In this document: positions 1 to 64,000 of the stretch, piece by piece
Layout of the letters: the number at the start of each line of letters is the position of its first letter
Position numbering within the stretch: the first letter of the stretch is position 1
Sequence record: NC_031039.1
DNA: 64,000 nt
Direction: 5' to 3' (one strand)
Position numbers and translations under genes: made by a program
The notes under the pieces: generated by a model
Database searches by the model: none
What the model saw: the letters and a program-made list of their open reading frames with translations, nothing else
What the model was told of the DNA's origin: nothing

Positions 1-55
1 CCCATTATTTTTCCCCATTTCTATTTAATATTTATATAGTTTTGTTTCTCAAATT

Positions 56-277
56 TTATAATTCTTTAAATAAAAGATAAAATAAAATAATAATGATTAT
101 TAAAATAATTCCAAAGGGAATGTATATAATAGGATCACTTAAATGAAGAATTGTGCTACTTTTATCATCTTCATAGAGGTAGTTAACAGGATGTGTAGGA
201 CTTAATAAATTATTTGGACTGGTAGGATTTAAAGGACTTGTTGGATTAGCAGGATTTAATTGACTAGATGGATTCAT
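56..277 (-). CDS. Small membrane protein with N-terminal NPxSP repeats
   Basis: SD AAGGAG precedes ATG at 277 (track start 313 lacks one); NPANPTSPLNPTSPNN repeats; C-terminal hydrophobic helix. Confidence 0.6.
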   Translation of the reverse strand: MNPSSQLNPANPTSPLNPTSPNNLLSPTHPVNYLYEDDKSSTILHLSDPIIYIPFGIILIIIIILFYLLFKEL

Positions 278-309
278 CTTATTCTCTCCTTTGTAGACAA
301 AAAATAAAA

Positions 310-337
310 ACATAAGAGACTTATAAGTCTCTTATGT
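310..337. terminator. Perfect 28-bp palindrome, terminator-like
   Basis: ACATAAGAGACTTATAAGTCTCTTATGT directly after the stop of the 342-1067 gene. Confidence 0.7.
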
Positions 338-341
338 CATT

Positions 342-1067
342 TTATACTGCTTTCTCTTCTGTTTCTGGTCTTTCTATAATTACATATGGAACGGCATTAA
401 ATCCTTTTTTCATTAGATTTTCATTAAAACCATCAATATCTTTATTGTTATAACCAGTTGATGGAATATAAATATCTACTTCTTCAAAACCATCATTACA
501 ATTTTCTACAATATCATTAATATTTGATAATTCATCTTCTACAATCATTTTTACATTCTTTAGATTCTTAATATAATCTGATTTCTTTTCATTTTTCCCA
601 ACAAAAATAATCTCTACTTTATTAGAATTTAAGAAAGTTTCAATAAATTTTCTTTTTCCTTCTTTGGTTCCTTCACTTGTTCTTGTTACAACATAGATTT
701 TATCTACGAATTTTTGTAATGATAATTTATAAATTCCTTCACACATTTTAGTTGGCATACAATCTTCATAAAATTCATCGTTATCATATAATGAATAAAA
801 TCTTTCAAATAATTCTTTTTCTTCTTTATCTGATAATACAAGATTTTCTTTTCTTAACCATTTATTTAAATGAAATTCTGGACGTGATAGTACTGTTTGA
901 TAATGTTCAAATGTACCAAATTCCAATCCTTCTAGTTTACTTAAATCAAAGTATTTTCCAAAATAATCAGCATTTTGCTGAATCTTATGAACCCATAAAG
1001 GACTAATGTCAGTTAATACCTCATCGCAGTCTGTAACAATTGAAAATGGTTCTTTAATAGAAAACAT
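342..1067 (-). CDS. HAD-superfamily 5'(3')-deoxyribonucleotidase-like phosphatase
   Basis: Motif I DCDEVLTD, motif II YVVTR, KSDY, motif IV IVEDELSN. Confidence 0.7.
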   Translation of the reverse strand: MFSIKEPFSIVTDCDEVLTDISPLWVHKIQQNADYFGKYFDLSKLEGLEFGTFEHYQTVLSRPEFHLNKWLRKENLVLSDKEEKELFERFYSLYDNDEFYEDCMPTKMCEGIYKLSLQKFVDKIYVVTRTSEGTKEGKRKFIETFLNSNKVEIIFVGKNEKKSDYIKNLKNVKMIVEDELSNINDIVENCNDGFEEVDIYIPSTGYNNKDIDGFNENLMKKGFNAVPYVIIERPETEEKAV

Positions 1068-1146
1068 TAAATCCTCTCCCTGTAATTATAATATGCACGA
1101 AGGAATATTAGAATAATACCATTATATTCTAATAATATAAATGCTT

Positions 1147-3099
1147 TTAGAATGTTAAGATATTGGTTGGAAATTGTGTCTGCTTAGTTGTTTCTAGTAT
1201 TTTAAATCCTAAAGATTCTAACATAATCATACCACTCTTAATATGGTCGTTAACCATCGTTTCAATATCAATAAATGGAGTAACCCACTCAGGTAATTTT
1301 TTGATTGATTTTGGTAGACACAGGATTGTAAAACCATGCTTAGAAAGATTTTCATTATCATAAATAGTTTCTTTAATGGTTTTATAGACATCCATTGGTA
1401 TTTTACCTGCTAAATCGTTTAAACTCTCAGTTGTCAATTTAATCAGATTTACTTTGGTAGGTAACACAATTTCATTATCAGGAAATAATTCATTCCAAAT
1501 AATAGTTCCTCTAATAGATTGCATTGCATAAGGATTAGCATATGATTCAATCTCATTAGCCTTGGAAGGAAGTGTATAAGTAATTTCTCCATTCATCAAT
1601 GAATTAGCAATTTCATTTTGTAAATGAACAAAGTTCCCAAATACTTTACTTAAATCAATTTTATCAGAAGATAAAATATTTTTATCCAGCATTTCAGTAA
1701 AGTAGTCTCTTACATTTTTGTTTACACTTACTTTTCTAATAGCTAAACCCTTAATATCAAGTTTAGGCTTTTCAAACATACGACCTTCTTGCATGATTAA
1801 TTTACCAGCATAACTTTTCTTATTACGAGTAAGCATTAGACGTTTATAGAAAAATTCATTTTTCATATTGATAATAGGACGTTTTTCAGAAGGAATATTT
1901 AGTTCAGATGTCATTTTCCAATAAACATTTTCAATTACCTTTGCCAATAAATATGATGCAATATTAACAACACTTACTTTACCTTCATCCGTCTCGTCTA
2001 CATTATCTGGGTAATTTTCTTTTAAGTATTTATAAAATGGATCTAACATTAAGAAGTTTGAGTCAGTATCTACTACTAATACTGTTTGTCTCTTTTCATT
2101 CTCTGCATTTTCATAACGATAGAAACTTAAATGATTATATAAAACCCATTCTTGAATATATGTCCATAACATTTCTAGTGAATCTTTAATATCTTTAGGT
2201 GGATCATTTGGATCTAAAAATTCTTTATTAATTACTTTTCCTAAAAGATTAGAGATCTCATTATTACCTAAGAATTCATAAAGATTATTTTTATAATAAA
2301 TTTTGTTAAGTGTTTGTTGATCCATTCTCTCAATAATATCTGAAAGAACCTTTACATCTGAATCATTTCTATTTCTCCATTTACGTAGGAGATATTGTAA
2401 TAATTCTCCGCTTTCAATATTTCTATTAATAATATGTGTATATACATATTTCTGTTCTTGAATGTTATTAATGTATAAAAGAACATCATTTAGATTTTCA
2501 AAGTGAAAGTTATTAGACATAAAATTCTCGAATGCATTTACAGCAGTCGTAATAATAATTACACCACTATATGTAATACTTGGACCAAAGTTTTGATTAA
2601 AGAAGATACTATTTTTCTCAACTGTTGCTCCATAAAATGAGTTAGCAAGAAGTTTAAAGGTTTTTTGCATTAAGTCTAGATTATTATATTCTGTTCTATC
2701 TTCATCATTAACATGCTCAAACATTTCTTTTTTTACTTTCTTACGTGATACCAGTAGATAATCAACCATATCAGAAAGTAAATTTACACCTTCATTATGT
2801 TTTCTATAGAATGCTCCGTAACCAGTAATTATTGGTTTCTTTTCTTCTAACCATTCAGTAACACTTAATAAATTTTTTACACTTTTTTGCTCACCATCGT
2901 TAAATACAACATTTTTACCCTGAATAGTACTATTAATTTCCTTGTCTAAGAATTCTTCAATCTCTTCTTCACTAATATTAGGAAATGAAAGAAGTAATTG
3001 TTTCTTTGCCTGTTCTTTATATTTTTCTAAGAAATTTGGATATGAATTTACATAATTTTTAGTTTCCTGCAAATTTTTCTCCTCCCAAGTATTTATCAA
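1147..3099 (-). CDS. Family B DNA polymerase, polymerase (fingers/palm/thumb) subunit of a split enzyme
   Basis: Motif B QKTFKLLANSFYG, motif C VDTDS, KKSYAG and KGLAIRK; no exonuclease motifs or motif A seen. Confidence 0.85.
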   Translation of the reverse strand: MINTWEEKNLQETKNYVNSYPNFLEKYKEQAKKQLLLSFPNISEEEIEEFLDKEINSTIQGKNVVFNDGEQKSVKNLLSVTEWLEEKKPIITGYGAFYRKHNEGVNLLSDMVDYLLVSRKKVKKEMFEHVNDEDRTEYNNLDLMQKTFKLLANSFYGATVEKNSIFFNQNFGPSITYSGVIIITTAVNAFENFMSNNFHFENLNDVLLYINNIQEQKYVYTHIINRNIESGELLQYLLRKWRNRNDSDVKVLSDIIERMDQQTLNKIYYKNNLYEFLGNNEISNLLGKVINKEFLDPNDPPKDIKDSLEMLWTYIQEWVLYNHLSFYRYENAENEKRQTVLVVDTDSNFLMLDPFYKYLKENYPDNVDETDEGKVSVVNIASYLLAKVIENVYWKMTSELNIPSEKRPIINMKNEFFYKRLMLTRNKKSYAGKLIMQEGRMFEKPKLDIKGLAIRKVSVNKNVRDYFTEMLDKNILSSDKIDLSKVFGNFVHLQNEIANSLMNGEITYTLPSKANEIESYANPYAMQSIRGTIIWNELFPDNEIVLPTKVNLIKLTTESLNDLAGKIPMDVYKTIKETIYDNENLSKHGFTILCLPKSIKKLPEWVTPFIDIETMVNDHIKSGMIMLESLGFKILETTKQTQFPTNILTF

Positions 3100-3259
3100 T
3101 TTTTAGTTATCATTTCTCTTAAAAATATCTAAGATTAAAAATAACTAATCAATATAATAATATATTTTTAAAAAGAGTTTTATTTAAACAATTAAATATA
3201 AAAGTATTTATTTCAAATAAACATTAAATTATATTAATCTGAAAGGAAAGTGATTTTCA

Positions 3260-3559
3260 ATGTCATCATTCTTCAACTTACTCACTGAGTCAAATACTAG
3301 TGATATTATTCTTGAGCAAACTTTTCAAGAAGCTAACGTAGTTCGTATGGATAAACAAACTCTTAAAAAACGTTTGCTTACTCAGGCTACACTATTAGCG
3401 GCTAAAGATGCTAACGATCCAATTTATCAAAAATATGTTAAAGCGGCTAAACAAAAACGCCATTTCCGTTCTCAAATTCAACAAAAATATGGTGCTAAAG
3501 GTCAAGCTAAAGTCCGTGAGTTCCTTAAACAGCAACAACAAGCTAAACAAGCTCGTTAA
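3260..3559 (+). CDS. Late small basic protein, probably virion head-associated
   Basis: Two AACA-N6-TA motifs upstream (3187, 3220); LLTE/ILE propeptide-like N-terminus; basic C-terminus. Confidence 0.5.
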   Translation: MSSFFNLLTESNTSDIILEQTFQEANVVRMDKQTLKKRLLTQATLLAAKDANDPIYQKYVKAAKQKRHFRSQIQQKYGAKGQAKVREFLKQQQQAKQAR

Positions 3560-3638
3560 TTTTCGGATCATAGAAATATGAATGAGAAAGATTACTATTA
3601 ATGTAATCAGATTTGAAAGTGAAGAATAATTTTAAATT

Positions 3639-3670
3639 ATCCTTAAGATCTTATTAAAGATCTTAAGGAT
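3639..3670 (+). terminator. Intrinsic terminator-like hairpin
   Basis: ATCCTTAAGATCTT-atta-AAGATCTTAAGGAT. Confidence 0.65.
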
Positions 3671-3737
3671 ACTTATATACCGTTTACATATAATACTTAG
3701 TTATTTTTAAGATATTAAAAAACATAAAAAGTGATGT

Positions 3738-3750
3738 AAATATATATTAT
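3738..3750 (+). promoter_or_regulatory. Phage early-type promoter AAATATATATTAT (representative copy)
   Basis: Exact 13-mer in intergenic gaps at 3738(+), 15406(+), 16414(+), 28049(-), 40214(+), 57705(+); variants at 9388(+) and 3157(-); core resembles phiKZ early TATATTAC. Confidence 0.75.
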
Positions 3751-3804
3751 TAACTTGTATTTTTCCATGTTTCATGTTATAATTAATCAACGGAGGGATC
3801 ATCA

Positions 3805-5700
3805 TTGGAAAAGACTTATAATTTAAATGATATTCTATTATCAAATGAGTATGAAAAAATTAAAGAGGATATCAAGGAAGAAATAATTAATGATATGGCA
3901 TCTAAGAAAGTAAAGTATAGTAATACTTCTGAATTTGCTAAAAATGACTTTCTTAAAGATGAATTCATTGATTTAGTTGTTGATGGGGAAACATATGAAA
4001 TTACATATGGAAATCTAATCACATTATTAATTGTTGCAAGACCATTTAATCACTTTAAAGTACCAATGACTGAAGATTTATTATTTGATCTATCTGATTT
4101 AAAAGAATACCAAAATTATTATACTACATTGCTGGAACATTTTGGTTACAGTAATGAAATTAAATCCATTATTAAAGATGTTATTAGTGAGTTAGCAATT
4201 TTCTCTGGGGATATTAATGTAACATTTGGTAATACAGTTTCTATTAAATCACTTATTGACTTGGGAAATAAAGTAAAGAGATTTAGAGAATTATTACATT
4301 ATCGTTTACCAAATGATGAAGCATTGGAGTTTAATGATATTGAGGCTATTATTAAAAAGAATTTAGATGAAATTATGAAAATTCTTTCTGAAACTGATAA
4401 TATGCTAAGATATTATATTGATTCAGGTGCTGGTATTAACTCAAAACAATTTGGTCAAGTATTATCATTAGTAGGTTCTAAACCGGATTTATTTGGTAAA
4501 ATTATTCCTTATCCAATTAATACTAGTTTCCTAAGAGGATTAGATGTACGGTCTTTCTATATTAATGCTTTAGGGGCAAGAAAAGCTTTAATCACAAACT
4601 ATCAACAAGTAAGAAACTCTGGCTATCTAACAAGAAAAATTAGTATGTTATTGATGGATACAAAATTAATTGATTTAGATGATTGTGGAAGCCATGAAAA
4701 CAACTATCTTTCAATTAATGTTGAGAATAAAGATGTTCTAAAAAGATTCTCTAAAAGAAGTTATTTAAATAATAATGGTGAATTAGTTGAAATTGATATT
4801 AATGATGAAAGTCTAATTGGACAGGTAATAAAAATTCCTTCTCCAACTACTTGTGCATCTAATGAAGGCGTTTGTCGTAAATGTTATGGTAAATTGTTTG
4901 ATATCAATAAAGATTTAAATATTGGCATGATTGCAGTTCTACTATTAACAGATCCATTAACTCAGCGTTTATTAAGTGCAAAACACTTACTAGAGACTCG
5001 GTCTTCTAAGATCGATTGGGGAACTAATTTTGAAGAGAACTTTATCGTAAACAGAAACTTAATTTATCCTAAAGTTTATAATGGAACGGTTATTATTAAA
5101 GAAGATGATTTTAAAGAAGATGAGGAAACAGAAGAACAAGTATTTGATACATTTACTTTAAAAAGTGGTAATAGATTTATTTCTATTAGTTCACCAATGA
5201 GATTATTCCTAAATAAAGACCTTAAGAAACAACTTGATGAAAGCTTTTATAATATAGAAGAAATGCAATTTGAAATTCCATTAAATAAGCTTGATGAAGG
5301 CGATAGTTTTGCAACATTCATCATGGATAATAACGAATTATCAAAACCATTAAGGGAAATTAAAGATCTTATTGAAACTAATAAATATATTAAAGATCAT
5401 AATGTTAATGAAGTGGTAAACTATTTTATTTACCTCTTAAATGAATCAGGTATCAATATTCAGTCTGTTCATTCAGAGTTAATCATTAGAGAAATGATGA
5501 AACTAGATGATTCAGATAGAACACAATTTAAAAATGATAAAATGCCGGATTATGAAATCTTCCGTATTACAGATGCTAATTTAAAGGGAGATAGTCTATC
5601 AAGATCATTATTATTTGAGCAAGTTAAGAAACAGCTAACTACACTAGATTATGATACATTTAATAAAACAAAATCTTCAATTTTAGATAAACTACTTTAA
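3805..5700 (+). CDS. rpoC: Phage multisubunit RNA polymerase beta' subunit, C-terminal half (probably non-virion RNAP)
   Basis: Bridge helix QQVRNSGYLTRK..DLDDCG, Zn motif PTTC-x6-CRKCYG, trigger loop IGMIAV..TDPLTQRLLSAKH; TTG start after GGAGG; early-type promoter. Confidence 0.9.
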   Translation: MEKTYNLNDILLSNEYEKIKEDIKEEIINDMASKKVKYSNTSEFAKNDFLKDEFIDLVVDGETYEITYGNLITLLIVARPFNHFKVPMTEDLLFDLSDLKEYQNYYTTLLEHFGYSNEIKSIIKDVISELAIFSGDINVTFGNTVSIKSLIDLGNKVKRFRELLHYRLPNDEALEFNDIEAIIKKNLDEIMKILSETDNMLRYYIDSGAGINSKQFGQVLSLVGSKPDLFGKIIPYPINTSFLRGLDVRSFYINALGARKALITNYQQVRNSGYLTRKISMLLMDTKLIDLDDCGSHENNYLSINVENKDVLKRFSKRSYLNNNGELVEIDINDESLIGQVIKIPSPTTCASNEGVCRKCYGKLFDINKDLNIGMIAVLLLTDPLTQRLLSAKHLLETRSSKIDWGTNFEENFIVNRNLIYPKVYNGTVIIKEDDFKEDEETEEQVFDTFTLKSGNRFISISSPMRLFLNKDLKKQLDESFYNIEEMQFEIPLNKLDEGDSFATFIMDNNELSKPLREIKDLIETNKYIKDHNVNEVVNYFIYLLNESGINIQSVHSELIIREMMKLDDSDRTQFKNDKMPDYEIFRITDANLKGDSLSRSLLFEQVKKQLTTLDYDTFNKTKSSILDKLL

Positions 5701-5707
5701 TTAATAA

Positions 5708-5746
5708 AAAACAGTATAAAGGTCTATATGATCTTTATACTGTTTT
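5708..5746 (+). terminator. Intrinsic terminator after RNAP beta' gene
   Basis: AAAACAGTATAAAG...CTTTATACTGTTTT followed by T-rich tract. Confidence 0.7.
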
Positions 5747-5822
5747 ATTTTTACATATTAATGTATAAATAAATAAAAATATAGATAACAAAATATCAGA
5801 AATAAATTTAGGGAGAGATTTT

Positions 5823-6413
5823 ATGTTAGCCTTTCAAGATCAAAAAGAATTCAGAAATCATATTAATGATTTTACAAAAAGACAAGAAGAAATTGATGAA
5901 CTTATGATAGATATTACCGAGTATATAAAAGAATATTTATGTACTAATTATATTATTGGTGAAAAATTAGTTTTAGTACCTGATGAGCGTAAAATTGATA
6001 TTTATTTCTTAGAGGAAGTTGATTCATTACTTATGTGTAGCATTGATATTTTTAGTATGGTTATTACAGGTTATAAAATAGATCCTAGATTATTAAAGAA
6101 ACATAAAAAAATGATTGAAAAACAGTATAAAGATATGCATGACGCTAAAAAAGGACTTACAAAACGTTTATCATTTTTAAAATCTATTAAACTCCCAATT
6201 AAAAAAAGATATGAACAAATAGAAAGAATTGAATATGAAATCATTCAGACAGATATTGTAATTGGCTATATAAACGACTATATTTATTTTACTAATACTA
6301 GAGATGATTTAGTCAATCAAATTTCTTATGATATACAAATCAATTTTAATGAAGAAAATGATAAATATCCATTTTTAAAATTCTCTAGAGAGTATGAATT
6401 TCTTGGTTCTTAA
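5823..6413 (+). CDS. Hypothetical protein
   Basis: 196-aa ORF with GGGAG SD; no motif recognised. Confidence 0.6.
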   Translation: MLAFQDQKEFRNHINDFTKRQEEIDELMIDITEYIKEYLCTNYIIGEKLVLVPDERKIDIYFLEEVDSLLMCSIDIFSMVITGYKIDPRLLKKHKKMIEKQYKDMHDAKKGLTKRLSFLKSIKLPIKKRYEQIERIEYEIIQTDIVIGYINDYIYFTNTRDDLVNQISYDIQINFNEENDKYPFLKFSREYEFLGS

Positions 6414-6429
6414 TAGGAGAGGATAATAT

Positions 6430-7863
6430 ATGATAAGAGTACAACCAACTAGAATTCTTGTTGAAAATTATAAAGCTGGTGAAAGTGATAAACTAGAGAA
6501 ATCACTATCTGTATGGGATAAAACTATTTTTCAATATACCTTTTCAGCATTTTTAATTGATGAAGATACAAATCAATTATTAATTCCTGGAGGTTATGAT
6601 TACACTAAATTAAAAAAGTGTTTTCCAAGAGATAAGATAGTTAATGAAAGATTAAATGTTGATCCTTATAATAAAGTAACCTTTTCACTAAAATATCCTC
6701 CTAGAGATTCAATACAACAAGATGCAATTAAATTTCTTTTACAAACAAATGATTCACAGAAATTCTTATGTTTACCAACAGGTAAAGGAAAGACATACTG
6801 TTCTATTAACTACGTATTTAAGTCTAAGAAATTACCAATGGTATTTGTAGACCAAGAGAACTTAATGGAGCAATGGAAGAAGAGTATTCTAAATTTTACG
6901 TCAGTAAAAGAGGAAGAGATATTTCTTATTAGTGGTAGAAATAGTATTGATAAGTTAATGAAAATGAAAAAGAAAGAGCTAAAGCAATATAAGTGGTTCA
7001 TTGCTATTCATAAAACTATTGGTAACTATATTGACGATAATCCAGATAATATTGATAAGTTAATGAAACACTTAGGCATAGGTGTTAAATTGTATGATGA
7101 AGCACATGTCGAATATAAAAATATATTCTATATTGATTCATTAACTAATACTGAAAGTGTTTATATAACAGCTACTCCATCCCGAAGTGATCCAATTGAA
7201 AATAAAGTTTATCAAAATATTTTCAATGATGTTCCAATGTATAAAGTTAAAGAAGATGAAATTGTTAATTATCACAATATAATTATTGTGAAATTTAACA
7301 GCAAACCTAGTATTGATGATCAAGCCAAGATGAAATCAAAATACGGTTTTGATACAAATAGATGGTGTAAATATATTCTGGATAATATTAAATATGAAGA
7401 ATTTATGAATCATATTACAAAAAATATTATTGAAAGAGTAAATAAGAATTTTGATAAAAAAACAGTACTATTATTTCATACAATGGCTGGCAATGATGTT
7501 ATTATTAATGATCTTAAAGAAACTTACCCAAATATAGAAATTGGAAGATATAATTCCAGTATTAAGGACAAGGATAAACGCTTAAAGGAATTAGAAAAAG
7601 ATATAATAGTAACAACAGATGTATCATTTGGGAAAGCTATTGATGTTAAAGGATTAGAGATACTTATAAATACGGTTCCATTTGGATCAAAAGTTCTAAC
7701 TGAGCAGTTATTAGGTAGATTAAGGGAGATTGAAGGAAAAGAAGTATGGTATATTGATCTTGTAGATATTGGTTTTGATAGTTGTAAAAAACAATTAAAA
7801 CAGAGACAAAATATATATAATAAAAAAGCAAAGAGAATTTATGAATTAGACTTGACAAAATAG
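6430..7863 (+). CDS. Superfamily 2 helicase (UvsW-like)
   Basis: LPTGKGKT, DEAH, TAT, QLLGRLR motifs. Confidence 0.9.
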   Translation: MIRVQPTRILVENYKAGESDKLEKSLSVWDKTIFQYTFSAFLIDEDTNQLLIPGGYDYTKLKKCFPRDKIVNERLNVDPYNKVTFSLKYPPRDSIQQDAIKFLLQTNDSQKFLCLPTGKGKTYCSINYVFKSKKLPMVFVDQENLMEQWKKSILNFTSVKEEEIFLISGRNSIDKLMKMKKKELKQYKWFIAIHKTIGNYIDDNPDNIDKLMKHLGIGVKLYDEAHVEYKNIFYIDSLTNTESVYITATPSRSDPIENKVYQNIFNDVPMYKVKEDEIVNYHNIIIVKFNSKPSIDDQAKMKSKYGFDTNRWCKYILDNIKYEEFMNHITKNIIERVNKNFDKKTVLLFHTMAGNDVIINDLKETYPNIEIGRYNSSIKDKDKRLKELEKDIIVTTDVSFGKAIDVKGLEILINTVPFGSKVLTEQLLGRLREIEGKEVWYIDLVDIGFDSCKKQLKQRQNIYNKKAKRIYELDLTK

Positions 7864-7880
7864 ATAAAAAATGGTATAAT
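7852..7880 (+). promoter_or_regulatory. Consensus host sigmaA-type promoter overlapping a 17-bp inverted repeat
   Basis: TTGACA(7852)-17 nt-TATAAT(7875) with TG at 7872; inverted repeat 7869-7906. Confidence 0.45.
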
Positions 7881-7951
7881 CATATCTAAATATGATTATA
7901 CCATTTAAAATATTCATTTTAAAAGTATTATGGGGGAAAGAAGGAAGATAA

Positions 7952-8842
7952 ATGATCATCACACATTATGATGCAGATGGAAAAACATGTTTAGTTCTAG
8001 CCAAAAAATATATGAATGGAATAGGTAGTTATCGAATTTGTGACTACTCAAATGTGGATGAGGTAGTAAATGATTATCTAGATGCTATTGAAAACTGGCA
8101 ATGCACTGATTCAGTTTTAGTCATTACAGATATTACTATTTCTAAAGAAACCGCAGAGAGAATTGAAAGTTTAAAACACTTATTCAATTTTATTATGCTA
8201 ATTGACCATCATCCAGCAAATCACTATTATCTCAAGAAATATGAGTGGTGCTTACTATTTAAGGATAATACCAGTGCTTCTAAGGAATTATATCAATATT
8301 TAAAGCAAAAAGGTTTAATCAATATGAATGATGACAGCTATGATGAACTAATTGACTCTGTTAATTCATTAGAAACATGGGATTATGATAACGAGAATGC
8401 TAAGATTATTAATGATTTATCTTATAACTTAAAGACTCATGACTTTTTGGCAAGATTCTTAATCAATCCATCTCTCACATTGAGTAAGAAAGAAAAGATT
8501 ATTCTTGGAATGAGACAAGATGATATTCAGGCAACTATTCAAAAAGTTAAACCAATAATTAAAGGTAAAACATGTTATATTTTTGTAGATAGATATGTTA
8601 CTGAAATTACAGAACATATATTTGGGAATTTTGATAATGTAGATGTACTTATTGCTATTAATCCAATGAATCATTCTATCTCGTATAGAAGTAGAGATGC
8701 TAGAAATGATGTTTCAAAGGTAGCAAGTGAGAATGGTGGAGATGGAAGAAAAACAACTAGTGGTAGTCCTATTAGCGAAGACGCAATGTTAAAAATTGTT
8801 GATATTTTATTAAAGGATGGTGCTAAAGATTATGCAAAGTAA
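7952..8842 (+). CDS. DHH-family phosphoesterase
   Basis: THYDADG, TDI, LIDHHP motifs; DHHA1-like C-terminus. Confidence 0.85.
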   Translation: MIITHYDADGKTCLVLAKKYMNGIGSYRICDYSNVDEVVNDYLDAIENWQCTDSVLVITDITISKETAERIESLKHLFNFIMLIDHHPANHYYLKKYEWCLLFKDNTSASKELYQYLKQKGLINMNDDSYDELIDSVNSLETWDYDNENAKIINDLSYNLKTHDFLARFLINPSLTLSKKEKIILGMRQDDIQATIQKVKPIIKGKTCYIFVDRYVTEITEHIFGNFDNVDVLIAINPMNHSISYRSRDARNDVSKVASENGGDGRKTTSGSPISEDAMLKIVDILLKDGAKDYAK

Positions 8843-9389
8843 AAATGAAATTTCATTGGGATTAAGTGTTAAAATCACAAACAAAAATAAGAATGCAAAG
8901 ATTATTAGTCTTTGCATTTCTGATCTTGGAGGTAAAAACTTATTTTATGCAGAATTTAATGATTATTCTGAGCACTTTTTAGATTATTATGCTAAGAATG
9001 ATATCATTCCTAATTTATTATTTAATGAGAAAAATGATTTTATTATAGAGAGTAACAATCATTTTCACATCAAATCTAATAGTGATATAATAAGAAAAGA
9101 AGTTTCAAAATGGCTGGCAAACTATTATCTAAAACATAAGAAGAAGATTAAGTTTATTATTGATGATAAACAATTTAGCTGGCTGTTCTTTTCAGAATTA
9201 ATTGATTATGAAATTTTTCCTAAATTTATGTTATCCAATGATACAATTGATTTAGATTCTCTTCTAGAGTTCCTAAATATTAATCTATCAGGAACATCAT
9301 TAGAGAAAAAATCCAATGCTATTATTAGCGCCAAAGGGAACATTAGTATTTGGAAGCAACTATTTGATGTATATCAAAATAAAAGATAA
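8817..9389 (+). CDS. Degenerate DEDDh 3'-5' exoribonuclease-like (Rv2179c-like) protein
   Basis: IISLCI..LGGKNLFYAEFNDY matches the phage family pattern but acidic catalytic motifs are absent. Confidence 0.45.
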   Translation: MVLKIMQSKNEISLGLSVKITNKNKNAKIISLCISDLGGKNLFYAEFNDYSEHFLDYYAKNDIIPNLLFNEKNDFIIESNNHFHIKSNSDIIRKEVSKWLANYYLKHKKKIKFIIDDKQFSWLFFSELIDYEIFPKFMLSNDTIDLDSLLEFLNINLSGTSLEKKSNAIISAKGNISIWKQLFDVYQNKR

Positions 9390-9414
9390 ATTTATATTAT
9401 AATAGTGTCTTTAA

Positions 9415-9887
9415 ATGAAAAGGAGGAGTAGCATGAATACTTATTATGATTATTCAAATCAGACTAAGAAGACGTTAAAAACTAATGAAAGAAGTCTCTC
9501 TAGGAAAGAAAGGAGGGAATTAGCAAAACTAGAAGAAAGAGAAAGGAGGCTTTATGATAAGAAGCAGAGGGAAATTGCAAAACGATTGGGGTTCATTAAA
9601 TGATAGATGTTTTTATTCAAGGTAAATTTAATATTAAAAGATTAAAAAAGTATTTCCATGATAATACTAAAACAATGTTTCTAAATGTAAATGAAAAAAA
9701 TTATCTTATAGCATTTGATAATAAAGAGCAAAAAGAGATAAATACTAGGGAATTGAGAAACTGTATAGAATGTCTACAGGATCACATGGATAATGTACCA
9801 TTAGATAGCTGGACAGATAGTGTTGCAGGTATTAATTATGGTACATATTTTGGACAAAATTTATCCTTAAGAGTATATATTTTGTAG
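9415..9887 (+). CDS. Two small hypothetical proteins (9415-9603, 9600-9887)
   Basis: SD-led overlapping ORFs after promoter variant AAATTTATATTAT at 9388. Confidence 0.55.
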
Positions 9888-9972
9888 ATTAATTTTCATA
9901 AAAAGTTAGAAAAAATTAAACATAAAAATGTATCAAAAAAAAAAAATAATTAGAAATATGGGGGAACACTTA

Positions 9973-10998
9973 ATGAGCAGACTAGACACAGTAGAAAGAA
10001 TTGAAAAAACTTTATTTTCAGTAGGAAATCTATTCTCCGTGAAAAATGTAATTCTTAATGGAAATAAAGGAAAGAACGATAATAAATTAAATTCTATTTA
10101 TACACGCTCATATGATTCACAAAAATATTCAGATAGAAGTACGTTAGATCAAATCCAAATCAGAACTTCTGATTTCCTTGTATTTTCATATCATGACTTT
10201 CAAAATAAAATTAATGAGGATATTTTTATCAGCTATCCTCATATGATGAACTTTATGACAATCTTAACATCTGCTTATAATATGGTTAATACTGATGAGG
10301 TTTATCAAGGAAATAATATTAATCCAAAATATGCAAATGTTTCTTTGACAACAAATCCTCTTGGTGGAGGTAAACAATTAGCTTTTATTCCTACTATTAT
10401 TCAACGAGATCAAGTATATACTAATGGTGTTATTTTATTCCTTGGATCAGAAGATTATGCAATTGAATTAGATGCTTCTCAACTAGGCGCTCTTTATTAT
10501 ATCTTAAATAATTTCAACCTATTATCTGAAAGCTCTACTTTGTTCCTTACAGGATTAATGTTTGATTCAGCTGTAGAAGGTTCTGAACCATCTGTCAACA
10601 CATTTAGCTCTGCGCCTAAAAATAATGCTGGCTTTAACGCTAAACCTAAACGTGGAATCTTTGGTGGGAATAATGGTGCTTCTAGAGGTAATGGTAATAC
10701 ATTCGGTGGAAATAAGAGCGAAGAATCAAGCCCTAAACGTAATGCAGGATTTAAACCGCAAACAAAGAATGTTACTCCAGATGAGTTAGAAAGTGCCATT
10801 GAGAATGGAACTGATCTAAATCCTCCTATTCCTAGTGATGACGATATCCCATTCACTGGTGGAATTGAAGATGATTCTCCTATTGAAACTGGAAGAGAGA
10901 ATAATGATTCTCCTATTAGTTTTAATGATGTAATGGCTGGAGCAACAGAGATCGAAGTTCCTGATCTTGATGATAAAGACGGCGGCATTAATTTCTAA
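9973..10998 (+). CDS. Putative single-stranded DNA-binding protein
   Basis: GGGGA SD before ATG 9973; beta-rich N-domain, G/N/P-rich linker, acidic tail with DDDIPF and terminal DDKDGGINF. Confidence 0.5.
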   Translation: MSRLDTVERIEKTLFSVGNLFSVKNVILNGNKGKNDNKLNSIYTRSYDSQKYSDRSTLDQIQIRTSDFLVFSYHDFQNKINEDIFISYPHMMNFMTILTSAYNMVNTDEVYQGNNINPKYANVSLTTNPLGGGKQLAFIPTIIQRDQVYTNGVILFLGSEDYAIELDASQLGALYYILNNFNLLSESSTLFLTGLMFDSAVEGSEPSVNTFSSAPKNNAGFNAKPKRGIFGGNNGASRGNGNTFGGNKSEESSPKRNAGFKPQTKNVTPDELESAIENGTDLNPPIPSDDDIPFTGGIEDDSPIETGRENNDSPISFNDVMAGATEIEVPDLDDKDGGINF

Positions 10999-11027
10999 GA
11001 TTACAAAGCAAAGGGTGAAACAGAACT

Positions 11028-11366
11028 ATGACAAACAGCAATGATTTCCTAGATAAAATCTCTCAAATTAGTAATACAAAAGAAACAGAAAAGAAAAAAC
11101 CTTCTAGAAAAGGACGTAAGGTTGAAGTAGAAGTATTGGAATTTGAAATTGATGAAGAAAAAGACACTGAGCTAGCAGTATTTGTTAAACAGATAGTTAA
11201 TAAAGCTCAGATTACCAATCAAGATGTATATAATGTATTAGGAAGAGTTGAAGGTTGGAATCTAATTAATGGACTACGAAAGGGTAGTGTTAGTTGGGGA
11301 AGAGTAAAGAAATGGTGTGAAATAATTGGATATAGGGTAGAAATTACTCTATCAAAAATTGATTAA
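11028..11366 (+). CDS. Putative XRE/Cro-like HTH DNA-binding protein
   Basis: C-terminal NLINGLRKGSVSWGRVKKWCEIIGYRVEITL pattern. Confidence 0.45.
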   Translation: MTNSNDFLDKISQISNTKETEKKKPSRKGRKVEVEVLEFEIDEEKDTELAVFVKQIVNKAQITNQDVYNVLGRVEGWNLINGLRKGSVSWGRVKKWCEIIGYRVEITLSKID

Positions 11367-11370
11367 TATA

Positions 11371-11402
11371 AATAAGGATAGACATATATGTCTATCCTTA
11401 TT
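11371..11402. terminator. Bidirectional terminator (perfect 32-bp palindrome)
   Basis: Between convergent genes; flanked by A and T tracts. Confidence 0.8.
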
Positions 11403-11407
11403 TTTTT

Positions 11408-11926
11408 TTATTTTTCTGGATTTGATTCAATTACAGCATCTTTTAATTTAGAGAGTGTATCATTATATCCATAATTTACACCACGAGAGTCCAAGATTTC
11501 TTTAAGTTCTTTTTTAGTTGCTTCTTCAAGATCTTCCATTGTATATGCTATGTCAGAATCAATTTCCTCTAGTTCTTCTTCTGAAATTTCTTCTTGTTCT
11601 TCAACTAATGTTTCTTCTTCTTGAGACTCTTTAGGATCTTCTACAGAAACTTCTTGTTCTTCAACTAATGTTTCTTCTTCTTGAGACTCTTTAGGATCTT
11701 CTACAGAAACTTCTTGTTCTTCAACAGATTCTTCCACTTGAGGTTTTGGCTGTTCCTGAATTTTTTGAGGTTTTTCTTCTTCATAACGAACTACATTAAA
11801 ACCTAGTTTAGTCAACAATTCATACTGACCTACAGTAATACTAATAGGACGGTTAATTGGACCTTTTCCAATAGTAGGAATAAGTTTAGAGTCAGTAATT
11901 GTTACACGAATTCTTTGTTTACTCAT
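11408..11926 (-). CDS. Acidic repeat protein with C-terminal HeH/Rho-N-like domain
   Basis: 20-aa tandem repeat; LEEATKKELKEILDSRGVNY..TLSKLKDAV. Confidence 0.55.
   Translation of the reverse strand: MSKQRIRVTITDSKLIPTIGKGPINRPISITVGQYELLTKLGFNVVRYEEEKPQKIQEQPKPQVEESVEEQEVSVEDPKESQEEETLVEEQEVSVEDPKESQEEETLVEEQEEISEEELEEIDSDIAYTMEDLEEATKKELKEILDSRGVNYGYNDTLSKLKDAVIESNPEK
11591..11725. repeat. Exact 60-nt tandem repeat (2.25 copies)
   Basis: 11591-11650 = 11651-11710, plus partial copy to 11725. Confidence 0.95.
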
Positions 11927-11941
11927 ATACTGTATCCTCCC

Positions 11942-12541
11942 TTAAAGTAAGTCTAGATCTAATAATGACTCTCCGATGGCTTCTAATTCTTCATCATCTT
12001 CGTCATCTTCATCTGCTAATTCTTCAATTTCTTTATCATCAGCAATAGTCTCTTTTTCTTCATTAATTAAAATTTCTTCAAGTTCATCCAATGCTTCATC
12101 AAGAATAATGTCATCATCTTCGTCATCATCCTCAAAATCAAGAACTTCTTCATTAGAAGTTGCTTCTTCTAATTCAAGTTCTTCTAATGTAACTTCATCT
12201 TCTTCTTCTTTGACAACCTCTTCATCTTCAGAGATGATTTCTTCATCTAATAGTTCTTCAGATAACTCTGCACCTTCTAATAGATCATCTTCGTCATCAT
12301 CATCCATATATAAACCTGAAGTGTCATCATCTTCGTCATCAAGATCATTAACATCTAAGTCTACATCAAGATCATCAATGTCAACTGATAAATCCTGACC
12401 GTCAATTTTTGCTTCATCAAGAACTTCATCTTCAGTTGTCTCAACTGTTTCTAGTTCTTCCTCTAAACCCTCAAGTTCCTCATCAATATTAAGCAACTCA
12501 GTATCTTCATTAAGCATCTTATTTTTAATAGTTTTAAACAT
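11942..12541 (-). CDS. Hyperacidic late protein (prohead core-like or DNA mimic)
   Basis: Roughly half D/E residues; AACA-N6-TA at 12579-12590; SD AGGAG. Confidence 0.6.
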   Translation of the reverse strand: MFKTIKNKMLNEDTELLNIDEELEGLEEELETVETTEDEVLDEAKIDGQDLSVDIDDLDVDLDVNDLDDEDDDTSGLYMDDDDEDDLLEGAELSEELLDEEIISEDEEVVKEEEDEVTLEELELEEATSNEEVLDFEDDDEDDDIILDEALDELEEILINEEKETIADDKEIEELADEDDEDDEELEAIGESLLDLDLL

Positions 12542-12581
12542 TTAAGTCTGCTCCTTCCTTAAATAAGGTAATTATACTTAT

Positions 12582-13769
12582 TTAATTGTTTAAAATTGTA
12601 TTCTTTATTTCTTTTAGTATGAAGAGAATACATGGAATAATCATATAATTATCCAATGTCTCCTTTATTTTTTCCTTAGTAATAAAATTAACAATTTCTT
12701 CTTCTACTAAAGCATTGTTTAAAAAATTAATTATAAAATTATTTATTTTATAATTATCATCAGCATAAGGTTCATTTGTTTTAATTCTTTTAATAAAATC
12801 ACTAATAAATAAAGGTAATAAATCACTAGAATCTGATTCAGAATAACTAATATGAAGAATGTTATACTTGTTTTTATAGAGATTAAATATGCTCTTACTA
12901 TCATTAATTTCTTCAAGAGTATAGTTTAAATTCTCTAAATTATCTGTACTTTTTTCTTCAATGGCTGAGTAGATACTATTATCATAGGCGAAAAATTCAT
13001 CCATGCTTTCATTTAGTAGCGGTTCTATTTTAATATTTTTCAAGAATGTTTTAGAATTGATAAATAGATTATTACTTTGGATAAATTTCATAAGCATATT
13101 ATCGTATAATTGATTCTTGAAAAGAAAAGTATTATAGAACTTATTATAAAATAACTTTGTATACTGTTTTGATAAGATATTAAATGCATCATCTATTTTA
13201 CCTAACAGGAGAAAATCTGTGGTCTTAAGAATACTCTTAGCTTCTTTACCAATATTCTCATAAACAACTTTATATTCTTCAGTTAATTGTCTCTCTTCCA
13301 GTATTCCAAGATTATCACCTGATAGTATATAAGTAATTCTATAGAATACTTTATTATCAATACTGCTAGTCTCAACATTACTAATTCTAAATAGATAATC
13401 TTTATTTAGATAATTAACTAGGAAATAGTCATTTGGGAGTGGTTTAAGAGTATTAGGTAGAACGATTGCAGTACTTTCTACTGATGTATCTAGACCATTT
13501 TCAGTATCATATTCTAAATTAGGATCAATTTGCTCCATATTATAAATAGGGAAATTTTCAATTTTATTAAATTTTATAGGAGACTCTACACCAATAACTT
13601 CCATAACACCTTGTAGTGTTTGATCTTCCATAGAATTCATTATATCTTTAGAATAATAAGTGACAAAGTTTGGAGAACCTTCTATGAACCGAGAGAAATC
13701 TTTAGTGGTACTCGTAAAATTGTTTATATATTTTTCGATTACATCTTTTTCTTCAATAAATCGACCCAT
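12582..13769 (-). CDS. Virion structural protein (possibly neck/head closure)
   Basis: Late promoter motif at 13804-13815; beta-rich N-terminal domain; function inferred only. Confidence 0.45.
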   Translation of the reverse strand: MGRFIEEKDVIEKYINNFTSTTKDFSRFIEGSPNFVTYYSKDIMNSMEDQTLQGVMEVIGVESPIKFNKIENFPIYNMEQIDPNLEYDTENGLDTSVESTAIVLPNTLKPLPNDYFLVNYLNKDYLFRISNVETSSIDNKVFYRITYILSGDNLGILEERQLTEEYKVVYENIGKEAKSILKTTDFLLLGKIDDAFNILSKQYTKLFYNKFYNTFLFKNQLYDNMLMKFIQSNNLFINSKTFLKNIKIEPLLNESMDEFFAYDNSIYSAIEEKSTDNLENLNYTLEEINDSKSIFNLYKNKYNILHISYSESDSSDLLPLFISDFIKRIKTNEPYADDNYKINNFIINFLNNALVEEEIVNFITKEKIKETLDNYMIIPCILFILKEIKNTILNN

Positions 13770-13855
13770 TATTTTAACCTCCTTTAAATTAATATAAAGC
13801 CAATATTCATTTGTTCAGTTATTATTTACATGATAAACTTTGATTCATTTGTTGA

Positions 13856-13867
13856 AACATACTATTA
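13856..13867 (+). promoter_or_regulatory. AR9-type late promoter AACA-N6-TA (representative copy)
   Basis: Found just upstream of structural/late genes at 3187+, 3220+, 12579-, 13804-, 13856+, 25101-, 31790-, 35098-, 36380-, 40112-, 51518+, 53990-, 57668-, 58001+, 60395+; matches the published AR9 non-virion RNAP consensus. Confidence 0.8.
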
Positions 13868-13906
13868 GTGATTTAAAAATAAAATAAGAAGGAGGGAGAA
13901 TAAGAA

Positions 13907-14716
13907 ATGCAAAAAATTGAGAATGAACTAAATAATCTTTTATATGAGTCTATAGAAATACAAAATTTAATCAATGAAATATATTATATTGAAAGAAGTT
14001 TAATTTTATCTGAATATAATGATATTTCTAATAATACAGCTATATTAAATGAAAATTTAACTGATAGTATATTAAGAGTTTTACAAAAAATAAAATTACT
14101 CATTAATAAAATTATTATTTGGTTTAAAGATATATTTAGCAAGGTAATAACAAAAATTAAGAATGATACTCCCAACTATAATTTAAATAGTAAAAAAAGA
14201 GTAATATCAGAAATTGATATTATACTAAGTATTAATAATTTACTTAGATCTTATGAGGATGTAAGTGTTGATTTGAGTTCAATCAACCTTTTATTGTCGG
14301 CTAGTATTAATAATACAAAGCTAAATAATGTTAATATACCAAATATGAAAAAGACAATTAATAATAAGAAAAAATCAATTAAAGATTCTTGTGAAAATAT
14401 TGTAGTTAAAAGAACAAATTTAACATATATAGCTAGCGATATTAATGCTATTATAAAAAATAAAAATATTTTAGTAAATTATTTAAATAAAAAATGTAAT
14501 AAACAGATTCAAAATCAAATTATAGTTATGAAAGAATATTATCATACTTTGACTAGGATGAATAATTCTGGAATTGATCAAGGTAAATTATATATAACTA
14601 TAAATTCTCTTGCAGAATTTATTAGCATTTCAATAAGTTCATACTCTCAACTGCTTACAGCAGGTATTTCTATTCTCTCTGAAAGTACAAAAGTGTTAGA
14701 ACAATTTACAGAATAA
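13907..14716 (+). CDS. Putative internal head protein (paralog family with 60451 and 61637)
   Basis: LxE-rich N-terminus then amphipathic KIKLLINKIIIWFKDIF helix; late promoter. Confidence 0.5.
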   Translation: MQKIENELNNLLYESIEIQNLINEIYYIERSLILSEYNDISNNTAILNENLTDSILRVLQKIKLLINKIIIWFKDIFSKVITKIKNDTPNYNLNSKKRVISEIDIILSINNLLRSYEDVSVDLSSINLLLSASINNTKLNNVNIPNMKKTINNKKKSIKDSCENIVVKRTNLTYIASDINAIIKNKNILVNYLNKKCNKQIQNQIIVMKEYYHTLTRMNNSGIDQGKLYITINSLAEFISISISSYSQLLTAGISILSESTKVLEQFTE

Positions 14717-14734
14717 TAGAGAGGTAGATTTATA

Positions 14735-14950
14735 ATGCGTGGTAGAAGTAGATATTATAAACATTCAATCATGTCCAATGCGACATTCGGAGAGTTAACT
14801 ATCAGAAATAAAGATATGGAATTAATTATTCCACAAAAATATATTACTTTAGAAGGTAAGATTTATCAGAATATTCAGAAACTTATTGATAAAGGTAATA
14901 TAGTTGAGTTAAAAGAAAGAGGAATTAAAATAAATAATCTAATGTCATAA
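14735..14950 (+). CDS. Hypothetical protein
   Basis: 71-aa ORF with GAGG SD. Confidence 0.5.
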   Translation: MRGRSRYYKHSIMSNATFGELTIRNKDMELIIPQKYITLEGKIYQNIQKLIDKGNIVELKERGIKINNLMS

Positions 14951-14977
14951 GAGACATTAGATTATTTTATTATTTTG

Positions 14978-15361
14978 TCAAGAAACTTTCTGTTCTACTT
15001 TAAAATGAAATAGTGTATTTACATAATCATTTGTTTCTGGATTTTGAGAGATAACAAAGACCTTATCCTCATCTTTATCTTCACATACAATATCACTAGT
15101 ATTACAAATATCCAGATTTGAAATTGCATTAATGATTAACTTTTTATAGTTTTTATCCTTCATTCTTACAATAAAACGACAAGATGGTTTATCTCTAAAT
15201 TCTTTATATTTTTCTCTTAATACTTTTAACATCTCTAGATAAATGTAATCTTCCATAATTTCATTATTATCCATGAATGAACCTTCAACTAATTTAATAA
15301 TTTCCATTTTTATGCACCCCTCTAGATATTGGATTAATCTAACTAAATGTTGATTATTCAC
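14978..15361 (-). CDS. Hypothetical protein
   Basis: 127-aa ORF convergent on 14735; start uncertain. Confidence 0.5.
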   Translation of the reverse strand: MNNQHLVRLIQYLEGCIKMEIIKLVEGSFMDNNEIMEDYIYLEMLKVLREKYKEFRDKPSCRFIVRMKDKNYKKLIINAISNLDICNTSDIVCEDKDEDKVFVISQNPETNDYVNTLFHFKVEQKVS

Positions 15362-15461
15362 ATAAAAAAATTAAAAATTTCAGAGACGTATTAAAATTTT
15401 AGATGAAATATATATTATTAAAGTGAAGAGGATGTTATATTTATTAAAGGAGAGGTAAATT

Positions 15462-16385
15462 ATGATTTGTGAGAAAGAAAGAGAGATCACAGTAGAAGAG
15501 AGAATTAGGAATGTAAGAAAATTAAATGTTAGTAGAGAAGTATTGGAAGAGATGGTAAAGAGACACTATAGAAAAGTTCCTGTAGATTTAATTCTAAAGA
15601 ATACATTTATGGTTCCATTATATACTGAAGCTTTACCAAAATGTATTATATATCGAAAAGACAGATATCCTAAAAATCGTTATGTTGGTCTTAAAGAGAC
15701 TATTAAGAAACAACATTTTCAGATGTATCATATTATATCAAATATTAAAGAAGAAGAAAGAACTGTCGCTGAACAACAATTTTTGAATTATATAGATAGT
15801 AAGGACTTCTATAGTCTTCAGATGAAACTTCTCACCATATTTATTTCCACATCAGCAATGACTAATCCAAATACTAACTATCTCCAAAACTTCAGTAATA
15901 GCGTACTTAAAGTAATAAATAAGATTAAGAATGAAAGAAAAATTGAATTTATTGGACAAGCAGAAACAAAATTTAATTTTTATTTCTCTGATCATTTTCA
16001 ATTTGATAGAATGATACATCGTGGTATTCCCTATCATAATCTAGAAATGGCATTAACGCCAATCGTTCAGTTTGAAAACTATAATAAATTTAAGAAAGGG
16101 ACAGTGATAGCATCACAACTAAACTTAGGTGATACTGAAATTAGTCCTATTATCCTAGTAGGTGTTACTAAGAATGAAGATAAAGAAATTGAATTCACAA
16201 TTATTACAGTACTTTATAATCAGGATAAAAATTATGTAATAAAAGATTGTGATGATTTTATATGTAGATATTATCATGAAGAACAGAAAAGATATAGAAG
16301 TATTAATTATAAAAGTAATAAGAAAGTATTTAGAAAATATTTCCCTACTATTAAGGTAGTAGACGAGGAGGAAGGCATTTATTAA
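15462..16385 (+). CDS. Early hypothetical protein
   Basis: Early promoter at 15406, AGGAGAGG SD, terminator hairpin after the stop. Confidence 0.65.
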   Translation: MICEKEREITVEERIRNVRKLNVSREVLEEMVKRHYRKVPVDLILKNTFMVPLYTEALPKCIIYRKDRYPKNRYVGLKETIKKQHFQMYHIISNIKEEERTVAEQQFLNYIDSKDFYSLQMKLLTIFISTSAMTNPNTNYLQNFSNSVLKVINKIKNERKIEFIGQAETKFNFYFSDHFQFDRMIHRGIPYHNLEMALTPIVQFENYNKFKKGTVIASQLNLGDTEISPIILVGVTKNEDKEIEFTIITVLYNQDKNYVIKDCDDFICRYYHEEQKRYRSINYKSNKKVFRKYFPTIKVVDEEEGIY

Positions 16386-16459
16386 TGCCTTTCTTTTTTT
16401 TATTGAAAAAATTAAATATATATTATAAAAAAGAATAAAATTATTAAGGGGGAAGTATA

Positions 16460-17171
16460 ATGGAAATTGTTGTAAAAGCATTAAATGTTTCTTCAGAAGT
16501 ACATGAAGTGGAAAAATTATTTAGACTCTACGATAATGGGTATAAAAATGTTCTTTATGGTAATTATCAAAATGATGTGTGTTTGCTATCTAAAGATGTT
16601 ATTCCAAAGGATATAATTAAAAATATTAATGATAATATACTAGAAGAAATTTATTTGGAATTACTTTGGTTGAGTAAATCTCCTGTTTTTATAATTAATA
16701 AACTTAAATATACAGAAGTTTTAAGTTATGATGATGATGGCAATTTAATCGTAAAAGCTAACAATGATAGTTTAAAAGATATTAAATTTTATGTAGAAAA
16801 AGGTGAATAAAATGGAAATCATTGTAAAAGCATTAACTGCTGTAGCTGAAGTAACAGAATTGGAAACTCTATATGAACATTTTAAGAATGGTTATACTCA
16901 TATTCTTGCGTCTAATTATCAAGATGACTTATGTTTAGTAGCTAAAGGTAATATTGAAGGAGATATAATTGAAGAATTAAAAAATGAATTGTCTGAAGAG
17001 GCATTTGAAGAATTAATGTGGATTAGTAAAGAATTTAATTTAGTAGATAGATTTAAAGATGAATTATATCATATTGAAGTATTATATAATGAAGATGATT
17101 ATCTGATTGCTAGAATTAAAGATAATGATTATCTAAAAGATATTAAATTTCATGTGGAAAAAGGAGATTAA
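16460..17171 (+). CDS. Tandem paralogous early proteins (16460-16810, 16803-17171)
   Basis: MEIVVKAL/MEIIVKAL starts, shared YQxDxCL and LKDIKF(Y/H)VEKG(E/D) ends. Confidence 0.75.
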
Positions 17172-17687
17172 AACAGGAGAACATATGTTTAAGTGTCTTA
17201 AGAAAATTTTAAATAAAACTAAAAAGATTAAATGTGATCATCATGGAATTGAAATGGGATCAAAAGGACGTATTGCTGATCCAATACATTATTTTAAATG
17301 TAATAAATGTGGCTTATATTGTGATAATAATATTATGAAAAGTAGAAAAAATAAAAATAATTATATAGAATTAATGGATCTCTACTTTAATAATCAATTA
17401 GCAGTTAGAGATAAAGATTTTAATAATGGCGAATTAAGTTATTTTGAGGATTATTTTAATAGTTTTAGATTGTAAGAGAATAATTAATTATTCTCTTAAT
17501 ATCATCATGAATATACATAAAAGGAGTAATAAAAATGGATATCTATGAATCATTTTGTTTTTCACTATTAGGATTTGGTTTAGCGATTGCAGTTGTATGT
17601 GTAACATTAAGTGTTATCTTAGTATTAAATACCAATATTCTTATTAAAAGACAAATTGAAAAGTTGGAGGATAAAATAAATGACTAA
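17152..17687 (+). CDS. Zinc-binding hypothetical (17152-17475) and 50-aa membrane protein (17535-17687, not in track)
   Basis: CDHH..CNKC motif; AAGGAG-led ORF MDIYESFCFSLLGFGLAIAVV. Confidence 0.5.
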
Positions 17688-18144
17688 AATTATCTCAGGT
17701 TTTCCAGGAATTGGTAAGAGTACTCTCTATAATAATACTGATTTAAAAGTTTTAGACTCTGATAGTAGTAATTTTTCATGGTCACGTCCGGGAGTACGCA
17801 ATAAGGATTTTCCACAAAATTATATCGATCATATTAAAGAAAATATGGGTAAAGTGGATATTATTCTTGTATCTTCACATGATGTCGTAAGAGAAGCGCT
17901 TAATGATAATAATATTGATTATTATATTGTATATCCTGATATTAAATTAAAAGATGAATATCTTAAACGTTATAAAGAAAGAGGAAATGATGATAAGTTT
18001 TTATCTTTCATAGAGAAAAATTGGGAATCCTTTATTAATGCAATTGAAGATGAAAATAACGCAACATTGATTAAATTGCATTCTAATGAATACTTATCTG
18101 ATATTATTAAATTATTTAAAAATATTGAAGGGATGGGGTTGTGA
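17680..18144 (+). CDS. P-loop NTPase / nucleotide kinase-like protein
   Basis: IISGFPGIGKST Walker A, LDSDSS. Confidence 0.7.
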   Translation: MTKIISGFPGIGKSTLYNNTDLKVLDSDSSNFSWSRPGVRNKDFPQNYIDHIKENMGKVDIILVSSHDVVREALNDNNIDYYIVYPDIKLKDEYLKRYKERGNDDKFLSFIEKNWESFINAIEDENNATLIKLHSNEYLSDIIKLFKNIEGMGL

Positions 18145-18370
18145 AATGAAAAGAGACTAAAGACATAAAAGTAGTTATTCATATACTATTAGTAGTATAT
18201 CAAATATTAAATTTTCTGATAAAAAGATAAATGAAATAAAGTCTATATTCTAGAACTAGAAATGAAGATATTACCAGAAGATTGATAATTTATTTATGGC
18301 AGAGATGGTGGTTATTCAAATATGGCTGAAGTATTCAATAATAAAAATAAATAAAAGAGGTTAAAAATAA

Positions 18371-18784
18371 ATGGATAAACATCAGAATATTATAGAATTT
18401 ATTGGATTGATTAGAGGAAGTGATGCTAAAGAAATACTCGGTTCTAAATATAGGGGAGTTAGAGATGATCAACACTCTGCTTCTTATATAATTAAGGAAA
18501 TATATACTAATGGTAATTGCGGTCAATTAGTAAAATTGCTTAAACATGTATATCCTGAAACTAAACCAATATTAATTACAAATTTTATAGATCCTAAGAC
18601 TAAAGAAAAATTTCCAATGTATCATATAGTTGCTGATATTGATAACAAGATATACGATATTGATGGAGAATTCATGAACAGTAATTTAAATAATTACGAA
18701 CACAAATATTTATCAGATGATGAGTTTAAAAATGAAAAATTAGAGAATTATTCCTTTAAAAATAGAGGAGCACTTGAGAATTAA
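18371..18784 (+). CDS. Hypothetical protein with possible Cys-His-Asp triad
   Basis: YTNGNCGQL...YHIV...IYDIDG. Confidence 0.5.
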   Translation: MDKHQNIIEFIGLIRGSDAKEILGSKYRGVRDDQHSASYIIKEIYTNGNCGQLVKLLKHVYPETKPILITNFIDPKTKEKFPMYHIVADIDNKIYDIDGEFMNSNLNNYEHKYLSDDEFKNEKLENYSFKNRGALEN

Positions 18785-18803
18785 AGTGAGGTAGTAAAAT
18801 TCT

Positions 18804-19956
18804 ATGAGTAAATGGACAAAAAAAGTAGATGTATTTAATGATGCAGAATTTATTTTGGGAAAACCTTATAAAATTATTTTAAGTAATGATGATAAAGAGA
18901 TTGTCTATGGATTATTGTCTGATATAAGTGACTATTCATTGCAATTTATTATTTATGATAGTGATACAGGACATAAGAGAATCTCATTTAATATTCATGA
19001 GTTTTTAAATAATGATTTTATGATTGTTGAGTTAGATGACGATAATGAATTGGAATTATATTCAGGGCAAATTTATCAGATGATTTATGATACAGAAATT
19101 GCTGGTTATATGGTATCAAGTGGTGCATTTATTAAAATTGATTCAATTACAGAATATCCCAATCGTAAAATATATAATATTACTATTAAGAATAAAGGTT
19201 ATATAAAAGAATTTAAACTTGCTAAAAATCACCTTCAAAAAATTAATACAAATTCAATGAAAATTGAAATGAGTGAAGATGAATGGGATAATTTAATTGA
19301 TTATTCAACTAATAAAGATGAGGGAGTTGTAGAATAATGAAATGTCCTGATTGTGAAGGTACAGGATATGATACTTGGTTTGTTGGAGATAAAAAGATAC
19401 AAGATCATAATACCCCATGTATTAATTGTAATGGATATGGTAAAATTAAGGAGGATAATAAATGAGCGTTCAGTGGACTAAAAAAGTAGAAATAGATGTA
19501 TTTAATGGACAAAAATTTAATATTGGTAATGCTTATAAAATTTTTGCAGATAATTCCACTTATACTGGTTTATTGAAAAAAGTTACTGATGATCAATTAG
19601 ATTTTACAACTCTGAATCATGATGTTTTTGTTAGCATTGGTGATATATTAGGTGGTAGTGTAAGAATTATTGAAATGAGCGCATATAATAAAATAGATTA
19701 TAAACCGGGACAAGTTTTCAAATTAATTAGTGGTATGACAATTTGTGGGGAACGAGTCTTTAGTAATTCACTAATAATAATTGATTCCATACTTTTAGGT
19801 TCTGAAGGAAAAGATTACTATAATATTGTTATTAAAAATAAAGGTCAAATAACGAGAGAATTAAGTATAACTAAAGATAATTTTATAGAAATTGATAAAA
19901 ACTCAGAGCAAATAAGGATGACATCTAATGAATGGAAAAATATACAATTTGATTGA
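18804..19956 (+). CDS. Tandem paralogs (18804-19337, 19462-19956) flanking a 42-aa DnaJ-type zinc-finger ORF (19337-19465)
   Basis: Shared WTKKV.D.VFN...F.(L/I)G..YKI and IKNKG.I; small ORF MKCPDCEGTG...CINCNGYG with overlapping start/stop junctions. Confidence 0.7.
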
Positions 19957-20236
19957 TTATCTAAACACAAGTACAAATTCATTAGTAGTGGGAAGGAAAT
20001 ATGGAAAAATCACACGTAAATTAATGGACTTAAATAGATTAGATAAAACTACTGATACCATAGATATTATTTTTCCAGATACTATATTTATGGTATCTCC
20101 TTCATTCTTTCTAGGAATGTTTGAAGATATTTTTATACTATTGGAAAAAGAAAAATTTTTAAAAAAATATAATATAGTTTGTACTTTGTTTATAAAAGAA
20201 TCATTATATAGTGCTATTAATAGAGCTATCAAATAG
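19928..20236 (+). CDS. STAS-like (DUF4325-type) protein
   Basis: GRKYG..R...LD....I.IIFPD.I..VSPSFFLGMF pattern. Confidence 0.55.
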   Translation: MNGKIYNLIDYLNTSTNSLVVGRKYGKITRKLMDLNRLDKTTDTIDIIFPDTIFMVSPSFFLGMFEDIFILLEKEKFLKKYNIVCTLFIKESLYSAINRAIK

Positions 20237-20650
20237 GAGTGTTAAAATGGTTAATATCATAGTACTACTAATTGTTTTATTTTTAATATTTATTGCAACT
20301 TTCGTCTATCAAGAATTTGCAAATACAGGATACGCAATGAGTGATTTTCTAACTGCTATACAAATTATTTCTGGAGGATTAATGTTTTGTATTCTTGCTA
20401 AGTTAATATTTGAAATGTAAATTTATTGTTTAAAAATTGATTTTTCTATAACTAAAATAGAGATTTAGTAACAATTTATCAGAGGAGGAATGTGTAATTG
20501 AAAGTAATGATTGGTTCAACAATGATAGTACTTGCAATCTTATTTCTCTTGTGGTTAGCAATCAGTCCATTATTTGAGAAAATAGGTAGAAGTACCAGAA
20601 AAGTAAAAAATAATATTTTTAAGGGTGATGAGAATGACAGTGAGAAATAA
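20211..20650 (+). CDS. Two small membrane proteins (20211-20420; 20498-20650, not in track)
   Basis: Hydrophobic helices; GGAGG SD before TTG at 20498. Confidence 0.55.
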
Positions 20651-21440
20651 GATTATTGGTGGTATCGTTGCAGGAGTAGTATTAATTGCTGGTTTAATTA
20701 TCTCTATCTTTATGGTTGAGAAAATTCCAAATGGATATGTTGGTGTAGTTTATTCCCCTAATGGTGGAGTAAAAGAGACTACACTTGATCAAGGTTGGCA
20801 TTGGATCAAGCCTTTTGATAAAGTTACAGAATATCCAGTTCGCATGCAAACAGTAAATAATAAAGACATCAAAGTAGCAACATCTGATGGTAAAAACATT
20901 GAAATGGATATTGCTTATAACTATGTTGTACAACCAGATAAAGTAGTAGATGTATTTAATAAGTTTGGTTCAGTTAAAGTTGAACAAATTGAGAATTCAT
21001 ATCTTAAATCACGTTTATGGGATGCCTCTCGTAAAGTGATCTCTAAATATTCAGTAATTGATACTTATGGTCAAAAATCTTCAGAAGCGGCTAGTGAAAT
21101 TCAAAAAACATTTGCTGAAGATATGAAGAAATATGGTTTTATTATTGATGATCTTACTTTAGGTGTGCCAAAGCCAGATAAAGCTACTCAAGATGCAATT
21201 GATGCTAGAGTTAAATCTTCTCAGGAATTAGAACGTTCTCAAACTGAAATCAAGATTGCTAAAGCAGATGCTGAGAGGAAGAAAATTGAAGCTCAAGGTG
21301 TTGCAGATGCCAATGAGATCATTAAGAAGTCTATGTCTAAAGAAATTATTATGAATAAATGGATTGAAAAGTGGGATGGTAAAATGCCAAAAGCAACTGG
21401 TACTAACTCACTTCTTCAACTTCCTTTAGAAGACAAATAA
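20625..21440 (+). CDS. SPFH/prohibitin (band 7) membrane protein
   Basis: N-terminal TM, GYVGVVYS..GG..TL.QGWH..PF, coiled-coil AEA..KIEAQG.A.AN. Confidence 0.9.
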   Translation: MMRMTVRNKIIGGIVAGVVLIAGLIISIFMVEKIPNGYVGVVYSPNGGVKETTLDQGWHWIKPFDKVTEYPVRMQTVNNKDIKVATSDGKNIEMDIAYNYVVQPDKVVDVFNKFGSVKVEQIENSYLKSRLWDASRKVISKYSVIDTYGQKSSEAASEIQKTFAEDMKKYGFIIDDLTLGVPKPDKATQDAIDARVKSSQELERSQTEIKIAKADAERKKIEAQGVADANEIIKKSMSKEIIMNKWIEKWDGKMPKATGTNSLLQLPLEDK

Positions 21441-21465
21441 CTTTAAAATAGGAATTAGAGTCTAG

Positions 21466-23291
21466 TTGACTCTAATTCCTATTATTAATTTACATAGGAG
21501 GATTTTAATGACTGATATTTACTATAAGCTGTTATATTATATTAGCGAGAATGGTAAACCAAAAGTAACAGTAGCAACATTACAGTGGTTTGATGAACTT
21601 GACGATAATGATAAGTATCTAAAAGATGAAGATGGGGATGACCTACTGTTTTACAATGAAGAAGAAGCTGTTCAATGGTTATTGGATAATTTTCAAGAAA
21701 ATGAAATTGATTCAGAATATCTAAATAAGTAAAGGAAAATAATATGAATCAAAAAATATTACCAGTAAGAATCGTCTTTACACCTATGTCTAAATGTCCT
21801 TATTGTAATGATAAAATGATTAATCATAATTATCATCTATGTCATATAAATTACAATAATATTAAAGGTACTATGAATATAAGAACTAATGAACAAGGAG
21901 AAGAAAACTTATGTTTAAATTATTCTCAAAGAAAAATAAACCTAAATTCTGTAAAGAATGTGGTAAGGAATTTATTAGTGAACATTGGGCAGTCTGTCAA
22001 AATTGTCTTAAAAAAAGAAACTGGTGGTCTTAAAAGTAAAGGGAGGAATTAATTATGAAAACAACAATTACTGCTGAGGAATTAGTACAAGCGTATAAGA
22101 AGACCGGTATTAAACCAATAAATAAAGTATATGTAAATCCAGTGATTAACTGTGGGTGTGCTTTATCAGTTCTATCCATTAATAATAGTAATGGTAATTT
22201 GTCATTAAGTAAAATTAATGCTATTAGAGATACTGAGGAATTGGAGAAAATCTTTAGAGATAAAATTGGTCTTGATCCAAGTTATAATATTGATGCCTTC
22301 ATGGATGGTTTTGATTGTATTATGAGTGGAAAAATGGATACTAAAGAATGGAATGAAGGCTATAAATGTGCAAATATAGTTAAAGAAGAATTTTCAATCA
22401 ATGATCTAAGTCAGGGAGTTTAATCATGGAAGATATGATTCTATTTAGTATTGAGTTAACACCATCTGAACGTGATATTTATGAAGTAGAATTAAAGAAT
22501 AGAATTTCTAATTTGATGAAATTAAGAGTAGTTAAAAGTAATAGTAAAGAAATAGATAAACGTATTTATGTCCTTAGAAAGATTTTAAAAAAATTAAGGG
22601 ATAATGGAGGACAAGAATAATGGAAAAGAAATCTGTAAAAGACTTATTAAAATTAAGAATTAATAAAATCTCATTAGATAATGAATTTAGCAAAATAAAT
22701 GAAGATGATATCGAAAAAATTACTAATGAAATTCTTGATAATATTGATAAAACAATATTAACTAAACATGATTTTGATCATTATTTAAGAAATAATGTAA
22801 ATCCTCATATTATTGATGATATTGTTCTAGAAGCAATAAAAAAGTATCTATATGGGACAATAAAACCATATTATACACCAGATACTAAAAACTATGTATT
22901 TTTACTATTAATGAACAATGGAACCTACGAAAGAGATTTTGATGAATCTGGTATTGGATATTCAGATGAACAAATTGAGAAAAATGAAAATCTAGCTGTT
23001 TTAAAAACATTCTTAACTATTATTAGTCTTGAAACAATCACTGGTGGAGAAGAGAATGTTGAAAAGCATGTTAAGCAATTAATGAAAGATTATGGAGTAA
23101 GTAGAGATAGAATTAAGCATTTTTCTATTAATTAAAGGAGGATTATCATGAAATTTAAATTAACTGACTTACAAGGAAATAAAATCATGACTTATCATGC
23201 AAATAGTAAAACTGAGGCTACTAATTATTTTAGGAATTATTTAAATACAATAGGTAAAAACCTTAGAGGACTAAAAGTAATTGGGGAATAA
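21466..23291 (+). CDS. Cluster of six small early hypothetical proteins (21466-21732, 21744-22052, 22055-22423, 22426-22620, 22620-23135, 23148-23291)
   Basis: Tightly packed SD-led ORFs ending at the terminator 23294-23331. Confidence 0.55.
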
Positions 23292-23293
23292 TA

Positions 23294-23331
23294 AATAAAG
23301 GATAGAGACTATTTAGTCTTTATCCTTTATT
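23294..23331. terminator. Bidirectional terminator between convergent operons
   Basis: AATAAAGGATAGAGACT...AGTCTTTATCCTTTATT then poly-T. Confidence 0.8.
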
Positions 23332-25099
23332 TTTTTTTTGTATACTCAAAGACTAAATTTCCACAATCCCAAATTCTATCATAACCAGCTTCTCTCATAA
23401 TTTGAATTTCTGTTTTATCATTACTATAAATTTCTGGAAATAATTCTTTTAATCTTTGTTTTCTATAGTTGTATCTATGTGAAAGACTCAATTTATTTTT
23501 ATTAAAATACCAATAATTTGGCTGAGAGTTATGCATAAAGTGAAAGCTATTTTTATGATATACATTTCCTTCTGACCATCTTAAATCAGCATATGTTATG
23601 ATTTTATTCCAATCATAATTCTTTTTAAAATAACTGAATAATTTTCCAAAACTACCTATTACATTATAGTCTCTTTCTGTAGCAAATCTACTTAATTCAT
23701 AGTCATATTTATTCCCTTTTTGCCCTAAGCTAACTCTAGGTTTACAGAATGTCATTACTGCTACTAACTCATCACCCTCATTCCTTGGATACCATAGTCC
23801 TAGTTTAATAGTAGAGTTATCAGATCCTTGAATATGATTTTTATCTAAAAAATCTCTTTTCACATTATTCTGAATTTCTTCTATATAACATTTTCTAGCA
23901 TATATTTTTTCTCCATTATTTAAACCTAAAATATGTTTTATCTTTCCCTTTATAAGTTCTTTATTATCAATCCACTCATTCTCAAATAAATGAATTAATC
24001 TTATACCCTTTTCATTACATTTTTTCAATTTATTTAAATGGTAGTTTCTATCTTTTCCTTGAGATTCACCATGCCAATATAAACCGTTATATTCAATTGC
24101 TATTTTCTTTGAAGGTATATAAATATCCAGTTCTAAACCTTCAAGTATTTTTCTGTCTGATAGAATTACATTAGTGCTATTGGGGAGAATTTGTTTAATA
24201 TAATCATATAATTCAATCTCATCTTTTGAATTATGTTTCTTTAGTTGACATCTGGGACAATCTCTTTTAACTTTTTTACCTCTTGAATTACCATGTAAAA
24301 TATCGACCGGTCTAACCTCCCAAGAATAACCACATGAATGCTCAATAACTATTGGAGTTTTATTATTAATATATCTACTCTTAATTGTATAATCATTACT
24401 ATTAAATATTCTATAAAAATCTTCTTTAAAACCATTAGATCCTTTATTTTTTGGTTTTTTATTACATATATTACACCTTTTTCTTTTTAGGAAATTAGTT
24501 GGTGTAATAAAGAAATTATGAGAATCACTAGTATTGTGTCTCATCTCAATTTTATCTTGAGAGCTAATATATTCTCCTAATACAGTATATTCATCTCCTA
24601 CTAAATCATATACTTCTTTAATAAACATTTCAGTAGTCTTTGTCTTTTTCCTTTTTATTAGTTTCTTAGTACAATCAGGACATCTTGAACCCTTACTGAG
24701 AAAGTCATTAGGTCTTTTTTTAAATTCCTTATTACAGATGTTATGTCTAAGTAATACTAGTTTAGAACTATTAATATATTCTCCTAATACAGTATATTCA
24801 TCCCCTACTAAATCATACACTTCTTTAATAAACATTTCAGTAGTCTTATTTTTTCTTTTAGATATTCTCTCTGATTTATGTAAAGGACATCTATTACCTG
24901 CATTTAAAAAGCCATTTGGTGTGACATAGTATTCATGACTGCATTTTTCATGTTTCATTTTTATTTTATTATTAGTTCCAGTATATTCTCCTAATACAGT
25001 ATATTCATCCCCTACTAATTCATACACTTCTTTAATAAACATTTCAGTAGTCTTCTTTTTAGGCAAAACAATCATCCTTTTATATAAATTGGATTTCAA
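23327..25099 (-). CDS. Free-standing homing endonuclease-like protein (zinc-ribbon repeats + PD-(D/E)xK + Hef-like C-terminus)
   Basis: Repeats KTTEMFIKEVY.LVGDEYTVLGEY..H..C...RCP.C; ELDIYIPSKKIAIEYNGLYWH; C-terminal YELSRFA..YADLRWS..IWDCG. Confidence 0.75.
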   Translation of the reverse strand: MKSNLYKRMIVLPKKKTTEMFIKEVYELVGDEYTVLGEYTGTNNKIKMKHEKCSHEYYVTPNGFLNAGNRCPLHKSERISKRKNKTTEMFIKEVYDLVGDEYTVLGEYINSSKLVLLRHNICNKEFKKRPNDFLSKGSRCPDCTKKLIKRKKTKTTEMFIKEVYDLVGDEYTVLGEYISSQDKIEMRHNTSDSHNFFITPTNFLKRKRCNICNKKPKNKGSNGFKEDFYRIFNSNDYTIKSRYINNKTPIVIEHSCGYSWEVRPVDILHGNSRGKKVKRDCPRCQLKKHNSKDEIELYDYIKQILPNSTNVILSDRKILEGLELDIYIPSKKIAIEYNGLYWHGESQGKDRNYHLNKLKKCNEKGIRLIHLFENEWIDNKELIKGKIKHILGLNNGEKIYARKCYIEEIQNNVKRDFLDKNHIQGSDNSTIKLGLWYPRNEGDELVAVMTFCKPRVSLGQKGNKYDYELSRFATERDYNVIGSFGKLFSYFKKNYDWNKIITYADLRWSEGNVYHKNSFHFMHNSQPNYWYFNKNKLSLSHRYNYRKQRLKELFPEIYSNDKTEIQIMREAGYDRIWDCGNLVFEYTKKK

Positions 25100-25129
25100 C
25101 TATTATTTTGTTTAGTTGAAATCCAATTT
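25086..25129 (-). promoter_or_regulatory. 17-bp inverted repeat whose 10-nt loop is exactly the late promoter AACA-N6
   Basis: Arms 25086-25102 and 25113-25129; minus-strand loop AACAAAATAA followed by TA. Confidence 0.6.
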
Positions 25130-25145
25130 GTTTATCAATAAAAAA

Positions 25146-28100
25146 TTATTCTGAATATATTTTACCAATTTCTCGTTTAAGATGTACTAATGCTTTGTTT
25201 AAATATAGAGCATTATAAATATCAACGGTCATGCGTGAAACGATACTTAATGGACTCATAATGGCTTCAATGTTCTCATCTGGATCATTCTCACTAAAAG
25301 GCTCTTGATCTTTAGGAATAACATCAGATACAATTGTCTTAAGTGCTGTATAATACGTAATCTTATCTCCAATACCAAGTTCATCATCATACTCAATATA
25401 AATCTCAATGAGTAGTCCATCTACCTCAGTACCTTTAATTTTCTCACCTGATTGCTTTTGAATAGGTTTAAGATTAACAGAAGTCAGATCATTAGTAACA
25501 GACTTAATCTTATCTTCTTTCTTCTTACTATCTTTAATATAGTTCTTCAGAATCTTTTGTACTGAAGGAGAAAACTCACTGATATCCTTATTGTAATACA
25601 TTACAACATCTACAATCTTACCAGTATATTTAGAACTTACCTTGTTCTTAGATAACTCATTAATAGTCTCATTAAAGTCATCTCCTAGTTTATCTAAGAG
25701 TTGGTTGAGTGATTTATCTTCAAAGGAGTTTTCAAAGATAATCAATGGATCACCAGTCTTAACCATATCGCCTTTCTTAACAATAAAGTCAATGTTTGAG
25801 TTAACTCCAAGAGCAAGTTCTTTCTTCATAGTAATTTTAGTAGATAGGTCTTGAGATAAGCTTTCTGTGATAATACTACTATCTTCATACGTGTAATCTG
25901 CGCTTGCTAGTGCTACTTTACAAAGCTTCCCTGTAGTATACGTGATATCATCTTTCTTATCGCCAAGGAAGTAACTTGGATTCTTCGCTAGGATATCATC
26001 TTTTTTGAATTTCTCTCCTACTTTGATAATGAGTTCTTTACGATTAGCAATGTAAACAATTATCTTCCACCAAATTCGCTAGTTTTGGTGCGCCCTCTAA
26101 CGGACTGCTCCATGTTACCATGAAGTTGAGACTATATCTTCAAAGTTCCCTGTTTCCCAGTATACATAAATAAAAGTATACCAGATTTCATCTCAGAAAC
26201 CTGCCACCAATCGCTTGTGGGGTACTCTACTCATCTTTATTAATAAGATTTTCGATAGTCGTTGAACGTTCTCTATTAGTTTAATAGAGCTTCGCTTCTG
26301 ATTATCCTTTTAATAAGGACTTCCCAGAAATTAAAGGAATTTAACGTGAGCCTTTAAACCCACCATTACTATTCTTACTCATATGCTCGGAGAGATCAAT
26401 GACGTCTTTCTTACCATCATTATAACGAACGACAGCTAGTTCATGTTCTTCATCTATGGACTCTAGAACCCCATCTTTTTTTGCTCTAAACACAAAGTCG
26501 TCACTTAGAATATAAGCAACAGTCTTCTCTACACCACTACCAAATAGAGGTTTAGATTGCTTTGTGGTAGGAATGATCGTTAACTTCCATTAGATTCGCT
26601 ACGTCTAATGCGTTCTCTTATGAACTGCTCTATATTTCTATAGAGACGAGACTATATCACTATCCTTATCTATTAAGGATAACCCCCATTTCCATTTAAG
26701 GGATTCTCACCCACTCCAATCGCTTGAGCCGTACTCCTATTGCGGAATTTCACCGCTACTCACAATCCTAAGATTGCTTTCGGATAGTCGTTGAACCTTA
26801 CTCATAAAGAGTCTTGGATGCTGATTGCCCATATATCCTTTAGATTGTTACACTTTGGTACTAAAGGCTTTAGGATTTTCCAGCAGTTAAAGGGTTTTGC
26901 TAGCAATATTACTACTACTAGGCACGAATCATGCTTTTGCTGCGTTGTTTGCATTCCAACGCGCGGTGGGTCGGCATGACGAGCAGTAAAGGAGTTTAAT
27001 AACTCTGCCGGACCATAGATATTTGTCGTATTATTTTTTGTATTTGGATTGGTGTCTAAGAATCCTCGTGTGTTTTTGAATGCTGGATCAAAAGTTAACT
27101 GTCTAACCCATTACCTTCATATAGGTTCGCTACGCCTATACCGTTCTCTTATGAACTGCTCTATGTTACCATAGAGATGAGACTATATCTTTATCTAGTC
27201 AAAAAAAAAAGAAAGGAGATGACTAGATATCTCCCATTTCCATTTAAGGGATTCTCACCCACTCCAATCGCTTGAGCCGTACTCCTATTGTGTGTTAACC
27301 ACTAAAGGATAGTCGTTGAACGTTACTCTCGTTATAATTAAAAATAATTTATAAAACCGTTTTTCTCAGCAATTTCTTTTCTAAAAGTAATTGCTAGTTC
27401 TTTAGCTTTTTCAAAACCATATTTATTGACTGCAAATGTTTTAATAAATTTTTTATGATTAACACGGATTTCAGATTCCCATCTATTTTTCTTTTTAGAA
27501 TATCTTATTCCTTTAATTCCAGAAGTATTATCGTTTCTTAGTGATGTATTTCTATTATTCATCATTTGAGAAACCTCACGCAAATTACTTTTTCTATTAT
27601 TTAAACTATTTCTATCTATATGATCAATTACATTATTATTATCTTTAATATCCATTAGGTATCTATGAAGCTTTCCACCTGAATTACTTGAAATATAAAA
27701 TGAATTATTTCTTTTAGACCAGATAGCTCTCCAAACATGCTTATTTATTTTATCAATATCTTCAATATCAATTTGAGATTTTACGATACCATATGTTTTT
27801 GAAAAAGTAACTAATAATGCATGATCATCTAATACTTCAATAAAATTATATGCTCTTTTTCCTTCTTTTAATGTTTTCATAGCTATACGCTCACTATAAT
27901 CTCCATATAAAACTTCTGAATAATGTGCAAGGGAATTTGATTTCTTTTCTTTATTATAGAAACTTACTCTCCATAATTTTTGTTCTTTTAGATATATTAT
28001 TTTATTTTTTTCCATAATAGTAGCTCTCCTTTTTAACTTACTACTATTATAATATATATTTAACGAGAGTCTTCGATACGGATTGTCCTATTATTAGGAG

Positions 28101-31100
28101 TTTCCCGTAGTTAGAGAGATTTTATCATTATATATCACTATATAAGGGGGCAGTTTAATTCACCCCAACTTTCATTATCTTCCACTAGATTCGCTACATC
28201 TAATGCGTTCTCTTATGAACTGCTTCATGTTACCATGAAGATGAGACTATATCATCATCCTATTAGGATGCCTCCCATTTCCAACTCCAATCGCTTGAGT
28301 TGTACTCTACTCCCTTCCTTCTAACTAGCGTTATCACAACGATCTGTTAGAGTGGTTTCGATAGTCGTTGAACCTTACTCTAATGAGTCTTGGATGCTGA
28401 TTGTCCTTAAAGGATTTTCCAGCAGTTAAAGAGGTTTACTTATAATATTTCTATTATAAGGGACTATTATAAATCTTGTCTGGGAATTCAAGAATTATAA
28501 TAATTCAATCCGAGTCGGGTGTTGACATTGCCATGATTCCACGCATACTAGGGTCATAAGCACGAATATCAGTTGTGTAAGCATCCGTTTTCTTCATATA
28601 GGTTCGCTACACCTATACCGTTCCTTAGAACTGCTCTAAGTTTCCTTAGAGACGAGACTATATCATCACTTAAAAAGTGCCTCCCATTTCCAGCCTCAAT
28701 CGCTTAGACTGTACTCTACTCCCTTCCACTAACTAGCATTATTGTAATGATCTGTTAGAGTGGTTTCGATAGTCGTTGAACCTTTACCTTATTACAAATA
28801 ATTTGTAACTTAGGTACTTGGTTGCTTATGATTACCCAATCCTTTAAATTTTTACCATACCTGAATTGTTATATTCAGCCATCTATTATGTTTCCATATA
28901 GATTTGGTATTAAAGGCTCTAAGGGTGTTCCAGCAGTTAAAGAGGTTTTAATTGGACTAAACACTTTAATCCAAGTTTCTTCCTGAAAGCCCCTTGTAAG
29001 TAGCCGCACCACCCTTTTCAATTTCCAAAGAAGGGTTAAGGACACTATATTCATCGACAGTAGGTGAATTCATTAATGTCTTTAATAGAATATCCTGTGG
29101 AACAGACATCTTAATAGGATTACCAGCTTTCAGTGTATCCTTATACGTTTTAAATGAATCTGCCAAGATTTTATATAAGTAGGCATTTACTTGCTCAGTA
29201 CCACGAATTCGATATGAACTCATATCATTCAGTGGACTATAGCTCATATCTTCCAATAAGGTATTCGCATACAACAATATGTCATAGATATTCTCAGGTA
29301 ATTCTAACTGTTTCAGTACATCTAATGTGATAGGATCAACCATTAGAGATAGAGTATTATGAAGACCTTTACCCATATTTCTGCTACCGAACATCTCATA
29401 GAAAGTTTCAATATAAGGATCTTTAGAGTTCATTTCTTCAAATGTATACTCTTCAGTAGCCATTGTACTTAGACCACTTAATAATAGGGAATTTCTCAAT
29501 AAAGAATTATTATAATATAGGTATCCATCTTTAAAACGGATCTTGTCATAGTCATCATCAATTGTAATTCTCTTATTCTTAGTATCAAAGCTATATTCAA
29601 TATTATATCTTTCTAATAAATCTTCTAATCCTAATTCATATCCAAGAAGAACCACAAGGGGAATCATTCTATTATTGATACGAACTCGGTTATATGCTAG
29701 AGACTTAGAATTACTTAAAGAAGATAATTTTTTATAAGCTTCCTCACTAAGTGAAGTAACAATAACTTTAATAATGAGTTCTGAAAGACTCATATCAGTA
29801 TTTTCTTGTTTCTTATTATTAATCAGATAAACTCTTTTACTTGAACGCTTAAGAGCAATAACGTTTTCATTATCTTTTGTATGACCGATTGGTAAGAATT
29901 GTTTATCGTCAATATTAATCTTAGCAAGCTTAGCCATATTATCAAGATCACTTTTCAATAAATCTTCTACTTCTTTTTGACTGAACATAAGTTTATATTC
30001 ATCATTCTCTAAGCTTAGAAGGAAGGAAGAGATCTCATTATATTCAAGAGTTGTTTCATATCCCTCATTAATTGTAAGAGCATTACCTAAGCGATAATTA
30101 AACTTCTTACCTGATACCTTAAATTCATTTAAATCCATACCAAAGAGTTTCTTAAGTTTCTCAGTTTTATGAGATAGTTTAGAACCAAAACGCATGACAA
30201 AGAATTTATTATAGTTAGTAGTAATCTGAACTTCATCAGGTTTTGTTTTTACAATTGGTAGAGATAGAATTTGTTTCAAAATCAATTTTTTACCACCATT
30301 AATATTCATAAACCTACCATCTCTGATAATAGGATAATCGAATTTAACAGTATGCTTTACATTACGGTCATCTTGGAAAGTAACAGTATAAGTTAGTTTC
30401 TTTGATAAATCAGTAGATGTGTCTTCTGTTTTAATATCACTTACAAATAATTTAACATCACTATCTCCATTAAATGATGAAAGAACTGCAACTAAGTCTT
30501 TTTTCATCTGTTTCTCAAAGTAGCTCATATCAAAATCTTTAAGATTTGAATATCTAGTTTCTTCTTGAATGACATTTGTATTGGTAATTGGCTTTCGGTC
30601 AATACTTGTTGATTTAAAGTCATCAATAATATCCTGAATATTAATATCATCAAGAGTAACTTGTTTTTGTTTTTCTTTTAAACGTTCAAGAGTCTTTCTC
30701 TGTTTAATTTCATCTCCACCAGTAGACTGAAGCTCTTTAAGAGTTGAAACATCAGCTTTTAATTCCTTACTGTTATTTAAGATATCAATGATTTCATCTT
30801 CACTTTTATCAAGAATATCTTCATCACTTGAATCAATAGCTTTTTCAATATCATCACCAATCTTATCAGTAACTTCAATTGCACTACTAGATAGTTTTGT
30901 ATTTCCATCGATTTGGAAATTACTTAATAATTTTTCTTTAACTTTTTCAGATTTTTCTTTTACTAATGCATCTCTCTTGTTTTCTGTTTCTTGAGTTGCC
31001 TCTTCCTTACCTAGAGGTTTTTCATCATTATTAGTCTTCTGATGATTTGCTGTTTTAATAAGAATATTTAATGCATTAAGGAATCTATTTGCAAGAAGAT

Positions 31101-31764
31101 TAGAAAGTTCATCATTAATATTAAATTTAATAAATGTATTATTAACAGTAGTGTAAAAAATAAAATCTACATTTTTAAGTTCTTTCTTCTGTTCCTCTGT
31201 TAATAGCTTTCTCTTAATTGCCATATAGATATAAGCAAAAGGTGTTCTTGCATTATTTAAGTCAAAGAATGATGGATCAAGAACATTGTCAGGAACAGGA
31301 ATTGCTACTGCTTTATTCTCATATGATGCACCCTCTTTAATTTTAGATATAAGAAAATCAAAATACATTTCAACTCGTTTTCTTCCACGAACTTTAATCT
31401 CTACTTCATTCTCAAGATGCTCATTTGTAATATCATAGATCAAGTTAAGATCATTATAATTAGTTAAAGCACGTTTAGTATAAATAATACTAGAGCATTT
31501 TGCTTTTACCTCATCATAATATTTCTTTTGATCTACAATAATTCTTTTATTCTTCTGAATGGTATTGAATGCTCTTGGAATATATACTCCTCTAAAAAAA
31601 GAAGGACTGAATATATTAGAATTAATAAAATCAAATATCTCACTTTGATTATTTCCTGAAAAGAAAATCAAATTTGAATTACGGTCATTTTTCCTTTTTT
31701 TAATGGATGAAAGTTTTATATTAGAGTACACTCTCAATTCCTTGAGATTATCAAGATAAAACAA
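25146..31764 (-). CDS. rpoB: Phage RNA polymerase beta subunit, N-terminal half (probably virion RNAP); six exons, about 1397 aa after splicing
   Basis: Exons 31764-28969, 28585-28508, 28172-28162, 27108-26931, 26577-26358, 26056-25146 join in frame giving GLSGRNLD|DAYT..STPDSD|KVGV|VRQLTFDP..HADPPRVGMQTTQQKH|IIP..NSNGG|FYI..YTYEDS, collinear with beta motifs GPGG, TPEG, DDANRALMG.NMQRQ, RSNQ, GYNYED; late promoter at 31790. Confidence 0.9.
26057..26357 (-). mobile_element. Group I intron 5 of RNAP beta (301 nt)
   Basis: P1 GUGGGU|/GCUCAC; P10 UAAA/UUUA; P7 elements; terminal G. Confidence 0.9.
26578..26930 (-). mobile_element. Group I intron 4 of RNAP beta (353 nt)
   Basis: P1 GCAU|/GUGC; P10 GAU/AUC; P7 elements; terminal G. 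Confidence 0.9.
27338..28015 (-). CDS. Intron-encoded HNH-AP2 homing endonuclease
   Basis: LHRYLM..IDHIDRNSLNNRKSNLR (HNH); NTSGIKG..W...F.V.KYG...A (AP2); possible second AP2-like segment at the N-terminus; own SD AAGGAG. Confidence 0.9.
   Translation of the reverse strand: MEKNKIIYLKEQKLWRVSFYNKEKKSNSLAHYSEVLYGDYSERIAMKTLKEGKRAYNFIEVLDDHALLVTFSKTYGIVKSQIDIEDIDKINKHVWRAIWSKRNNSFYISSNSGGKLHRYLMDIKDNNNVIDHIDRNSLNNRKSNLREVSQMMNNRNTSLRNDNTSGIKGIRYSKKKNRWESEIRVNHKKFIKTFAVNKYGFEKAKELAITFRKEIAEKNGFINYF
28014..28061 (-). promoter_or_regulatory. Intron-internal early-type promoter plus start-codon-sequestering hairpin
   Basis: AAATATATATTAT at 28061-28049; perfect 10-bp stem 28041-28050/28014-28023 with the SD in the loop. 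Confidence 0.7.
28162..28172 (-). other. 11-nt micro-exon AAAGTTGGGGT (K-V-G-V)
   Basis: Lies between terminal G of intron 2 and P1 of intron 3; needed to keep the frame. Confidence 0.85.
28173..28507 (-). mobile_element. Group I intron 2 of RNAP beta (335 nt)
   Basis: Long P1 GGAU|U/AGUCC; conserved P4 AACUGCUGGAA and P7 elements; terminal G. Confidence 0.85.
28586..28968 (-). mobile_element. Group I intron 1 of RNAP beta (383 nt)
   Basis: P1 GGAU|UAA/UUAGUCC with U.G pair; P7 GACUAUC/GAUAUAGUC; terminal G; P10 AAGUGUU/GAUGCUU. Confidence 0.9.
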
Positions 31765-31818
31765 TTATACCCACTTCCTTTCTTAACAATATCTATTTGT
31801 TTACATAAGAAATTAAAA

Positions 31819-31852
31819 ATAAAAAGATAAGGTTTTATCCTTATCTTTTTAT
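31819..31852 (-). terminator. Terminator after the tail-fibre operon
   Basis: ATAAAAAGATAAGG...CCTTATCTTTTTAT. Confidence 0.75.
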
Positions 31853-31855
31853 TAT

Positions 31856-32724
31856 TTATTCTGTTACAGTTTCATCATTACTAGTTCTATTTAAATTATC
31901 TTTATTATAAATAGTAATAATATCATTTTCTATAATATCAGATTCATCTGAAAACGAGAATTCTCTTTTTATATATTTAATTAAATCATCTTTATCTTTA
32001 AAATTTTCCTGAGTATAAGGATCAAATGGTTGATAATAAAACTGTTGTCCACTAGGAATAAAGTAACCATCTGTAACCCATCTTCCATCTTTTTCTTGTC
32101 TGAGTATAAATTGCTTATCATGACTTTCCATAGTTGACACCCCTATACAGTTTTCGTTTCATATTCACTAGAAACCTTCAAGTTAATCAATACTTCGCTC
32201 TTATTTTTAAGAACTACTGTAATAACAAAATCACCAAGAACTAATGGAGTTCCTTTGATCATTTCACTATCAGCATCATAATACAAACTTGAAGGCAATC
32301 CTTTAACCTGTTTAATAAGAGATACTTCACTTGTATTTAATTTTACGGTTAGTGAATGTCCTGAAACTGCATTAATTGAAAAGTCTTGTAGACCATTTAC
32401 AGAAGGTTTTAGGTAAATAGTATAGTCCATTTTAACATCAATTGTTGATTTAAGTGAAGTTACATTAGTCAAAAATACTTTATCTTTTTTATTTTCTTTA
32501 ACAATCAGATTGGAAAAACCACTTAATACAGGTTTATTAGAATTAAAATTACATAAAGTTGCTTGCGTTTTTCCTATAGAGTCAGTAATATTTCTAACAT
32601 AAAAGGTATTTGTTATTATATGGTTATCAGGATTATTTAAATCCGTAATTTTTCCATCTTTAACATTAAGTTCATTTTTTATTTTAAAACCATTTAAATA
32701 AGTTAATCTAGTTTTAACAATCAC
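31856..32724 (-). CDS. Two tail-associated proteins (31856-32140; 32143-32724 with putative Ig-like domain)
   Basis: GLPSSLYYD...IKGTP..GDF.ITV resembles the He_PIG putative Ig motif; late operon. Confidence 0.5.
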
Positions 32725-32729
32725 TTTAC

Positions 32730-35095
32730 TTAACTCCCTTCATAAGAAGTATAAGTAGAAATGGCTCCTGAACCAGTTATTATAATTGGTACTCTCGTAG
32801 GTGATGTTGAGCTTGTAGAAACATTATATGATTTATCTTGACTATCTCTAAATATTGCATTTCCTTCAAGCATTAATTTAATCTCTGTTTCTTTTAATTG
32901 TCCTGTCATATCTCTTGCCTCGACTAATATTGCACTTTCAATATTTTGATCCACATAGGTAATATCTGTATCTTCGAAACTAACTGAGACATCAACTGAC
33001 AAGAAAGGACTAATCATTTCTAAATTAGCACCTTCTTTATTTCTTATAAACCAAACTCTTTCTAAATCATCAATGCCTATAGATCTAATTGGATCAGTAA
33101 TATTCTCAATCAATGAAAATCTCTTTGTAGTGGAATCAGTAGTATATACCCAAAAACCATTATTTTTAACAATAACAATAAATTGATCACCTAGAGGGAA
33201 AATTGCCTTAACGCCATCCAAATGAATATCTTTGAATGGTAGAGAATCTTTTAAAGTTAAATTTAATTCAGTATCATCAAATTCTAAAAGATGAATTGGG
33301 AACTCTTTTGTTTTATAGGTATCTGCAAGATATGATGCATTTAATGAACCAGATCTTGGGTTTGAAACTGATGCACGTTTATAATAGTTAATCCAATCGG
33401 TATAAAAGATTTCATTTAAATGCGAGAATACATTTCCAATATATAGGTATTTAGTATTATTAACAGTGATTGAACCAATTTGAATTGAGTAAAGATTTAA
33501 ACCATAATCTTGATAATTGTAAAGTGTTTTTAAATCTAATCCGTTAATACTAAGATTTGTCACCGTACCTACTTTTCCATTAGGAATATCTATAGGTAAC
33601 TTACATAAAGAACTGCTTGAACCAGTTATATATTCCATTTGTAAATAATATAAACAGCTTTCTTTAGAATCAAAATATGGTATTTGTCTAGCAAATGTGG
33701 AATATCCTGTTGTTGATCCAGCATGAATATTTTTACTGAATAAAACCGTTTCAACTAATGTTGGTGAAATCTTCTTTACTAGCAATCTTGTTTTTGGACC
33801 AGACATTGTATATGTTGTACCATCTTCTTTTGTTATAGTTTCATTATTAAAAATATAACCTTGTGTTAAAATAATTAAACTGCCATTAGAAGTTTTACCT
33901 AGAATATTTAAAATTTCTTCTCCATTTAAAGTGTAACTTTTAGTTAAGTTTAAGTTTTTATCAAAAAGTAGAATACTATCATTTAAATTAACGGTATTAT
34001 ATGCTGTTGATGTTGAAGCTAAACTGTATTGATTAAGAGCAGCGGCAGAATAAGTGCAATTGGAATAGTAGTTTCCATTCACTATTGTAATAGAAGAACT
34101 TCTATTTAGTTCAAAATACTCTTTTCCGTATAAATCAATTTTAGCATTTTCACCATTAGCTGGAGGAGAACTAGTACCTCCAATATTATTTATCCCAAAT
34201 CCTCCATAATTTATCATATTTCTAACAACAATGAATGAGCTTTCATCTAGTTTAACTAATGATGTTTTTCCTAATCCATTCGAAAATCTATAAGTATTTA
34301 AAATTTTTCCATACTTATATTGATAGATAGCAGTTGCTGTATTTCCAGAACTTTCTGATACTCTAATTTCTGTACCATCATTAAATGAAATTGAATTTTG
34401 AAAAATGGTTTCATCTTTGCGATATGGTATACGTCCTCCTACAAAAGCTGTTCTACCATCATAATTTATACTATGAGTTCTTGTTCTAGTATTAATATTA
34501 TTTGCATTATATGGGGAAGAATAACTAAAGTATGGTGATCTTGCAACTTTCTCTTCTTGTAAAGAATTCTTATTATACGTCTTACCATTAATTAAAATTG
34601 TATTACTCTCTTCCTGAAACAAAGGAAAAGAAGTAAAATTATCTCTTGTAATTGAGAAATTTCCTTGACCAATTGAATAAATTACACTCATAAATATCCT
34701 CCTTAGATACTTTTAATAGAATAAGTTAAAGTACAGTTTCCTCCTATGGAAATGACAAGATCACTTCTTTGTGAAGAAAATGCCATTACTTTTCCTGCAT
34801 CTATATTTCCTTCATGTAATACTGAACCTAATGATGTAATCTTAAAAGGAATAGCTATAGAATTTTTGTTTTTAATATTAATACTACAACTTATTACAGA
34901 TGTTCCCCCAATCGTATTTAATATATTAGACATATTAAATATTTCAGTTAAATTTGTTATATTAGTAAAATCTTTAGTCTCACTTTTTGAGTTTACTGAT
35001 AGGGAATTCTTTTGTAAGCTAAGAATATCTTCCTTAATAGTGTTACCAATGATACCCTTTATTTGATTCTGATTAATCAATAAGTTCACCTCCAC
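32730..35095 (-). CDS. Beta-rich tail/receptor-binding proteins (32730-34691; 34703-35095)
   Basis: S/T/G/N/Y-rich beta composition; late promoter at 35098. Confidence 0.45.
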
Positions 35096-35178
35096 TCTAA
35101 ATAATTGTTTTTAATTTAGTAAAAATATAAAAAATAAGCATACCCTTTTTTAGAGGTATGCTTATCTTGTTTTCTCAA

Positions 35179-36351
35179 TTATTTGACTCTTAATTTTTGC
35201 CCTACATAGATTTTATTAACATCAGCTAATTTATTCCATGATTTAATTTGATCAATTGAAGAGCCAAATTTCTTAGCAATAGCTGATACATTATCTCCTG
35301 CTTTTACAGTATAATACTGTACAGATGATTTAGTGGAACTACCACTAGTAGGAATTTTAAGTGTTTGTCCTACAGAAATTTTATTTGGATCTTTAATTCC
35401 ATTAGCTGATGCGATAGCATTAACTGTAGAGCCAAATTTCTTAGCAATAGCAGTTAAATTATCTCCTGCTTTTACTTTATAAGTTGTAGAAGAACTAGAT
35501 GTCTTAGTAGAACTTACTGATTTAGAATTACCGCTAAGTTTAAGAACTTGACCTACATAGATTTTATTTGGATCTTTAATTCCATTAATACTTTGAAGAG
35601 TAGAAACAGAAACTCCAAATTTACTAGCAATTTTGGAAAGAACATCACCTTTTTGCACTGTGTACGTACCAGAAGGTTTACTTTCTTTTTTAGGTGCTGA
35701 CACTGTAACTGGTTTTACAGCAGATTCTGTTTTAACAACTTTTTTAACTCCACCAGTAAACCAAGTAAGTGATTTATCACCATTTAGTAAATTCATGTCA
35801 AGAGTACCGTTATACCATGATACTTTCCCATATTCGGTATATTGCCAGATGCAACAAGGGAAATCTGGTTTTTTATTAGCTGTACCATCATTACGACCAT
35901 AACGAGGAATCCATAAGAAGTCAGCATCAACTTTATTCAGTCCATAAGACATATAAAGATTGTGAGATACATAATAACCAGTCTTATAACCAGCTTTTCT
36001 ACAAGTATCAATAAATGCTTGTGAAGCTTCTCTAAGATTAGCAGTTCCGCAAGATGCAACTGTATCATCCTCAACATCAAGAGCTAGAAATTTAGCATCT
36101 TTATCAATACGGCTTAAGAAATCATTTGCTTCAATAATAGCATCTTTAACTGATACATAGTGTCCATAAGCATAATGACCAAAAGGAATGCCATATTTCT
36201 TACAATTAGCCACATGATTTTTGTATTCTCGGTCAATAGTCTTTGAACCATATTGAACACGAATAATCATAAGATCTACTTCTTTAGCCGCTCTTGCCCA
36301 ATCAATTGCACTTGAAGGTTGGTGGTGAGAAATATCAATAATGTAACCCAT
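35179..36351 (-). CDS. Endolysin: GH25 muramidase with three LysM domains
   Basis: IDISHHQ, ALDVED, IWQYT; three YTV(Q/K).GD.LS.IA.KFG..V..I...N.I.DPNKI.VGQ.L repeats. Confidence 0.92.
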
Positions 36352-36416
36352 ATATAAAAGTTCCTCCTTTAATTAAGATTAATAAAATGTTACTTTAATA
36401 ATGCGATAAAATAATA

Positions 36417-38189
36417 TTAGACAGCTATAGGTATATTATTAATCTGTCTATCGTCTTCAAGCATCCAAGGCTTACCTTCATATAGACTATTAGCTAAAGT
36501 AGTACTCTTAGATGATGTTGAGACTAATGGTGCTGTCATAGATGCACTTTCTGTTGCCGCATATGCCTGTAGATCATTTATTAATACTTTTTCAGTGTTT
36601 ACTAAATTTAATCCACGTCCACCTGAAATGTTAGTTGTAATATAAATACGTTCAAATCGATGACCCATACCACCTGTTATTTGGATTGGTACAATATATT
36701 TAGATTCTAATACCTTAATATCCTTCATAAATAAACGATATTTTGTTGCCACTCCAAGTATACTTAAATTCTTAGATTTTTTGACAGTAATATTATCAAA
36801 TAGAACTTGACTTTCTGCATCGAAATCTATACCATAAGATTGGTTTTCAATATCATTAAAATCTACAAGAATATTCAAAAAGTTCACTTCTGATGATCTA
36901 ATTCGAATTCCTGAATAACATCCTATTGAATGGAAATCTTTAATTCGAATGTCTGTTGATCTAAAAATATCTAAACCTCTTGTTGATGAATTATAAGCCT
37001 CATTTCCTATTAAGGAAATATTTGTAGAAGTATCAACTAAGAAGGCAATCCCGTTCTCATTCATTACCTTATTACCTGAAATGGTTACATTATCAGCATA
37101 ATAGACAACTATGCCAACTGCAGATTCATGCATCTCATCAATTATATTACCAATAATATTAACACCTTTTCCTCGTGCATCAATACCCTTATTAAATCCT
37201 TTAATTGTATTTCCTATGATTAAAGCATTATTACATTTCTGAGAAGATGATACACCATCTCCCTGAATGGCAGTATTCTTACCATCAGTACGAACCATTG
37301 TATTATTAGAAATAAGTGTATCAGTACCACTTCCATAATTAATTACATGGTCAGCCTGATTGTTTACAATACGTACACCATAACCATTGAAGTTACTTAC
37401 TGAAGCATTTATATTCCCTATAAATGTACATCCTTCAATAAGTACATCTCTAATTTCCTCATAGTCAATAGAACCTTCTCCATAACCTTCAATATCAATA
37501 CCAAAACGAGGGGCACAACCATCATCAGCACCAGCTTTAGTAATTATACAATTCTTAATTCTAACTACCTCTGCCGCTGTAACTGAAATATTATTACGTC
37601 TATTATTGGAAATAAAACATTTCTCAATATGAATATTATAACAATGATGGTATTCTGATCCTGTATAGTTAAGTAATCCTTTAGCACCAAGAAAAATTCC
37701 ATCACCTGTAAAATCCATGATTTTTAGTTTTTCAACATAACCATCATGAGCACCATGAAAATAAATACCATATCCCCATTCATGAGTTTTCTTGTTTCCA
37801 TCTTTTCCTTGAAAACTATAATCATGGTCATAACGTTCTCCGATTAAGTAACCTCCTCCTGAGAATGAAACATTTTTCTCATTAGGAGCTACATAGAATA
37901 AAGTATAGCCATAAGAATCATTAGGTGCTACTTTTAATATAGTATCAGGGGTGATTTCAATTTCTATATTTCCCGGAACACGAATTCCAGCACCAATTTC
38001 AGGACTTGTTGTAGTATTACTTACTCCATTAACCATATAGATTCCTTTAGGTAAGGTAATTTTATAATAACCTTCTGATTTTGCATACTCAATGGCTTTA
38101 ATAAAATTATCTCTATTAATAGTAGCATTAATTGGATCTGTACCTTCAACAATTCCCCACTGTGTTGGATCAATTACATAACTATTCAA
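36417..38189 (-). CDS. Right-handed beta-helix (pectin-lyase-like) protein, putative depolymerase/tailspike
   Basis: AIEYAK..LPKGIY, DGIFLG, ISNNRRNNISV, repeated IxGN/IxNN turns. Confidence 0.8.
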   Translation of the reverse strand: MNSYVIDPTQWGIVEGTDPINATINRDNFIKAIEYAKSEGYYKITLPKGIYMVNGVSNTTTSPEIGAGIRVPGNIEIEITPDTILKVAPNDSYGYTLFYVAPNEKNVSFSGGGYLIGERYDHDYSFQGKDGNKKTHEWGYGIYFHGAHDGYVEKLKIMDFTGDGIFLGAKGLLNYTGSEYHHCYNIHIEKCFISNNRRNNISVTAAEVVRIKNCIITKAGADDGCAPRFGIDIEGYGEGSIDYEEIRDVLIEGCTFIGNINASVSNFNGYGVRIVNNQADHVINYGSGTDTLISNNTMVRTDGKNTAIQGDGVSSSQKCNNALIIGNTIKGFNKGIDARGKGVNIIGNIIDEMHESAVGIVVYYADNVTISGNKVMNENGIAFLVDTSTNISLIGNEAYNSSTRGLDIFRSTDIRIKDFHSIGCYSGIRIRSSEVNFLNILVDFNDIENQSYGIDFDAESQVLFDNITVKKSKNLSILGVATKYRLFMKDIKVLESKYIVPIQITGGMGHRFERIYITTNISGGRGLNLVNTEKVLINDLQAYAATESASMTAPLVSTSSKSTTLANSLYEGKPWMLEDDRQINNIPIAV

Positions 38190-38283
38190 TCTTATTCCCC
38201 CTAATATTCGTTTAAAGGTTAATGGTAAATAAAAGATTAAATATACTTAGTAGTGTTGATATTTCAACACTACTAAAGAATTA

Positions 38284-40090
38284 TTAGGACATTATTACTA
38301 CACGATATTGATTCAATGTAGGCGCTTGAGAGAAGCTAACAGTGATATTATTTTCATCTATTCTTACAATATCTGTGCTAATATTAGCGAATGTTTCATT
38401 ATCGAATACTTGCACAATAACATCACGAGTATTAAAATTATGATTAACTGTAAAAGATGTAGCAGTTCCATCCCCAATTGTTGATACAAATTTAGGATTT
38501 AAACTACCTACAATTTTTAGACCATCAGCATCTGTTGCTAAACGTGAATCATTTAATTTAACTTTTAAGCTACCATCAGTATTTTGCTCTAAACCAAGAC
38601 CAGCTAAGTCTGTACCTAATTTAGTCTTAGTAATTGACTTATCAATTACCTCTAATTGATTCCCAACATTAAGACCGATAGAGACATTATCAATTTTTAC
38701 ATTAAATGTATCATCAATATTTTCTAAACCTCTACCAGCATTAATTATATTTAGATTGGCGATTGTCCAAGTATTATTAACATACTTGAAAAATTGTTTT
38801 TCACTTTGACTAAACAACAATACACCATCACCTTTAGATGAGACATCATAGGTGACAACAAATTTAGATCCATCATATTGAACTATGTCTCCAGCTTCTA
38901 AACCTTCAATTTCTCCAAATGATGAATCAAGAGTGGTTGGATCTTTAATTACATAACGATCTCCAACAACAGGAGAATCAATTACCAATGTAGCATCAGA
39001 TTGGATTGCTTTTACATCATTTTGAAAATCAAAATCAGTAATTGCTTTATCAATCTTATTTTCTACAAAGGATTTACTTACTAAATCAGATCCTTCAGTC
39101 GGACTAAGTAAATTGACAATTTTAGCCACTCCACCCAAATCAATATTACTAAGAACTTTCATGACAACACCATCCTTTATACCAGAATAATTTTTTGTTC
39201 TATCAATCGATTATCAAAGTGAATATTTCATCATCGTCTGTTGGAGTTTTTAATAAAATAGAATTAGTATTCTGGTCTTCAGTATAGTCAATATTTAAGT
39301 CTTGAAATACACCATTCCTATATATTTTTAATGAACCACCAGTATTAAAGCTAAAAGGTACTGTAAAAGATGATTGACCTTTTAATGGGGTTATTGTCTC
39401 TCTTTTCTTACTATTAGAACCATCAGTTATAGGTTTAAATATGGAACCATTCCAAATATAAATTTTATAATTATCTTTTGTAAGATATAATTTATTTTGT
39501 ATTTTTTCAGTTAAGGAATTTAATTCATCTTCACTTTCTACAACTATGAGATCTGATATTTTTAATTTTTGTCCATTACTTCCTACTATATATAAATTTC
39601 TTTCATTAGTAAAAATAATAGTTCCTATAGTATTAATTGAATTTAATAATGATTCTTTAATAGCTCTAAATGATAATTTCAATTATTTTACCTCCTTATT
39701 CTTTTAGTTAATAATTTTTTAAAAAATTTATAAATTAAATTCTTCCCATTCAAGAGATACACTATCACTTGCAATAAATTTTTCTTCTGCTACAGAGTAT
39801 GATAGAATCGACTTATCTTTTATATTGGTCATATCTACATCCGACATTTCAGATAATTTGGAAATAATTTTCTCTGCTTCCCATTTATTACTAATAGAAT
39901 TGTAAGTTAGAACGAATCCATTCTCAATAGTTGGGTTAATACTAACATCAGATAGAGAAGAAAGGTTTAACTTACTTTCGATCTCTTGAATAATTCTATC
40001 AGGAGACCATGCATGATCCGTTCCAGTAGTATTATCATCTATAACAATACCACTTACTTTATTTTGGTAAAATCTAGGCACTATAATCAC
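38284..40090 (-). CDS. Tail fibre/baseplate accessory proteins (38284-39162, 39203-39682, 39728-40090)
   Basis: IGDG..TSFTVNHNFNTRDVIVQV; L.IYRNGVFQ..DY; repeated LSDV.I...G.VL.Y...W motifs; late promoter at 40112. Confidence 0.6.
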
Positions 40091-40310
40091 ATCCCTATAT
40101 TATTTAGATTTTAATAAGTTGTTCTCGTTTGTTCTAACTATTATTAATTCTTTTTAAAATTTAAAAGAATAGATAACAGTTATATAGTTTGGAGAAATTT
40201 CAAACTGAAAAATAAATATATATTATTTTATTGAAAAATCTAAGATAATAGGTAACAAGCTATTACTTTAGATTAAATAAAAATTACTTATATTACAGGA
40301 GGAATTTATC

Positions 40311-41078
40311 ATGGCATTGAAAAAGAAAGTAGTTCGCCCTAAAACATCTGGGGAAGTAGCGGCAGAAAAAGCAAAAGAGGAAGAAGTACAACAGCCAGTA
40401 GTAGAAACAACTGAGGAACCTAAAGTAGAAGCTAAAGAAGAAAAGAAAGCTACACCTAAGAAAAATGTTGCTAAAGCTACTAAAGAAGAAAAAGCTGAAG
40501 CTACATATACCGAAGAAAAACAAGAAGAGCCAGTAGAAGAAGTAGTTGAGGAACCTAAAGAAGAGAAAAAAGAAACTAAAACATCTCCTAAGAAAAAACC
40601 AGCAAGTAAAAAAGAAGCTAATAAAACTATTGCTCTTAAATCAGTTAATGACTCAGAAGAAGAAAGTGATAACTCTGGTGGTCGTCGTGCTACTAGAAAA
40701 TCTGTAATGAAACAAGTTCAAAAACATTTGGAAGATCAAGGAATTTCTATCACCCTAGACGCAGTTACAACTGTTGTAGGTGCTTTTGAAGAAGTTCTAG
40801 ATGAAGTAACAAATCATAAAGATTTCAAATTCATGAACTCAATGATTAAACGTCAAGAGCGTTCTGGACAAGTTTATAAATCTCCAAAGGCTGGATATGA
40901 TTCCTATAAAGCTGATCGTGTAGTAAAAACATTTACAAAAGATACAACTAATGTAGACAAGTTCCGTGGGCAATATCTGAAAGATGAAGGTAAATTTATT
41001 GCTGATGGTAAGTTCAACTATGACACTGGTGAATTTGATCCAGTAGAACTTGAAATTGAAGTTGGTAAGAAAAAATAA
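40311..41078 (+). CDS. HU/IHF-like DNA-binding protein with long K/E/A/P low-complexity N-terminus
   Basis: C-terminal two helices then beta-arm IKRQERSGQVYKSPK; early promoter at 40214. Confidence 0.55.
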   Translation: MALKKKVVRPKTSGEVAAEKAKEEEVQQPVVETTEEPKVEAKEEKKATPKKNVAKATKEEKAEATYTEEKQEEPVEEVVEEPKEEKKETKTSPKKKPASKKEANKTIALKSVNDSEEESDNSGGRRATRKSVMKQVQKHLEDQGISITLDAVTTVVGAFEEVLDEVTNHKDFKFMNSMIKRQERSGQVYKSPKAGYDSYKADRVVKTFTKDTTNVDKFRGQYLKDEGKFIADGKFNYDTGEFDPVELEIEVGKKK

Positions 41079-41085
41079 TATAAGA

Positions 41086-41124
41086 TAATGAAGGTAAATG
41101 AGATAATCTCATTTACCTTCATTA
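41086..41124 (+). terminator. 18-bp stem terminator-like hairpin
   Basis: TAATGAAGGTAAATGAGA-taa-TCTCATTTACCTTCATTA. Confidence 0.7.
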
Positions 41125-41182
41125 ATATTGTAAGGGGAATTATTTTTTGGATGAAGAAAATAAAGATTAAGGGGATCTATAT

Positions 41183-41680
41183 ATGAGACCAGATTTTACT
41201 GATAGAAATATTATCTATAATAAAAACATTTACGGAATAGGATATTATAATAAAAAGAGAAAGAGATATGAATGGTTAGATGAATCTGTAAGTAATCTTC
41301 CGTTATTTACTTTTTCATTGAGAGATCTGATTAGACTAATTTCAAGAGATGAACAATCTAAATTAGACAATGGTTGGGAAATTTATCAAATGAAGGTAAC
41401 TCTGGAGGATATTTCAAATATTTCGGGATCACCAACAGACCTAGAAAATTTAATGGTTAGTATGTCTAAAGAAATTTGTTTTCCAGTCATTAATAGAATC
41501 TATTTTGCTATTTTTAATGGAGAAGGAGTTTATTGGACACTTGACTCATTAAGTAAAAATCTTGACAACCAGAAATTTGTTAAATTTGAAATTACTGAAA
41601 TGCCTACACTAGTTGAGAGAACCAATGACCATCATATTACCTTAAATAATTGTAGTTATGATATAACTATTTTAAACTAA
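41183..41680 (+). CDS. Hypothetical protein, paralog of the N-terminal domain of 41719
   Basis: IYGIG/LYAIG, LIRLIS.D/LIKLISDD, WEIYQ/WNIYE shared. Confidence 0.55.
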   Translation: MRPDFTDRNIIYNKNIYGIGYYNKKRKRYEWLDESVSNLPLFTFSLRDLIRLISRDEQSKLDNGWEIYQMKVTLEDISNISGSPTDLENLMVSMSKEICFPVINRIYFAIFNGEGVYWTLDSLSKNLDNQKFVKFEITEMPTLVERTNDHHITLNNCSYDITILN

Positions 41681-41718
41681 TTCTTAAAATGATTTAATAG
41701 ATATATAAGATTTATTTT

Positions 41719-42687
41719 TTGGGAGGAAATATAACAATGAAAAAGGTTTTATATGCAATAGGAACACCATTAGGAGAAACTGGTAAATTTAGTTTTATAC
41801 CTAATGCCAATAATGATGGTCCAATGTTTGTTGAAGATAAAGAAAAATTGATTAAACTAATTTCAGATGATCCAGTAGCTTTTGATACATGGAATATATA
41901 CGAATTTCCAGTGTTAGTGCATGACATAGACTATTATAGTGATTTTAGAGAAAAATCTTCTTTTACTTTAAGAAAAAATGAAAAATTTACTTGTTACTAT
42001 AATAGTATTACTAAAGAGTTATTATGGAATTTTAAGCCTGATGAATTATTATGTGGAAAACCTGTTAGAATAACGATTTTAGATAATCCTAGAATTATTA
42101 ATGATAAAATAATCAATGACAATACCAATTATACTTCAAGAATTTCAGAAGATATTCTTGAATTTAATTTCGATTTATTTATGAAAGTACAAAGAGAGAT
42201 TTATTTAAAATATGAATTAAATACTAAAGATGAAGGAATTCACTTAACTGATAGATATTTTATGCAAATCTTTGAAGAGATTCATGAAGTAAAAAGAGAA
42301 GAAAATGATATGAAGGTAATAGAAGAAATATTAGATATTGTTATGTACCTCGGAAGTACATATTGCACATTTGATAAAAACCTAATTGATCATGGTAAAA
42401 AAGTTTTTGTCAAGAAAGGCTATGAATATGGTTTTACTAAAAGAGATATTCACACTTTAATGGATAGAGTATCTTCTAGTTTAATGGTTGTAAGACGTTT
42501 GTATCCAGAAAGAAAATGGCATAGAAAGAATAGTAATACTATTGAAAACAGAGATAAAATTGCTATGGATACAATTAGAGAATTAATTTGGGAATTATTA
42601 GAATATGTATTATTCATTAATCTAAATGGATTTAATGGTGTTATTGATTCTATGATGATTACTAAGCAACTAAAAAATCTAAAATAA
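41719..42687 (+). CDS. All-alpha NTP pyrophosphatase (dimeric dUTPase/MazG-like) fused to an N-terminal domain
   Basis: EEIHE...EEILD metal-binding pair, RKWHRK, C-terminal KQLKN. Confidence 0.6.
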   Translation: MGGNITMKKVLYAIGTPLGETGKFSFIPNANNDGPMFVEDKEKLIKLISDDPVAFDTWNIYEFPVLVHDIDYYSDFREKSSFTLRKNEKFTCYYNSITKELLWNFKPDELLCGKPVRITILDNPRIINDKIINDNTNYTSRISEDILEFNFDLFMKVQREIYLKYELNTKDEGIHLTDRYFMQIFEEIHEVKREENDMKVIEEILDIVMYLGSTYCTFDKNLIDHGKKVFVKKGYEYGFTKRDIHTLMDRVSSSLMVVRRLYPERKWHRKNSNTIENRDKIAMDTIRELIWELLEYVLFINLNGFNGVIDSMMITKQLKNLK

Positions 42688-42713
42688 AAGTTGTTATAAA
42701 GGGAGAGACTAAG

Positions 42714-43070
42714 ATGGCTGAATATTTGAAAATACCTAGTAAATTTAATGAAATTATAGAATTATTAAATAAACATGGATATAAAGATATTACTTGGAGT
42801 ACTACAAACGGATTTTACATTAGAGACTGTGCTGGAATGTCTATTGATGTTAGATTTAATTTTAATATTAATAGATTTCTCGTAACTATAAGAGGAAGAA
42901 ATTATGAAAATATTAATATTGATGAATTACAAAAATATATTGACGAATTAAATGAGACTAAAAATCTAATTGATAAGTTAAATAAACTCCTTGAAGTAGA
43001 CGATATCCCTGTACCAGATCTAGATAGTGGTACTCCCACTGAAAAAACTGAAGATGAACATGATTTTTAA
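42714..43070 (+). CDS. Hypothetical protein
   Basis: 118-aa SD-led ORF with acidic tail. Confidence 0.55.
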   Translation: MAEYLKIPSKFNEIIELLNKHGYKDITWSTTNGFYIRDCAGMSIDVRFNFNINRFLVTIRGRNYENINIDELQKYIDELNETKNLIDKLNKLLEVDDIPVPDLDSGTPTEKTEDEHDF

Positions 43071-43310
43071 TAATAATTAATAAGGGGATTAACGAATGAA
43101 GATGGAGAATGGAAGTTAATAATCATTAATTTTAATGAAAATAATTAACAAAAAAATAATAATGGGTAATAAGGGTTATAATAATATAACTCTTATTATT
43201 CTATTATTAATATTAAAATATTAATTTTTTATTATATAAACAATATTATATAATATAATTTATAAATAATTATTTTTTTTTTATTTTATAAGTAAAGAAG
43301 GTGAAATAGT

Positions 43311-46300
43311 ATGCCAATGAGAGTACTACCAAAATTCGTTAAAAATGTAGGTAGATCACTTGGAAGATCAACAGCTTCAGCATTTGGTGATATGATGCCT
43401 AGTATGAAGAATTCAGGTATTGATAGTAAAAATTATATTGCTGAAGTATATAATTCTTCCAGAGAGAAAGTAACTCCTAATGAAGTTAAACAGACCTACA
43501 TTTATAAATCTGGTCAGCAATTAATTAATAATGCAATTAGAGATCTTAAATCAGGTAATTTCTATAATAAAGAAAGACAACAACAAGCATCTAATGATTC
43601 TTTCAAAGAGATGTTTGGTATTGATTTAGATAATCTTACTAATTTTGAAGATCAAAATAAAGAAACAACAAAAGAGAAAGATGGAAAAACTATTCACAAT
43701 ACCAGTAATAATACTCAACAAAATGTTTTTGTGAATAATAGTGATCCATCTACTTCTAAAAGCATTCAGCAATTAACAACTATTTCATCTTCAGCTATGA
43801 AGATGAGTCATTATAATTCTAGTGCTTTGAGTAAACAAATTTCTACATTAATTGAATTCCAGCATAATAACACTAACAGATTCTATACAGAGATGTCAAG
43901 TAAAATGGCTGATATTACAAGAGATGTTAGTCAGATGACCGGATTCCTTGGTGTGATGGCTGAGGTTTCAGTAGGTGGAACTAGAAGAACACAAGGCGAG
44001 TCCATGCTTGCAACATTATTAGGGTTAGAAGGATTTAGTGTTAGTGGAATGAAGGATATGTATAGGAAAAAATATTCTAATTCTACTGGTGGAATGAAAG
44101 ATACATTTAATCTTGTTATTAAACCTTATATTGATGAAGTTGTTGCAAATCCAATTGGAGCTTTAACTAAAAATGCAATTAAGTTAGCTTTACCAAGAGC
44201 TTTAAAATCAGCTGTTGGTGATATGGATCAAATGTTTAAATTTCTTCCTACTATGATCCAAGGAAAAGCTAAAGATTGGGAAGGTAGCGATAATGTCTTT
44301 AAGAGAAATGCCGCAAAAATATTTGGCATTGATCTAAAAGAAGATAAGGGATTTAACTTTTCTAATTATGAAAAAGGAAAGGTAGCATTTGATGGTGTAA
44401 CTAGACGCTCTATTGTTAATGTAATTCCATCATTGTTATCTAAAATTTTGGCTAGTGTTAGCAATAATTCAACTCATAAAGAAGAACTTATCTATGATTA
44501 TGATAAAGGAAAATTTACTACTAGAAAACGTGTAATAAAAGAAATGAATAGTGATATTAAAAACTTCACTATTGATAACTATGATCTTACTAATTATAAA
44601 GAACAGATTGCAAGAGAGAATCAATCTAAATTTTCAAGCAGTGAAGAATTATCTGCTTTTATGGAAAGAGTTGATAAAGCTCTTTTATCCATGGTTAAAA
44701 ATAGCAAAATGATTCATGGTAATAGCAAGGCATCTGATATTTCGGAGGATGAAGATGTTGCTAATGCTATCTTAAATAACTTCAAGGGTCAAACAAATGC
44801 TAATAAGTCTAAATATCAATATGATCTACTAAGTGCTTCAAAAGCTTATTCCGATATTTATAGAAGAATTGAGCAAAATGAATCATTCAATAATGCCTTT
44901 GATATGACAAAAGAAGAAAGAATATTTGAGCCTGAAACTAATAAAGAAATGGCTAGAAGAGTAAAATCAAATATTGATAGATTCTTTGGTGTTGGTCAAG
45001 GACCAGTAGAAAATAATATGAGTAAAAAGAATCCTCTTTATTGGTTAACTGAAGGTATTAAGAGAGTTAATGGAAAAACTTCTGAATTTTTTTATGGACA
45101 GGATAATAATGAATATGCATATACTAGACCTCAACAACCTTCTTCTAATCAGCAAAATACAGTAAATAGAGGATCTAAGATAAAAGATTTTGCTAGTAGA
45201 GTAGTAAATACAGGAAGTAATGCTATTTCTAGGTTAAATACAAGAAATGGTTTAGTGCCTGAGAGAAGAACTTCACCTTCAATTCCTGTTATCTCAAATA
45301 CTGAGGATACTAGTAGTAACAATACAACAAGAGAATTAAGTAATTTAAATCAAAATATTGAAGAAGTAAATAATGAAATTAGTGGAGATAGAGGTATCAC
45401 CAGAAGCATCTTCCTGTTAAATAGAAATATTGAACGTAATAATAGAATTATGGAAGGTAGAAATGATGAGAAAACATCCTCTTCCACTAATTCAACTGCC
45501 ATTAGAACTACGAATGTACAAAACCCAGATCTTTCCATTCTCCCTAAGATTAATGATAATATTCTTCATATTATAGCATTACTAGAAGCTAAATTTAGTG
45601 GAGATGGCTTACCAGTAGGTAGGATTGGAAAATTCAAAAATATTATTGGTAGTTATAAGGATAAAACTCTTAATTTCTTTGAAAAGTTATTTGGAAGAGG
45701 AAGATCTAATTCAGGAGGTTTCTTCTCTAGAACAGCAGAAAAAGTTAAAGGCTTTATTGGAATGGTATTTGGTAATTCAGGTTCCAGAACTTCACTTTTA
45801 TCTAAATTATTTGGTGGTGCAATGGATTCTATTAAAGGTGCTAATGGAAGACAATCTATTACATCAAGACTTCTAGGAAGAGATGGCATTATCACCAAGT
45901 TTGTTTCTGGTACATTAACAACTGTTTTGGATGTTGCGTCTAAAACAATTCCAAAAGCAACTAAATTTGCAGGAGAGGTAACAAAAGGATTTTTAAATTT
46001 TGGTAAAAGTGCTTTTTCACTAATACTTGGAGCAGGTAAAAAAGGATTAGATAAAGCTAAAGAACTTCGATCAAATAGATCTGCAAGTAGAGCAGGAAGA
46101 AGCGGAAATAGAAATATTAAAGGAATGAGAGGCTTACTTGGTCTTTTAACAAGTACTACTGGGAGTGTTATAGGAGGAGCAGGTAGCCTTATTGGTGGAA
46201 GCTTAAGCCTTGGTATGAGAGGCATTTCAAAAGTAGGAGATATCGCTTCAGGTATTGGTAATAAACTATCTGGTCGTAAAGGGCATAAAAAAAGTAAATC

Positions 46301-49088
46301 TTCTTCTAATAGAAGATCTTTTTCAATGCCAGATATTATAGATAGAGTATTTAATCGTAAAAGTGATTCACTGCATGTCTTTGTAGATGGCGGTTCTCTA
46401 GATAAAATCCGAGAAGTAGTTAAGGTTCAGACACATATTAGTGATGGAAACTCTGCAGTAGAACAAATTGCAGAGTTTAAAAAAAGACGTCAAAATAATG
46501 AAAATAGCCTTCTTCAAAACTTAAAAGGTGGTAGAAAGAAAAGAAATAGAAATAACCTTACAGGTGAACAGTCTTCTGGTGGAGGTTTTTTAAGCGGAAC
46601 ACTGAGTAATATTGCAGGTGATATTATTGGTGAGGTAATTGGAAATAAAATTGCTGGACGTGGAGGAAGAGATACTGGTACTAGAGCTGGAAGAAGAGCT
46701 GGACGGAGAGGAATCTTTGGTAGAATTGGCGGTCTCTTTAATCGCAATAGAGGTGGTGCATCTGAAGCTATTGAAGGAGCAACTGATTTAGCACAAAACT
46801 CTACTAGAATGGGAAGAAATCAATCAACTGGACGAGGAATTAGAGGTATGTTCAGTCGAATTGGTGGAGGATTATCTCGTCTAGGTGGACGAGGAATGGC
46901 AGGAATTGGTGCTTTAGGTGCTGGTGCAGGATTGGCATCTGGGGGTGCTGGAGTTGCTCAAGCCGCAACTACAGGCGCATCAGCTACACAGGCGGCTACT
47001 ACGGCGGCAGGTGCTAGTGGAGTAGCAGGATCGGCTTCTGGAGGCGCTAAAGGACTTCTTAGAGGAGCCGGAACAGCACTTAGAGGGGCAGGTAGATTAG
47101 CAAAATTCATTCCGGGAGTAGGATTAGTTGCTACAGCAGGAATGGGTGTTATGGATGCTATTAATGGCGTTCAGAACGCTAACCAAATATTTGGAACTGA
47201 AAAAGCTACTTTAGGACAAAAAGTATCTGCAGGAGCAGGTAGTGTTATAAGTGGACTTACATTTGGTTTAGCTGATAAAGAAAAAGTTTCAAAAGGGATT
47301 TATGGATTTGGTAACAAGATTAAAGATTTTGGTTCAAAAGCATTAAGTACAGTTAAGAAAAATCCTTTATTACTCGCCGGAGGTATTGGTGGAGGATTAG
47401 GATTAGGTGCTTTAGGACTTTCTAAGATGTTTGGAAAAAAAGAGGATGAAGATCAAAAAAGAGATGCTGAAAAGGGAGAAAACAGTAAGCAACCTATTAA
47501 TAAAATCTCTGCTTGGGTCGAAAAACTAGGTAAATTCTTCTCAATTGGTGCTGGTGGTACATTCTTTAGTGGTATCTGGGGAATGATTACTGGTAAAACA
47601 GGTGGTATCTTTGATAAGATTGGTAACTGGTTTAAAGGCTTATTTGGTGGAGGAAAAGATGATAGTACTTCAGGTGGCGATTCTTATACTGGTAAAATTG
47701 GTTCTGGTATTGGAGCACTAGCCGCTAAATATGAGTCTAGTGGTAATGCTGGAACGGTAGCAAATAGTTCTGGTGATATTGGTGGGCAATCATTTGGTAA
47801 ATATCAACTTGCAAGAAATACTGGGTCTTATAAATCTTTTATTAATAAGCTTAGTGATTATGGTCATGAAGATTGGGAAAAACAATTAAAATCAGCTTAT
47901 AATAGTACCTCTCAAAGTGCGGCAGTGTGGAAGAAGATATATAAGGAAAATCCAAAAGAATTTGAAAAAGTTCAAGATCAATATTTTGCAGATCAATATT
48001 TTAGACCAGCGGCAGGTAAAATCAAATCTGCAATTGGTTTAGATGTTGGTAAACGTTCTACGGCTGTTCAAGCGGTATTATTATCTACTGCTGTTCAACA
48101 TGGAACTGCTGGTGCTGTTAATGTTTGGAAGAATGCACTTGGTAGTAAAGCAAATGATATGTCTGATTCTGAAATTATTAATGCAGTTTATAAAGAGCGT
48201 GCGGCTAATAATGGTATGAAATATTTCCCTAGTTCTTCTGCCGCTATTCGTAAAGGTGTTGTGAACCGATTCTCAAGAGAGAAAAAAGATGCATTAGCAA
48301 TGTTAGCTAAAGATGGTGGAGAAAAAGCAAATACTTCATCTGATAGTGATAAAGATACAAAAGATTCTTCAACAACAGGTTCAACAGCATCTAAGGTTAT
48401 GAATGATCGCAGTCAATTTTACGATAATCCATTTGACTCAGCTTCTTCAGGTGGAGGCTATACAAATAGTACAGCAGGTTATGACTCAGCACCTTCTTCA
48501 TCATATAAGAGTATTGGTGGATTTAGTCTTGGTTCATCTGCTGGAAAAGCATTAACTTCTGGTTCTGCATATGTGGCAAATTTACTTTCAACATCTGATA
48601 AAGCAATGGGAGACTTAAGATGGTCAATTGGAAATAATACTATTTCTAAAGCAAATAGTATTAAGAATAGCTATCTAAATTCCAATTCTTCAAGTAATCC
48701 ATTTTCTGCATTAGGAATTGGCACAGGAACAACATCAAATATTAAATCGACTGCATCAAGTTCATTAGTAAGTCCATTAAGCTCTATTCCAAAACTTTCA
48801 AGTTCTTCTTCAGAAAGTAACACTGGAAGTACTATAACTGGAAATGATTTTACTGAAATGCTTAAGAACTCTGATGAAATTGCTCAAATGCAAAGTATTC
48901 TTAAACAAATTAATGAGAACAGCAAACAAGGAAATAGTATTCTGGCTAAGATGCTTGAAGCCATTATTGATATTAGAGATAATAAAAGTTTTGGTGGAAC
49001 AACAGTAGTCAATAATACTTCTTCAGGTTCAAATTACAGTTCTTCAAGTATTTCTCCAGAGACAGATAGTATGTTAAAGGGTTATTAA
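43311..49088 (+). CDS. Tape-measure protein with VgrG3-like lysozyme domain
   Basis: 1925 aa; helical and G/R/A-rich segments; KYESSG..GD.GG.SFGKYQ..WSTAVQHG-type motif (LSTAVQHG) at about 47716-48305. Confidence 0.75.
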   Translation: MPMRVLPKFVKNVGRSLGRSTASAFGDMMPSMKNSGIDSKNYIAEVYNSSREKVTPNEVKQTYIYKSGQQLINNAIRDLKSGNFYNKERQQQASNDSFKEMFGIDLDNLTNFEDQNKETTKEKDGKTIHNTSNNTQQNVFVNNSDPSTSKSIQQLTTISSSAMKMSHYNSSALSKQISTLIEFQHNNTNRFYTEMSSKMADITRDVSQMTGFLGVMAEVSVGGTRRTQGESMLATLLGLEGFSVSGMKDMYRKKYSNSTGGMKDTFNLVIKPYIDEVVANPIGALTKNAIKLALPRALKSAVGDMDQMFKFLPTMIQGKAKDWEGSDNVFKRNAAKIFGIDLKEDKGFNFSNYEKGKVAFDGVTRRSIVNVIPSLLSKILASVSNNSTHKEELIYDYDKGKFTTRKRVIKEMNSDIKNFTIDNYDLTNYKEQIARENQSKFSSSEELSAFMERVDKALLSMVKNSKMIHGNSKASDISEDEDVANAILNNFKGQTNANKSKYQYDLLSASKAYSDIYRRIEQNESFNNAFDMTKEERIFEPETNKEMARRVKSNIDRFFGVGQGPVENNMSKKNPLYWLTEGIKRVNGKTSEFFYGQDNNEYAYTRPQQPSSNQQNTVNRGSKIKDFASRVVNTGSNAISRLNTRNGLVPERRTSPSIPVISNTEDTSSNNTTRELSNLNQNIEEVNNEISGDRGITRSIFLLNRNIERNNRIMEGRNDEKTSSSTNSTAIRTTNVQNPDLSILPKINDNILHIIALLEAKFSGDGLPVGRIGKFKNIIGSYKDKTLNFFEKLFGRGRSNSGGFFSRTAEKVKGFIGMVFGNSGSRTSLLSKLFGGAMDSIKGANGRQSITSRLLGRDGIITKFVSGTLTTVLDVASKTIPKATKFAGEVTKGFLNFGKSAFSLILGAGKKGLDKAKELRSNRSASRAGRSGNRNIKGMRGLLGLLTSTTGSVIGGAGSLIGGSLSLGMRGISKVGDIASGIGNKLSGRKGHKKSKSSSNRRSFSMPDIIDRVFNRKSDSLHVFVDGGSLDKIREVVKVQTHISDGNSAVEQIAEFKKRRQNNENSLLQNLKGGRKKRNRNNLTGEQSSGGGFLSGTLSNIAGDIIGEVIGNKIAGRGGRDTGTRAGRRAGRRGIFGRIGGLFNRNRGGASEAIEGATDLAQNSTRMGRNQSTGRGIRGMFSRIGGGLSRLGGRGMAGIGALGAGAGLASGGAGVAQAATTGASATQAATTAAGASGVAGSASGGAKGLLRGAGTALRGAGRLAKFIPGVGLVATAGMGVMDAINGVQNANQIFGTEKATLGQKVSAGAGSVISGLTFGLADKEKVSKGIYGFGNKIKDFGSKALSTVKKNPLLLAGGIGGGLGLGALGLSKMFGKKEDEDQKRDAEKGENSKQPINKISAWVEKLGKFFSIGAGGTFFSGIWGMITGKTGGIFDKIGNWFKGLFGGGKDDSTSGGDSYTGKIGSGIGALAAKYESSGNAGTVANSSGDIGGQSFGKYQLARNTGSYKSFINKLSDYGHEDWEKQLKSAYNSTSQSAAVWKKIYKENPKEFEKVQDQYFADQYFRPAAGKIKSAIGLDVGKRSTAVQAVLLSTAVQHGTAGAVNVWKNALGSKANDMSDSEIINAVYKERAANNGMKYFPSSSAAIRKGVVNRFSREKKDALAMLAKDGGEKANTSSDSDKDTKDSSTTGSTASKVMNDRSQFYDNPFDSASSGGGYTNSTAGYDSAPSSSYKSIGGFSLGSSAGKALTSGSAYVANLLSTSDKAMGDLRWSIGNNTISKANSIKNSYLNSNSSSNPFSALGIGTGTTSNIKSTASSSLVSPLSSIPKLSSSSSESNTGSTITGNDFTEMLKNSDEIAQMQSILKQINENSKQGNSILAKMLEAIIDIRDNKSFGGTTVVNNTSSGSNYSSSSISPETDSMLKGY

Positions 49089-49105
49089 TAGAGAGGTGAT
49101 TTATT

Positions 49106-51441
49106 ATGGCAGATGAACAGCAAAACGTTGATGAACAACAGTCACAGATAATTGGAGATGAGTTTTTCCAAGAAGGTAACTCTAATTCAGATTCAAAAGG
49201 TGGATTTGGAACAAGTGTAGAATATACTGATGGTTTTGAAGCGTTAATTGGATCTTCTAAGGGTGGTTCTGGTTCTTATGCTACACCTACATGGAATCCA
49301 TATAAATCAGATAGTGTATTAGGATTACCTTTATACTATAATGATTTAGCGGATCCTTCGGGAAGAGTATACAATCAAACCATTATTCAAGATATTCCTA
49401 ATATATACATGGTTCCCGGAATTCCATCTATTAATAGAAATATGATTGACGTAGCAGGAAAACGTATTATTCCTGCTACTCTTTCTCGTGCATTAATGGA
49501 TTTTCAAAATAATCCAAATAGTATTTTTAATTTTGGAGTTAGAGGAGTAAAAAGTGGTAATGACCTTCGTTTCATAGGGTTTAAAGCAGATTATTCTGAA
49601 TACTTTAAATATGTACAAACTATGTTAAGTACTATACATTCATATATGGCAATGGATGGCATATTTGATTTATATAGATTCTCAGATGACTTTAATAATA
49701 GTTTTAAAAATTATGGATTATGTTTTTATGCAGATAAATCTACAACTATTTCTGAGTCAGCTGATAATACTTATGCGGCTTCTAGAACAGCAGAAATGGT
49801 AAGTGAGAAAGCGGCTACTTTAAGGGAAGCAGATTTATTATATCCTACAGGAAGTACAACATCTCGTATTGTTGACTCAATTAAAGCGGCTAATCCAATT
49901 GGTGTACTAGAATCATTAGGTTCATTTGATGGAATTATCACTCGTACATCAAATGCATTATTTCGTGTTGTAAATGGATCACAATTAATGTTCCCTGACT
50001 TTTGGCAAGATTCTAGATTTGATAAATCTTATAATATTAGTTTCAAATTTTATAGTCCTTATGGTGATAGAGAAAGTATATTTAGATATGTGTATGTACC
50101 TTTTATAGCACTATTAGCATTAGCATTGCCTTAAATGACGGGGCAATTAAAACTCTTTTAACTGCTGGAACATCCTTAGAGCTTATTAGACTACAACGTG
50201 ACTGGTGACAGTGAGCGTGAATGTTTAAAAACTAATAAGATTGGACAATCAGCAACTAGTTAAAACTTCCACATGGAAGTTACTAGCTCAACGACTATCG
50301 AAACCACATCATTTGATGGAAGGAAGTAGAGTACCCCACAAGCGTGGTTACATTTAGGCATAAATGTAAGTATAGTAAACTAATACTATATGGGAAACAA
50401 AGAGCATGATGAAGGCAAAAAGCTGGAGTGAAGATATAGTCTCAACTTCTATGGAAACATAGAGCAGTTCATAAGAGAACGCACTGAAGTAGCGACTCAG
50501 TGGAAGGTTATGCGTCAAGACGGTTTATTAGGATATCAGCAACCATTCTTTGTAAGAATGTCTCGTCCGGGTTAACTAAATAGCTCGGCTTATGAGTAAT
50601 CATAAGAAACAATCATTCTCTAATTGCTGGAAAGTCTTAACATGTTGTGATGAAGATAATCAGCAGCGAAGATTATTAGTTTTAGATTGTGTAATAAAAA
50701 ATTATATCAATAGTAAAATAAACAAAATAATATAAAAATAATTATTGTAAGATTAATAATATTCCACTTTTAAGAATACCATATAAATATAGGGATACTG
50801 TTGATATAATTCTAGAAGACTTCTTTACTAATAATAACGTTCAACGACTATCCGAAAGTAATCGTTAGATTATGAGTAGCCTAAAAATAGGCAATAGGAG
50901 TACGGCTCAAGTGTTTGGAGTGGGTGAAAATCCCTTAAATGGAAACGGGAATCCCCTCTTTAGAGAGGGTGAAGATATAGTCTCATCTCTATGGAAACAT
51001 AGAGCAGTTCATAAGAGAACGCATTAGATGTAGCGAATCTAATGGAAGGTAATGTATTTTGACATAGATATGGGAGTAGTAACAAGCTTAACTATCACTA
51101 AAGGCGGAGCTGATAGTCTTTGGACAGTTGACGGTCATCCGCAAATGATTGAAGTTAATATGAACGTAGTAGATTTATATCCACAAATGATCCAAATTAA
51201 AGATATTGGTTTACTTGCATATAATCTGGGAATTGCATCATTCTTAGAAAACATGGCAGGAATAAGACCAGACCAATTAAGTTTTCTTAAATTTAAATCA
51301 TTAATTAATAGAAAACTATCAAATTCATTATTGTTTACTACTTTCCTTGATGGAGGTTCAGGAATTAAAGATAGAGTTGGTAATAAATTTGCTGACTTCT
51401 TCTATGAACTACAAGGTAAGTTTAATAATATATTAAGATAA
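49106..51441 (+). CDS. Tail tube initiator/baseplate protein; three exons, about 490 aa after splicing
   Basis: Exons 49106-50131, 50513-50572, 51055-51441 join as LALALP|RQDGLLGYQQPFFVRMSRPG|YFDIDMGVVTSLTITKGG; follows the tape-measure gene. Confidence 0.75.
50132..50512 (+). mobile_element. Group I intron A (381 nt)
   Basis: P1 UUGCCU|/GGGCAA; perfect P10 UGACG/CGUCA; P7 GACUAUC/GAUAUAGUC; terminal G. Confidence 0.9.
50573..51054 (+). mobile_element. Group I intron B (482 nt) with AT-rich P6 extension
   Basis: P1 CCGGGU|/GCUCGG; P10 AAAUA/UAUUU; P7 elements; terminal G. Confidence 0.9.
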
Positions 51442-51478
51442 ATTAAGAAAGAACCTTTATTTAGGTTCTTTCTTAATT
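51441..51478 (+). terminator. Terminator of the tape-measure operon
   Basis: AATTAAGAAAGAACCT...AGGTTCTTTCTTAATT. Confidence 0.75.
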
Positions 51479-51558
51479 AATACAATTCTAAATTCCTAAC
51501 TTTTAAAGAATATGCCTAACAGATTAATAGAAATTAAATCTGATTGGAGGTAGAATTC

Positions 51559-52158
51559 TTGGCATTTAAAAAAGGTAGTATTTCACAAACTACCAAATCG
51601 CAAAAAAAGAAATTAGAAAAAATTAAAAATACTGAAATTGAGTTAATAATTAATGAATTAGATGATAATCAAGTAGTTGTTAATATTAACATGAATAGCA
51701 TAATAGAACCATATGTAAGAAATAGATTGGCAGGTAATTCATCACATCTATATGATCCATTAAATACTTATAAGAAACAGATAAGACGAAAATTAAAAGA
51801 ACAACTAGAAAATTATGAAAACTTTAAAATGGGAGAAGGTAAAATTACTTTCATTATAGATGTATATACTGTTCCACCTAAGTCATTTACAAAAAGACAG
51901 TTAGTATATGCTATATTTAAGAGAATTATAAGACCTATTGTTAAACCAGACTTAGATAATGTTGCTAAAACTGCAATGGATGTTTGTTCTAAATTATTTT
52001 GGAAAGATGATAATCAAGTAGTAGAACTTAAAGTGAGAAAATTTTATGGGGAAAACCAAGCAACTTATATTAAATTTTACATGGATTTAAAGCCAGATGA
52101 AATTCGGGGAAGAGCAAATGAGGAGGAAAATGAACTATGGAAAACGCTAAATCTTTAG
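51559..52158 (+). CDS. rusA: RusA-family Holliday junction resolvase
   Basis: KPDLDNVAK..MD...WKDDNQV; TTG start at 51559 after GGAGG. Confidence 0.85.
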   Translation: MAFKKGSISQTTKSQKKKLEKIKNTEIELIINELDDNQVVVNINMNSIIEPYVRNRLAGNSSHLYDPLNTYKKQIRRKLKEQLENYENFKMGEGKITFIIDVYTVPPKSFTKRQLVYAIFKRIIRPIVKPDLDNVAKTAMDVCSKLFWKDDNQVVELKVRKFYGENQATYIKFYMDLKPDEIRGRANEEENELWKTLNL

Positions 52159-53090
52159 CGGATACATCAAAGTATCTCAACCAAAGTGACATTGAAAATA
52201 TTGTGAAAGTAAATAAAATTAAAAAGGATATTACTAGTTTTTTTGATATGGATTTATTCATCAATAAGATGAGAGATATTATTGATGAATCTGAACATTT
52301 TGACTTTAGAAGTAAAACTTCACGATTATATATTGAAAAAGAAAGACCAAATTTTATTTTAAAATATGTATCAGATGAACTAACAAATAAAATTAATTCT
52401 GTACAAGGTTCTGATCCAGAAGAAACTGAGTCAATTCAAATTGATATTATTACTGAATACATCTTTAATGATGTTATCTCTAAATTTTCTACTTTTGTTA
52501 CTGATTGTATTAAAGACACAGAAAAATTAAATGATTTATTTTCAGATATTCCAGATGATATCAAAGATATTCTAATTTCAAATATTTATACAATTAGACC
52601 TGATATCAAGGGAAATAACATTCAAGTACTTTATTTTATTTAATAAAAAAGATTACAGGGGGTTTTCATAATGTGGAAACAAGCATTAAAATTAAAAGGT
52701 ACAAAAGATTTAATTGATGAAGAAATTATTAACTTAGATGATGTAATTCTAACAAAACCTGTTTACAATAAAGTAAAGAATACTATTGAAAAAGCAATTG
52801 CACGCAATGAATTAGTTACTACTAATTTAAAAGGAGTAGGAAAGACAACTGCTGTTATTAAATTAGCTAAGAAGTATGATCTGAGTGTAGTTACTCTTCA
52901 TTCTGAAGTGGAAGAATTATCAGAAAAGTTTAATTATGGTAGAATTTATTCTTTACAGATGATAACTGGAAATTTAGATGATTATAAAAACCATAAATTT
53001 ATTGTAGACTGCGGAAGAAATACTGAGGGAGTAATTAATGCATTAAGAAATAATGGTCTTAATGTAATTTCAGGTGTTATATGTAATTAA
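52137..53090 (+). CDS. Hypothetical protein (52137-52643) and small P-loop-like protein (52671-53090)
   Basis: KGVGKTT in the second ORF; first start uncertain. Confidence 0.5.
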
Positions 53091-53092
53091 TA

Positions 53093-53132
53093 AAAACGAT
53101 AAATCATATTATATAATATGATTTATCGTTTT
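53093..53132. terminator. Bidirectional terminator (perfect 40-bp palindrome)
   Basis: AAAACGATAAATCATATTATATAATATGATTTATCGTTTT between convergent genes. Confidence 0.8.
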
Positions 53133-53135
53133 ACT

Positions 53136-53975
53136 CTATTTATTAAAGAATCTAGGAAGGGCTTTTCTTAATTGTTCTCCATCAAACTCTACTAATCTTA
53201 GAGTATTTAGTGTTTCCAATAGAGTATAATCAAATAGGCTTTCAGCCATTGCTTGTTCAAGAATTTCCTGATCTACTTCAGTCTTTTCATTCTCTTTTAA
53301 AGCCATTTTAACATTTTGAACCTGAAGATTTTTAAATAGAGTATCTTTTGGTTTAATTGGGCTTTCAGATTCACTAATAGCTACAGCAATATCTCTTTCA
53401 GTTTTAACAACATTAACTACTTTATTGGTAATTACCTCGGATACATACTCAACATACGTTTTAATATCCTTATTAAATGATTCACTAACGATTTTTACAT
53501 CCTCTTCATTATCTTTAACTGGGAACATTTTTTCAATATGATATTCAATTGATTCCATAACACTTTGCATTGTAGTACTTTTAACCATTTCAAAAGTTCC
53601 ATTTGAAATAAGATTATCAGTAATTCCTTTAACTTGTTTAGTCATATATTCTTTGTTTAATTTTTTGACATCTTCATCAAGAGGTAGAGCGTTATATACT
53701 ACACTAGATAAAAAATGTTCAAGTAATTCTTTAGACTGTTGACTTTCAAATTGTTTCTTTTCAATAAGTCTAGCTCTCTTTTGTCTAGCACGTTTATTAC
53801 CAGCTAGGAAGGCAACTTCATTATTTGTCTCTTCAATATTATTTATAACGCTCTCATTAAATACTTCTTCCTGTTTTTTACCTTCAGATAAAACTTCAGA
53901 AAATCCAAGTGATTGATTAAACCGTCTCTTTCTAAACTTTGTATTTTTACTGGAAAATGTTTCCATTAAGTTCAC
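53136..53975 (-). CDS. Late virion protein, probably head
   Basis: Late promoter at 53990; LSE/FNE/VSE sites. Confidence 0.45.
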   Translation of the reverse strand: MNLMETFSSKNTKFRKRRFNQSLGFSEVLSEGKKQEEVFNESVINNIEETNNEVAFLAGNKRARQKRARLIEKKQFESQQSKELLEHFLSSVVYNALPLDEDVKKLNKEYMTKQVKGITDNLISNGTFEMVKSTTMQSVMESIEYHIEKMFPVKDNEEDVKIVSESFNKDIKTYVEYVSEVITNKVVNVVKTERDIAVAISESESPIKPKDTLFKNLQVQNVKMALKENEKTEVDQEILEQAMAESLFDYTLLETLNTLRLVEFDGEQLRKALPRFFNK

Positions 53976-53982
53976 CCTCTTT

Positions 53983-56697
53983 TTAGATATAATTAATTGT
54001 TATCGTATGTGTATAATACTGTTCAACACCCAAATCAGTATTATTTGAAGATAATTGCTTTCTTAGGTTTAAATATTCAGGTACATAATCAATAATTTCT
54101 TGTTTAGTCATATCTAAGAATGATGAATGACTAGATTCAATCTTTTGTACAACTTTATCATTAATTGAATTAAACTCAATATATCTTATGATATCAAAAT
54201 TTTCTTCTAATCGTCTGATTAAATTAGAAATAGGGAAAATTTCTTCATCATTACAGCTTTCTACAAAATCTGAAATATAGCTTTTAATTGCAATATCTGT
54301 TTCACTTGTAACGGCATTATTAGCGTATATAGTGAGATTAAGATCAAGATCAATTCTATCCAGACCCTTTAATATATACTTATTCTGAGTACTATCCCAA
54401 ACTTTTCCTGTATCATACCAAGATGATTTACCATAAGTGTTATAAAATTTAACATCAATACTTGTATTATTCTCAAGTTTATCCATATTGTCCGTTAGAG
54501 ATAAAATAAATTTATCCATTAAATCATAGACTAACGGATAATTATATTGAAAATAAGTATATTCAATTAATGGAATCGATTTTAATTTAAAACCACTTTC
54601 AGTTGGAAATATATTACTCTCAATTACATTAGACATATTTGAGAATAGATTTATAGGATCATCATTTCTTAGTAGACATACTACACCAAAATCAGTCATA
54701 TCTGGCATTTTTAATACATCTGTAGTCTTTTCAGTACTAAAATCATTTTTATAGAGAATTACAACATCAAGATTAACATCACTATCAATAAATGCATTTT
54801 TAACAGTAGTCATCCCTTCATTATCCAAAATAGGACTTGAATCAAGAGTATAAAGACTATTATAAATATTCAATTTGTTATTGCTAATTGAATTCCACTT
54901 TTCTGTTGCTAGATACCCTTCATATAATAACTCTGTATCACTAGTTCTATTGAAATCAAAATAGCCATATATTTCCCCAGTAGTTGATTTAAGTATCCCT
55001 CGTATCTTAACATTATCATCAAAATTGTCATCAATTAAGTTTGTTACAAGTGATAGATTAAATTTATATACATCTTCTGACATATTATCTCTAGTTAAAT
55101 CAAAAGATGATACCATAAATTGATAAGGAATACTTGGATTAATATAATTATAGGATAAGCTAACATCTTTATTTGCATGAGTTTTATAGTAAATGGATGA
55201 TAAAACAGGATCCTTTTCTACTTTAATAAGATAAGGAATTGCATATACTAAATATTTTGGATTATTAAGATACTCTTCTACCTCTAATTTGTGCCAAACC
55301 ATAAAATAGATATCATTTTCAATATCATAAATTACTGCACTATTTTCTGGAATAATATAATTATTATTTGACATTTCATTATTACTAATAAATAATGAAG
55401 GAATAGTTGTTGTTGGCATCACCATATTCTCATTGTTTCTCAAAAGAATATATGAATTCCATAGTCTCTTAATTGCATCATTTCTCTTTTTAATGAACTT
55501 AATCTTACTGTTATTTATCTTATCAGAAGAATTAATCTTATTGAAGTATAAGTCTAGATCATAATCTGTAATAAGATTATCTCTCACTAAATAATCTTCA
55601 ATTAATTTATTTTTAATATCAGCATAAGAAGGTTTATCAGCACCTCCAGAAGCATCAGTAATAGGTTGAATATAAATAGGTATTCTACCCATTTCAGTAT
55701 CATTTAGATAGTTGATAAGAATTTCTCCACTAAATGAGAAATTAGCGGTTGATCCGTCAGTAGTAAATATTTCTACTTCTAAAGTTGAATTAAAACGTGG
55801 TCTGAAATTATTTGGTAAGGCAGAAAATGATATTTCAATTTTATTGTCATCTATAAAAGTGTAATAACAATACTTTTCATCTTCAGGAGGTGTATAAGTG
55901 TTATTAAAGTAAGTTTTTAATAATTCACGTTCTCCATTATATGTGTAGTATACATTAAAATAGGCAAGTTGTCCTTGATAGTTAATATCATAAAATAAAT
56001 TTTCCGATATATCTTCTGATGAGACAGTGATTGAACTGGTATCTTTTTCCATTTGATAAATATCTACACCCATGAAAATATATTTCTCACCATTATAGTT
56101 GGCTTCCCATAGTTTTAGATAGGGATTCTTAACTGTAAAAAATGGAAAAGTAGATTCATCGTACATGTATCTAGCGATTACACTATAATCATTATTAACA
56201 TTATTTGCCTTAAAGATTAATTGAATTGGAAATGGAATCATGAAATTATAATCCCCAACACTAAGCAAATAATCATTATTTATGATAAACTCATAAGCAC
56301 TATCAGAATCTGATAGATTCTCATCTGAATCAATTTTTCTAAATTTTGTACTATTTATAACATCACTTTTCTTTACACTAAAGTTAATCTTCATATGTGA
56401 TGGTGTTGCCATAGAGATCTGTGAATTTTGTACTTTAGCAAAATTATAAATAGATTTTGGAATAGATGCTGTGTTTAGGAAATGTTCATCATACAGGATA
56501 TTTCTATGATAAATATTATTCTTTATCTCATTGGACATAACTTCATTATTATATCCAAATAAACCTGCTTTAAGTAAACTAATACTCACTTCATCATTAT
56601 CATCAATTCCAAAATATTTTTTAGCGATTTCTAGCCATTTATCCTCAATACTATAAGATGTATTATTGACTGTTATAATACTATTCTCTTCTGCCAT
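53983..56697 (-). CDS. Baseplate wedge protein (T4 gp6/baseplate J-like)
   Basis: GLFGY.NE..E.FLNTA.IP.SIY..A...A.PS N-terminus; GGADKPS..IK; TDYDLD. Confidence 0.6.
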   Translation of the reverse strand: MAEENSIITVNNTSYSIEDKWLEIAKKYFGIDDNDEVSISLLKAGLFGYNNEVMSNEIKNNIYHRNILYDEHFLNTASIPKSIYNFAKVQNSQISMATPSHMKINFSVKKSDVINSTKFRKIDSDENLSDSDSAYEFIINNDYLLSVGDYNFMIPFPIQLIFKANNVNNDYSVIARYMYDESTFPFFTVKNPYLKLWEANYNGEKYIFMGVDIYQMEKDTSSITVSSEDISENLFYDINYQGQLAYFNVYYTYNGERELLKTYFNNTYTPPEDEKYCYYTFIDDNKIEISFSALPNNFRPRFNSTLEVEIFTTDGSTANFSFSGEILINYLNDTEMGRIPIYIQPITDASGGADKPSYADIKNKLIEDYLVRDNLITDYDLDLYFNKINSSDKINNSKIKFIKKRNDAIKRLWNSYILLRNNENMVMPTTTIPSLFISNNEMSNNNYIIPENSAVIYDIENDIYFMVWHKLEVEEYLNNPKYLVYAIPYLIKVEKDPVLSSIYYKTHANKDVSLSYNYINPSIPYQFMVSSFDLTRDNMSEDVYKFNLSLVTNLIDDNFDDNVKIRGILKSTTGEIYGYFDFNRTSDTELLYEGYLATEKWNSISNNKLNIYNSLYTLDSSPILDNEGMTTVKNAFIDSDVNLDVVILYKNDFSTEKTTDVLKMPDMTDFGVVCLLRNDDPINLFSNMSNVIESNIFPTESGFKLKSIPLIEYTYFQYNYPLVYDLMDKFILSLTDNMDKLENNTSIDVKFYNTYGKSSWYDTGKVWDSTQNKYILKGLDRIDLDLNLTIYANNAVTSETDIAIKSYISDFVESCNDEEIFPISNLIRRLEENFDIIRYIEFNSINDKVVQKIESSHSSFLDMTKQEIIDYVPEYLNLRKQLSSNNTDLGVEQYYTHTITINYI

Positions 56698-56708
56698 TGT
56701 GTCTCCTC

Positions 56709-57641
56709 CTATTTAAAGAATTTAAGTTTAAATGATGTCTTTGGATGTAGAGAATCATTTTCATAAGGATCAGTTTTAACAACAAGAACTTTAGTTGCTT
56801 TCACATTAGATTCAGTAAAGTTATAAGGTAATAAATCATTCGTTGTATAGGGAATAACACCTTTATTAGAACCTTCAGTTGAATATCTTAACGCTTCAGA
56901 ATCTAATGTTGCTACTTTATTAAAGTCCATAAGGATTGCTGGATCTAGATCTTCTTTGAACGAGTAACTATATTCTACTGATATTTCTGGAATATCATGA
57001 TCCTTGCCATCAGTTGCTAGGTTAGCATAGGGAACTGAAATAGGAACTGCACCAGTATATTTAGAGAAATATAAAATAGTCTCACCATCAAAATCTAAAA
57101 GAAAGTAGTAAATTGAACTCACATAGTCTAAATATCTCTTTTTTATAGCATCTTTTGAAGGTGAAAATGTACCACGTCTTACATTTTCAGTATATTCTAC
57201 CCATGCCTTATGTAACTTAATAATGGGTAGACTTTTATATTCCTCAAATTTAACAGTAGTAGTATCACCAACTAGACTATCTACAAGTGAAATTGGTAAA
57301 GTTTGTTTATATCCATAGAATGTTTCTCCAACATCAATTGTCCTTGCCGCTAAATCCTTACCATCCATTCCTCTAAATGCATTTGTTAAAATTTTAATAA
57401 ATGGACTAACTGTTTTTCCATTAGTAGTTAGTGCATTAAAAAGATCAGGTTCTAATGTTTCTAAATACATTAGAAAACTATCTCTTCGAGTGTTAAGTTT
57501 ATCTAGATTTAATTTTGGTGTAGTAATAAAAATGTATGGTATACCTTTTACTAATACATCATGATCTTTTGGATCTCCTCTTCTATATACATCATATTCT
57601 TTGATTATATCAATATGAGGATATAAGTTGAACTCAGACAT
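56709..57641 (-). CDS. Tail tube-like/baseplate hub protein
   Basis: GETFYG...T.V.F.E......LHKAWVEY pattern of the gp19/gp54 fold; late promoter at 57668. Confidence 0.5.
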   Translation of the reverse strand: MSEFNLYPHIDIIKEYDVYRRGDPKDHDVLVKGIPYIFITTPKLNLDKLNTRRDSFLMYLETLEPDLFNALTTNGKTVSPFIKILTNAFRGMDGKDLAARTIDVGETFYGYKQTLPISLVDSLVGDTTTVKFEEYKSLPIIKLHKAWVEYTENVRRGTFSPSKDAIKKRYLDYVSSIYYFLLDFDGETILYFSKYTGAVPISVPYANLATDGKDHDIPEISVEYSYSFKEDLDPAILMDFNKVATLDSEALRYSTEGSNKGVIPYTTNDLLPYNFTESNVKATKVLVVKTDPYENDSLHPKTSFKLKFFK

Positions 57642-57721
57642 TTATAAACCTCCTAAAAGCGAATCTTTATTTAATTGTTCTAAGTAAAAGAAAACTCATT
57701 TTTCAAATATATATTATAAGA

Positions 57722-57985
57722 ATGTTGAAGTAAGTAAATATCAGAGTATATAGACCTTAATAAATCTCTAAATAGGAAGCATACAACCACCTTGATGACG
57801 CTTCCGCTTCTTCAACATATAAAGATGGAGGAAGATAAACTCATGTTTAAGGCATTAAGAACAGTATTGTCAATCATTGGATTACAATAAATTGGGAACC
57901 CTAAAACTAGGTTTATATACTATAACGCCATTAGCGATTAAGTTCGCTAATGGCAAATAGGTGGTTATATTTTTTTATTTTTTTC
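57722..57985 (+). ncRNA. Candidate structured RNA with two long-range (pseudoknot) pairings
   Basis: Early promoter at 57705; stems 57722-30/57810-18, 57775-80/57800-05, 57927-37/57944-54; long-range pairs 57746-57/57909-20 and 57785-92/57959-66; poly-U end. Confidence 0.55.
57843..57890 (+). CDS. 15-aa amphipathic peptide MFKALRTVLSIIGLQ
   Basis: GGAGG at 57827-31, ATG 57843, TAA 57888-90; translation unproven. Confidence 0.4.
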   Translation: MFKALRTVLSIIGLQ

Positions 57986-58064
57986 TTTTCCTCCTTTGTT
58001 AACAAATAATTAATGCTAAATAAATATCATTTAATAATGATAGAAAGGAAAGGTTGAGAAACGA

Positions 58065-60377
58065 ATGGATATTAATACACTAATGAATTTTATCTCTGCT
58101 TTCGGTTTCGGAAAAGATTTAAATAAAGATAAATCACCGAGAACTAAAGATTGGGAGACTGCGGCTGAAATTCTTGGCGCTACAGCTACTGCAAGAAGAG
58201 GTAGTATTAAATATAGAGCAAAAGATTTAATTGCTCACTATCCTGTTTTATTTTCTGATAATCTTACTTCTCATTCAGTACAGCTTGTAAATCGTGCATT
58301 AGAACATGAATATGTAAATATGTTAAAGCTACTTATTCAAAATGATGGTGCAGACGGTTTTGAAAATACTGCATCATATTTAAAAGGATACCATCAAAAT
58401 ATTAGTCATGATGCAAATCTTGATTCTCATTTATCTAAAAGTACAGATGAACTAGAAAGAAGATTTTCAGAGTCTGTAATTACTGAAAATGATTTAAGAG
58501 ATGCTAATAAAAAATTACTTGAAAGTTTTAGTGATGATTTAAACCTTCAAGTATTAAATGATTCTACTGTTAGTAAAGAATATAAAAATTTATTAGAAGA
58601 TAAAAAAGATGATTCAAATAACAAAAAAGTTGAAAAAGAATTATCTGCAAAACCAAAAATTGATAATACAGAAATTAAAAAAGCAAATGAATTAACTCCA
58701 ACTAATGTTTCTGTGGATATTGATTATGAAACTAATAATGGAACAGTTCATAAGACCATTTCATTTGGAGTTAAATGTGTTGCTCACCTTCTTGATTCTC
58801 AAGATATCGAGTATTTTCTCCCAAATGCTGTAATTACTAAAACACCAATCATGCGTATGATTCAATGGACATCAGGGGAGATTAAATTCTTTAAAGATTT
58901 CTTATTTTCTATTGATGAAATTAAAAGAACTGCTGTTAAATCAAATGATAAAAATAGCTTCTGGTGGAGAAAACTACAAACAATCTCAAAAGTAGCTCAT
59001 GCTCGTCCTTCTTTATTTGCATTAAGTAAAGGAAGAAAACTAGGGAAAGCTCCTATTCCTACCTCTACAATGGTAATCAGTAAAGAAAATGTAGACAATA
59101 TTCGTCATAAACATGGTATTGATCTTCTTGCAAAACCTTCATTCGTTAAAAAGATTATGAAGAATTTCTTCTTAATGACTTTTATCATTGTTGATGAAAG
59201 TATTGAAACGGTATATATCTTTAATGAAGATACCAGCGATTTCAGTCATTATTCTTTCAGATCATTAGAAGGTTTCTCAAAACAAAAAAATATTGATATA
59301 AAAGATATTTATAGTCTTTTAAAATAAAAGAGGTGAGTATATATGTTTTTTGAAAAGAAAACCACTCTATTAGAACAAAATGATGAATTTTTAGGTGGAA
59401 TTCTTATTCGTGAAGATAGCGAATGGAGTAAGTACAAAATTCAAAGTTTAGCTGAAGATATTAAATCTGATGTTACAGACCGTGTTGTCACAAACTTATT
59501 TAGTGACATTAAATCAAAAGCACTTAGTGTTGATTTCGCTATAGTTGATAAGTCAAAGGGTGATATCACTCGCCTAGCTAATTACAATACTATTTCTAAT
59601 GCTATTTCCTTTATTAAAAAAGGAGTTAGTGGACAAAGTGATGACGCTCAAATTGTCAAAGCTGTGAGTCAGCTTGAATTCACTTTAAATACTCTTATTA
59701 AATATAAAAAAGATTTTCAGCGTGGATTTATGTTAAATGATTCAATTACTCGTTACCTGTATAATTCTATCGTTATTGCTATTATTCAAGGAACTTCCTA
59801 TTTGGTTTCAGAGACTGTCCAGCTAACAAAAGATAATCTAAATTTGTATAATGTCACTTATAGAGATTCCAAAGAAATCTTTAATAACAATCACATTAAA
59901 TCAATCTCAGTATTTAATCAATTGGAACGAAAAGGTCAGCTGGTTAAGTTATTTAAAGAATCACATAACTTGGCTGAAAATACTTTAATCAACATTGGTA
60001 AAGATGTATTGAAGCGCCTATCTGATCTTGGTGGAGTTACTAAGTGGATTGCAATTCTTGGTTTAATTGGATTTTCTTTGACCTTTATTAGAAGTATTAT
60101 TTTCTTGTATTTCAATTCAAGAGTTAAATTATCTCAGTATCTTACACATTTAAAAGATTTTGTTGAAATGAATTCATCAACTCTTGAACATGATGCTAAA
60201 AAAGTAAGAGAACGTCAAGAAAAAATTGCTCAAGCTCTTGGAAAATTATCTGATCGAATTCGAGTTGACCAAAACGTAGCAAATGACAGAGCAAATAGTC
60301 AAATTGAAGAATCAAATAAAATTATTGCTATTGATAACAGCCCATCTAATAATAGCACTAGTTTAGATTTATATTAA
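58065..60377 (+). CDS. Two late head-associated virion proteins (58065-59327, 59343-60377)
   Basis: Late promoter at 58001; LLE/ITE/IRE putative protease sites. Confidence 0.55.
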
Positions 60378-60450
60378 AATTATAAATACAAATAAACATA
60401 TAATTAGTAAAATTAAATAATAACCTAATTCCGAAGGGAGAAAATAAATA

Positions 60451-62527
60451 ATGAAAAATCTGTTTCTATTAGAAGATGTTGAGTTGGATGAAACAAAAGA
60501 AGAGGAAAAAGAAGTTGTAACTGAAGCAGTTATTGAAGATAAAACTGGTCTTATTGCTCTTACTCTTGAGGCTGAAATGAGCTGGAATAACCTTCATACT
60601 GAAATCGTCAAAGAAGAATTTCAAGCAATCATGAAAGAAGATGAAGAACAGGCAACTAAAAGTCGTTCAGAATTCTTCAAGAAAGCAATTGCTTTCTTCC
60701 AAGAATTATGGAAAAAATTTGTACAAGTTATTCGGAATCTAGTATCTCGTCTTCAAGTACAGTTTACTAATGGGGAAAAATTCTTAGCTTCTCGTAAGGA
60801 AAAATTAGCTCGTTATCAAGGTGATAAAACTGTTTCTATCTACAATTGGAAAGTTAAAGGAATGCTTGGAATTGCTAAAGAATTCCCAACTAATCGTTTA
60901 GGTGGCAGTCTTGTAGGAGCTATTAATCAAGCCGCTAAGAGTGGAAAAGCTGTTTCAGCTGATGAAATTGCTAAAGGATTAGGTTTTGAATCCTTCTCTG
61001 CTATTGATAAAGGTGTAGTTGCTAAAGCTCGTGGAAATGAAAAAGTTGAAGTTAAAGTTAGTCCACAAGTTCTTTCATCTGCGGCTAATGATGTCAAATC
61101 TGCTAAACAAATTCTAGGTATTGTTAATCAACTTGGAAAACAATCTCAAGGAATCATCCAAGAAGGACGTAAAGCGGCTACCGCTGGCTTAAATGCAAAA
61201 GATCCTCAAGATCAACAAAAACAAAGTGCGGCTGTTCAAACTGCAAAAGCAGCTCAATCAGTTCTTAACAAAGTACTAAATGTATTTGTTAAACTTGAAG
61301 TTGAGTGTTATGGAGATTCTATGCGTATTGTTTCTGCGGCTACTTCTGGTGGAAGTGCAGGAATGAAAGCTGATAAAAAGGCTTCTAAAAATGCGGCTAA
61401 AGGAAAACGTGGAAACGAACTAGCAGTAAGTGAAGATGTTGAACTTGATGAAGAACAACCAATTCTTACTCTTGAAGATTTTGAAGAAGATGAAGAAACA
61501 AAAGAAGAAGAGATTGCACTAGAAGATCTAGAGGATCTCAATTTAGAAGATCTAGAAGAAATTGAATAATATAAATGAGGATACGATTCTAATATGAATC
61601 GTATCCTTTTTAATAAAGTATAAGGGGGAATTATTAATGGAATTTTTAAATGACTCAATAATGACAACTGATATATTAGAAGCAGAAATGAATTTTAATA
61701 ATATCTATCATGAACTTTTATCTGAGGAAATTAGTTTATTTCTAAATGAGGATGACCCTATTGATCACAATCCAAATCCTACTGACTATAAAATGAGGAT
61801 AAAAGAAGTTGCAAATAAATTGTTGCAAGCCATAATAGATATTTGGATTGCTTTTATATCTAGAATTAAAGATGTAGTAAATAAAATTATTATCCATATG
61901 AAATTAGCAGATAAATTTATGGATCAAAATAGAAAATATCTTCAAGAATTTGAAAAGACAAATATGTATTTTTCAGATAAAAAGATTAAAGTAAGTCCAC
62001 TATTATTTGATCATCGAAGATTTGATACCGTAATGAATGCTGTTAGATCAGTTAAGATTGTTTCTGATGATATTATGAAGGTAAAAATTAGACCAGAGGA
62101 TATTAGTAAGGATACCATTCAGAAAGAATTAAGTATGAAATTAAGTAATGCTAAAAAAGAAATCAATAAAATGATTGTTGAAAAAGAAGAAGTAACACCA
62201 AATAAAGATTTATATGAAAAAAGTAAATTATTCTTACTTAAAGGTTATGATAGTTTAGTAGCTGAATTTAGTAAAATGTATAAGACTACAGATTCAATTA
62301 TTAGAACTAGTAAAAATAATTTTATAAGTAAATTTAATGTTGATACTTCTACAAGAGATGGAAAATTAGCTGTTAATGGTTATATTGAAATCTCAAGAAT
62401 GTGTGTTTCAACTGTTATTGAATGTTATTCTAGAATGCTTAGTCTCTTGAATCAATTATATACTGATTCATTTACAGTATGTAGGATGACAGTAGCTGAA
62501 GTTAAAAAAAGAAGAAATAATGACTAA
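60451..62527 (+). CDS. Two paralogous internal head proteins (60451-61569, 61637-62527)
   Basis: Acidic LxE-rich propeptides then F.KKAI.F..ELWKKF / L.QAIIDIWIAF helix; late promoter at 60395. Confidence 0.55.
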
Positions 62528-62532
62528 TGTCA

Positions 62533-63723
62533 TTATTTCTTTTTAAAGTATAATTTAGCCTGTAAGTCTGAATATCCATTACTTCCTACATTAAATATAG
62601 AACTAGATTTTAGAATATGATATTCCCCACTATAGTTACTGTAGTTATTAGCGGCAAAATTAAAATAAAATTGGTTATTACATGATATAGCATCTATATC
62701 AATAGCGTCTAAAGTGCATGTCAAAAAAATTCCTTTTTTAGAATTTGTTACAATTTCCTTTTCTTTATGCTTATTATTATACCTATTATAATAAACTCTT
62801 GTTTTAATTTCATTAGTACCATAATCATTTCTCACAATATCGCTGTTACTTTGAGAAATAATAATATTATGAGTACCAAGGAATTCTTTTCTAGAATCAG
62901 AATAGTTTATAAATTTTATATTAGAGATATGAACTTTAGCTGAGTAGAAATCTCCAGATTCTGTTACTGTATCATTATAGAATAATGAATCTCCTTCAGC
63001 AGTATCACTAACAACCTTTATATGAGTATTTTTATATTTACCTTCTAATACAGGTAAATTAGAATTATCATGTTTATTAATAATATAATATGCATTAAAA
63101 TCTAGGAATATTCTTAGTCCATAATTATATATTCCATAAACAGTATCAAGATATTTCATTGATCTAATAATATTATTAGGAGGTAGTATAATTTGATCAT
63201 ATATAATTTGATTATCTGGTTTTTCAAATATAATTGGTTTTGATGGAAATTTTTGTGCAAGATATAAAATTGTACTCTCAATATCAGAGTCTTTTAAAAC
63301 TGTGTTAACTAGTCTTTTATTATTCGATAAATCTTCTTCACTCATTAATAAAAAAGTAGTTCTTAAACTAGGAATCTGATCAGTAACACTATTTAAACCT
63401 TCAGGCATATTAATTGGAGAAATATCCTTATCAACTGGTATAAAAATTTTATTTTTCATATAATACGTAAAGATAGTTGTATCATTACTCTCCAAATTTT
63501 CATGTTTGTATTTTTTAATAGTTATTGAGAATTTACATGAATCATTTTTCTGAATTAGATAATAACTTTCAAAATCTAATTCTACATTTAATCTTAAAAT
63601 AGGAAATACATTATTATCATAATCATTAATTATTTCTATGCTCCTAAACATACTGTCTAATACTATTGGATTATCAATTCCGTCAATGGCAACAAATCCT
63701 TCTATTAAATAAGAAGCATCCAT
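62533..63723 (-). CDS. Putative baseplate hub/tail protein
   Basis: 396-aa beta-rich ORF, GGAGG SD; I.NDYDNNVFP.L.L.V pattern; assignment weak. Confidence 0.4.
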   Translation of the reverse strand: MDASYLIEGFVAIDGIDNPIVLDSMFRSIEIINDYDNNVFPILRLNVELDFESYYLIQKNDSCKFSITIKKYKHENLESNDTTIFTYYMKNKIFIPVDKDISPINMPEGLNSVTDQIPSLRTTFLLMSEEDLSNNKRLVNTVLKDSDIESTILYLAQKFPSKPIIFEKPDNQIIYDQIILPPNNIIRSMKYLDTVYGIYNYGLRIFLDFNAYYIINKHDNSNLPVLEGKYKNTHIKVVSDTAEGDSLFYNDTVTESGDFYSAKVHISNIKFINYSDSRKEFLGTHNIIISQSNSDIVRNDYGTNEIKTRVYYNRYNNKHKEKEIVTNSKKGIFLTCTLDAIDIDAISCNNQFYFNFAANNYSNYSGEYHILKSSSIFNVGSNGYSDLQAKLYFKKK

Positions 63724-63760
63724 TATAATTACCTCCTTATAAAAAAAAAGATAGCAAACG

Positions 63761-63991
63761 CTATCTTTTTAAACATTTACAATCTTTATCACATAGTGAA
63801 TGTAAACTATGATTTTCTTCTCTTAATTTATCTCTCTCTTTTTTAATATTAGAAAAATGAAATAAATGAAGAAATATTAACATTAAAATCAGAATTGTAA
63901 TAAAACGAATTACAATATATTTCATAATACTATTATTATTCATACTTTTCCCCTTCAAAAACATACTCCAATAAGATTGGATATCTGTCAA
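63761..63991 (-). CDS. Small membrane protein with Cys-rich C-terminus
   Basis: One hydrophobic helix, short coiled coil, CDKDCKC; start uncertain. Confidence 0.4.
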   Translation of the reverse strand: MTDIQSYWSMFLKGKSMNNNSIMKYIVIRFITILILMLIFLHLFHFSNIKKERDKLREENHSLHSLCDKDCKCLKR

Positions 63992-64000
63992 AATATTTAC

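Follow-up and report, generated by a model that had tools for sequence, protein, structure and literature searches.

The gap between g189 and g188

The window that we analysed, the whole stretch of 64,000 nucleotides, corresponds at 100% identity to positions 124001-188000, plus strand, of the genome of Bacillus phage AR9 (KU878088; NC_031039.1). Window positions, which are used below unless AR9 is named, equal the AR9 position minus 124000. On the minus strand, the last exon of g189 is followed by a gap of 70 nt and then by g188, a gene whose product carries three tandem CapR/treble-clef zinc modules at its N-terminus and whose last codons overlap the T-run of the g187 terminator (Table 1). 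A Shine-Dalgarno-like AAAAGG (SD; 25081-25076) abuts the annotated ATG of g188.

Table 1. Features of the g189-g188 region, in window coordinates
Feature	Position	Strand	Remarks
g189 last exon (virion RNAP beta, N-terminal part; late gene)	25146..25829	-	stop codon 25146-25148
16-nt cassette-specific spacer, g189 stop to hairpin	25130..25145	-	
Hairpin 5' arm, RNA sense AAAUUGGAUUUCAACUA	25113..25129	-	only on g189 read-through transcripts
10-nt loop AACAAAATAA	25103..25112	-	positions -11 to -2 of P188; AACA = -11..-8
Hairpin 3' arm	25086..25102	-	T25102 = -1 and A25101 = +1 of P188
g188 late start, published dRNA-seq	25101 (AR9 149101)	-	26-nt 5' UTR; Primary; step height 43
10-nt spacer AUAUAAAAGG, hairpin base to AUG	25076..25085	-	
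g188, free-standing Hef-like homing endonuclease, 582 aa	23327..25075	-	ATG 25075
Mobile cassette, ~1.8 kb (endonuclease gene, SD, promoter hairpin, spacer)	23340..25145	-	
Classical bidirectional terminator	23293..23332	.	serves g187 (+); in AR9 now ends g188 transcripts

The gap contains an inverted repeat that is real and far beyond chance. Its arms, AAATTGGATTTCAACTA and TAGTTGAAATCCAATTT, are perfectly complementary over 17 bp and are separated by a 10-nt spacer; allowing two mismatches extends the repeat to 22 nt (25081-25102 / 25113-25134). Folded as RNA, the element reaches -26.4 kcal/mol (z -5.6), a value equalled by none of 200 shuffles, and the DNA fold of the hairpin (-15.2 kcal/mol, z -7.6) is likewise equalled by no shuffle. 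The stem does not resemble that of an intrinsic (rho-independent) terminator, with its G+C-rich stem and U-tract: 4 of the 17 bases in an arm are G or C (24%), and the 8 nt that follow the hairpin (AUAUAAAA) include 2 U, near the bottom of the class of AR9 3'-end hairpins described below.

A preliminary description of this DNA had reported that the loop, together with the first stem bases TA, spells AACA-N6-TA between perfect arms, and this is what we find on the minus strand. The sequence AACAAAATAATA at 25112-25101 matches the late consensus AACA-N6-T(A/G) of the AR9 non-virion RNA polymerase (nvRNAP; Lavysh 2017 mBio, Sokolova 2017 NAR, Fraser 2022 Nat Commun), and A25101 is the start that it predicts. 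That start had been offered as a prediction to be checked by mapping, and it equals the g188 late start already mapped at AR9 149101(-) (Lavysh et al. 2017, PMC5312081, Table S3), an entry whose upstream sequence matches the hairpin. The kinetics of g188 are also late, with RPKM values of 2.74, 99.4 and 400 at 5, 20 and 40 min (PMC5312081, Table S4). The promoter, here P188, is thus already published as a late promoter. It lies directly upstream of the free-standing endonuclease gene and on the same strand, as first described, and transcripts initiated from it lack the 5' arm, their start being the second base of the downstream arm. The word "hairpin" has zero occurrences in Lavysh et al. 2017, and the nvRNAP papers hold no discussion of hairpin or cruciform promoters.

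As a promoter, P188 is a full-consensus site of ordinary strength. It shares with the other late promoters of AR9 the exact consensus, the start at the A and the late kinetics, but it is the only one (1 of 118) whose -11 to -2 core makes up the whole loop of a long perfect hairpin. The bare AACA-N6-TA motif is not enriched (74 occurrences in the window against 83 expected, 412 in the genome), so that the motif alone proves nothing. A promoter core placed in the loop is the simplest way in which a promoter and a perfect palindrome can overlap within a gap of 70 nt.

A hairpin within an inserted cassette

The cassette stretch is present in AR9, PBS1 and Internexus, while Goe21 has 9 nt in its place and contains neither g188 nor the hairpin. 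In Goe21, the g187 homologue, the classical bidirectional terminator and the stop of the RNAP beta gene directly adjoin one another. Homology between AR9 and Goe21 ends after the terminator T-run (23339) and restarts exactly at the g189 stop (25146), and the difference of 1.8 kb comprises the endonuclease ORF, its SD, the promoter hairpin and the 16-nt spacer. A scan of metagenomes for the last exon of g189 gave two relatives, whereas IMG/VR gave none. One of the two, L014 (77-78% aa identity), shows the stop, a classical bidirectional terminator and a convergent gene, and no endonuclease gene follows its RNAP beta gene. The joint absence of hairpin and g188 from Goe21, with the terminator alone in L014, indicates that the hairpin belongs to the inserted 1.8-kb cassette.

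The arrangement common to Goe21 and L014 makes the endonuclease-free state the likely ancestral one. In these endonuclease-free relatives, a bidirectional terminator of the kind found at 23293..23332 directly serves the RNAP beta gene too. The insertion likely put 1.8 kb between g189 and its terminator, whose former place behind the gene is taken by a new hairpin that the cassette brings along.

The distribution of the element is narrow. AR9, Internexus and both PBS1 records agree at each of its 44 nt and differ only in the flanks; because the identity is 100%, the comparison yields no covariation evidence for the structure. Among 50,697 phage records, a distant-mode BLAST search with the element gave matches in AR9, Internexus and PBS1 only, and no distant g188 homologue in IMG/VR has the AR9-type promoter hairpin. 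Two of these homologues provide anecdotal observations: in L011, a perfect hairpin of 22 bp reaches as far as the SD, and in L010, an ordinary terminator lies upstream. Within AR9, the g188 paralogues g146, g147, g079 and that of the g265 region have mapped late promoters and no strong hairpin; such a structure is thus no general trait of this gene family.

Hairpins, late starts and read-through RNA in AR9

We searched the AR9 genome for perfect inverted repeats with stems of at least 12 bp and loops of 3-20 nt, and found 86. First-order Markov-chain shuffles of the genome gave 1-2 such stems, none longer than 12 bp. Most of the hairpins are intergenic (69 of 86, against 10% for random positions) and follow a gene stop by 60 nt or less (68 of 86, against 7%). 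Their sequences are unique, their loops mostly span 3-7 nt, and about half of the 81 hairpin/gene-end cases that we scored have no U-tract. They are presumably the terminators predicted in the AR9 genome paper (Virology 2016). The g188 hairpin, intergenic and lying 17 nt after the g189 stop, belongs to this class by its perfect stem of unique sequence and its position after a stop codon. It departs from the class in its 10-nt loop, in its lack of a U-tract, in the promoter that it carries and in its absence from the endonuclease-free relative. The earlier suggestion of an RNA-level role, with the hairpin ending or stabilising the read-through RNA of the RNAP beta gene, fits this position.

Among the 118 published late starts, 27 are within 80 nt of a strong hairpin, usually with the hairpin coming first and the start 12-70 nt later. 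Two palindromic divergent promoter pairs (AR9 42089/42129 and AR9 89691/89725) account for four starts, each an outward-facing half. Four others are located, on the same strand, inside the hairpin of the upstream gene: AR9 149101 (g188), AR9 205185 (g239), AR9 209515 (g246) and AR9 212165 (g251). The genes downstream of the last three are ordinary ones, and the nesting of a late promoter in a 3'-end hairpin is thus recurrent in AR9. A motif core falls wholly within a loop at two places in the genome, where 0.31 would be expected. The other of these places, AR9 66586-66639, combines a stem of 19 bp with AACA-N6-TA in the same loop register, and Table S3 lists no late start at its predicted base, AR9 66622. 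Finally, the early start of g190, the intron endonuclease gene within g189, falls at 28042 in a 10-bp hairpin spanning the AUG, with arms at 28050-28041 / 28023-28014 that we checked in the sequence. A start inside a hairpin is therefore the layout of both endonuclease genes associated with g189.

Evidence on the RNA itself comes from the runs of the AR9 RNA-seq study, which we used as assembled contigs; such contigs show no RNA ends. An 856-nt contig of the late library spans 24982-25835 across the hairpin and, although contigs can include contaminating DNA, it points to the existence of read-through molecules that carry both arms and continue into g188. The same run contains a spliced joint (26054 to 26356) and hence contains RNA.

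The consequences of the stem for translation are predicted to be limited. The 17-bp stem stops 10 nt before the AUG, it sequesters neither the SD nor the start codon, and the SD is unpaired with a probability of about 0.75. Predicted accessibility from -14 to +12 is 0.60 in promoter-made RNA and 0.35 in read-through RNA, a difference that ranks 7 among 66 late genes (median difference 0.065). A first fold had suggested an extended helix over the SD and the AUG, which partition-function analysis with controls reduced to a modest effect, sensitive to the window folded: the additional pairing of the AUG is weak and disappears at one window length, and its partner is g189 coding sequence, which ribosomes would open. 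Translational damping of g188 on read-through RNA is plausible on these models. Since g189 is itself late (RPKM 0/24/390, late start AR9 155790; PMC5312081), a temporal gate of the T4 style would have no obvious purpose here.

Interpretation of the nested promoter

The interpretation that we favour, with confidence only a little above even, is that of an RNA-level 3'-end hairpin of the polymerase mRNA in which the promoter of the endonuclease gene is nested, the whole being a compact, cassette-borne control region of g188. At the DNA level, the loop and the first two bases of the downstream arm are an ordinary late promoter, read by nvRNAP from A25101, as the published mapping of the start shows. 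The full 17-bp RNA hairpin can form only on transcripts arriving from g189. There, at the place where genes of AR9 normally have a perfect 3'-end hairpin, it may replace the bidirectional terminator that the insertion split from g189, and we infer that it acts as a leaky terminator or as a 3'-end stabiliser of the g189 mRNA. It also puts a highly stable stem 10 nt ahead of the endonuclease start codon on read-through RNA. The mRNAs of P188 begin within the 3' arm, are unable to fold into the hairpin and have an open 26-nt leader. The net effect would be to uncouple the expression of the endonuclease from the polymerase mRNA and to limit the cost of the insertion to g189.

The overlap might also have no regulatory meaning, if g189 simply ended in a 3'-end hairpin or terminator and the g188 promoter overlapped it only for want of room in a 70-nt gap. 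The loop register would then follow trivially from the need to fit a non-palindromic 10-mer into a palindrome. We regard this as possible, if rather unlikely. In the 27 pairs of late starts and hairpins, the spacing does vary continuously between a start inside the hairpin and one that lies 70 nt beyond it; the eight starts inside hairpins, compared with about 5 that we estimate for uniform placement, show no enrichment; the three other nested starts belong to ordinary genes; and the predicted masking of translation is modest. This reading accounts less readily for the two cores wholly in loops, for a 10-nt loop in a class where shorter ones prevail, for starts inside hairpins at both endonuclease genes, and for a hairpin that travels with the cassette. 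A very different proposal, which we hold to be far less probable still, is that the palindrome is a protein operator, at which the endonuclease represses its own gene (like I-TevI, which does so at the late promoter of its gene) or another dimeric phage protein occludes P188. T4 intron endonucleases bind operators that overlap their own promoters, according to PMC2988022, g188 has three tandem DNA-binding modules, and P188 lies between two symmetric half-sites. Yet half-sites are usually far shorter than a perfect arm of 17 bp, the repeat matches a genome-wide class of 3'-end hairpins of unique sequence, and the arm is found nowhere else in the AR9 genome at up to two mismatches. The region is also no more like the empty site of Goe21 than shuffled sequence is (score 12, shuffle mean 12.3), although this test is weak. 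The uniqueness of the arm and the lack of empty-site likeness led us to reject an operator as the main reading.

The preliminary description had gone further and proposed that extrusion of a cruciform melts the promoter in advance. Extruded under negative supercoiling, or folded on transiently single-stranded replicating DNA, the structure would present the template UUGU and the non-template AACA to nvRNAP as single strands in the loops. The premise agrees with the literature: nvRNAP can recognise its promoter on a single template strand, and its initiation on ssDNA is specific (Sokolova 2017), a capacity whose biological role its authors call unknown, and the N-terminal domain of gp226 binds single-stranded non-template AA(C)A. 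The P188 loop is 90% A+T, and with DNA parameters each strand gives a fold of about -14.5 kcal/mol. Nevertheless, this geometry is limited to 1 of the 118 mapped late promoters, its look-alike with a 19-bp stem has no mapped start at AR9 66622, and the cost of the cruciform (two hairpins minus the duplex, with DNA parameters and before the junction cost) is estimated at +18 kcal/mol, which ranks 72 among the 86 hairpins, among the costliest, because of the 10-nt loop. A cruciform would moreover lock template bases +1 to +16 in the stem and rearrange the upstream duplex that nvRNAP contacts. P188 has the full consensus and ordinary strength, and nvRNAP is active on linear duplex U-DNA without hairpins (Sokolova 2017), the uracil-dependent initiation by the purified enzyme having been shown in vitro for P007 and P077 only. 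Melting of P188 by a cruciform is thus unsupported by the rarity of the geometry, the look-alike that lacks a mapped start and the energetic cost, and we judge it improbable. If true, it would give the first natural role to nvRNAP starts on single-stranded template DNA, and the mobile cassette would bring with it a self-melting promoter, able to fire at any landing site however stable the local duplex. The parallel that had been drawn with the virion RNAP of phage N4 extends to a promoter proposed on an extruded DNA hairpin and stays an analogy. N4 hairpin promoters have stems of 5-7 bp, 3-nt loops with conserved bases and a start downstream of the hairpin, and they are read by a single-subunit, T7-like enzyme that needs gyrase and SSB. 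P188, in contrast, has a 17-bp stem, a 10-nt loop and a start inside the stem.

The nested promoter of an RNA-level hairpin, which is the reading that we favour, has counterparts elsewhere. Homing endonuclease genes of T-even phages are documented to have promoters nested in hairpins (Edgell, Gibb and Belfort 2010, PMC2988022), and the hairpin-gated set comprises I-TevI, I-TevII, I-TevIII, segB and Aeh1 mobE. In these cases, the endonuclease gene follows a host gene and has its own late promoter inside a stable hairpin; its own transcripts cannot form this hairpin, and read-through transcripts carry the whole of it. The g188 locus shows the start inside the hairpin (A25101) and, on the evidence of a contig that may include contaminating DNA, read-through RNA with the hairpin. 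It shows neither sequestration of the SD and AUG nor upstream transcripts of an earlier class: compared with the T-even cases, the main stem of g188 leaves SD and AUG free and the upstream gene, g189, is itself late. The polymerase and the type of promoter differ as well: P188, with its core in the loop, is read by a multisubunit nvRNAP that recognises the template strand. As the ribosome-binding site (RBS) is not sequestered, we describe a likeness of layout to the T4 family rather than strict membership.

The closest T-even analogue of the g188 hairpin is that of seg43(25) in Aeromonas phage 25 (PMC2988022), where a very stable hairpin is predicted just upstream of the RBS and excludes it, as at g188. 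The two differ in phage, endonuclease family and polymerase, and the passage on seg43(25) mentions no mapped promoter inside its hairpin.

Since the promoter was already published, the gain of this analysis is modest. What is new is that hairpin and promoter travel as one unit with a homing endonuclease cassette, and that this unit has its place in a genome-wide class of 3'-end hairpins. The approximately 86 perfect hairpins of this class, four of them with late starts inside, are useful for the annotation of transcription units in PBS1-like phages. The P188 hairpin is a natural template on which to test whether the recognition of single-stranded promoters by nvRNAP is used in vivo. In its layout, a jumbo phage whose RNAP is non-canonical has arrived at the arrangement by which T-even phages fit selfish endonuclease genes behind essential genes.

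Late starts and promoter motifs in other AR9 hairpins

The hairpin upstream of the free-standing endonuclease gene g188, which carries a late promoter in its loop, has a counterpart elsewhere in AR9. This other perfect hairpin (stem 19 bp, loop 16 nt) holds AACA-N6 inside its loop and its 3' arm opens with TA, giving a register identical to that of the g188 hairpin. The corresponding start, at 66622, is absent from the list of mapped late starts (Table S3 of PMC5312081, Lavysh 2017), where the sole start at this place is at 66651, 12 nt beyond the hairpin. Three more mapped late starts, those of g239, g246 and g251, lie inside perfect hairpins, in each case at the 3' end of the upstream gene on the same strand, and the promoter of g246 is strong (step height 698) despite its non-consensus AACT. 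Two divergent late promoter pairs show another arrangement: in each pair the two promoters make up the arms of a perfect inverted repeat, with mapped starts at most 1 base from the outer ends on both sides.

Coordinates of the features discussed, in AR9, window or contig positions
Feature	Position	Strand
Hairpin with AACA-N6 in the loop	AR9 66586-66639 (outside the window)	
Divergent late promoter pair	AR9 42089-42129 (outside the window)	
Divergent late promoter pair	AR9 89690-89726 (outside the window)	
Hairpin containing the g239 start	AR9 205177-205208	
Hairpin containing the g246 start	AR9 209496-209535	
Hairpin containing the g251 start	AR9 212146-212184	
Hairpin at the g190 early start	window 28013-28050	minus
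RNA-seq joint in g189	window 26054-26356	
Tandem repeats of g188	window 24566-25060	minus
RNA-seq joint over the g188 repeats	window 24774 to 24982	
Start region of g188	window 25064-25081	minus
End of g188	window 23327-23339	
g188 nuclease-domain homologue with upstream hairpin	UViG_3300007777_000026 (L011) 1402-1507	
Parts found in metatranscriptomes	window 24004-24443 and 25172-25841	

Coding sequence of g188 and the neighboring intron region

The 5' part of g188 contains three tandem 207-bp repeats encoding three near-identical N-terminal modules (KTTEMFIKEVY.LVGDEYTVLGEY...), with Pfam CapR homology and a treble-clef zinc finger. One RNA-seq contig skips 207 nt here, most likely a repeat collapsed in assembly. 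At the annotated ATG (25075), the Shine-Dalgarno-like AAAAGG touches the start codon without a spacer. Codon 4, an in-frame TTG (25066-25064), stands 8 nt 3' of AAAGGA, the usual Bacillus spacing, and may therefore be where translation truly begins. At the other extremity, the g187 bidirectional terminator contributes its T-run and 3' arm as the final four codons and the stop; the end of the cassette ORF is supplied by the host terminator.

In g189, the virion RNAP beta N-terminal gene, an RNA-seq contig leaves out 301 nt, consistent with splicing of one annotated group I intron. For the intron endonuclease gene g190, the early start (28042) falls within a 10-bp hairpin, at base 9 of its 5' arm, and the 3' arm overlies the A and U of the g190 AUG.

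Relatives of the endonuclease gene

An unrelated viral contig from IMG/VR encodes a homologue of the g188 nuclease domain (38% identity) with an upstream perfect hairpin (stem 22 bp, loop 19 nt) ending directly against AAAGGAATG, a comparable hairpin-against-RBS layout. Parts of the window occur in four food-fermentation metatranscriptome runs of a single study. Since contigs of the one run compared are ~98% identical over parts of g188 and g189, a PBS1-like phage with a g188-type endonuclease gene is present, and probably active, in Bacillus food fermentations.

Hairpins and termination in AR9

Perfect hairpins with stems of 12-21 bp number 86 across the AR9 genome. Read in the orientation of the gene upstream, about half of the 81 hairpin/gene-end cases are not followed by a U-rich tract. 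The missing tracts raise the question of how termination proceeds for both phage RNAPs.

Follow-up and report, generated by a model that had tools for sequence, protein, structure and literature searches.

The classic IA2 introns of phages are those of T4 td, nrdB and sunY, which occur one to a gene. The introns of Bacillus phage AR9 g189 described here resemble them in core sequence (nrdB, 78% over 91 nt), in the placement of an ORF in a peripheral loop and in having in-frame stop codons directly at the 5′ splice site or close to it. What sets them apart is a 3′ tail of about 55 nt, conserved and carrying two covarying hairpins beyond P9. A cluster of closely related IA2-type group I introns within one phage structural gene, with a very short exon between them, is known from Twort orf142, for which the available summaries give three introns, an exon of 23 nt and demonstrated exon skipping (Landthaler and Shub 1999, summarised in PMC10136302 and PMC11878797). 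Compared with the gene as so summarised, g189 has five introns rather than three, its shortest exon is 11 nt rather than 23 nt, and it codes for a polymerase subunit, whereas the Twort gene codes for a tail tube protein.

An HNH-bearing group I intron at a conserved site in a jumbo-phage gene for a beta-like virion polymerase subunit has been described in PhiPA3 (gp210; PMC11620839). The PhiPA3 gene (gp211/209) has one intron, which lies close to conserved acidic residues in the vicinity of PhiKZ D1072, whereas the five in AR9 lie further upstream; the competitive effect of gp210 was shown by experiment (PMC11620839), while AR9 g189 is known here from sequence. [quoted passage not shown] The same endonuclease family, in which a Vsr/DUF559-like nuclease comes after repeated treble-clef/CapR modules, includes AR9 g188 and the ORFs of Internexus intron 4, a Goe21 intron and intron 5 of the ERZ777002 contig. 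The reported enzymes reside in group II and group I introns of another gene, whereas g188, the member at the AR9 g189 locus, is free-standing downstream rather than intron-borne.

Gene model and annotation of g189

The window, a stretch of 64,000 nt, corresponds to positions 124001-188000 of the AR9 genome (KU878088.1), and the locus is 100% identical to that record across 6.7 kb. Joined in order on the minus strand, the exons (2796, 78, 11, 178, 220 and 911 nt) give 4194 nt with a single terminal stop and a product of 1397 aa. Exons 2-5 sum to 487 nt. The range 26057-28968, which the sequence-only reading had given for the intron cluster, has as its exact end points the last base of intron 5 (26057) and the first base of intron 1 (28968). 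The pieces are as follows.

28969-31764, minus strand: exon 1, 2796 nt, aa 1-932, TTG start (ORF 28966-31764; GenBank CDS end 31764)
28586-28968, minus strand: intron 1 (I1), 383 nt, without ORF; in-frame UAA at start, terminal G
28508-28585, minus strand: exon 2, 78 nt, 26 aa, DAYTTDIRAYDPSMRGIMAMSTPDSD; contiguous with exons 1 and 3 in Goe21, P0003, P0004 and P0008
28173-28507, minus strand: intron 2 (I2), 335 nt, without ORF; in-frame UGA at start, terminal G
28162-28172, minus strand: exon 3, micro-exon of 11 nt, AAAGUUGGGGU, encoding K, V and G plus two bases of a V codon
27109-28161, minus strand: intron 3 (I3), 1053 nt; g190 and early promoter in the P6 loop
26931-27108, minus strand: exon 4, 178 nt; placed by frame and colinearity with homologs
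26578-26930, minus strand: intron 4 (I4), 353 nt, without ORF in AR9
26358-26577, minus strand: exon 5, 220 nt; exons 5 and 6 match E. coli beta
26057-26357, minus strand: intron 5 (I5), 301 nt, without ORF in AR9; 3′ end ...GAUAAUUG
25146-26056, minus strand: exon 6, 911 nt including stop; Rpb2 domain 6 / beta double-psi barrel part, PF00562

Uninterrupted alleles were consistent with these boundaries. The Goe21 sequence continues without a break across junctions 1 and 2 and that of PBS1 across junction 5. Three metagenomic homologs of 1379-1397 aa (P0003, P0004 and P0008) align colinearly with the ligated exons and show no indel at any of the five junctions. Exon 3 is required for the reading frame, and its KVGV residues are present in every uninterrupted homolog and in the GenBank product.

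Pfam RNA_pol_Rpb2_6 (PF00562) matches exons 5 and 6 (E = 2.7e-10). BLASTP with these exons, as the PBS1 allele, aligned them to residues 690-838 of E. coli beta (E = 4e-11) and also to residues 1049-1109. A profile of the g189 family matched 48 PDB beta chains, bacterial ones among them (best E = 1.3e-23), and GDKITYYTALK in exon 6 aligned with the beta GDKMAGRHGNKG region in the PDB profile. These matches support the reading of g189 as a single six-exon gene for a beta-like RNA polymerase (RNAP) subunit.

All five intron sites lie in segments aligning with conserved beta regions. Their approximate E. coli equivalents are E541/R542 (fork loop 2), P567/N568 and L571 (the ETPEG-NIGL stretch), Q688/A689 (MQRQA) and the RSNQxT motif. 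Within the phage protein family, local conservation at the sites was at the 63rd, 87th, 79th, 67th and 97th percentiles (mean 79; p about 0.011 against random sites). An earlier description of the sites as the most conserved motifs is right as to conserved beta segments, but "most" overstates percentiles of 63-97.

References for the AR9 record (KU878088.1, RefSeq NC_031039.1) are Lavysh et al. 2016 and Lavysh et al. 2017 (PMC5312081). In both versions the CDS of AR9_g189 is already a six-piece join (149146..155764) with g190 inside an intron, and the product is given as the virion RNAP beta N-terminal subunit (GenBank note, PMC5312081). The 2017 mBio paper located g190, an early gene, and its early promoter within an intron of the late gene g189, and listed gp189 among the virion RNAP polypeptides (PMC5312081). 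This polymerase is found in virions and transcribes early genes (GenBank note, PMC5312081, PMC7598289). A bioRxiv paper mentions that AR9 mature mRNA sequences were determined by experiment. The five-intron arrangement is real but already annotated in GenBank, hence known. Its suggested novelty falls away: the deposited join has the same ends and a product differing by one residue, and the g190 intron is in PMC5312081.

That residue lies at junction 5. The deposited product has 1398 aa versus the 1397 aa of the splice proposed in the sequence-only reading; 1396 of 1397 aligned residues are identical, the sole mismatch being the TTG start decoded as M. The deposited protein has an additional Val after F1095 (GGFVYIAN), which would need the 5′ splice site to be shifted two bases downstream and the intron to end in U. 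The 1397-aa product (GGFYIAN) fits better: it conforms to the rule of a terminal G, to the way in which the 3′ ends of the five introns align, to the intron-less PBS1 DNA, to the 3′ junction of ERZ777002 and to every uninterrupted homolog.

The five introns

The Rfam group I covariance model RF00028 (gathering score 50 bits) gave five significant minus-strand matches, one per claimed intron, with E values from 6e-10 to 2e-25.

28634-29011, minus strand: I1 match, 69.2 bits, E = 2e-15
28223-28482, minus strand: I2 match, 102.4 bits, E = 2e-25
28012-28171 and 27159-27352, minus strand: I3 match in two parts, 5′ half (30.7 bits) and 3′ half (51 bits), because the ORF splits the intron
26628-26940, minus strand: I4 match, 76.6 bits
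26108-26392, minus strand: I5 match, 76.3 bits

A P1 helix with a U.G pair was found in each intron, as had been proposed: all five upstream exons end in U, the guide G lies 6-44 nt into the intron, and 4-6 further pairs accompany it. The 3′ end of exon 1 (...CUUGGAU) pairs with the I1 guide sequence as UUGGAU/GUCCAA. The helices of the other introns are GGGGU/GCCCC in I3 (with a P10 of 4 bp), GUGGGU/GCUCAC in I5, GGAU/GUCC in I2 and GCAU/GUGC in I4; those of I2 and I4 have only 4 bp and are weak taken alone. The minimum free energy z-score of I2 is -3.96. All five introns end in G at the claimed boundaries, and their 3′ ends align. Exon skipping is predicted for g189, because I1 and I2 have a common guide core (GUCC) and target (GGAU). 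I4 has no early in-frame stop, leaving 42 codons readable, and ribosome read-through might hinder its folding.

The introns align as a single family at 56-77% identity, I2 being 73% identical to I1 and 77% to I4. Compensatory changes on both sides were found in 24 of 51 consensus pairs (P6, P8, P9 and the tail hairpins) and P7 is invariant; P3 is mis-paired in this covariation structure, the predictor being a non-pseudoknot one. The tail of about 55 nt after P9, with its two hairpins, is conserved across the family.

IA introns bear P7.1/P7.2 between P7 and P3′. At this position I1, I2, I4 and I5 have an insertion of 17-89 nt in alignments to the general group I model, which is not subgroup-specific, and the inserted segment is partly conserved among the five introns. 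BLASTN with I2 matched 454 phage records, including Staphylococcus phage introns and the T4 nrdB intron (E = 5e-11), and AR9 itself has 12 places that match. The IA2 assignment of the nrdB intron is given in PMC11878797. These features are consistent with an IA2-like type for the g189 introns, IA2, IA1 and IA3 not being separable with the general model.

Endonucleases and intron occupancy in relatives

Two endonuclease genes and an early promoter are associated with the locus.

27338-28015, minus strand: g190, HNH homing endonuclease with AP2 DNA-binding domain encoded in I3, 225 aa; annotated in GenBank
28049-28061, minus strand: AR9 early-promoter element AAATATATATTAT, exact match within I3, 34 nt upstream of the g190 ATG
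23327-25075, minus strand: g188, free-standing gene for a homing endonuclease, 70 nt downstream of g189; annotated as Hef-like

In g190, Pfam detected AP2 (E = 7e-14) and HNH_3 (E = 7.5e-5); the early-promoter consensus and the location of the promoter in the intron are given in PMC5312081. The g188 product carries DUF4379 and CapR domains and matches the Internexus I4 ORF (BLASTP E = 2e-34), which groups it with the intron ORFs of relatives in one family. It was absent from the corresponding position in Goe21. It probably belongs, with the g189 introns, to one mobile-element hotspot.

No endonuclease ORF was present in I1, I2, I4 or I5 of AR9, I3 alone encoding one; because of this, the mobility of these four is deduced from relatives. 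The Internexus copy of I4 has an endonuclease ORF of 368 aa, and the I5 copy of the ERZ777002 contig, with the same 3′ junction as AR9, has one of 342 aa; the ORFs in these I4 and I5 copies are CapR/Vsr-like. The Goe21 intron likewise has an endonuclease ORF. In Internexus I3 (L003 6642-7053) a clean deletion has removed the g190 ORF, leaving an ORF-less version of the intron.

Occupancy was compared in relatives. AR9 and Internexus have five introns in g189, PBS1 four, Goe21 two and the ERZ777002 contig one, while the rest of the gene is 97-99% identical among phages with different intron subsets (PBS1, Goe21 and the ERZ777002 contig). For every one of the five sites, at least one phage at this identity lacks the intron. 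I1 is missing, at the exact site, from Goe21 and the ERZ777002 contig, and I5 from PBS1 and Goe21; in Goe21 a different intron lies 6 nt upstream of the I3 site. No introns occur in homologs at 53-68% identity. The I1 site is occupied in a 40%-identical relative, and more distant relatives have other interruption sites near aa 913, 1008, 1011 and 1015; across relatives there are at least 10 sites in about 180 codons.

Between AR9 and ERZ777002 the divergence of exon DNA rises from 2.4% ahead of the intron region to 17% inside it and falls to 0.4% beyond it. The 17% divergence of the intron-less haplotype is mostly synonymous and coincides exactly with the intron region. Exon 4 has two haplotypes among relatives and is mosaic among the phages.

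Mobility, competition and regulation

The introns of g189 are best read as five self-splicing phage IA-type group I introns of one paralogous family that are mobile selfish elements rather than regulators, to which a probability of about 0.8 is assigned. What was observed directly comprises the identity and boundaries of the introns, their relationship as a family, the endonuclease domains, the presence/absence polymorphism and the mosaic exons; actual self-splicing, endonuclease target sites and hitch-hiking are what we infer. A single paralogous family, gain and loss of endonuclease genes, at least 10 sites and an exon block of 17% divergence fit mobile introns of the homing type. Weighing against this reading are the lack of an endonuclease ORF in four of the five AR9 introns, the 4-bp P1 helices of I2 and I4 and the 42 readable codons of I4.

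Each intron would excise itself from the late g189 transcript by guanosine attack after the P1 U.G pair, and ligation after the terminal G would join the flanking exons, making the 1397-aa protein translatable. The introns would invade intron-less alleles of co-infecting relatives through endonuclease-triggered recombination. Likely enzymes are the early-expressed HNH-AP2 protein g190 of I3, the CapR/Vsr-like enzymes of the relatives' I4 and I5, and the free-standing g188. Introns without an ORF are probably carried along by co-conversion, given that the five sites are confined to 487 nt of exon.

Tentatively, the cluster may also act as a competition or incompatibility locus, in which the intron-borne and neighbouring endonucleases cut the essential virion-polymerase gene of intron-less co-infecting AR9-like phages. 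This idea overlaps with the mobile-element explanation and does not exclude it. PhiPA3 HNH gp210, encoded in an intron of a virion RNAP gene, cuts PhiKZ gp178 and lowers PhiKZ progeny 3.7-fold in co-infection (PMC11620839), and g190, likewise an HNH enzyme, has a dedicated early promoter. Very close relatives carry intron-less alleles, and a mostly synonymous divergence of 17% exactly over the target region is as expected of cleavage-resistant alleles. At 97-99% similarity, however, homing by repair from the intron-containing donor is likelier than killing, and the divergent block is equally explicable as a co-conversion tract imported with an intron.

The suggestion that five sequential splicing events gate production of the virion RNAP, being ordered or rate-limiting and so setting its timing or amount, has no support and is improbable. 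In its favour, a functional product would need removal of all five introns, so that its yield would scale with the five efficiencies multiplied together. In addition, g189 belongs to the late genes, and a comparable "molecular switch" has been proposed for other phage introns (PMC11878797). Against this, relatives at 97-99% identity have four, two or one intron and homologs at 53-68% none, which argues that the phage life cycle can do without the introns. Group I introns splice independently of each other, no order is imposed by the sequence, and the late promoter already fixes timing; no sign of order or regulation was seen in g189. That the pieces are made as separate polypeptides, or that g189 is a decaying pseudogene, is very improbable: jumbo-phage beta and beta′ homologs are naturally divided among several genes (PMC7598289) and the PBS1, Internexus and Goe21 records list separate ORFs, but exons 2-5 (26, 3.7, 59 and 73 residues) lack start codons of their own, the sequences between them score highly as ribozymes and show compensatory changes, uninterrupted homologs are known and gp189 is a virion protein (PMC5312081).

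The mobile-element explanation leaves a bearing on phage–phage competition. If the endonucleases do act against intron-less co-infecting phages, AR9 would gain relative fitness and the intron cluster would be partly adaptive for the phage; such a role would make "purely selfish" too strong a description.

A gene of six exons and five group I introns

In a megablast search, window 25100-31800 was 100% identical along its full 6.7 kb to Bacillus phage AR9 (KU878088.1 and NC_031039.1). The next matches were phages PBS1, vB_BspM_Internexus and vB_BsuM-Goe21, with 97-98% identity and partial coverage. The gene of interest, AR9_g189, is described in GenBank as 'DNA-directed RNA polymerase beta subunit, N-terminus; virion RNAP subunit', and its product gp189 has been reported among the virion polymerase polypeptides (PMC5312081). 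GenBank annotates the locus as follows (record position = window position + 124000).

25146-31764, minus strand: AR9_g189, CDS joined from six pieces
Inside AR9_g189: AR9_g190, HNH homing endonuclease with AP2 domain
23327-25075, minus strand, 70 nt downstream of g189: AR9_g188, 'Hef-like homing endonuclease'

The sequence-only reading had proposed six exons (2796, 78, 11, 178, 220 and 911 nt) separated by five group I introns, I1-I5, and this structural interpretation proved correct and precise. The exon lengths give a 4194-nt spliced CDS of 1397 aa with one stop, the terminal one, and exons 2-5 total 487 nt. The proposed limits were exact, position 28968 being the first base of I1 and 26057 the last base of I5. 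The Rfam group I intron model matched five minus-strand places in this range (E 6e-10 to 2e-25), the match to I3 being in two parts, 5' and 3', split by the g190 ORF. All five 5' exons end in U and all five introns in G, and each intron has a P1 helix that places a U.G pair at the cleavage site. The suggested novelty of the arrangement did not survive, as GenBank has carried the six-piece join since 2016 and the AR9 literature mentions it.

Alleles lacking particular introns were consistent with the ligated exons. Goe21 lacks I1 and I2, and its ORF runs ...GRNLD-DAYTTDIRAYDPSMRGIMAMSTPDSD-KV... unbroken; PBS1 lacks I5 and reads ...SNGGFYISNRKEL... there. Three uninterrupted metagenomic homologs (1379-1397 aa; 53-68% identity to AR9 over exon 1) show no indel against the ligated AR9 exons and are colinear with them over all five junctions. 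Inteins were rejected as the intervening sequences: stops are present, the first in-frame one lying 0, 0, 2, 42 and 5 codons into I1 to I5, and the matches are to RNA models. Naturally split, separate ORFs and decayed ribozymes were also rejected.

The deposited product, AMS01273.1, from which the GenBank splice positions were deduced, is 1398 aa long and differs from the 1397-aa product by an extra Val after F1095, at the site of I5.

26056-26058 and 26356-26358: junction 5 of g189

The 1398-aa product needs a 5' splice site two bases further on and an intron ending in U rather than G. Ligated junction 5 is GGTGGGTTTTACATT in the 1397-aa model and GGTGGGTTTGTTTACATT in the GenBank model, with the peptides NSNGGFYIANR and NSNGGFVYIANR, respectively. 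The 1397-aa model is favoured by the terminal-G rule, by how the five intron ends align and by the junction in the ERZ777002 contig (...GATAATTG/TTTACATT), as well as by the intron-less PBS1 DNA (GGT TTC TAT) and the GGF(Y/F) present in every uninterrupted homolog. Judged from these comparisons, AMS01273.1 probably contains a one-codon annotation error at junction 5.

The PBS1, Internexus and Goe21 records leave the exons of the g189 homolog unjoined; each annotated piece is listed as a gene of its own, named 'hypothetical protein' or 'RNA polymerase beta subunit', and the small exons carry no annotation. Separately, three 'partial hypothetical proteins' of a Bacillus subtilis assembly (P0019, P0020 and P0022, in the cluster of P0001; locus tags DA469_...) match parts of gp189 at 99-100% identity. 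Encoded on contigs of ~3 kb, they suggest AR9/PBS1-like phage DNA inside the bacterial assembly, through a carrier state or contamination.

Intron family and positions in the beta subunit

With the naturally ORF-less Internexus copy representing I3, the five introns align end to end at 56-77% identity. Common to all are the P3-P4 segment, a GUUCAACGACUAUC segment (P6' to P7), GAUAUAGUCUC (P7'), an insertion between P7 and P3', in the place of P7.1/P7.2 in IA introns, and a conserved 3' tail of ~55 nt. Compensatory changes were found in 24 of the 51 pairs of the consensus fold, including P6, P8, P9 and two tail hairpins, while P7 is invariant across the five; I2 alone has a folding z-score of -3.96. 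The core is like that of hundreds of phage introns, e.g. T4 nrdB and Staphylococcus phage introns, and 12 places within AR9 match it. The guide core is GUCC in both I1 and I2, whose targets both end in GGAU.

A second intron-bearing gene was observed elsewhere in the window. Its short exon stands alone between two introns, and the small ORFs g206 and g207 lie in or beside the second.

49106-51441, plus strand: AR9_g205, virion protein gene, annotated three-piece join
50111-50464: Rfam group I intron in g205 (56 bits)
50563-51004: second Rfam group I intron in g205 (47.7 bits, just under the gathering score)

Exons 5 and 6 of g189 matched Pfam RNA_pol_Rpb2_6 (E 2.7e-10) and align to E. coli beta 690-838 and 1049-1109. 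The 961-aa exon 1-3 piece gave no Pfam domain, and a single-sequence phmmer search of the PDB with the uninterrupted Goe21 exon 1-3 protein gave zero matches. A ten-homolog profile matched 48 bacterial beta chains in the PDB (best E 1.3e-23). Since BLASTP to E. coli beta yielded only noise for the end of exon 1-3 and for exon 4, I1-I3 were placed by a profile domain that is weak, though colinear (E 0.49 for the domain, conditional E 2.8e-6).

Approximate intron positions in E. coli beta, with the motifs that we take these sites to represent
I1: E541/R542, fork loop 2 (weak but colinear profile domain)
I2: P567/N568, ETPEG-NIGL stretch (same weak profile domain)
I3: within codon L571, ETPEG-NIGL stretch (same weak profile domain)
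I4: Q688/A689, MQRQA
I5: ~N761-T763, RSNQxT

Local conservation within the phage family at the five sites lies at the 63rd-97th percentile (mean 79th). This is higher than at five random sites (p ~0.011, with sites treated as independent), and the sites are not at the very top peaks. To describe them as conserved cleft-lining segments is fair; the earlier placement in the most conserved catalytic motifs was overstated.

Occupancy, endonucleases and exon footprints in relatives

Intron occupancy differs sharply among phages that are 97-99% identical over the remaining g189.

Intron occupancy of the g189 homolog
AR9: I1-I5
PBS1: I1-I4
Internexus: I1; I2; I3 without g190; I4 with a 368-aa ORF; I5
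Goe21: I4 and a different intron (344-aa ORF), 6 nt upstream of the I3 site
ERZ777002 contig (ENA sample): only I5, 1356 nt, with a 342-aa ORF and the 3' junction as in AR9

From Internexus I3 (Internexus record 6785-6830) the g190 homolog has been cleanly deleted, so that only its first and last few codons remain: the ORF's last codons now follow directly on the promoter, Shine-Dalgarno sequence, ATG and first few codons. What is left is a complete ORF-less ribozyme (74 bits). The different intron of Goe21 lies between the I2 and I3 sites, 5 nt downstream of the former.

Goe21 record 5925-7273: different group I intron, inserted after GATAAGGT, with a CapR/Vsr-like ORF

Because Goe21 lacks both I2 and I3, the three overlapping sites may be mutually exclusive. 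The ORF-split introns of the ERZ777002 contig and of a further relative (L010) gave no Rfam match; the first was recognised by its identity to AR9 I5, and the L010 interruption is a candidate intron only. In more distant relatives the first ORF breaks at ~aa 913, 1008, 1011 and 1015, and in a 40%-identical homolog it is broken at the I1 site. One of the breaks in distant relatives was confirmed as a group I intron (77 bits), the rest being candidate introns. With these breaks counted, there are at least 10 interruption sites in ~180 codons.

Two domains were recognised in the g190 protein, AP2 (E 7e-14) and HNH_3 (E 7.5e-5). The AR9 early-promoter element, AAATATATATTAT, occurs without mismatch 34 nt ahead of the g190 ATG, in agreement with the published description of g190 as an early gene whose promoter and coding sequence lie within an intron of late g189 (PMC5312081). 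Across the window this element has 11 matches, 3.9 being expected by chance; three one-mismatch copies have no GenBank promoter annotation.

7809-7821, plus strand: one-mismatch early-promoter copy
19168-19180, plus strand: one-mismatch early-promoter copy
61832-61844, minus strand: one-mismatch early-promoter copy

Homology links the intron-borne ORFs of Internexus (in I4) and Goe21 with each other (E 4e-61) and with free-standing g188 (E 2e-34 for the Internexus ORF). Both intron-borne ORFs have repeated treble-clef/CapR modules and a Vsr/DUF559-like C-terminus. A recent paper describes the same endonuclease family from AR9/PBS1 introns in a different polymerase gene (PMC12350094). g188 is present in PBS1 and the ERZ777002 contig and absent at the corresponding position in Goe21.

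Exon DNA of AR9 and ERZ777002 diverges by 2.4% over nt 1-2800, 17% over nt 2801-3283 and 0.4% in exon 6. The 17% block, mostly synonymous, is exactly the intron-bearing stretch: between contig positions 6800-7283 and the exons in window 26358-28585 the divergence is confined to these 480 nt, with flanking identities of 97.6% and 99.6%. In its 3' half, exon 4 has two haplotypes: AR9 and Goe21 are equal, and Internexus resembles ERZ777002. Exon 5 is near-identical in AR9, PBS1, Internexus and Goe21, and all five agree at 99% over the final 996 nt of exon 1. Such a mosaic would be the expected outcome of recombination-based intron movement with co-conversion, or of selection for cleavage-resistant targets.

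Splicing, competition and significance

The best-supported interpretation treats I1-I5 as five functional, mobile group I introns, predicted to be self-splicing, which have built up in a conserved part of an essential gene. Removal of all five is a precondition for gp189 synthesis. The idea that sequential splicing gates polymerase production found no support as an ordered or regulatory mechanism, because relatives manage without most or all of the introns. By analogy with PhiPA3 gp210 acting on PhiKZ gp178 (PMC11620839), the endonucleases may plausibly act in competition between co-infecting phages. In Twort orf142, with three introns and a 23-nt exon, exon skipping is known (PMC10136302, PMC11878797), whereas in AR9 g189, with five introns, it is a reasonable prediction from the 11-nt exon and the guide common to I1 and I2.

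A broader, tentative reading, with perhaps a three-in-ten chance of being right, makes these 487 nt of exons a multi-element hotspot for homing and competition, with undescribed mechanistic consequences. It has four parts. First, g190, g188-type enzymes and their intron-borne relatives would attack intron-less alleles of co-infecting AR9-like phages, and ORF-less introns would travel along through co-conversion. Second, the 17% synonymously divergent intron-less haplotype would be a cleavage-resistant allele. Third, I2 and I3, 11 nt apart, and the Goe21 intron between them would be mutually exclusive alleles that protect against each other. Fourth, as I1 and I2 have a common GUCC guide and GGAU target and I2 and I3 flank the 11-nt exon, a fraction of transcripts would be mis-spliced through exon skipping, losing 78 nt with the frame kept or 11 nt with a frameshift, at a measurable cost to virion polymerase production.

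The discovery value is low; what the locus offers, at modest value, is a correction to an annotation and a well-documented case of an intron hotspot. Practical outputs of the analysis are the probable one-codon error at junction 5 and the unjoined gene in the PBS1, Internexus and Goe21 annotations. To our knowledge, AR9 g189 is the most intron-dense phage gene on record: five ribozymes fall within 487 coding nt, and one exon has just 11 nt. It is a good natural system for the interference-free folding of adjacent group I ribozymes, for exon skipping and for the spread of intron clusters, and the occupancy map marks this segment of the virion polymerase gene as an intron hotspot across AR9-like phages.

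Follow-up and report, generated by a model that had tools for sequence, protein, structure and literature searches.

A start-codon hairpin straddling an early promoter may tie translation of an intron-encoded homing endonuclease to transcript origin in Bacillus phage AR9

The homing endonuclease gene g190 of Bacillus phage AR9 resides in an intron of the late gene g189, and the published early start site of g190 lies inside a hairpin that buries the g190 start codon, so that translation should be confined to the early transcript. On the basis of predicted folds, we consider it probable, although far from certain, that this hairpin ties translation of g190 to the promoter from which the RNA was made. 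The g190 promoter and the early timing of the gene are already known from published work (Lavysh et al., 2017; PMC5312081). Judged by the 2017 AR9 paper, in which the terms 'hairpin', 'stem' and 'secondary structure' do not occur, the start-codon hairpin apparently has not been described before.

Intron 3 of the virion RNA polymerase gene

The analyzed stretch of 64,000 nucleotides (the window, to which all positions refer) corresponds to bases 124001-188000 of AR9, and the promoter, the hairpin and g190 are all on its minus strand. The host gene of the intron, g189, is a late gene with six exons and five group I introns (Rfam RF00028 matches), and its published late start site is AR9 155790, that is, window position 31790.

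25146 to 31764, minus strand: g189, virion RNA polymerase beta subunit, N-terminal part (GenBank KU878088.1 annotation)
27109 to 28161, minus strand: intron 3 of g189, group I, with inferred boundaries (5' splice site after U28162, terminal G 27109)
28162 to 28172, minus strand: 11-nt micro-exon (AAAGTTGGGGT) between introns 2 and 3, placed by sequence and colinear with the Goe21 protein ...PDSDKVGVVRQ...
28061 to 28070, minus strand: P6 5' strand, pairing with 27334 to 27325 (whole-intron fold)
27325 to 27334, minus strand: P6 3' strand (whole-intron fold)
27338 to 28015, minus strand: g190, a 225-aa homing endonuclease ORF with HNH and AP2 domains (ORF list, Pfam, PHROG)
27204 to 27235, minus strand: terminator-like hairpin with a U-run, within the P8 loop

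Intron 3, the third of the five Rfam group I intron matches in g189, is detected as two half-matches separated by the g190 ORF: the 5' half (28171-28012) scores 30.7 bits and the 3' half (27352-27159) 51 bits, with the gathering threshold of RF00028 at 50 bits. The P1 pairing read off the sequence is GGGGU/GCCCC, and the frame KVGV/VRQ across the junction is colinear with the Goe21 allele; judging only by this continuity of the reading frame over the inferred junction, intron 3 would be self-splicing. According to the whole-intron fold and the alignment with ORF-less paralogous introns, in which P6 is closed by a short loop, the P6 helix closes around a cassette that consists of the promoter, the hairpin and the ORF and occupies its loop. 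The stop codon of g190 ends 3 nt ahead of the P6 3' strand. The terminator-like hairpin in the P8 loop may, speculatively, be where the early g190 mRNA ends.

The g190 protein matches Pfam AP2 with 52.2 bits (cutoff 33.3), Pfam HNH_3 with 22.7 bits, slightly below the cutoff of 24.8, and PHROG 99 ('HNH endonuclease') with E = 1.5e-22. AR9 and PBS1 carry the ORF, Internexus has lost it by deletion, and Goe21 has a different intron and endonuclease in its place; a search of IMG/VR and a tblastn search of 50,697 phage records identified g190 relatives in AR9 and PBS1 only. Because g190 and its leader are identical in these two phages, the pairs of the stem described below have no covariation signal to draw on.

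The early promoter and the start site of g190

28049 to 28061, minus strand: virion RNA polymerase early promoter, a 13/13 match to AAATATATATTAT
28042, minus strand: g190 transcription start site (A; AR9 152042; Table S2, PMC5312081)
28076 to 28081, minus strand: upstream element CCGTAT, with CGTAT exactly at -38 to -34 of the start site

The published AR9 early consensus is AAATATATATTAT followed by six nucleotides and a G at +1 (Lavysh et al., 2017; PMC5312081), and each of the 23 exact 13-mer copies in 250 kb is followed, at a distance of 19 nt, by a published early start site. The g190 start, listed in Table S2 with a 27-nt UTR and a TEX enrichment of 3.82 (PMC5312081), is at the consensus distance from its promoter, yet it is an A instead of a G, as is also the case at g265 and g044; the A at 28045 is likewise capitalised in that table (PMC5312081) and may represent a second start. 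The element CCGTAT is common to a subset of early promoters and, in this intron, doubles as the 3' strand of ribozyme P5. A scan for host-type, sigma-70-like promoters returned 10 sites compared to 7.8 expected, none of them relevant.

The initial annotation, made from the sequence alone, had assigned to the intron endonuclease an early-type promoter of its own, and the published consensus, start site and 5-min RNA (PMC5312081) bear this out. It had placed the promoter directly before the stem; the perfect 13-mer at 28061-28049 is indeed there, but its last two bases (AT, 28050-28049) are shared with the 5' arm. The published start, 28042, is neither absent nor upstream of 28050, because it falls inside the 5' arm (28051 to 28040). 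By way of its intron, g190 is nested in the longer transcription unit of the late g189, whose temporal class differs from its own. The anticipated reversal of timing compared to T4, with an early nuclease in a late gene, is equally apparent from the published expression values of 291/406/427 for g190 vs 0/24/390 for g189 at 5/20/40 min: at 5 min, g190 RNA is present and g189 RNA is absent, and the published dRNA-seq identifies a primary 5' end (PMC5312081).

A stable predicted stem over the start codon

28040 to 28051, minus strand: hairpin 5' arm, with the perfect core ATAATAGTAG at 28050 to 28041
28040 to 28024, minus strand: loop TAAGTTAAAAAGGAGAG, 17 nt with the 10-bp perfect stem
28026 to 28032, minus strand: Shine-Dalgarno (SD) sequence AAAGGAG, in the loop, mean unpaired probability 0.86
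28013 to 28024, minus strand: hairpin 3' arm, with the perfect core CTACTATTAT at 28023 to 28014, covering the SD-AUG spacer and the AUG
28015 to 28013, minus strand: g190 ATG, mean unpaired probability 0.10 in the whole-intron fold

The 5' arm overlaps the last promoter bases, the 6-nt spacer and the start site. Of the hairpin originally drawn, with 10 bp, a 17-nt loop and only the A and T of the ATG covered, the perfect core stands and so does the position of the SD (AAAGGAG at 28032 to 28026) in the loop, but RNAfold extends the stem to 12 bp by adding one G-U pair at either end (U28051-G28013 and U28040-G28024) and reduces the loop to 15 nt; therefore, all three bases of the AUG are paired. 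The stem has a predicted free energy of -11.0 kcal/mol, with z-scores of -5.0 and -3.6 for the two frames that were folded, and none of 200 shuffles is equally stable. In the fold of the whole intron with flanks (1113 nt), the 12 stem pairs have probabilities of 0.79-0.98, and P6 also forms.

The stem begins 9 nt after the P6 5' strand, which is compatible with a hairpin that serves the structure or stability of the intron RNA, by compacting the P6 loop or protecting the excised intron, and has no translational role. Moreover, the Internexus intron retains the hairpin although its ORF is deleted and the promoter consensus has decayed. That intron, however, is 97% identical, so the retention carries no weight, and the ORF-less paralogous introns do without such a hairpin, P6 being closed by their short loop. 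The 3' arm in AR9 coincides exactly with the AUG and the spacer. We consider a purely structural role very unlikely.

A more serious alternative, although in our assessment still an unlikely one, is that the inverted repeat arose by chance in A+T-rich sequence beside a real promoter and that g190 is translated from any RNA. The AR9 genome contains 160 perfect inverted repeats of 10 bp or more (loop 3-30) vs approximately 29 in Markov-1 simulations, so that about 29 such repeats would be expected by chance; taken alone, a 10-bp perfect inverted repeat is weak evidence. A chance origin would also accord with the composition of the core, in which 8 of the 10 pairs are A-U, with the unpaired SD in the loop and with the lack of covariation support noted above for the identical leaders of AR9 and PBS1. 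What speaks against it is the dependence of the occlusion on the start site, along with the recurrence of the same design elsewhere in the genome.

Predicted dependence of occlusion on the start site

The early mRNA from 28042 keeps 3 of the 12 bases of the 5' arm and lacks the other 9, which leaves the initiation region open. The expectation that a transcript starting within the 5' arm is devoid of the stem agrees with the computed folds: the RNA that begins at 28042 folds at -1.3 kcal/mol, not better than shuffles, and the long RNA forms the stem. Opening of the region from -14 to +2 is predicted to cost 13.7 kcal/mol in the read-through RNA vs 3.0 in the promoter-initiated RNA. The difference of 10.7 is greater than in all 169 control genes, each assigned a pseudo-start at -28 (maximum 8.0), and this ranking counts against a chance repeat. 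With the P6 loop as the sole context, the difference is 7.1 kcal/mol, a value reached by none of 1000 shuffles of the 5' UTR in which the SD and the AUG were held fixed. The position of the hairpin, then, is not due to chance, given that no shuffled UTR matches the start-site-dependent occlusion of the whole region. Among the 264 predicted AR9 gene starts, the g190 initiation region is the 12th most occluded.

For the AUG taken separately, the difference in opening cost is 1.07 kcal/mol and is not significant, with 93 of 1000 shuffles reaching it, a result in favor of chance; the start-site effect falls on the whole initiation region rather than on the AUG alone. Given the SD in the 15-nt loop, the A-U-rich stem and the AUG cost of about 1 kcal/mol, an SD-docked ribosome might melt the stem. 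When 60 nt of upstream context were included and either arm was shuffled, a large score persisted, and 36/500 and 46/500 shuffles, respectively, reached the observed value, owing to an additional possible pairing between the SD and the P6 5' strand, perhaps only a transient alternative. Since this pairing confounds the 60-nt null, the P6-loop context was used in its place.

The same design at other early promoters

An opening difference of 10 or more was found for 5 of the 24 short-UTR early promoters (g047, g265, g108, g190 and g083) and for none of the 169 controls (Fisher p = 2e-5). The initiation regions of g047, g265, g108 and g083 are the four most occluded among the 264, and their stems, at 17-22 bp, are much longer than that of g190; this class-level excess is difficult to reconcile with a chance repeat. 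One of these genes, g265, encodes a second homing endonuclease behind the late virion RNA polymerase gene g264, and its 18-bp perfect stem encloses both start sites and covers the AUG. At g047 and g108, the sole non-consensus base of the promoter, a C, has the G of the AUG as its pairing partner. For g083, g190 and g265, the gene that lies upstream on the same strand is a late one. The control promoter P159 has the same spacer, AATAGT, but neither a complementary 3' arm nor a switch. The 5' arm of g190 lies in this free 6-nt spacer, which carries no complement at P159, and this counts against the chance explanation.

Such gating is not universal, as the early g154, located behind the late g153, has no such hairpin. 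A candidate with the T4 polarity, the late g145 behind the early g148, showed a high switch score but was rejected given that its fold does not surpass those of shuffles (z = -0.9). Also rejected was g271, an HNH gene in an intron of the non-virion RNA polymerase gene g270, the initiation region of which is not occluded and for which the published early and late tables contain no promoter.

The repeat straddles the start site and might accordingly act at the DNA level, as an operator or cruciform, for instance in autorepression by the endonuclease, or as a modulator of initiation by the virion RNA polymerase; I-TevI does bind an operator that overlaps its own promoter (PMC2988022). Compared with the g190 promoter region, the intronless target site gave a best match of 11/20, which was reached by 299 of 300 shuffles, and an I-TevI-like operator was accordingly rejected. 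Furthermore, a repeat that extends over both the start site and the AUG is missing from the majority of the 38 published early promoters, and where repeats occur, the 5' arms vary from -52 to -8 whereas the 3' arm is always on the SD or the AUG, a pattern that fits the logic of an RNA-level device. We consider a role at the DNA level very unlikely.

Proposed mechanism and comparison with known systems

Under the reading that we favor, in which translation depends on the origin of the RNA, the non-virion RNA polymerase would transcribe g189 from its late promoter late in infection, and the intron RNA, holding both arms, would form the 12-bp stem (-11 kcal/mol). This stem would bury the AUG and the SD-AUG spacer, ribosomes would initiate poorly, and they would be kept off an ORF that reaches to within 3 nt of the ribozyme core at the P6 3' strand. 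At the onset of infection, the injected virion RNA polymerase would initiate at A28042 from the perfect-consensus promoter at 28061-28049, so that the stem would be unable to form and the strong SD and the AUG would be free. With the early mRNA open and the late RNA gated, synthesis of the endonuclease would set in within the first minutes of infection, and the late pre-mRNA would yield none. Repression of g190 translation by the hairpin in the long RNA is suggested by the folding models, and the benefit would presumably lie in splicing or in nuclease dosage. AR9 is not a nucleus-forming phage, and ribosomes therefore presumably reach the nascent RNA.

This arrangement resembles the hairpin gates of T4, and g190 could be a further case of that device with the timing reversed. 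Hairpin gates are established for I-TevI/II/III, segB, mobE (Aeh1), e and soc, and removal of the I-TevI hairpin impairs td splicing (PMC2988022); the I-TevI precedent had been described accurately in the initial annotation. Like I-TevI, g190 occupies a peripheral loop of its group I intron, within a unit of another temporal class; as in the T4 gates, its own promoter is immediately upstream, the start site is within the hairpin, and the long transcript is predicted to fold over the initiation region with the short one remaining open. The rationale proposed for T4, keeping ribosomes out of the ribozyme (PMC2988022), would apply to g190 as well. Several features differ. The polarity is reversed: the gated T4 genes are all late and are silenced in early or middle read-through RNA, whereas the AR9 gene is early and is predicted to be silenced in the late pre-mRNA. 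The T4 hairpins sequester the SD, whereas the g190 stem covers the AUG and the spacer and leaves the SD in the loop; T4 relies on a reprogrammed host enzyme, whereas AR9 encodes two multisubunit polymerases of its own, one for each of the two RNAs; and, in contrast to I-TevI, no operator-like copy of the target site was identified in the g190 promoter region. If the proposed mechanism is correct, the T4 principle, in which an intron endonuclease is translated only from its own transcript and splicing is protected, extends to a jumbo phage of Gram-positive bacteria with two phage-encoded polymerases, and the gate can run both ways, here silencing an early gene in late RNA. Late RNA-seq of g190, g265, g083, g047 and g108 would then overstate protein synthesis.

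A parallel that involves the same translation machinery as that used by AR9 comes from sigG of B. subtilis, for which a read-through-specific hairpin, absent from own-promoter transcripts and present in read-through from the upstream operon, has been proposed by earlier work to block translation; in the same study, an RBS hairpin of -6.2 kcal/mol lowered translation 2-4 fold (PMC5942855). In contrast to g190, sigG is a cellular developmental gene and its stem exceeds 20 bp. A preprint on sigma-54 promoters reports that sequence within the promoter lowers downstream read-through expression (bioRxiv 10.1101/086108), which is similar to AR9 in that a promoter-internal sequence acts on read-through; the motifs reported are short, CT-rich and from E. 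coli-type promoters, with neither a phage or intron gene nor a long stem over the AUG.

Possible role in competition between phages

g190 is predicted to be an immediate-early homing endonuclease aimed at the virion polymerase gene, and the early nuclease would presumably either home into co-infecting relatives without intron 3 or interfere with them. Circumstantial indications of such a role are the early expression of g190, the clustering of three intron insertion sites within 11 nt among relatives and the recoding of the flanking exon. The other precedent invoked in the initial annotation is equally accurate: phiPA3 gp210 introduces a nick into the intronless allele when a relative co-infects, and the yield of that relative falls (PMC11620839). 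Like g190, gp210 is an HNH endonuclease from a group I intron, and in both cases the intron splits the gene for a beta subunit of the virion RNA polymerase in a jumbo phage related to phiKZ; the two differ in insertion site and accessory domain (AP2 in g190), cleavage and interference by g190 are putative, and AR9, unlike the phage in the phiPA3 case, does not form a nucleus. The word 'promoter' does not occur in the main text of the gp210 paper (PMC11620839).

A broader and distinctly more tentative reading, which we would not favor at present, joins the hairpins, the endonucleases as weapons and co-evolution of intron and promoter. Under this reading, promoter-straddling anti-initiation hairpins may be a general AR9 code that ties translation to transcript origin, such that virion-polymerase RNA may be translatable and late-polymerase RNA over the same gene may not; the code would concern above all the mobile endonucleases g190 and g265, which, located in or beside virion polymerase genes, could be immediate-early weapons against co-infecting relatives; and compensatory changes in P5 may create the CCGTAT element at -38 that is typical of the fastest ('pre-early') promoters. 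AR9 in B. subtilis is a tractable system for testing the generality of phiPA3-type interference competition.

The host gene, intron 3 and the embedded endonuclease

The window is 100% identical to the genome of Bacillus phage AR9 (KU878088.1; AR9 coordinate = window position + 124000). The host gene g189, on the minus strand, codes for the N-terminal portion of the beta subunit of the RNA polymerase packaged in the virion and is annotated as a six-piece join. Rfam detects five group I introns in 26108-29011 (-), the third of which carries the ORF g190, labeled 'HNH homing endonuclease, AP2 domain' in GenBank; its product contains AP2 (52.2 bits) and HNH_3 (22.7 bits) domains and also matches PHROG 99. 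Three criteria, namely P1 pairing, reading frame and colinearity with the allele of the related phage Goe21, put the probable boundaries of intron 3 after U28162 (5' splice site) and at G27109 (terminal G). The P6 loop of this intron is filled by the promoter, the hairpin and the ORF. Only 3 nt separate the end of the g190 stop codon from the P6 3' strand, so that a terminating ribosome would sit on the ribozyme core; given that AR9 is not a nucleus-forming phage, the nascent RNA is presumably reachable by ribosomes.

Features of intron 3 and of the g190 start region
28171-28012 (-): half-match to the group I intron family, 30.7 bits (Rfam)
27352-27159 (-): separate half-match, 51 bits (Rfam)
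28070-28061 and 27334-27325 (-): the two strands of P6 (fold of the complete intron)
28061-28049 (-): 13-mer core of the early promoter (sequence)
28050-28041 (-): hairpin 5' arm (sequence)
between the arms (-): 17-nt hairpin loop with AAAGGAG (sequence)
28023-28014 (-): hairpin 3' arm (sequence)
28015-28013 (-): g190 ATG (sequence)

The early promoter of g190

The initial annotation assigned g190 an early-type promoter of its own, correctly so: both the early consensus, AAATATATATTAT-(6N)-G+1, and the mapped start site have been published (Lavysh et al. 2017, PMC5312081). Table S2 of that study places the start at 152042(-), i.e., window position 28042, with a UTR of 27 nt and a TEX enrichment value of 3.82. 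The 13-mer occurs 23 times as an exact copy in 250 kb, each time with a published early start site 19 nt downstream. Expression at 5, 20 and 40 min is 291, 406 and 427 for g190 and 0, 24 and 390 for g189 (PMC5312081), which bears out the description of an early nuclease in a late gene; thus, neither the promoter nor the timing is new. Given that the intron endonucleases g079, g146 and g147 have late promoters of their own, as does the free-standing g188, g190 is the sole intron endonuclease with an early promoter.

A hairpin over the start codon

All the elements that had been described from the sequence (the 13-mer, both arms, the loop and the ATG) are present, with two amendments. The 13-mer adjoins the stem but does not strictly precede it because the two share two bases, and the 10-bp stem does lie on the A and T of the ATG but is extended by G-U pairs at both ends to 12 bp, so that the entire AUG is paired. 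The stem has a free energy of -11.0 kcal/mol, equaled by 0 of 200 shuffles; in the fold of the complete intron, where P6 also forms, the 12 pairs have probabilities of 0.79-0.98, and the unpaired probability is 0.10 for the AUG and 0.86 for the Shine-Dalgarno (SD) sequence.

Could the inverted repeat be a product of chance? Bare 10-bp inverted repeats are not rare in the AR9 genome (160 observed vs. ~29 expected), and therefore the case for the hairpin rests on its position. Chance is opposed by the recurrence of the design in AR9 and by position-specific statistics: the start-site-dependent occlusion of g190 is reached by 0 of 1000 shuffles of the 5' UTR, and the opening cost of its initiation region ranks 12th among 264 predicted gene starts. 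A DNA-level operator, another candidate role for the repeat, finds no support, the similarity between the target site and the promoter region being no greater than in shuffles. Host-type promoters showed no enrichment.

Predicted occlusion depends on the start site

The published start site, 28042, falls within the 5' arm, as the initial annotation required. Of the 12 bases of this arm, RNA initiated there retains 3, and its fold of -1.3 kcal/mol does not surpass those of shuffled sequences; the A at 28045 is also capitalized in Table S2 (PMC5312081), and RNA from this position folds at -4.6 kcal/mol with the AUG untouched. Opening of the region -14..+2 costs 13.7 kcal/mol in the read-through RNA and 3.0 kcal/mol in the promoter-initiated RNA, the long-minus-short difference being 7.1 kcal/mol when the P6 loop is the only context. 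The SD of g190 remains in the hairpin loop.

Sequence and fold checks confirm the observation as a whole, and the proposed switch, with the ORF silenced in read-through RNA and translatable from its own promoter, is supported by the published promoter and start site together with the predicted occlusion. The g190 hairpin is best read as a putative T4-type translational gate that responds to transcript origin, one of a small AR9 class. Translational repression, a benefit to splicing and use against competitors are its putative roles. Hairpins are not mentioned by Lavysh et al. 2017 (PMC5312081), and no earlier description appears to exist of the g190 hairpin, which lies on the start codon and holds the transcription start in its 5' arm.

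As a separate observation, the g190 SD (GGAGAG, 28024-28029) and CUCUC in the 5' strand of P6 (28065-28069, -) are complementary; pairing of the two before the P6 3' strand, ~700 nt downstream, is transcribed could provide a transient second layer of occlusion.

The same design at other early promoters

The switch score, i.e., the cost of opening the initiation region in the long (read-through) RNA minus that in the short (promoter-initiated) RNA, was applied to all published early start sites. Five genes stand out: g047, g265, g108, g190 and g083. A score of at least 10 was obtained for 5 of the 24 short-UTR early promoters vs. 0 of 169 control genes with a pseudo-start at -28 (median 0.4, maximum 8.0; Fisher test, p = 2e-5). 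The initiation regions of g047, g265, g108 and g083 are the four most occluded in the genome, and the predicted stems of g047, g108 and g265 are long and well beyond chance.

Hairpins at other early promoters (L005, L006 and L009 are other AR9 stretches)
L005:39459-39507 (+): g047, 22-bp stem, -26.8 kcal/mol, z -10.9
L006:35576-35634 (+): g108, 17-bp stem, -20.8 kcal/mol, z -5.7
L009:21999-22088 (+), AR9 221999-222088: g265, perfect 18-bp stem, 54-nt loop, z -5.0
L006:18226-18304 (+): g083

In g047, g108 and g083, the promoter-core arm of the long stem has the SD and AUG of the following gene as its pairing partner; in the first two, the 5' arm is the promoter core itself, and its lone non-consensus C is matched by the G of the AUG. 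The single PBS1 difference in the g047 stem turns an A-U pair into G-U. The g265 gene, present in AR9 and PBS1 only, encodes a Hef-like homing endonuclease directly behind the late virion-polymerase gene g264, and its stem encloses a late (222040) and an early (222051) start site and covers the AUG. Upstream of g083, g190 and g265, the neighboring genes on the same strand are late. Gating in AR9 is selective; no such hairpin was found at g154, an early gene behind the late g153. The g145 gene was considered as an AR9 candidate with T4 polarity and rejected as not significant.

Comparison with known gates

The architecture of g190 is that of T4 I-TevI, I-TevII, I-TevIII, segB, mobE, e and soc, all of them late genes in which the RBS is freed by a late promoter inside the hairpin; td is spliced less well when the I-TevI hairpin is lost (PMC2988022). 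For sigG of B. subtilis, a hairpin that forms only in the read-through transcript has been proposed to block translation, and an RBS hairpin of -6.2 kcal/mol lowered translation 2-4 fold in the same study (PMC5942855). Three features set AR9 apart from these known gates: it has the opposite polarity, its stem lies over the AUG and not over the SD, and each of the two RNAs is made by a different phage polymerase. With regard to competition, a co-infecting relative can be harmed by gp210 of phiPA3, an HNH endonuclease encoded in an intron of a virion-polymerase gene (PMC11620839).

The locus in relatives

In PBS1, the promoter and hairpin are identical to those of AR9. Internexus (L003, reverse complement of 5130-5360) has kept intron 3 and lost the ORF (27995-27356 missing, five codons left), with one AT repeat gone from the early promoter and the ribozyme and hairpin intact; given the 97% identity in this region, retention of the hairpin is uninformative. 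In the homing cycle, intron 3 of Internexus has reached a stage of decay. Introns 1 to 3 of AR9 are missing from Goe21 (L004). A single intron is present instead; it carries a different ORF (344 aa) and lies between the sites that introns 2 and 3 occupy in AR9. The next 21 nt of exon contain seven synonymous differences, the rest of the gene being ~98% identical. AR9 and Goe21 together have three different insertion sites within the 11 nt of exon 3. The clustered insertions and the recoded exon look like a footprint of competing homing endonucleases.

Additional features of the locus

Exon 3 of g189 is an 11-nt micro-exon (28162-28172, -). The P8 loop of intron 3 contains a terminator-like hairpin (27204-27235, -; 7 bp, 3 G-C) followed by UUUCUUUUUUUUUU, ~105 nt past the g190 stop codon, that competes with P8 and could form the 3' end of the early g190 mRNA; the U-run is absent from the P8 loops of the other g189 introns in the Rfam listing. 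Just past the g189 stop, the late start site of g188 (25101) lies inside a 17-bp hairpin (~25086-25128, -) that looks like a g189 terminator with the g188 promoter built into its loop. Another group I intron (50111-50464, +; 56 bits) resides in the virion-protein gene g205, which is annotated as three pieces with the small ORFs g206 and g207 inside.

A CGTAT element, on which the main text of the 2017 AR9 paper (PMC5312081) is silent, occurs at exactly -38..-34 in 8 of the 37 published early start sites (background 3.5e-4 per base), and at -36 in g120; with the genome ends joined, g292 would have it as well. It is found in 6/6 'pre-early' transcription units vs. 4/32 others (p = 7.6e-5), and at early promoters in L005, L006 and L009. 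At g190 (28076-28081, -), the element forms the 3' strand of ribozyme P5; compared with introns 2 and 5, the P5 5' strand carries matching changes.

Follow-up and report, generated by a model that had tools for sequence, protein, structure and literature searches.

Seven introns interrupt two genes within a 64,000-nt stretch of the genome of Bacillus phage AR9 (the window; KU878088.1, 124001-188000), five in the virion RNA polymerase beta subunit gene g189 (I1-I5) and two in the virion structural protein gene g205 (A and B). The question is whether these introns are related as whole units or as patchworks of parts that have crossed gene boundaries. A sequence-only reading had flagged the range 26057-51054, bounded by the last bases of I5 and B, as holding seven mosaic relatives. 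The introns are real and were already annotated, the mosaic is real as well and larger than that reading had reported, and the whole represents a natural case of an already known process. In the GenBank record both genes are given as joined CDSs (Table 1). Experimentally determined sequences of AR9 mature mRNAs are mentioned by Korn et al.

Table 1. Genes, exons, introns and shared tracts, in positions of the 64,000-nt window.
Feature	Positions	Strand	Remarks
AR9_g188, free-standing homing-endonuclease-like gene, directly downstream of g189	23327..25075	-	annotated Hef-like homing endonuclease
AR9_g189, virion RNA polymerase beta subunit (N-terminal part)	25146..31764	-	annotated join of 6 pieces
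Six exons of g189	31764-28969, 28585-28508, 28172-28162, 27108-26931, 26577-26358, 26056-25146	-	
Exon 3 of g189 between I2 and I3, 11 nt only	28162..28172	-	splice model and gap-free LPJP1 alignment
Intron I1, 383 nt, without ORF	28586..28968	-	RF00028 69.2 bits
I1 tract	28749..28784	-	36 nt identical to I2 (28341-28376), T4 and g145 intron
Intron I2, 335 nt, without ORF	28173..28507	-	RF00028 102.4 bits; P1 GGAU/GUCC
I2 P7-P7.1-P7.2 tract	28299..28376	-	78 nt identical to terminase intron T4, 76 nt to g145 (beta') intron
Intron I3, 1053 nt	27109..28161	-	RF00028 50.8 bits on 3' part; P1 GGGGU/GCCCC
AR9_g190, HNH-AP2 homing endonuclease ORF within I3	27338..28015	-	annotated HNH homing endonuclease with AP2 domain
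58-nt tract, I3 copy (P7.2 into start of P3')	27233..27290	-	identical to 26685-26742
I3 3' domain (J8/7 to P9.2)	27111..27191	-	81 nt identical to terminase intron T1
Intron I4, 353 nt, without ORF	26578..26930	-	RF00028 76.6 bits; P1 GCAU/GUGC
58-nt tract, I4 copy	26685..26742	-	identical to I3 copy
I4 3' domain	26584..26633	-	50 nt identical to T3 and g145 intron
Intron I5, 301 nt, without ORF	26057..26357	-	RF00028 76.3 bits; P1 GUGGGU/GCUCAC
AR9_g205, virion structural protein	49106..51441	+	annotated join of 3 pieces; PHROG 20401
Three exons of g205	49106-50131, 50513-50572, 51055-51441	+	
Intron A, 381 nt, without ORF	50132..50512	+	RF00028 56.1 bits; P1 AUUGCCU/GGGCAAU
Intron B, 482 nt, without intact ORF, AT-rich stretch in P6 loop	50573..51054	+	RF00028 47.7 bits
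B copy of the I3/I4 58-nt module	50892..50949	+	54 of 58 nt
B 3' domain	50969..51028	+	60 nt identical to terminase intron T3 and g145 intron

By their sequence the seven elements are ordinary group I introns of subgroup IA2, predicted to be self-splicing. Six of them reached the gathering score of 50 for Rfam RF00028, and B, just below that cut-off, was found with an E value of 2.7e-10 and with all core elements aligned; the 5' part of I3 scored 30.7 bits in phage PBS1. The layout is that of IA2, with P7.1/P7.2 between P7 and P3' (the 3' strand of P3), where helix names follow what we take to be the Michel-Westhof scheme. In every window intron the 5' exon ends with a U paired with a guide G in P1 and the intron ends with a G, including I1, whose P1 was read from the sequence as UUGGAU/GUCCAA. 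Counted from the splice-site U.G, contiguous pairs averaged 5.4 with the intron's own guide versus 3.7 with the guides of other introns. The own P3' partner pairs at six of six positions in all 14 testable introns, with 12 distinct hexamers (partner-shuffle P = 5e-5).

The splice junctions were confirmed by comparison with uninterrupted homologues. The joined g189 exons encode 1397 aa with zero internal stops, in intact frame and collinear with the homologue of Listeria phage LPJP1, gap-free at all five junctions; those of g205 encode 490 aa, likewise in frame and collinear with gp264 of the distant relative BpSp, gap-free at both junctions at 72% identity. The very short exon 3 falls in the motif TPDSD|KVGV|VRQL, and the peptide is unchanged in Goe21, where a single intron occupies a third site. 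For three of the introns an intron-less allele is present in a sister phage: I1 and B are missing in Goe21, which fixes both ends of each, and I5 is missing in PBS1 and Goe21. The I2 and I3 sites are also unoccupied in Goe21. BpSp has empty A and B sites, and its I4 and I5 sites are occupied by introns with the same guides. As to g205, which had been described as an unrelated tail gene, it is indeed a virion structural gene and lies beside the tape-measure gene; the tail part of that description goes beyond what is established.

Only I3 among the seven carries an ORF in AR9. Its product, g190, matches the Pfam domains AP2 (7e-14) and HNH_3 (7.5e-05, under the curated cut-off with 22.7 vs 24.8 bits). 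The distribution of ORFs is different in the sister phages: in Internexus I3 has 412 nt and no ORF, I4 has 1531 nt with a 368-aa ORF and B has 1111 nt with a 301-aa ORF, and A carries an ORF in Internexus (1318 nt) and Goe21 (1321 nt). The shared positions of A are 100% identical to Internexus and differ at 5 of 381 in Goe21. Altogether the genomes of AR9, PBS1, Internexus and Goe21 are about 98% identical, yet intron occupancy and ORF content differ between them. Intron ORFs at different sites share about 28-48% protein identity, compared with the 94-100% that ribozyme modules reach.

The annotation of AR9 contains further split genes, and the window introns turned out to be members of a larger family that counts at least 15 introns in seven genes, with additional copies in g078 (two), g114, the terminase gene g121 (four, T1-T4), g145 (beta') and g270; outside the window, the ends of T2-T4 and of the g078, g114 and g145 introns were placed by eye. 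The shared cores reported earlier were reproduced throughout. The 58-nt tract is exact between I3 and I4 and ends there on both sides, and the reverse complement of the B copy fits it. A separate core, GAAACCACTCTAACAGATC, is restricted to I1 (position 28749) and I2 (28341), both on the minus strand, and AGAGTACCCCACAAGCG together with TGGGAAACA is confined to I5 and A. From P9.1 to the end, the introns group as I1 and I3 (88% identity) versus I2, I4 and B (I2-I4 92%, I2-B 96%, I4-B 94%), with 77-85% identity across the two groups. A and B have 36 identical nt (50448-50483 = 50988-51023), which are contained within the 60-nt tract of B. In shuffled introns the longest common substring was about 8.6 nt with a maximum of 11. 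The longest exact tracts, of 81, 78, 76 and 60 nt, pair window introns with introns outside the window.

Identity of this kind has to be read with care. Introns of Staphylococcus phages, Vibrio phages and SPbeta-type Bacillus phages (SPBc2, phi3Ts) contain a type b P7.2 with 86-91% identity, which makes the 58-nt tract by itself a weak sign of recent exchange. The J8/7-P9.1 stretch is likewise conserved, at 94-98% in phages of Staphylococcus and Enterococcus. With two shared regions so conserved across unrelated phages, some of the long identity reflects constraint rather than recent exchange. One might go further and suppose that nothing was exchanged at all, with conserved ribozyme modules held by purifying selection and their discordance produced by convergent compensatory changes. 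Many differences are indeed paired changes inside stems, as this would predict. However, the 76-78 nt P7-P7.1 tract shared by I2, T4 and the g145 intron is not conserved beyond the clade (74% to BpSp), and 71% of informative site pairs are incompatible. An origin without any exchange is already hard to hold on these grounds, and we regard it as very improbable.

Discordance between modules was directly observed in each window intron, whose nearest relative changes from one structural module to the next. I2 is closest to T4 and g145 in P7.1 (100%) and to T2 in P7.2 (97%), I3 to I4 in P7.2 (100%) and to T1 in the 3' domain (100% and 96%), and I4 to T3 in the P5 extension (81%), to g078a in P7.1 (95%) and to B at the 3' end (94%). 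Likewise, A is closest to g114 in the P5 extension (79%) and to T3 in P8 (81%), and B to I3 and I4 in P7.2 (94%) and to I2 and T4 at the 3' end (96%). Within g189 alone, the types of P7.2 and P9.2 form a four-gamete pattern (I1 a/x, I2 a/y, I3 b/x, I4 b/y). The recombination tests proposed earlier gave significant results: for 15 introns the PHI test yielded P = 0.0003 and 13 of 105 pairs had a global P < 0.05 in a tract-length permutation test, and for the seven window introns alone PHI gave P = 0.0002-0.0006 and the I3-I4 tract a global P of 0.004. Both PHI and run tests presume independent sites, and compensatory changes in hairpins can inflate both; the alignments are short (127-142 polymorphic sites), with several modules not truly alignable between types.

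The strongest evidence for a mosaic comes from hairpin-sized replacements in PBS1 and Internexus. Their introns are 97-100% identical to those at the same sites in AR9, and the differences are clustered and equal to another copy. In PBS1 the P6 hairpin of I4 is of the T3/T4 type, with identity to it over about 20 nt, and the remaining intron is identical to that of AR9. In Internexus the inner P7.1 hairpin of I1 is of the I2/T type, the P9 hairpin of I2 is of the B/T3/g145 type, and the 3' domain of I3 is of the T2 type in place of the T1 type of AR9; over 27111..27191 the two phages differ at five positions, all in the T2 state, and the whole 3' stretch reads exactly as T2. The PBS1 I4 and Internexus I3 replacements are again difficult to reconcile with an absence of exchange. 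Together with the discordant modules, the four-gamete pattern and the test results, they bear out the earlier proposal that modules were shuffled across gene boundaries.

We consider it likely that the patchwork arose mainly through non-allelic homologous recombination (gene conversion) between AR9 intron copies. The P1 guides match their own 5' exon ends and splicing would restore the genes for virion RNA polymerase beta and the virion protein. Tracts of roughly 20-80 nt, usually whole hairpins, would be copied from intron to intron, within one genome or between co-infecting relatives, and selection would retain only exchanges that keep base pairing. P1-P2 and the pairing of P3 with the intron's own P3', which are site-specific, would remain with the insertion site. 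Occupancy and endonuclease ORFs would turn over fast between sister phages through endonuclease-driven homing followed by ORF loss. Recombination as the mechanism, its direction and its place are what we infer from the sequences.

Exchange might instead be real but have taken place between genomes, with Takahashiviruses or other Bacillus phages with IA2 introns co-infecting and AR9 inheriting ready-made mosaics. This possible but doubtful explanation is consistent with the variable occupancy and ORF content of the four near-identical genomes, with cores 85% identical in other B. subtilis phages, and with heavily recoded exon codons beside polymorphic sites, as after co-conversion from a diverged donor. 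However, each hairpin replacement seen has a matching donor in the same genome, and the three introns of BpSp have P7.1-P7.2 modules that are identical to one another but not to those of the AR9 clade, as in within-lineage homogenisation. Exchange between genomes also overlaps with gene conversion and does not exclude it.

The introns of BpSp bear on the age of the sites as well. The intron at its I4 site, i4, has I4 as nearest relative in two parts alone, P1-P2 (74%) and P3'-P8 (83%), and its P7.1-P7.2 is 100% identical to that of BpSp's own i2 and i3 and 42-45% identical to I4. In this distant relative the guide module tracks the insertion site and the inner modules track the genome. A closest match throughout to the same-site intron of another phage, which would have counted against the sequence-only reading, was thus not observed. 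The site-2.5 intron of Goe21 combines the 5' end of BpSp i2 (95%) with downstream modules of the PBS1 clade. Because sites and guides of I4 and I5 are common to BpSp, these appear to be old sites with overwritten interiors.

These observations do not establish the other part of the sequence-only reading, in which introns moved recently to fresh sites with their guides re-tuned, above all where reverse splicing is concerned. Transposition of whole introns, with one or a few copying themselves within the genome by reverse splicing or ectopic endonuclease cutting and guides re-tuned later, would make the likeness one of recent whole-intron descent and not of exchanged parts. A family in seven genes does imply ectopic insertion at some time, and BpSp lacks introns at the A and B sites, as does Goe21 at the latter. 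Related guides occur at similar exon ends (GGAU for I1 and I2; GGGU for I5, B and T1, with guides starting GCUC), which fits the rule of a 4-6 nt P1 for reverse splicing (PMC3984707), but G-rich exon ends may only reflect a stable P1 at the 28% G+C of the AR9 genome. Furthermore, such transposition predicts one tree for all modules and the module trees disagree, the I4 and I5 sites and guides are not new, and divergence among ORFs of different sites greatly exceeds that of the ribozyme parts. Relatives have ORF-bearing versions of I4, A and B, which would allow movement through DNA. According to Korn et al. AR9 has no reverse transcriptase, and the review PMC3984707 describes mobility by reverse splicing as lacking direct experimental support. 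We therefore judge recent whole-intron transposition to be unlikely. A bolder variant, a genome-wide network of at least 15 introns in AR9-like phages that evolve in concert, move hairpins freely among copies in seven genes and choose new sites by guide-exon pairing (GGAU, GGGU), is in our view somewhat less likely still. If true, it would be evidence from nature that protein-coding genes are subject to target choice of the reverse-splicing type, which to our knowledge has so far been argued only for rDNA introns.

Recombination between intron copies, which we favour, has parallels elsewhere. In phage T4 the td, nrdB and sunY introns reportedly recombine with each other, with shuffling of exons and intron domains. 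As in AR9, several IA2 introns with common core stretches reside there in one genome, and non-allelic recombination gives working chimeras. However, the T4 cases come from laboratory selections with three introns, whereas the AR9 pattern is natural, involves at least 15 copies in seven genes and includes hairpin-sized tracts between sequenced sister phages. IA2 introns are also said to occur in phages of Firmicutes, with three in orf142 of Twort and one in lysK of phage K. They resemble the AR9 introns in subgroup, in that several relatives interrupt one structural gene and in that exons can be very short, and P7.2 of AR9 shows 91% identity to its counterpart in the Staphylococcus phage K-type lysK intron, but AR9 has more copies, seven affected genes, five introns in one gene and an 11-nt exon. 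For the omega intron of yeast mitochondrial 21S rRNA, Wu & Hao 2014 (PMC4059233) described mosaic introns and ORFs that arose when horizontal transfer was followed by gene conversion. Both systems show chimeric introns, rapid gain and loss of endonuclease ORFs independent of the intron, and significant PHI results; conversion in omega is allelic, at the same site between species, whereas most AR9 donors lie at other sites and in other genes.

The arrival of group I introns at new sites and the diversification of their ribozymes have been argued mostly from rDNA and organelle data, and we know of no demonstration of domain shuffling in phage introns outside the T4 laboratory selections. Because occupancy, ORF content and single hairpins vary among the four near-identical genomes and the distant one of the PBS1/AR9 clade, shuffling can be read directly from natural sequences there, and more genomes would give rates and tract sizes. 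Any tree based on just one intron region will be misleading, the subgroup call can change from one half of an intron to the other, and small ORFs annotated within such introns are probably not genes.

Two further observations concern endonucleases. In phage PhiPA3 the gp210 intron (Birkholz et al. 2024, PMC11620839), a group I intron with an HNH endonuclease, sits in the homologous jumbo-phage gene for virion RNA polymerase beta and in the same conserved region as the AR9 introns. On alignment, the break between gp211 and gp209 falls close to AR9 residue 1011, the position of the BpSp i3 site; this site is empty in AR9, and a competitive role was shown for gp210. In collaborative homing a free-standing endonuclease lies beside a gene with an ORF-less intron (reviewed in PMC3984707), and similarly the ORF-less I1, I2, I4 and I5 adjoin g188. 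Collaborative homing through g188 is a lead only; g188 has Pfam matches to CapR and a treble-clef zinc finger, both about at cut-off, and is paralogous to ORFs inside the same introns of sister phages, with 27-40% identity to Internexus and Goe21 ORFs in I4, A, B and the site-2.5 intron.

The window matched Bacillus phage AR9 at 100% identity (KU878088.1; AR9 coordinate = window coordinate + 124000), a jumbo phage of B. subtilis with uracil-DNA from the genus Takahashivirus. GenBank joins describe g189, encoding the N-terminal part of the virion RNA polymerase beta subunit, in six pieces and g205, encoding a virion protein, in three, and the passages of later papers dealing with the AR9 introns take them as known, with mature mRNAs experimentally determined. 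AR9 transcriptome data are publicly available (PMC5312081). The existence of the seven introns (I1-I5 in g189, A and B in g205) is therefore already known, and the question is that of their mutual relationships. Each of the seven was identified by Rfam as a group I intron; six exceeded the gathering score, and B reached 47.7 vs 50. The joined exons encode 1397 aa (g189) and 490 aa (g205) with no internal stops, and align gap-free over every junction with the uninterrupted homologues of Listeria phage LPJP1 (g189) and BpSp, a distant relative of AR9 (gp264, 72% identity to g205). Several intron ends are fixed by intron-less alleles in the sister phages PBS1 and Goe21: both lack I5, and Goe21 also lacks I1 and B and has empty I2 and I3 sites. 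U closes each 5′ exon, opposite the guide G, and G closes each of the seven introns. Comparing P1 pairing of own and cross guides discriminated poorly, because the G/U-rich exon ends pair promiscuously. g205 encodes a virion structural protein (PHROG 20401), for which the tail role proposed from the sequence alone is at most putative. Two annotated hypothetical proteins, AR9_g206 and g207, lie entirely within intron B, the latter over the P7.2-P9 ribozyme core, and are probably not genes.

Coordinates of introns and neighboring features (window numbering unless stated)
Feature	Position	Remark
I1	28968-28586	RNA sense
I2	28507-28173	RNA sense
I3	28161-27109	RNA sense; contains HNH-AP2 ORF g190
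I4	26930-26578	RNA sense
I5	26357-26057	RNA sense
A	50132-50512	RNA sense
B	50573-51054	RNA sense
g189 exon 3	28162-28172 (-)	
g188	23327-25075 (-)	
g188 tandem repeats	24470-25060	
AR9_g206	50592-50735 (+)	
g207	50872-51027 (+)	
g145 (group II intron beside a family group I intron)	20447-21944	numbering of the AR9 g145 stretch; group II intron by RF02004, RF00029

The sequence-only reading had described these introns as mosaic relatives, and all its numbers were exact. The tract shared by I3 and I4 (27233-27290 = 26685-26742) is identical over 58 nt without further extension and is matched by B in 54 of 58 positions; one motif is confined to I1 and I2, and two others to I5 and A. The 3′ ends form a group of I1 and I3 (88% identity) and a group of I2, I4 and B (92-96%), with 77-85% between groups. 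A and B have 36 identical nt in common; the longest substring common to shuffled introns was about 8.6 nt, with a maximum of 11. The pattern itself had been seen only in part: the window introns have their longest exact matches (81, 78, 76 and 60 nt) with copies outside the window.

Split genes are annotated in AR9 at g044, g078, g114, g121 (the terminase gene, five pieces), g145, g189, g205 and g270. Rfam and BLAST revealed relatives of the window introns in g078 (g078a and g078b), g114, the terminase gene (T1-T4), g145 and g270, the ends of these out-of-window introns being approximate. Family size, counted as BLAST places matching I2, was 12 in AR9, 12 in PBS1, 18 in the sister phage Internexus, 11 in BpSp and 4 in Goe21. 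The virion beta' gene g145 has a group II intron (RF02004 80.7 bits, RF00029 55.2 bits) beside its family group I intron, an arrangement that is in PMC12350094.

Throughout the family, two hairpins separate P7 from the 3′ strand of P3, which is the IA2 layout. Helix names follow the Michel-Westhof scheme. In 14/14 introns, with 12 different hexamers, the bases preceding J3/4 form 6/6 pairs with those that follow GGAAAN, and this covariation (partner-shuffle P = 5e-5, 14 introns) supports the P3′ assignment. A P3′ right after P7.1, as in the Rfam alignment of intron A, was ruled out, since P3 covaries with the post-GGAAAN segment in all introns.

When 15 introns were split into modules at invariant anchors and compared module by module, with the P5-P6 region handled as a single module, the nearest relative varied by module.

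Nearest relatives of individual intron modules
Intron	Module	Nearest relative	Identity
I2	P7.1	T4 and g145	48/48
I2	P7.2	T2	97%
I2	J8/7-P9	T4	100%
I3	P7.2	I4	100%
I3	3′ domain	T1	81 nt identical
I4	P5 extension	T3	81%
I4	P6	similar to I2 type (by reading sequences)	
I4	P7.1	g078a	95%
I4	3′ end	B	94%
A	P5 extension	g114; g078b almost the same	79% (g114)
A	P8	T3	81%
B	P7.1-P7.2	I4 type	77% and 94%
B	3′ end	I2 and T4	96%

All four combinations of P7.2 type (a, b) and P9.2 type (x, y), each type with several defining nucleotides, occur inside g189, namely a/x in I1, a/y in I2, b/x in I3 and b/y in I4. With the proviso that PHI and run tests are biased by stem covariation, a Sawyer-type test (127 polymorphic sites, 20000 site-order permutations) gave a corrected global P < 0.05 in 13/105 pairs, PHI gave P = 0.0003 for the 15 introns with 71% of informative site pairs incompatible, and the seven window introns alone gave PHI P = 0.0002-0.0006 and global P <= 0.004 for I2-B, A-B and I3-I4. 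In introns of Staphylococcus, SPbeta-type Bacillus and Vibrio phages, P7.2 type b shows 86-91% identity, and the J8/7-P9.1 stretch shows 94-98% in those of Staphylococcus and Enterococcus phages. Owing to such module conservation in other phages, the 58-nt tract is by itself weak evidence.

At the same sites, the introns of PBS1, Internexus and Goe21 share 97-100% identity with their AR9 counterparts. The differences are clustered, with each cluster equal to another copy. Specifically, the P6 hairpin of PBS1 I4 is of T3/T4 type, the inner P7.1 hairpin of Internexus I1 is of I2/T type, the P9 hairpin of Internexus I2 is of B/T3/g145 type, and the 3′ domain of I3 equals T2 in Internexus and T1 in AR9. 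Judging from these alignments, the shuffling process is directly visible in the sister phages. A separate length difference concerns intron A (441 nt in PBS1 vs 381 nt in AR9, otherwise 100% identical), where the excess is a single module-sized 60-nt block in the 3′ half.

The polymerase gene of BpSp (54% protein identity) has introns at residues 913, 960, 1011, 1021 (the I4 site) and 1094 (the I5 site). For BpSp i4, AR9 I4 is the nearest relative in P1-P2 (74%) and P3′-P8 (83%); the P7.1-P7.2 of BpSp i4 matches that of BpSp i2 and i3 at 100% identity and that of I4 at only 42-45%. Goe21 has a single intron at a third site, 5 nt past the I2 site, with the 5′ end of BpSp i2 (95%) and P7.2, P9 and 3′ end of AR9-clade types (94-100%). 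From these two comparisons, guide sequences track the insertion site and intron interiors the genome. Module shuffling, as proposed earlier, thus held against the alternative that each intron is closest to its same-site counterpart with congruent domain trees; that alternative fails, because the trees are not congruent.

The simplest reading is non-allelic gene conversion among paralogous introns, which would be filtered by selection for intact helices and would act on partly old site lineages. Overwriting is favored over recent whole-intron copying, since the proteins encoded by ORFs from different sites share only about 28-48% identity and ribozyme modules reach 94-100%. Intragenomic spread by reverse splicing or recombination had also been proposed, and the GGAU and GGGU exon ends shared between introns are suggestive of the former; they can also reflect the requirement for a stable P1 in a 28% G+C genome. 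AR9 reportedly has no reverse transcriptase, the pathway is without direct experimental support (PMC3984707), and reverse splicing was neither needed nor supported here.

In phage T4, recombination between introns reportedly yields shuffled domains. This recombination and the mosaic omega introns of yeast mitochondria (PMC4059233) are among the closest precedents for the AR9 intron mosaic, as are the multi-intron genes of Twort-like phages and the intron that PhiPA3 carries in its homologous polymerase gene (PMC11620839). With the introns and the process both already known, the mosaic adds a new natural example, and an earlier description is possible.

The presence of ORFs also varies at the same sites. 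Internexus I3 is without an ORF, and ORFs of 301-368 aa occur in Internexus I4, A and B and in Goe21 A. Weak Pfam matches, most of them below threshold, assign these to the CapR / zinc-finger / Vsr-like type recently described for the AR9 clade (PMC12350094). Since the ribozyme parts that AR9 A and B have in common with their ORF-bearing versions are ~98.7-100% identical, AR9 A and B are ORF-less derivatives, each with a single large deletion. Immediately downstream of g189 lies a free-standing endonuclease-like gene, g188, with three tandem repeats of ~207 nt each and 27-40% identity to ORFs inside sister-phage I4, A, B and site-2.5 introns; it could serve the ORF-less introns as a trans-acting partner.

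Exon 3 of g189 has only 11 nt, within the conserved motif TPDSD|KVGV|VRQL. BpSp, like Goe21, has one intron 5 nt past the I2 site, and protein alignment places an exon break of Machias at the same residue; together with the I2 and I3 sites this makes three insertion sites within 11 nt. Across jumbo phages, introns occupy at least eight sites in the 180-residue stretch of residues 913-1094 (window ~26350-29030), namely 913, 932, 958, 960, 961.7, ~1011, 1021 and 1094, with ~1011 corresponding to BpSp i3 and the PhiPA3 gp211/gp209 break. A PhiPA3 intron at the I2 site was rejected, as the alignment places it near residue 1011.

Around exon 3 nearly all codons differ synonymously between AR9 and Goe21, and the peptide is identical. 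Exon mismatches in PBS1 and Goe21 concentrate beside polymorphic intron sites (I5, I2/I3 and B): the empty I5 site of PBS1 has 6 mismatches in the flanking 50 nt, and Goe21, which has no intron at the B site, reads A there in place of the splice-site T of intron-bearing phages. Direct repeats of 52-119 nt (75-87% identity) at window 35196-35587 and 40377-40574 lie in other genes and are unrelated to the introns.

Follow-up and report, generated by a model that had tools for sequence, protein, structure and literature searches.

Sequence analysis of an 11-nucleotide micro-exon flanked by group I introns in AR9_g189, a virion RNA polymerase β gene of Bacillus phage AR9

The window, a stretch of 64,000 nucleotides, matches Bacillus phage AR9 at 100% identity and carries on its minus strand AR9_g189, which encodes the virion RNA polymerase (RNAP) β subunit (N-terminal part). 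In GenBank record KU878088, AR9_g189 is given as a six-piece join, implying five introns, and the endonuclease gene g190 is annotated inside an intron. A search with the Rfam group I model RF00028 (gathering threshold of 50 bits) detected five group I introns in the gene. Splice boundaries were set by the canonical rule of a U before the 5′ splice site and a G at the intron end. Joining the resulting exons yielded an ORF of 4194 nt that encodes 1397 amino acids, has no internal stop and reads STPDSDKVGVVRQLT. Compared by span and number of pieces, our model and the GenBank annotation of AR9_g189 have identical starts and ends and six pieces each (Table 1). The AR9 genome paper, Lavysh et al. 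2016 (Virology 495:185), reportedly showed splicing. A passage in a preprint refers to mature AR9 mRNA sequences as experimentally determined (10.1101/2020.12.14.422802), and gp189 is present in AR9 virions (PMC5312081).

Table 1. Exons, introns and associated features of AR9_g189, with positions in the window.
Feature	Position	Strand	Length and content	Evidence
Exon 1, AR9_g189	28969..31764	-	2796 nt; ends ...AACTTGGAT	ORF and spliced ORF; exon 1/exon 2 junction is contiguous DNA in Goe21
Intron 1, group I	28586..28968	-	383 nt	Rfam 69.2 bits; absent from Goe21
Exon 2	28508..28585	-	78 nt; encodes DAYTTDIRAYDPSMRGIMAMSTPDSD	Spliced ORF and homologue alignment
Intron 2, group I, no ORF	28173..28507	-	335 nt; terminal G 28173	Rfam 102.4 bits
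Exon 3, micro-exon AAAGTTGGGGT	28162..28172	-	11 nt; encodes K, V and G, followed by the first two bases of a further V codon	
Intron 3, group I	27109..28161	-	1053 nt; terminal G 27109	Rfam 51 bits (3′ half)
AR9_g190, HNH-AP2 homing endonuclease ORF within intron 3	27338..28015	-	225 aa	Pfam and GenBank annotation
Early-promoter consensus match AAATATATATTAT	28049..28061	-	Upstream of g190, inside intron 3	AR9 consensus
Exon 4	26931..27108	-	178 nt; begins with GGTTAGACAG, which completes V ahead of VRQLTFDP	Directly joined to the GV codons in Goe21
Intron 4, group I	26578..26930	-	353 nt; MQTTQQKH/IIP site	Rfam 76.6 bits
Exon 5	26358..26577	-	220 nt	Spliced ORF
Intron 5, group I	26057..26357	-	301 nt	Rfam 76.3 bits
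Exon 6	25146..26056	-	911 nt, to stop codon	End equals GenBank CDS end

The sequence-only reading had placed an 11-nt exon between introns 2 and 3, and the clean spliced ORF, the intron boundaries and the homologues all confirm it. Read along the minus strand from 28172 to 28162, the exon is AAAGTTGGGGT; in KU878088 this corresponds to complement(152162..152172). It directly follows ...GGAAGATAATG, where the final G (28173) closes intron 2, and directly precedes GAATTAAACTGCCCCC..., where the 1053-nt group I intron 3 with its HNH-AP2 ORF begins. If the micro-exon is left out, the product reads ...STPDSDG and meets a stop within two codons, in line with the frameshift expected from skipping. 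With the exon in place, TPDSDKVGVV aligns with TPEGPNIGLI of Escherichia coli β, so the proposed restoration of a conserved bacterial β motif also held; we take the E. coli segment to be rifampicin cluster II, residues 563-572. An alignment check for an equivalent of KVGV had been suggested, and about 120 uninterrupted homologues have exactly four residues (x-V/C-G-V/I) and no gap between TPDSD and VRQLT, which excludes chance as the source of the micro-exon. The nearest uninterrupted homologues read exactly STPDSDKVGVVRQLT, and in two metagenomic relatives that are intron-free here (L008 and L009) the empty site is colinear with the joined AR9 flanks. On the strength of these sequence comparisons, the AR9 virion RNAP β gene has in AAAGTTGGGGT a genuine exon of 11 nt.

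The predicted tryptic peptides across the two micro-exon junctions are GIMAMSTPDSDK and VGVVR. An exact look-up of the spliced 1397-aa protein gave no match in a collection of 15 billion sequences. Searching a 226-aa junction-spanning piece for transcript-derived fragments returned only relatives of 49-84% identity, none of them 100% identical or derived from AR9 mRNA. We rejected an alternative 3′ site for intron 2, GAAG/ATAATG, which stays in frame and adds two residues, as no homologue has such an insertion and the paralogous introns end at the later G.

It is hardly credible that the 11 nt are not an exon, with 28507-27109 forming one composite intron or twintron, or with the gene a broken remnant, and the match to KVGV a coincidence. 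Such a reading draws on the shortness of the exon and on nothing else, apart from the annotation of the gene as separate fragments in the PBS1, Internexus and Goe21 records. Removal of the whole block shifts the frame and leads to an immediate stop, and four residues are needed at this position in all homologues. We therefore discarded the twintron, composite-intron and pseudogene readings: the 11 nt are required for both the frame and the four conserved residues, and the flanks, once joined, run colinear with the empty sites. Goe21, moreover, encodes the same DKVGVV with other codons and with an intron at another position, and gp189 is found in virions.

The five introns are paralogous and carry their guide sequences at homologous positions. 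Their common terminal G is the last G of a shared tail, GAAGNNAA(N)YG, and contiguous Goe21 DNA pins it down for introns 1 and 3. In the general Rfam group I alignment, all five have an insert of 60-90 nt between P7 and P3′, the place where introns of the phage-type subgroup IA carry the additional helices P7.1/P7.2. The cores of introns 2 and 3 share 74% identity, their P7, J8/7 and 3′ tails are nearly the same, and in both the U before the 5′ splice site wobbles with the guide (GGAU/GUCC and GGGGU/GCCCC, respectively), as the group I rule predicts. For intron 1, the internal guide sequence (IGS) GUCCAA (28957-28952) pairs with UUGGAU in a P1 of 6 bp, accompanied by an offset P10 of 7 bp; in intron 5, GCUCAC pairs with GUGGGU, again giving a P1 of 6 bp. 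No guide pairs better with another exon than with the 5′ exon of its own intron. Discrimination between guides is not clean, with cross-pairing between introns 1 and 2 and between exon 3 and the intron 2 guide.

Intron 2 matches the full RF00028 model (1-253) at 28223-28482. Between its IGS GUCC (28464-28461) and GGAU, the last bases of exon 2, it forms a P1 of only 4 bp plus 2 bp of intron extension, and the P1 loop holds a structured insert of 43 nt. The predicted fold of the 5′ region has z = -4.6, and the P9 stem shows two compensatory double changes in Internexus. The remark that this intron lacks a good P10 proved correct: the in-register count is 0 bp, and 62% of random exon 8-mers reach the level of the best match out of register. 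P10 pairing is common in group I introns but not obligatory. Without it, intron 2 has to define its 3′ site through its terminal G and its own 3′ structure. The guide, extended to GUCCC, also pairs over 5 bp with GGGGU of the micro-exon, and therefore some interference between introns 2 and 3 is possible.

Intron 3 is split by its ORF, and its Rfam match in AR9 (50.8-51 bits) covers the 3′ half. The natural ORF-less copy in Internexus scores 74.4 bits over the whole intron, in a match that starts inside the micro-exon. At 28152-28147, the IGS (U)GCCCC pairs with GGGGU(G) in a P1 of 5 bp, exactly the GGGGU/GCCCC helix over five micro-exon bases that had been described, and this hairpin is the predicted minimum-free-energy fold. 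The helix uses nucleotides 7-11 of the micro-exon and leaves 1-6 free. A P10 of 4 bp in register is formed by AACU (28155-28152) and the start of exon 4, GGUU. The g190 ORF sits in the P6 loop, whereas intron 2 has no ORF; the g190 product has a Pfam AP2 match of 52.2 bits, above the cut-off, and an HNH_3 match of 22.7 bits, just under the cut-off of 24.8.

One claim of the sequence-only reading fell, namely that P10 of intron 2 and P1 of intron 3 compete for the same 11 nt. As P10 is missing from intron 2, base pairing creates no competition for these nucleotides, of which the P1 of intron 3 takes only 7-11. We consider the best explanation, with a probability of roughly 80%, to be a true exon left between two independently inserted and independently splicing introns that were clustered by competition among introns. 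Two group I introns would have inserted independently, 11 nt apart, in the codons for TPDSDKVGVV, where this part of the protein is most conserved. Each intron has a recognition element of its own: intron 2 grips the end of exon 2, GGAU, through GUCC, and intron 3 grips GGGGU in a local hairpin and aligns exon 4 through P10. The five bases probably suffice as a 5′ exon for intron 3 and the six free bases as a 3′ exon for intron 2, so the two ribozymes could splice independently and either order would give the same mRNA. Intron 2 probably leaves first, because it is complete once transcribed, whereas the polymerase has to cover some 0.9 kb more, including the endonuclease ORF, before it reaches the catalytic half of intron 3.

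Splicing in an obligatory order, or coupled splicing, seems unlikely to us. On that view 11 nt are too few for simultaneous docking of two ribozyme cores of about 300 nt each, one intron has to leave before the other can act, and the arrangement evolved to enforce this order. The terminal G of intron 2 and the P1 of intron 3 lie just 6 nt apart, intron 2 forms no P10, an ORF of 678 nt delays the core of intron 3, and the intron 2 guide can pair with GGGGU; all four would fit an enforced order. The recognition helices of the two introns nevertheless share no base pairs, and Internexus keeps the arrangement without the ORF that supplies the delay. Few exon nucleotides per side are enough for group I chemistry, as is generally known from the Tetrahymena ribozyme acting on oligonucleotide substrates. 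Ordered splicing is thus a steric or kinetic idea that goes beyond what can be read from the sequence, and it is not chemically required.

Exon skipping similar to that of phage Twort, where the 5′ site of intron 2 and the 3′ site of intron 3 would act as a unit, appears less probable still. It would produce a frameshifted mRNA, as noise or as a throttle on virion polymerase production. The pair resembles the Twort tandem of similar introns around a short exon, being paralogous, with cores 74% identical and near-identical P7, J8/7 and 3′ tails around an exon of 11 nt, and skipping is documented both for the similar IA2 introns around the 23-nt Twort exon and for engineered tandem introns (PMC10136302). 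Here, however, the intron 3 guide pairs over just 1 bp with the end of exon 2, P10 between intron 2 and exon 4 amounts to 0 bp, and the skipped product stops at once while the enzyme is a virion component.

Independent insertion can be compared with the state of the locus in relatives. In phage Goe21, both micro-exon junctions of AR9 are uninterrupted DNA, and a different single intron occupies a third insertion site, 5 nt into the same 11 nt (GAT AAG GT-intron-T GGC GTA GTC CGG). AR9 and Goe21 show 26 exon differences, of which 16, every one of them synonymous, fall between -13 and +26 relative to the micro-exon and form a dense tract of recoding around the Goe21 site. Phage Internexus retains intron 2, the micro-exon and intron 3 despite deletion of the endonuclease ORF. 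The intron 4 site is also occupied in Goe21, Internexus and L009. The clustering of introns probably arises from competition among mobile introns for this site.

A pattern scan for the junctions of intron 2, exon and intron 3 retrieved AR9 alone from IMG/VR and nothing from JGI metagenomes, and a protein-guided scan of IMG/VR retrieved AR9 and one relative of 70% identity that has no intron at the micro-exon site. Neither the two IMG/VR scans nor the JGI metagenomes yielded a genome with intron 2 alone or intron 3 alone. A distant blastn match in phage BpSp was rejected as the same arrangement in an orthologous gene; it is a different polymerase gene with its own micro-exon. This micro-exon, unannotated and predicted to be 14 nt long, lies at the GNKG motif, within the stretch gp155-gp157.

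The micro-exon finding is sound but already known: six exons are annotated, mini-exons are a known kind, and no new type of element is involved. In mitochondria, self-splicing introns regularly enclose exons of less than about four codons (PMC10352661). These mitochondrial mini-exons, with group I or II flanks and including tandem introns in fungal mitochondria, are recognised by missing conserved residues, as the AR9 exon is (PMC10352661, PMC12308204); they lie in organellar genes and often depend on protein-assisted splicing, whereas AR9 has small introns of putative phage type IA in a phage gene. Twort orf142 holds three group I introns, with a 23-nt exon between similar IA2 introns and with exon skipping (PMC10136302). 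Like AR9_g189, it is a phage gene with multiple paralogous introns (putatively of IA type in AR9) around an internal exon of very small size. At 11 nt, the AR9 exon has half the length of the Twort exon, is not a multiple of three, which makes skipping lethal to the product, and is flanked by introns with two clearly different guides. The Coxiella burnetii 23S rRNA has a 34-nt exon between two group I introns; unlike AR9, it is an rRNA gene with introns of different subgroups and a longer exon. The DNA polymerase genes of SPO1, SP82 and Bastille have neighbouring intron insertion sites. Birkholz et al. 2024 reportedly described competing mobile introns and an intron endonuclease in PhiPA3 and PhiKZ, in jumbo-phage RNA polymerase genes. 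Work on these systems is cited in PMC12908238 and PMC13282480. In these cases as in AR9, introns with homing endonucleases target conserved codons of essential polymerase genes and relatives have introns at nearby alternative sites, but the AR9 group differs in having three insertion sites within 11 nt, two of them filled in one genome.

We tentatively extend this to a bolder scenario, possible though doubtful, in which the 11-nt exon, like the 14-nt exon of BpSp, would be too short for two ribozymes at once and splicing would be strictly sequential. The three sites would then be mutually exclusive and the exon codons recoded to the resident guide, amounting to an arms race of introns over the single most conserved β motif. 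If so, no shorter exon flanked by self-splicing group I introns would have been studied in any phage, and the locus would serve as a natural model of interference between ribozymes. The locus shows how tightly mobile group I introns can crowd into the best-conserved codons of an essential enzyme, and it offers a compact natural substrate for testing interference between neighbouring ribozymes. Of the seven public genomes of this phage group, five (three PBS1 records, Internexus and Goe21) have this essential gene broken up into unrelated fragments, and the micro-exon is missed in them. Polymerase subunits like AR9_g189 will be mis-called by any automatic pipeline, and BpSp hides a similar exon of 14 nt.

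By megablast, window positions 25100-31800 are 100% identical to Bacillus phage AR9 (KU878088) along their entire length, with record coordinates equal to window coordinates plus 124000. The GenBank entry for AR9_g189 is a six-piece join (149146-155764) labelled 'DNA-directed RNA polymerase beta subunit, N-terminus; virion RNAP subunit'. Rfam identified five group I introns in this gene (102.4, 76.6, 76.3, 69.2 and 50.8 bits), none below the gathering score of 50. We placed their boundaries by the U before the 5' site, the G at the intron end and the 3' tail common to the paralogues. On the minus strand, the sequence around the micro-exon reads ...GTAGCGAATCTAGTGGAAGATAATG / AAAGTTGGGGT / GAATTAAACTGCCCCCTTATAT..., with slashes at the splice sites.

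Exons, introns and guides of AR9_g189 (window positions), and the BpSp exon with its flanking group I introns (positions in L013, the BpSp sequence). Pairs are contiguous pairs between a guide and its own 5' exon end.
Feature	Position	Strand	Length (nt)	Guide	Pairs
AR9_g189 exon 1	31764-28969	-	2796
AR9_g189 intron 1	28968-28586	-	383	GUCCAA	6
AR9_g189 exon 2	28585-28508	-	78
AR9_g189 intron 2	28507-28173	-	335	GUCC	4
AR9_g189 exon 3 (micro-exon)	28172-28162	-	11
AR9_g189 intron 3	28161-27109	-	1053	GCCCC	5
AR9_g189 exon 4	27108-26931	-	178
AR9_g189 intron 4	26930-26578	-	353	GUGC	4
AR9_g189 exon 5	26577-26358	-	220
AR9_g189 intron 5	26357-26057	-	301	GCUCAC	6
AR9_g189 exon 6	26056-25146	-	911
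BpSp exon TCGGGAACAAGGGT, between two group I introns	~4784-4797		14
BpSp flanking introns	~4484-4783 and ~4798-5782

An 11-nt exon, required both to keep the reading frame and to supply four conserved residues, lies between two complete group I introns whose guides are separate and differentiated. The spliced exons form a 4194-nt ORF of 1397 aa with zero internal stops, whose two ends are those of the GenBank CDS. Leaving out exon 3 yields ...STPDSDG followed by a stop, the frameshift anticipated by an earlier, sequence-only reading of this DNA. In-frame stops also mark the intron starts: TAA is the first codon of intron 1 (28966-28968), TGA is the first codon of intron 2 (28505-28507), and a TAA lies two codons into intron 3 (28154-28156). 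These stops may keep ribosomes away from the ribozyme cores.

Using residues 860-1180 of the spliced protein as a query, we found 143 relatives, the best 120 of which are mostly uninterrupted ORFs of ~1300-1500 aa on metagenomic contigs. Among the matches listed, all that cover the site place exactly four residues between their TPDSD-like block and their VRQLT-like block, ungapped against AR9. These residues follow x-[V/C]-G-[V/I]; in the nearest relatives among these matches, the sequence is exactly STPDSDKVGVVRQLT. Two intron-free metagenomic relatives, L008 (...GAT AAA GTA GGG GTA GTG CGT CAG...) and L009 (...GAT AAG GTA GGG GTT GTT CGT CAG...), provide empty sites colinear with the joined AR9 flanks. 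Phage Goe21, about 97.6% identical to AR9 across aligning regions, is without introns 1, 2 and 3 and reads ...TTG GAT GAT GCT TAC...GAT AGT GAT AAG GT / 1358-nt intron / T GGC GTA GTC CGG CAA CTC ACA, so the D/K and GV/V junctions of AR9 are each uninterrupted DNA there. The existence of the micro-exon and the motif that it was said to restore are borne out by the clean ORF, the homologue alignment, the empty sites and the Goe21 junctions.

The 11 nt and introns 2 and 3 are kept in both PBS1 sequences and in Internexus, with the micro-exon and both guides unchanged. In the P9 stem of intron 2, two compensatory double changes separate Internexus from AR9. Internexus (L004, 6280-6330 and 6936-8042) has also lost all but a remnant of the HNH-AP2 endonuclease ORF in intron 3; there, Rfam matches the whole intron (74.4 bits) with a start inside the micro-exon. 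Its intron 4 has a 368-aa ORF that AR9 intron 4 is without. In the PBS1 (L002, L005), Internexus and Goe21 (L003) records, the g189 orthologue appears as two or three unrelated ORFs labelled 'hypothetical protein' and 'RNA polymerase beta subunit'; these records have no join and miss the micro-exon.

Downstream of the site, the spliced protein has significant matches to bacterial beta subunits (phmmer, PDB chains). A sub-threshold phmmer alignment of MAMSTPDSDKVGVVRQLT... with E. coli beta ...CPIETPEGPNIGLINSL... is collinear with these matches and places KVGV opposite N568-L571. These residues lie within rifampicin cluster II, which lines the RNA-DNA hybrid channel. 'Active-site region', as the site had been called, is fair as a loose description.

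The five introns are paralogues (55-78% identity; 74% between introns 2 and 3), and their guides occupy the same alignment position, just before P2, but differ in sequence. Each guide pairs with its own exon at least as well as with any other, although discrimination is not clean. Cross-pairing links the end of exon 3 to the guides of intron 2 (5 bp) and of introns 1 and 5 (4 bp); possible interference comes from the intron 2 guide read as GUCCC, which can pair with GGGGU over 5 bp, including two wobbles. Introns 1 and 2 share GUCC in their guides (28952-28957 and 28461-28464) and GGAU at their 5' exon ends (28969-28972 and 28508-28511), so the guide of either intron matches the 5' exon of the other over 4 bp. 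In principle, exon 2 (78 nt) could then be skipped without a frameshift.

As first proposed, P1 of intron 3 uses five micro-exon bases (nt 7-11, GGGGU with GCCCC); GGGGUG with UGCCCC is the predicted minimum-energy fold of the local sequence. P10 pairs were counted by the same procedure as P1, and offset matches were set against random 8-mers. P10 is 4 bp in register for intron 3 (GGUU with AACU) and 3 bp for intron 5, while intron 1 has a 7-bp offset match equalled by 2% of random 8-mers. The same count found no P10 for introns 2 and 4, and the best offset match of intron 2 is equalled by 62% of random 8-mers. The sequence-only reading had also noted the lack of a good P10 in intron 2, yet proposed that this helix competes with P1 of intron 3 for the 11 nt. 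That part is not supported: without a P10, intron 2 needs no pairing with the micro-exon, the reverse of competing for it, and nt 7-11 alone are taken up by P1 of intron 3.

Neither competition nor ordered splicing follows from the sequence. Work with oligonucleotide substrates has established that, for group I ribozymes, 5-6 nt suffice as a 5' exon and the 3' exon can be very short. Introns 2 and 3 would splice independently, giving an identical mRNA in either order. Intron 2 would probably go first in most cases for a kinetic reason, as the P1-P6 and P7-P9 halves of intron 3 are kept ~0.9 kb apart, a distance that includes a 678-nt ORF. The sequence can be explained without an obligatory order, and the arrangement persists in Internexus without the intron 3 ORF.

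The micro-exon is real but already known for this locus, as is its kind: the six-exon structure is in GenBank, and short exons between self-splicing introns are documented. At 11 nt, it is shorter than its counterparts between the group I introns of Twort (23 nt) and Coxiella (34 nt), for both of which skipping is documented (PMC10136302), and exons of fewer than about four codons 'occur regularly in mitochondrial genes' (PMC10352661). Skipping as in Twort may occur in AR9, given the similar cores of introns 2 and 3. Against this, their guides are differentiated, that of intron 3 pairing over 1 bp with the end of exon 2, and engineered tandem introns became exclusively exon-including once their splice-site recognition elements were differentiated (PMC10136302).

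A second such exon was found in Bacillus phage vB_BpuM-BpSp (KT895374), in a gene homologous to AR9 g089, which encodes the C-terminal part of the non-virion polymerase beta subunit. The BpSp gene is annotated as an ordinary ORF, gp155. Intron A (Rfam, 83.1 bits) follows ...ACG GGG AGA T, and its guide GUCUCC pairs with GGAGAU. The order is intron A ...TAATTATAGTG / TCGGGAACAAGGGT / intron B (AAGCTAATAATGCCCC...) ...AAAATTATG / GTT ATT AGC GAA..., and intron B contains an ORF. The joined product, GR-F-GNKG-VISEIVPDD, is colinear with the uninterrupted AR9 g089 (GRYGNKGVISKILPDD); at its GNKG catalytic motif, BpSp therefore carries a 14-nt exon that is missing from the annotation, and GenBank lists fragments only (gp155, gp157).

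The Goe21 intron (L003 5413-6770) carries a zinc-finger-repeat (Hef-like) ORF and is inserted 5 nt into the stretch equivalent to the AR9 micro-exon (window 28168/28167). Across both phages, three insertion sites (0, +5 and +11) fall within 11 nt. Their exons differ at 26 of 667 nt; 16 of these 26 differences lie between -13 and +26 of the micro-exon, and all 16 are synonymous. The codons fit the guide of the resident intron (TCGGAT and GGGGT in AR9; AGTGAT, AAGGT and GGCGT in Goe21). Such a cluster is expected of co-conversion during homing from a diverged donor, of selection on P1, or of both. Directly downstream of g189, AR9_g188 (23327-25099, minus strand) encodes a free-standing homing endonuclease ('Hef-like', 590 aa) containing repeated TTEMFIKEVYDLVGDEYTVLGEY modules, the repeat type of the Goe21 intron ORF at this hot spot.

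Intron 2 is without an ORF and has the same guide and target tetranucleotide as intron 1, which suggests, speculatively, ectopic spread of an intron 1-like element. The five introns (26057-28968) are mosaic paralogues: the P7.1/P7.2 region groups introns 1 with 2 and 3 with 4, the P3-P6 region and 3' tail group 2 with 4, and the P9.2 hairpin groups 1 with 3. These groupings suggest that intron copies may have recombined inside one gene. Another spliced virion protein gene, AR9_g205 (49106-51441, plus strand), is annotated as a three-piece join; Rfam found one of its two introns at the gathering threshold (50111-50464), and the small ORFs g206 and g207 sit in the other interval.
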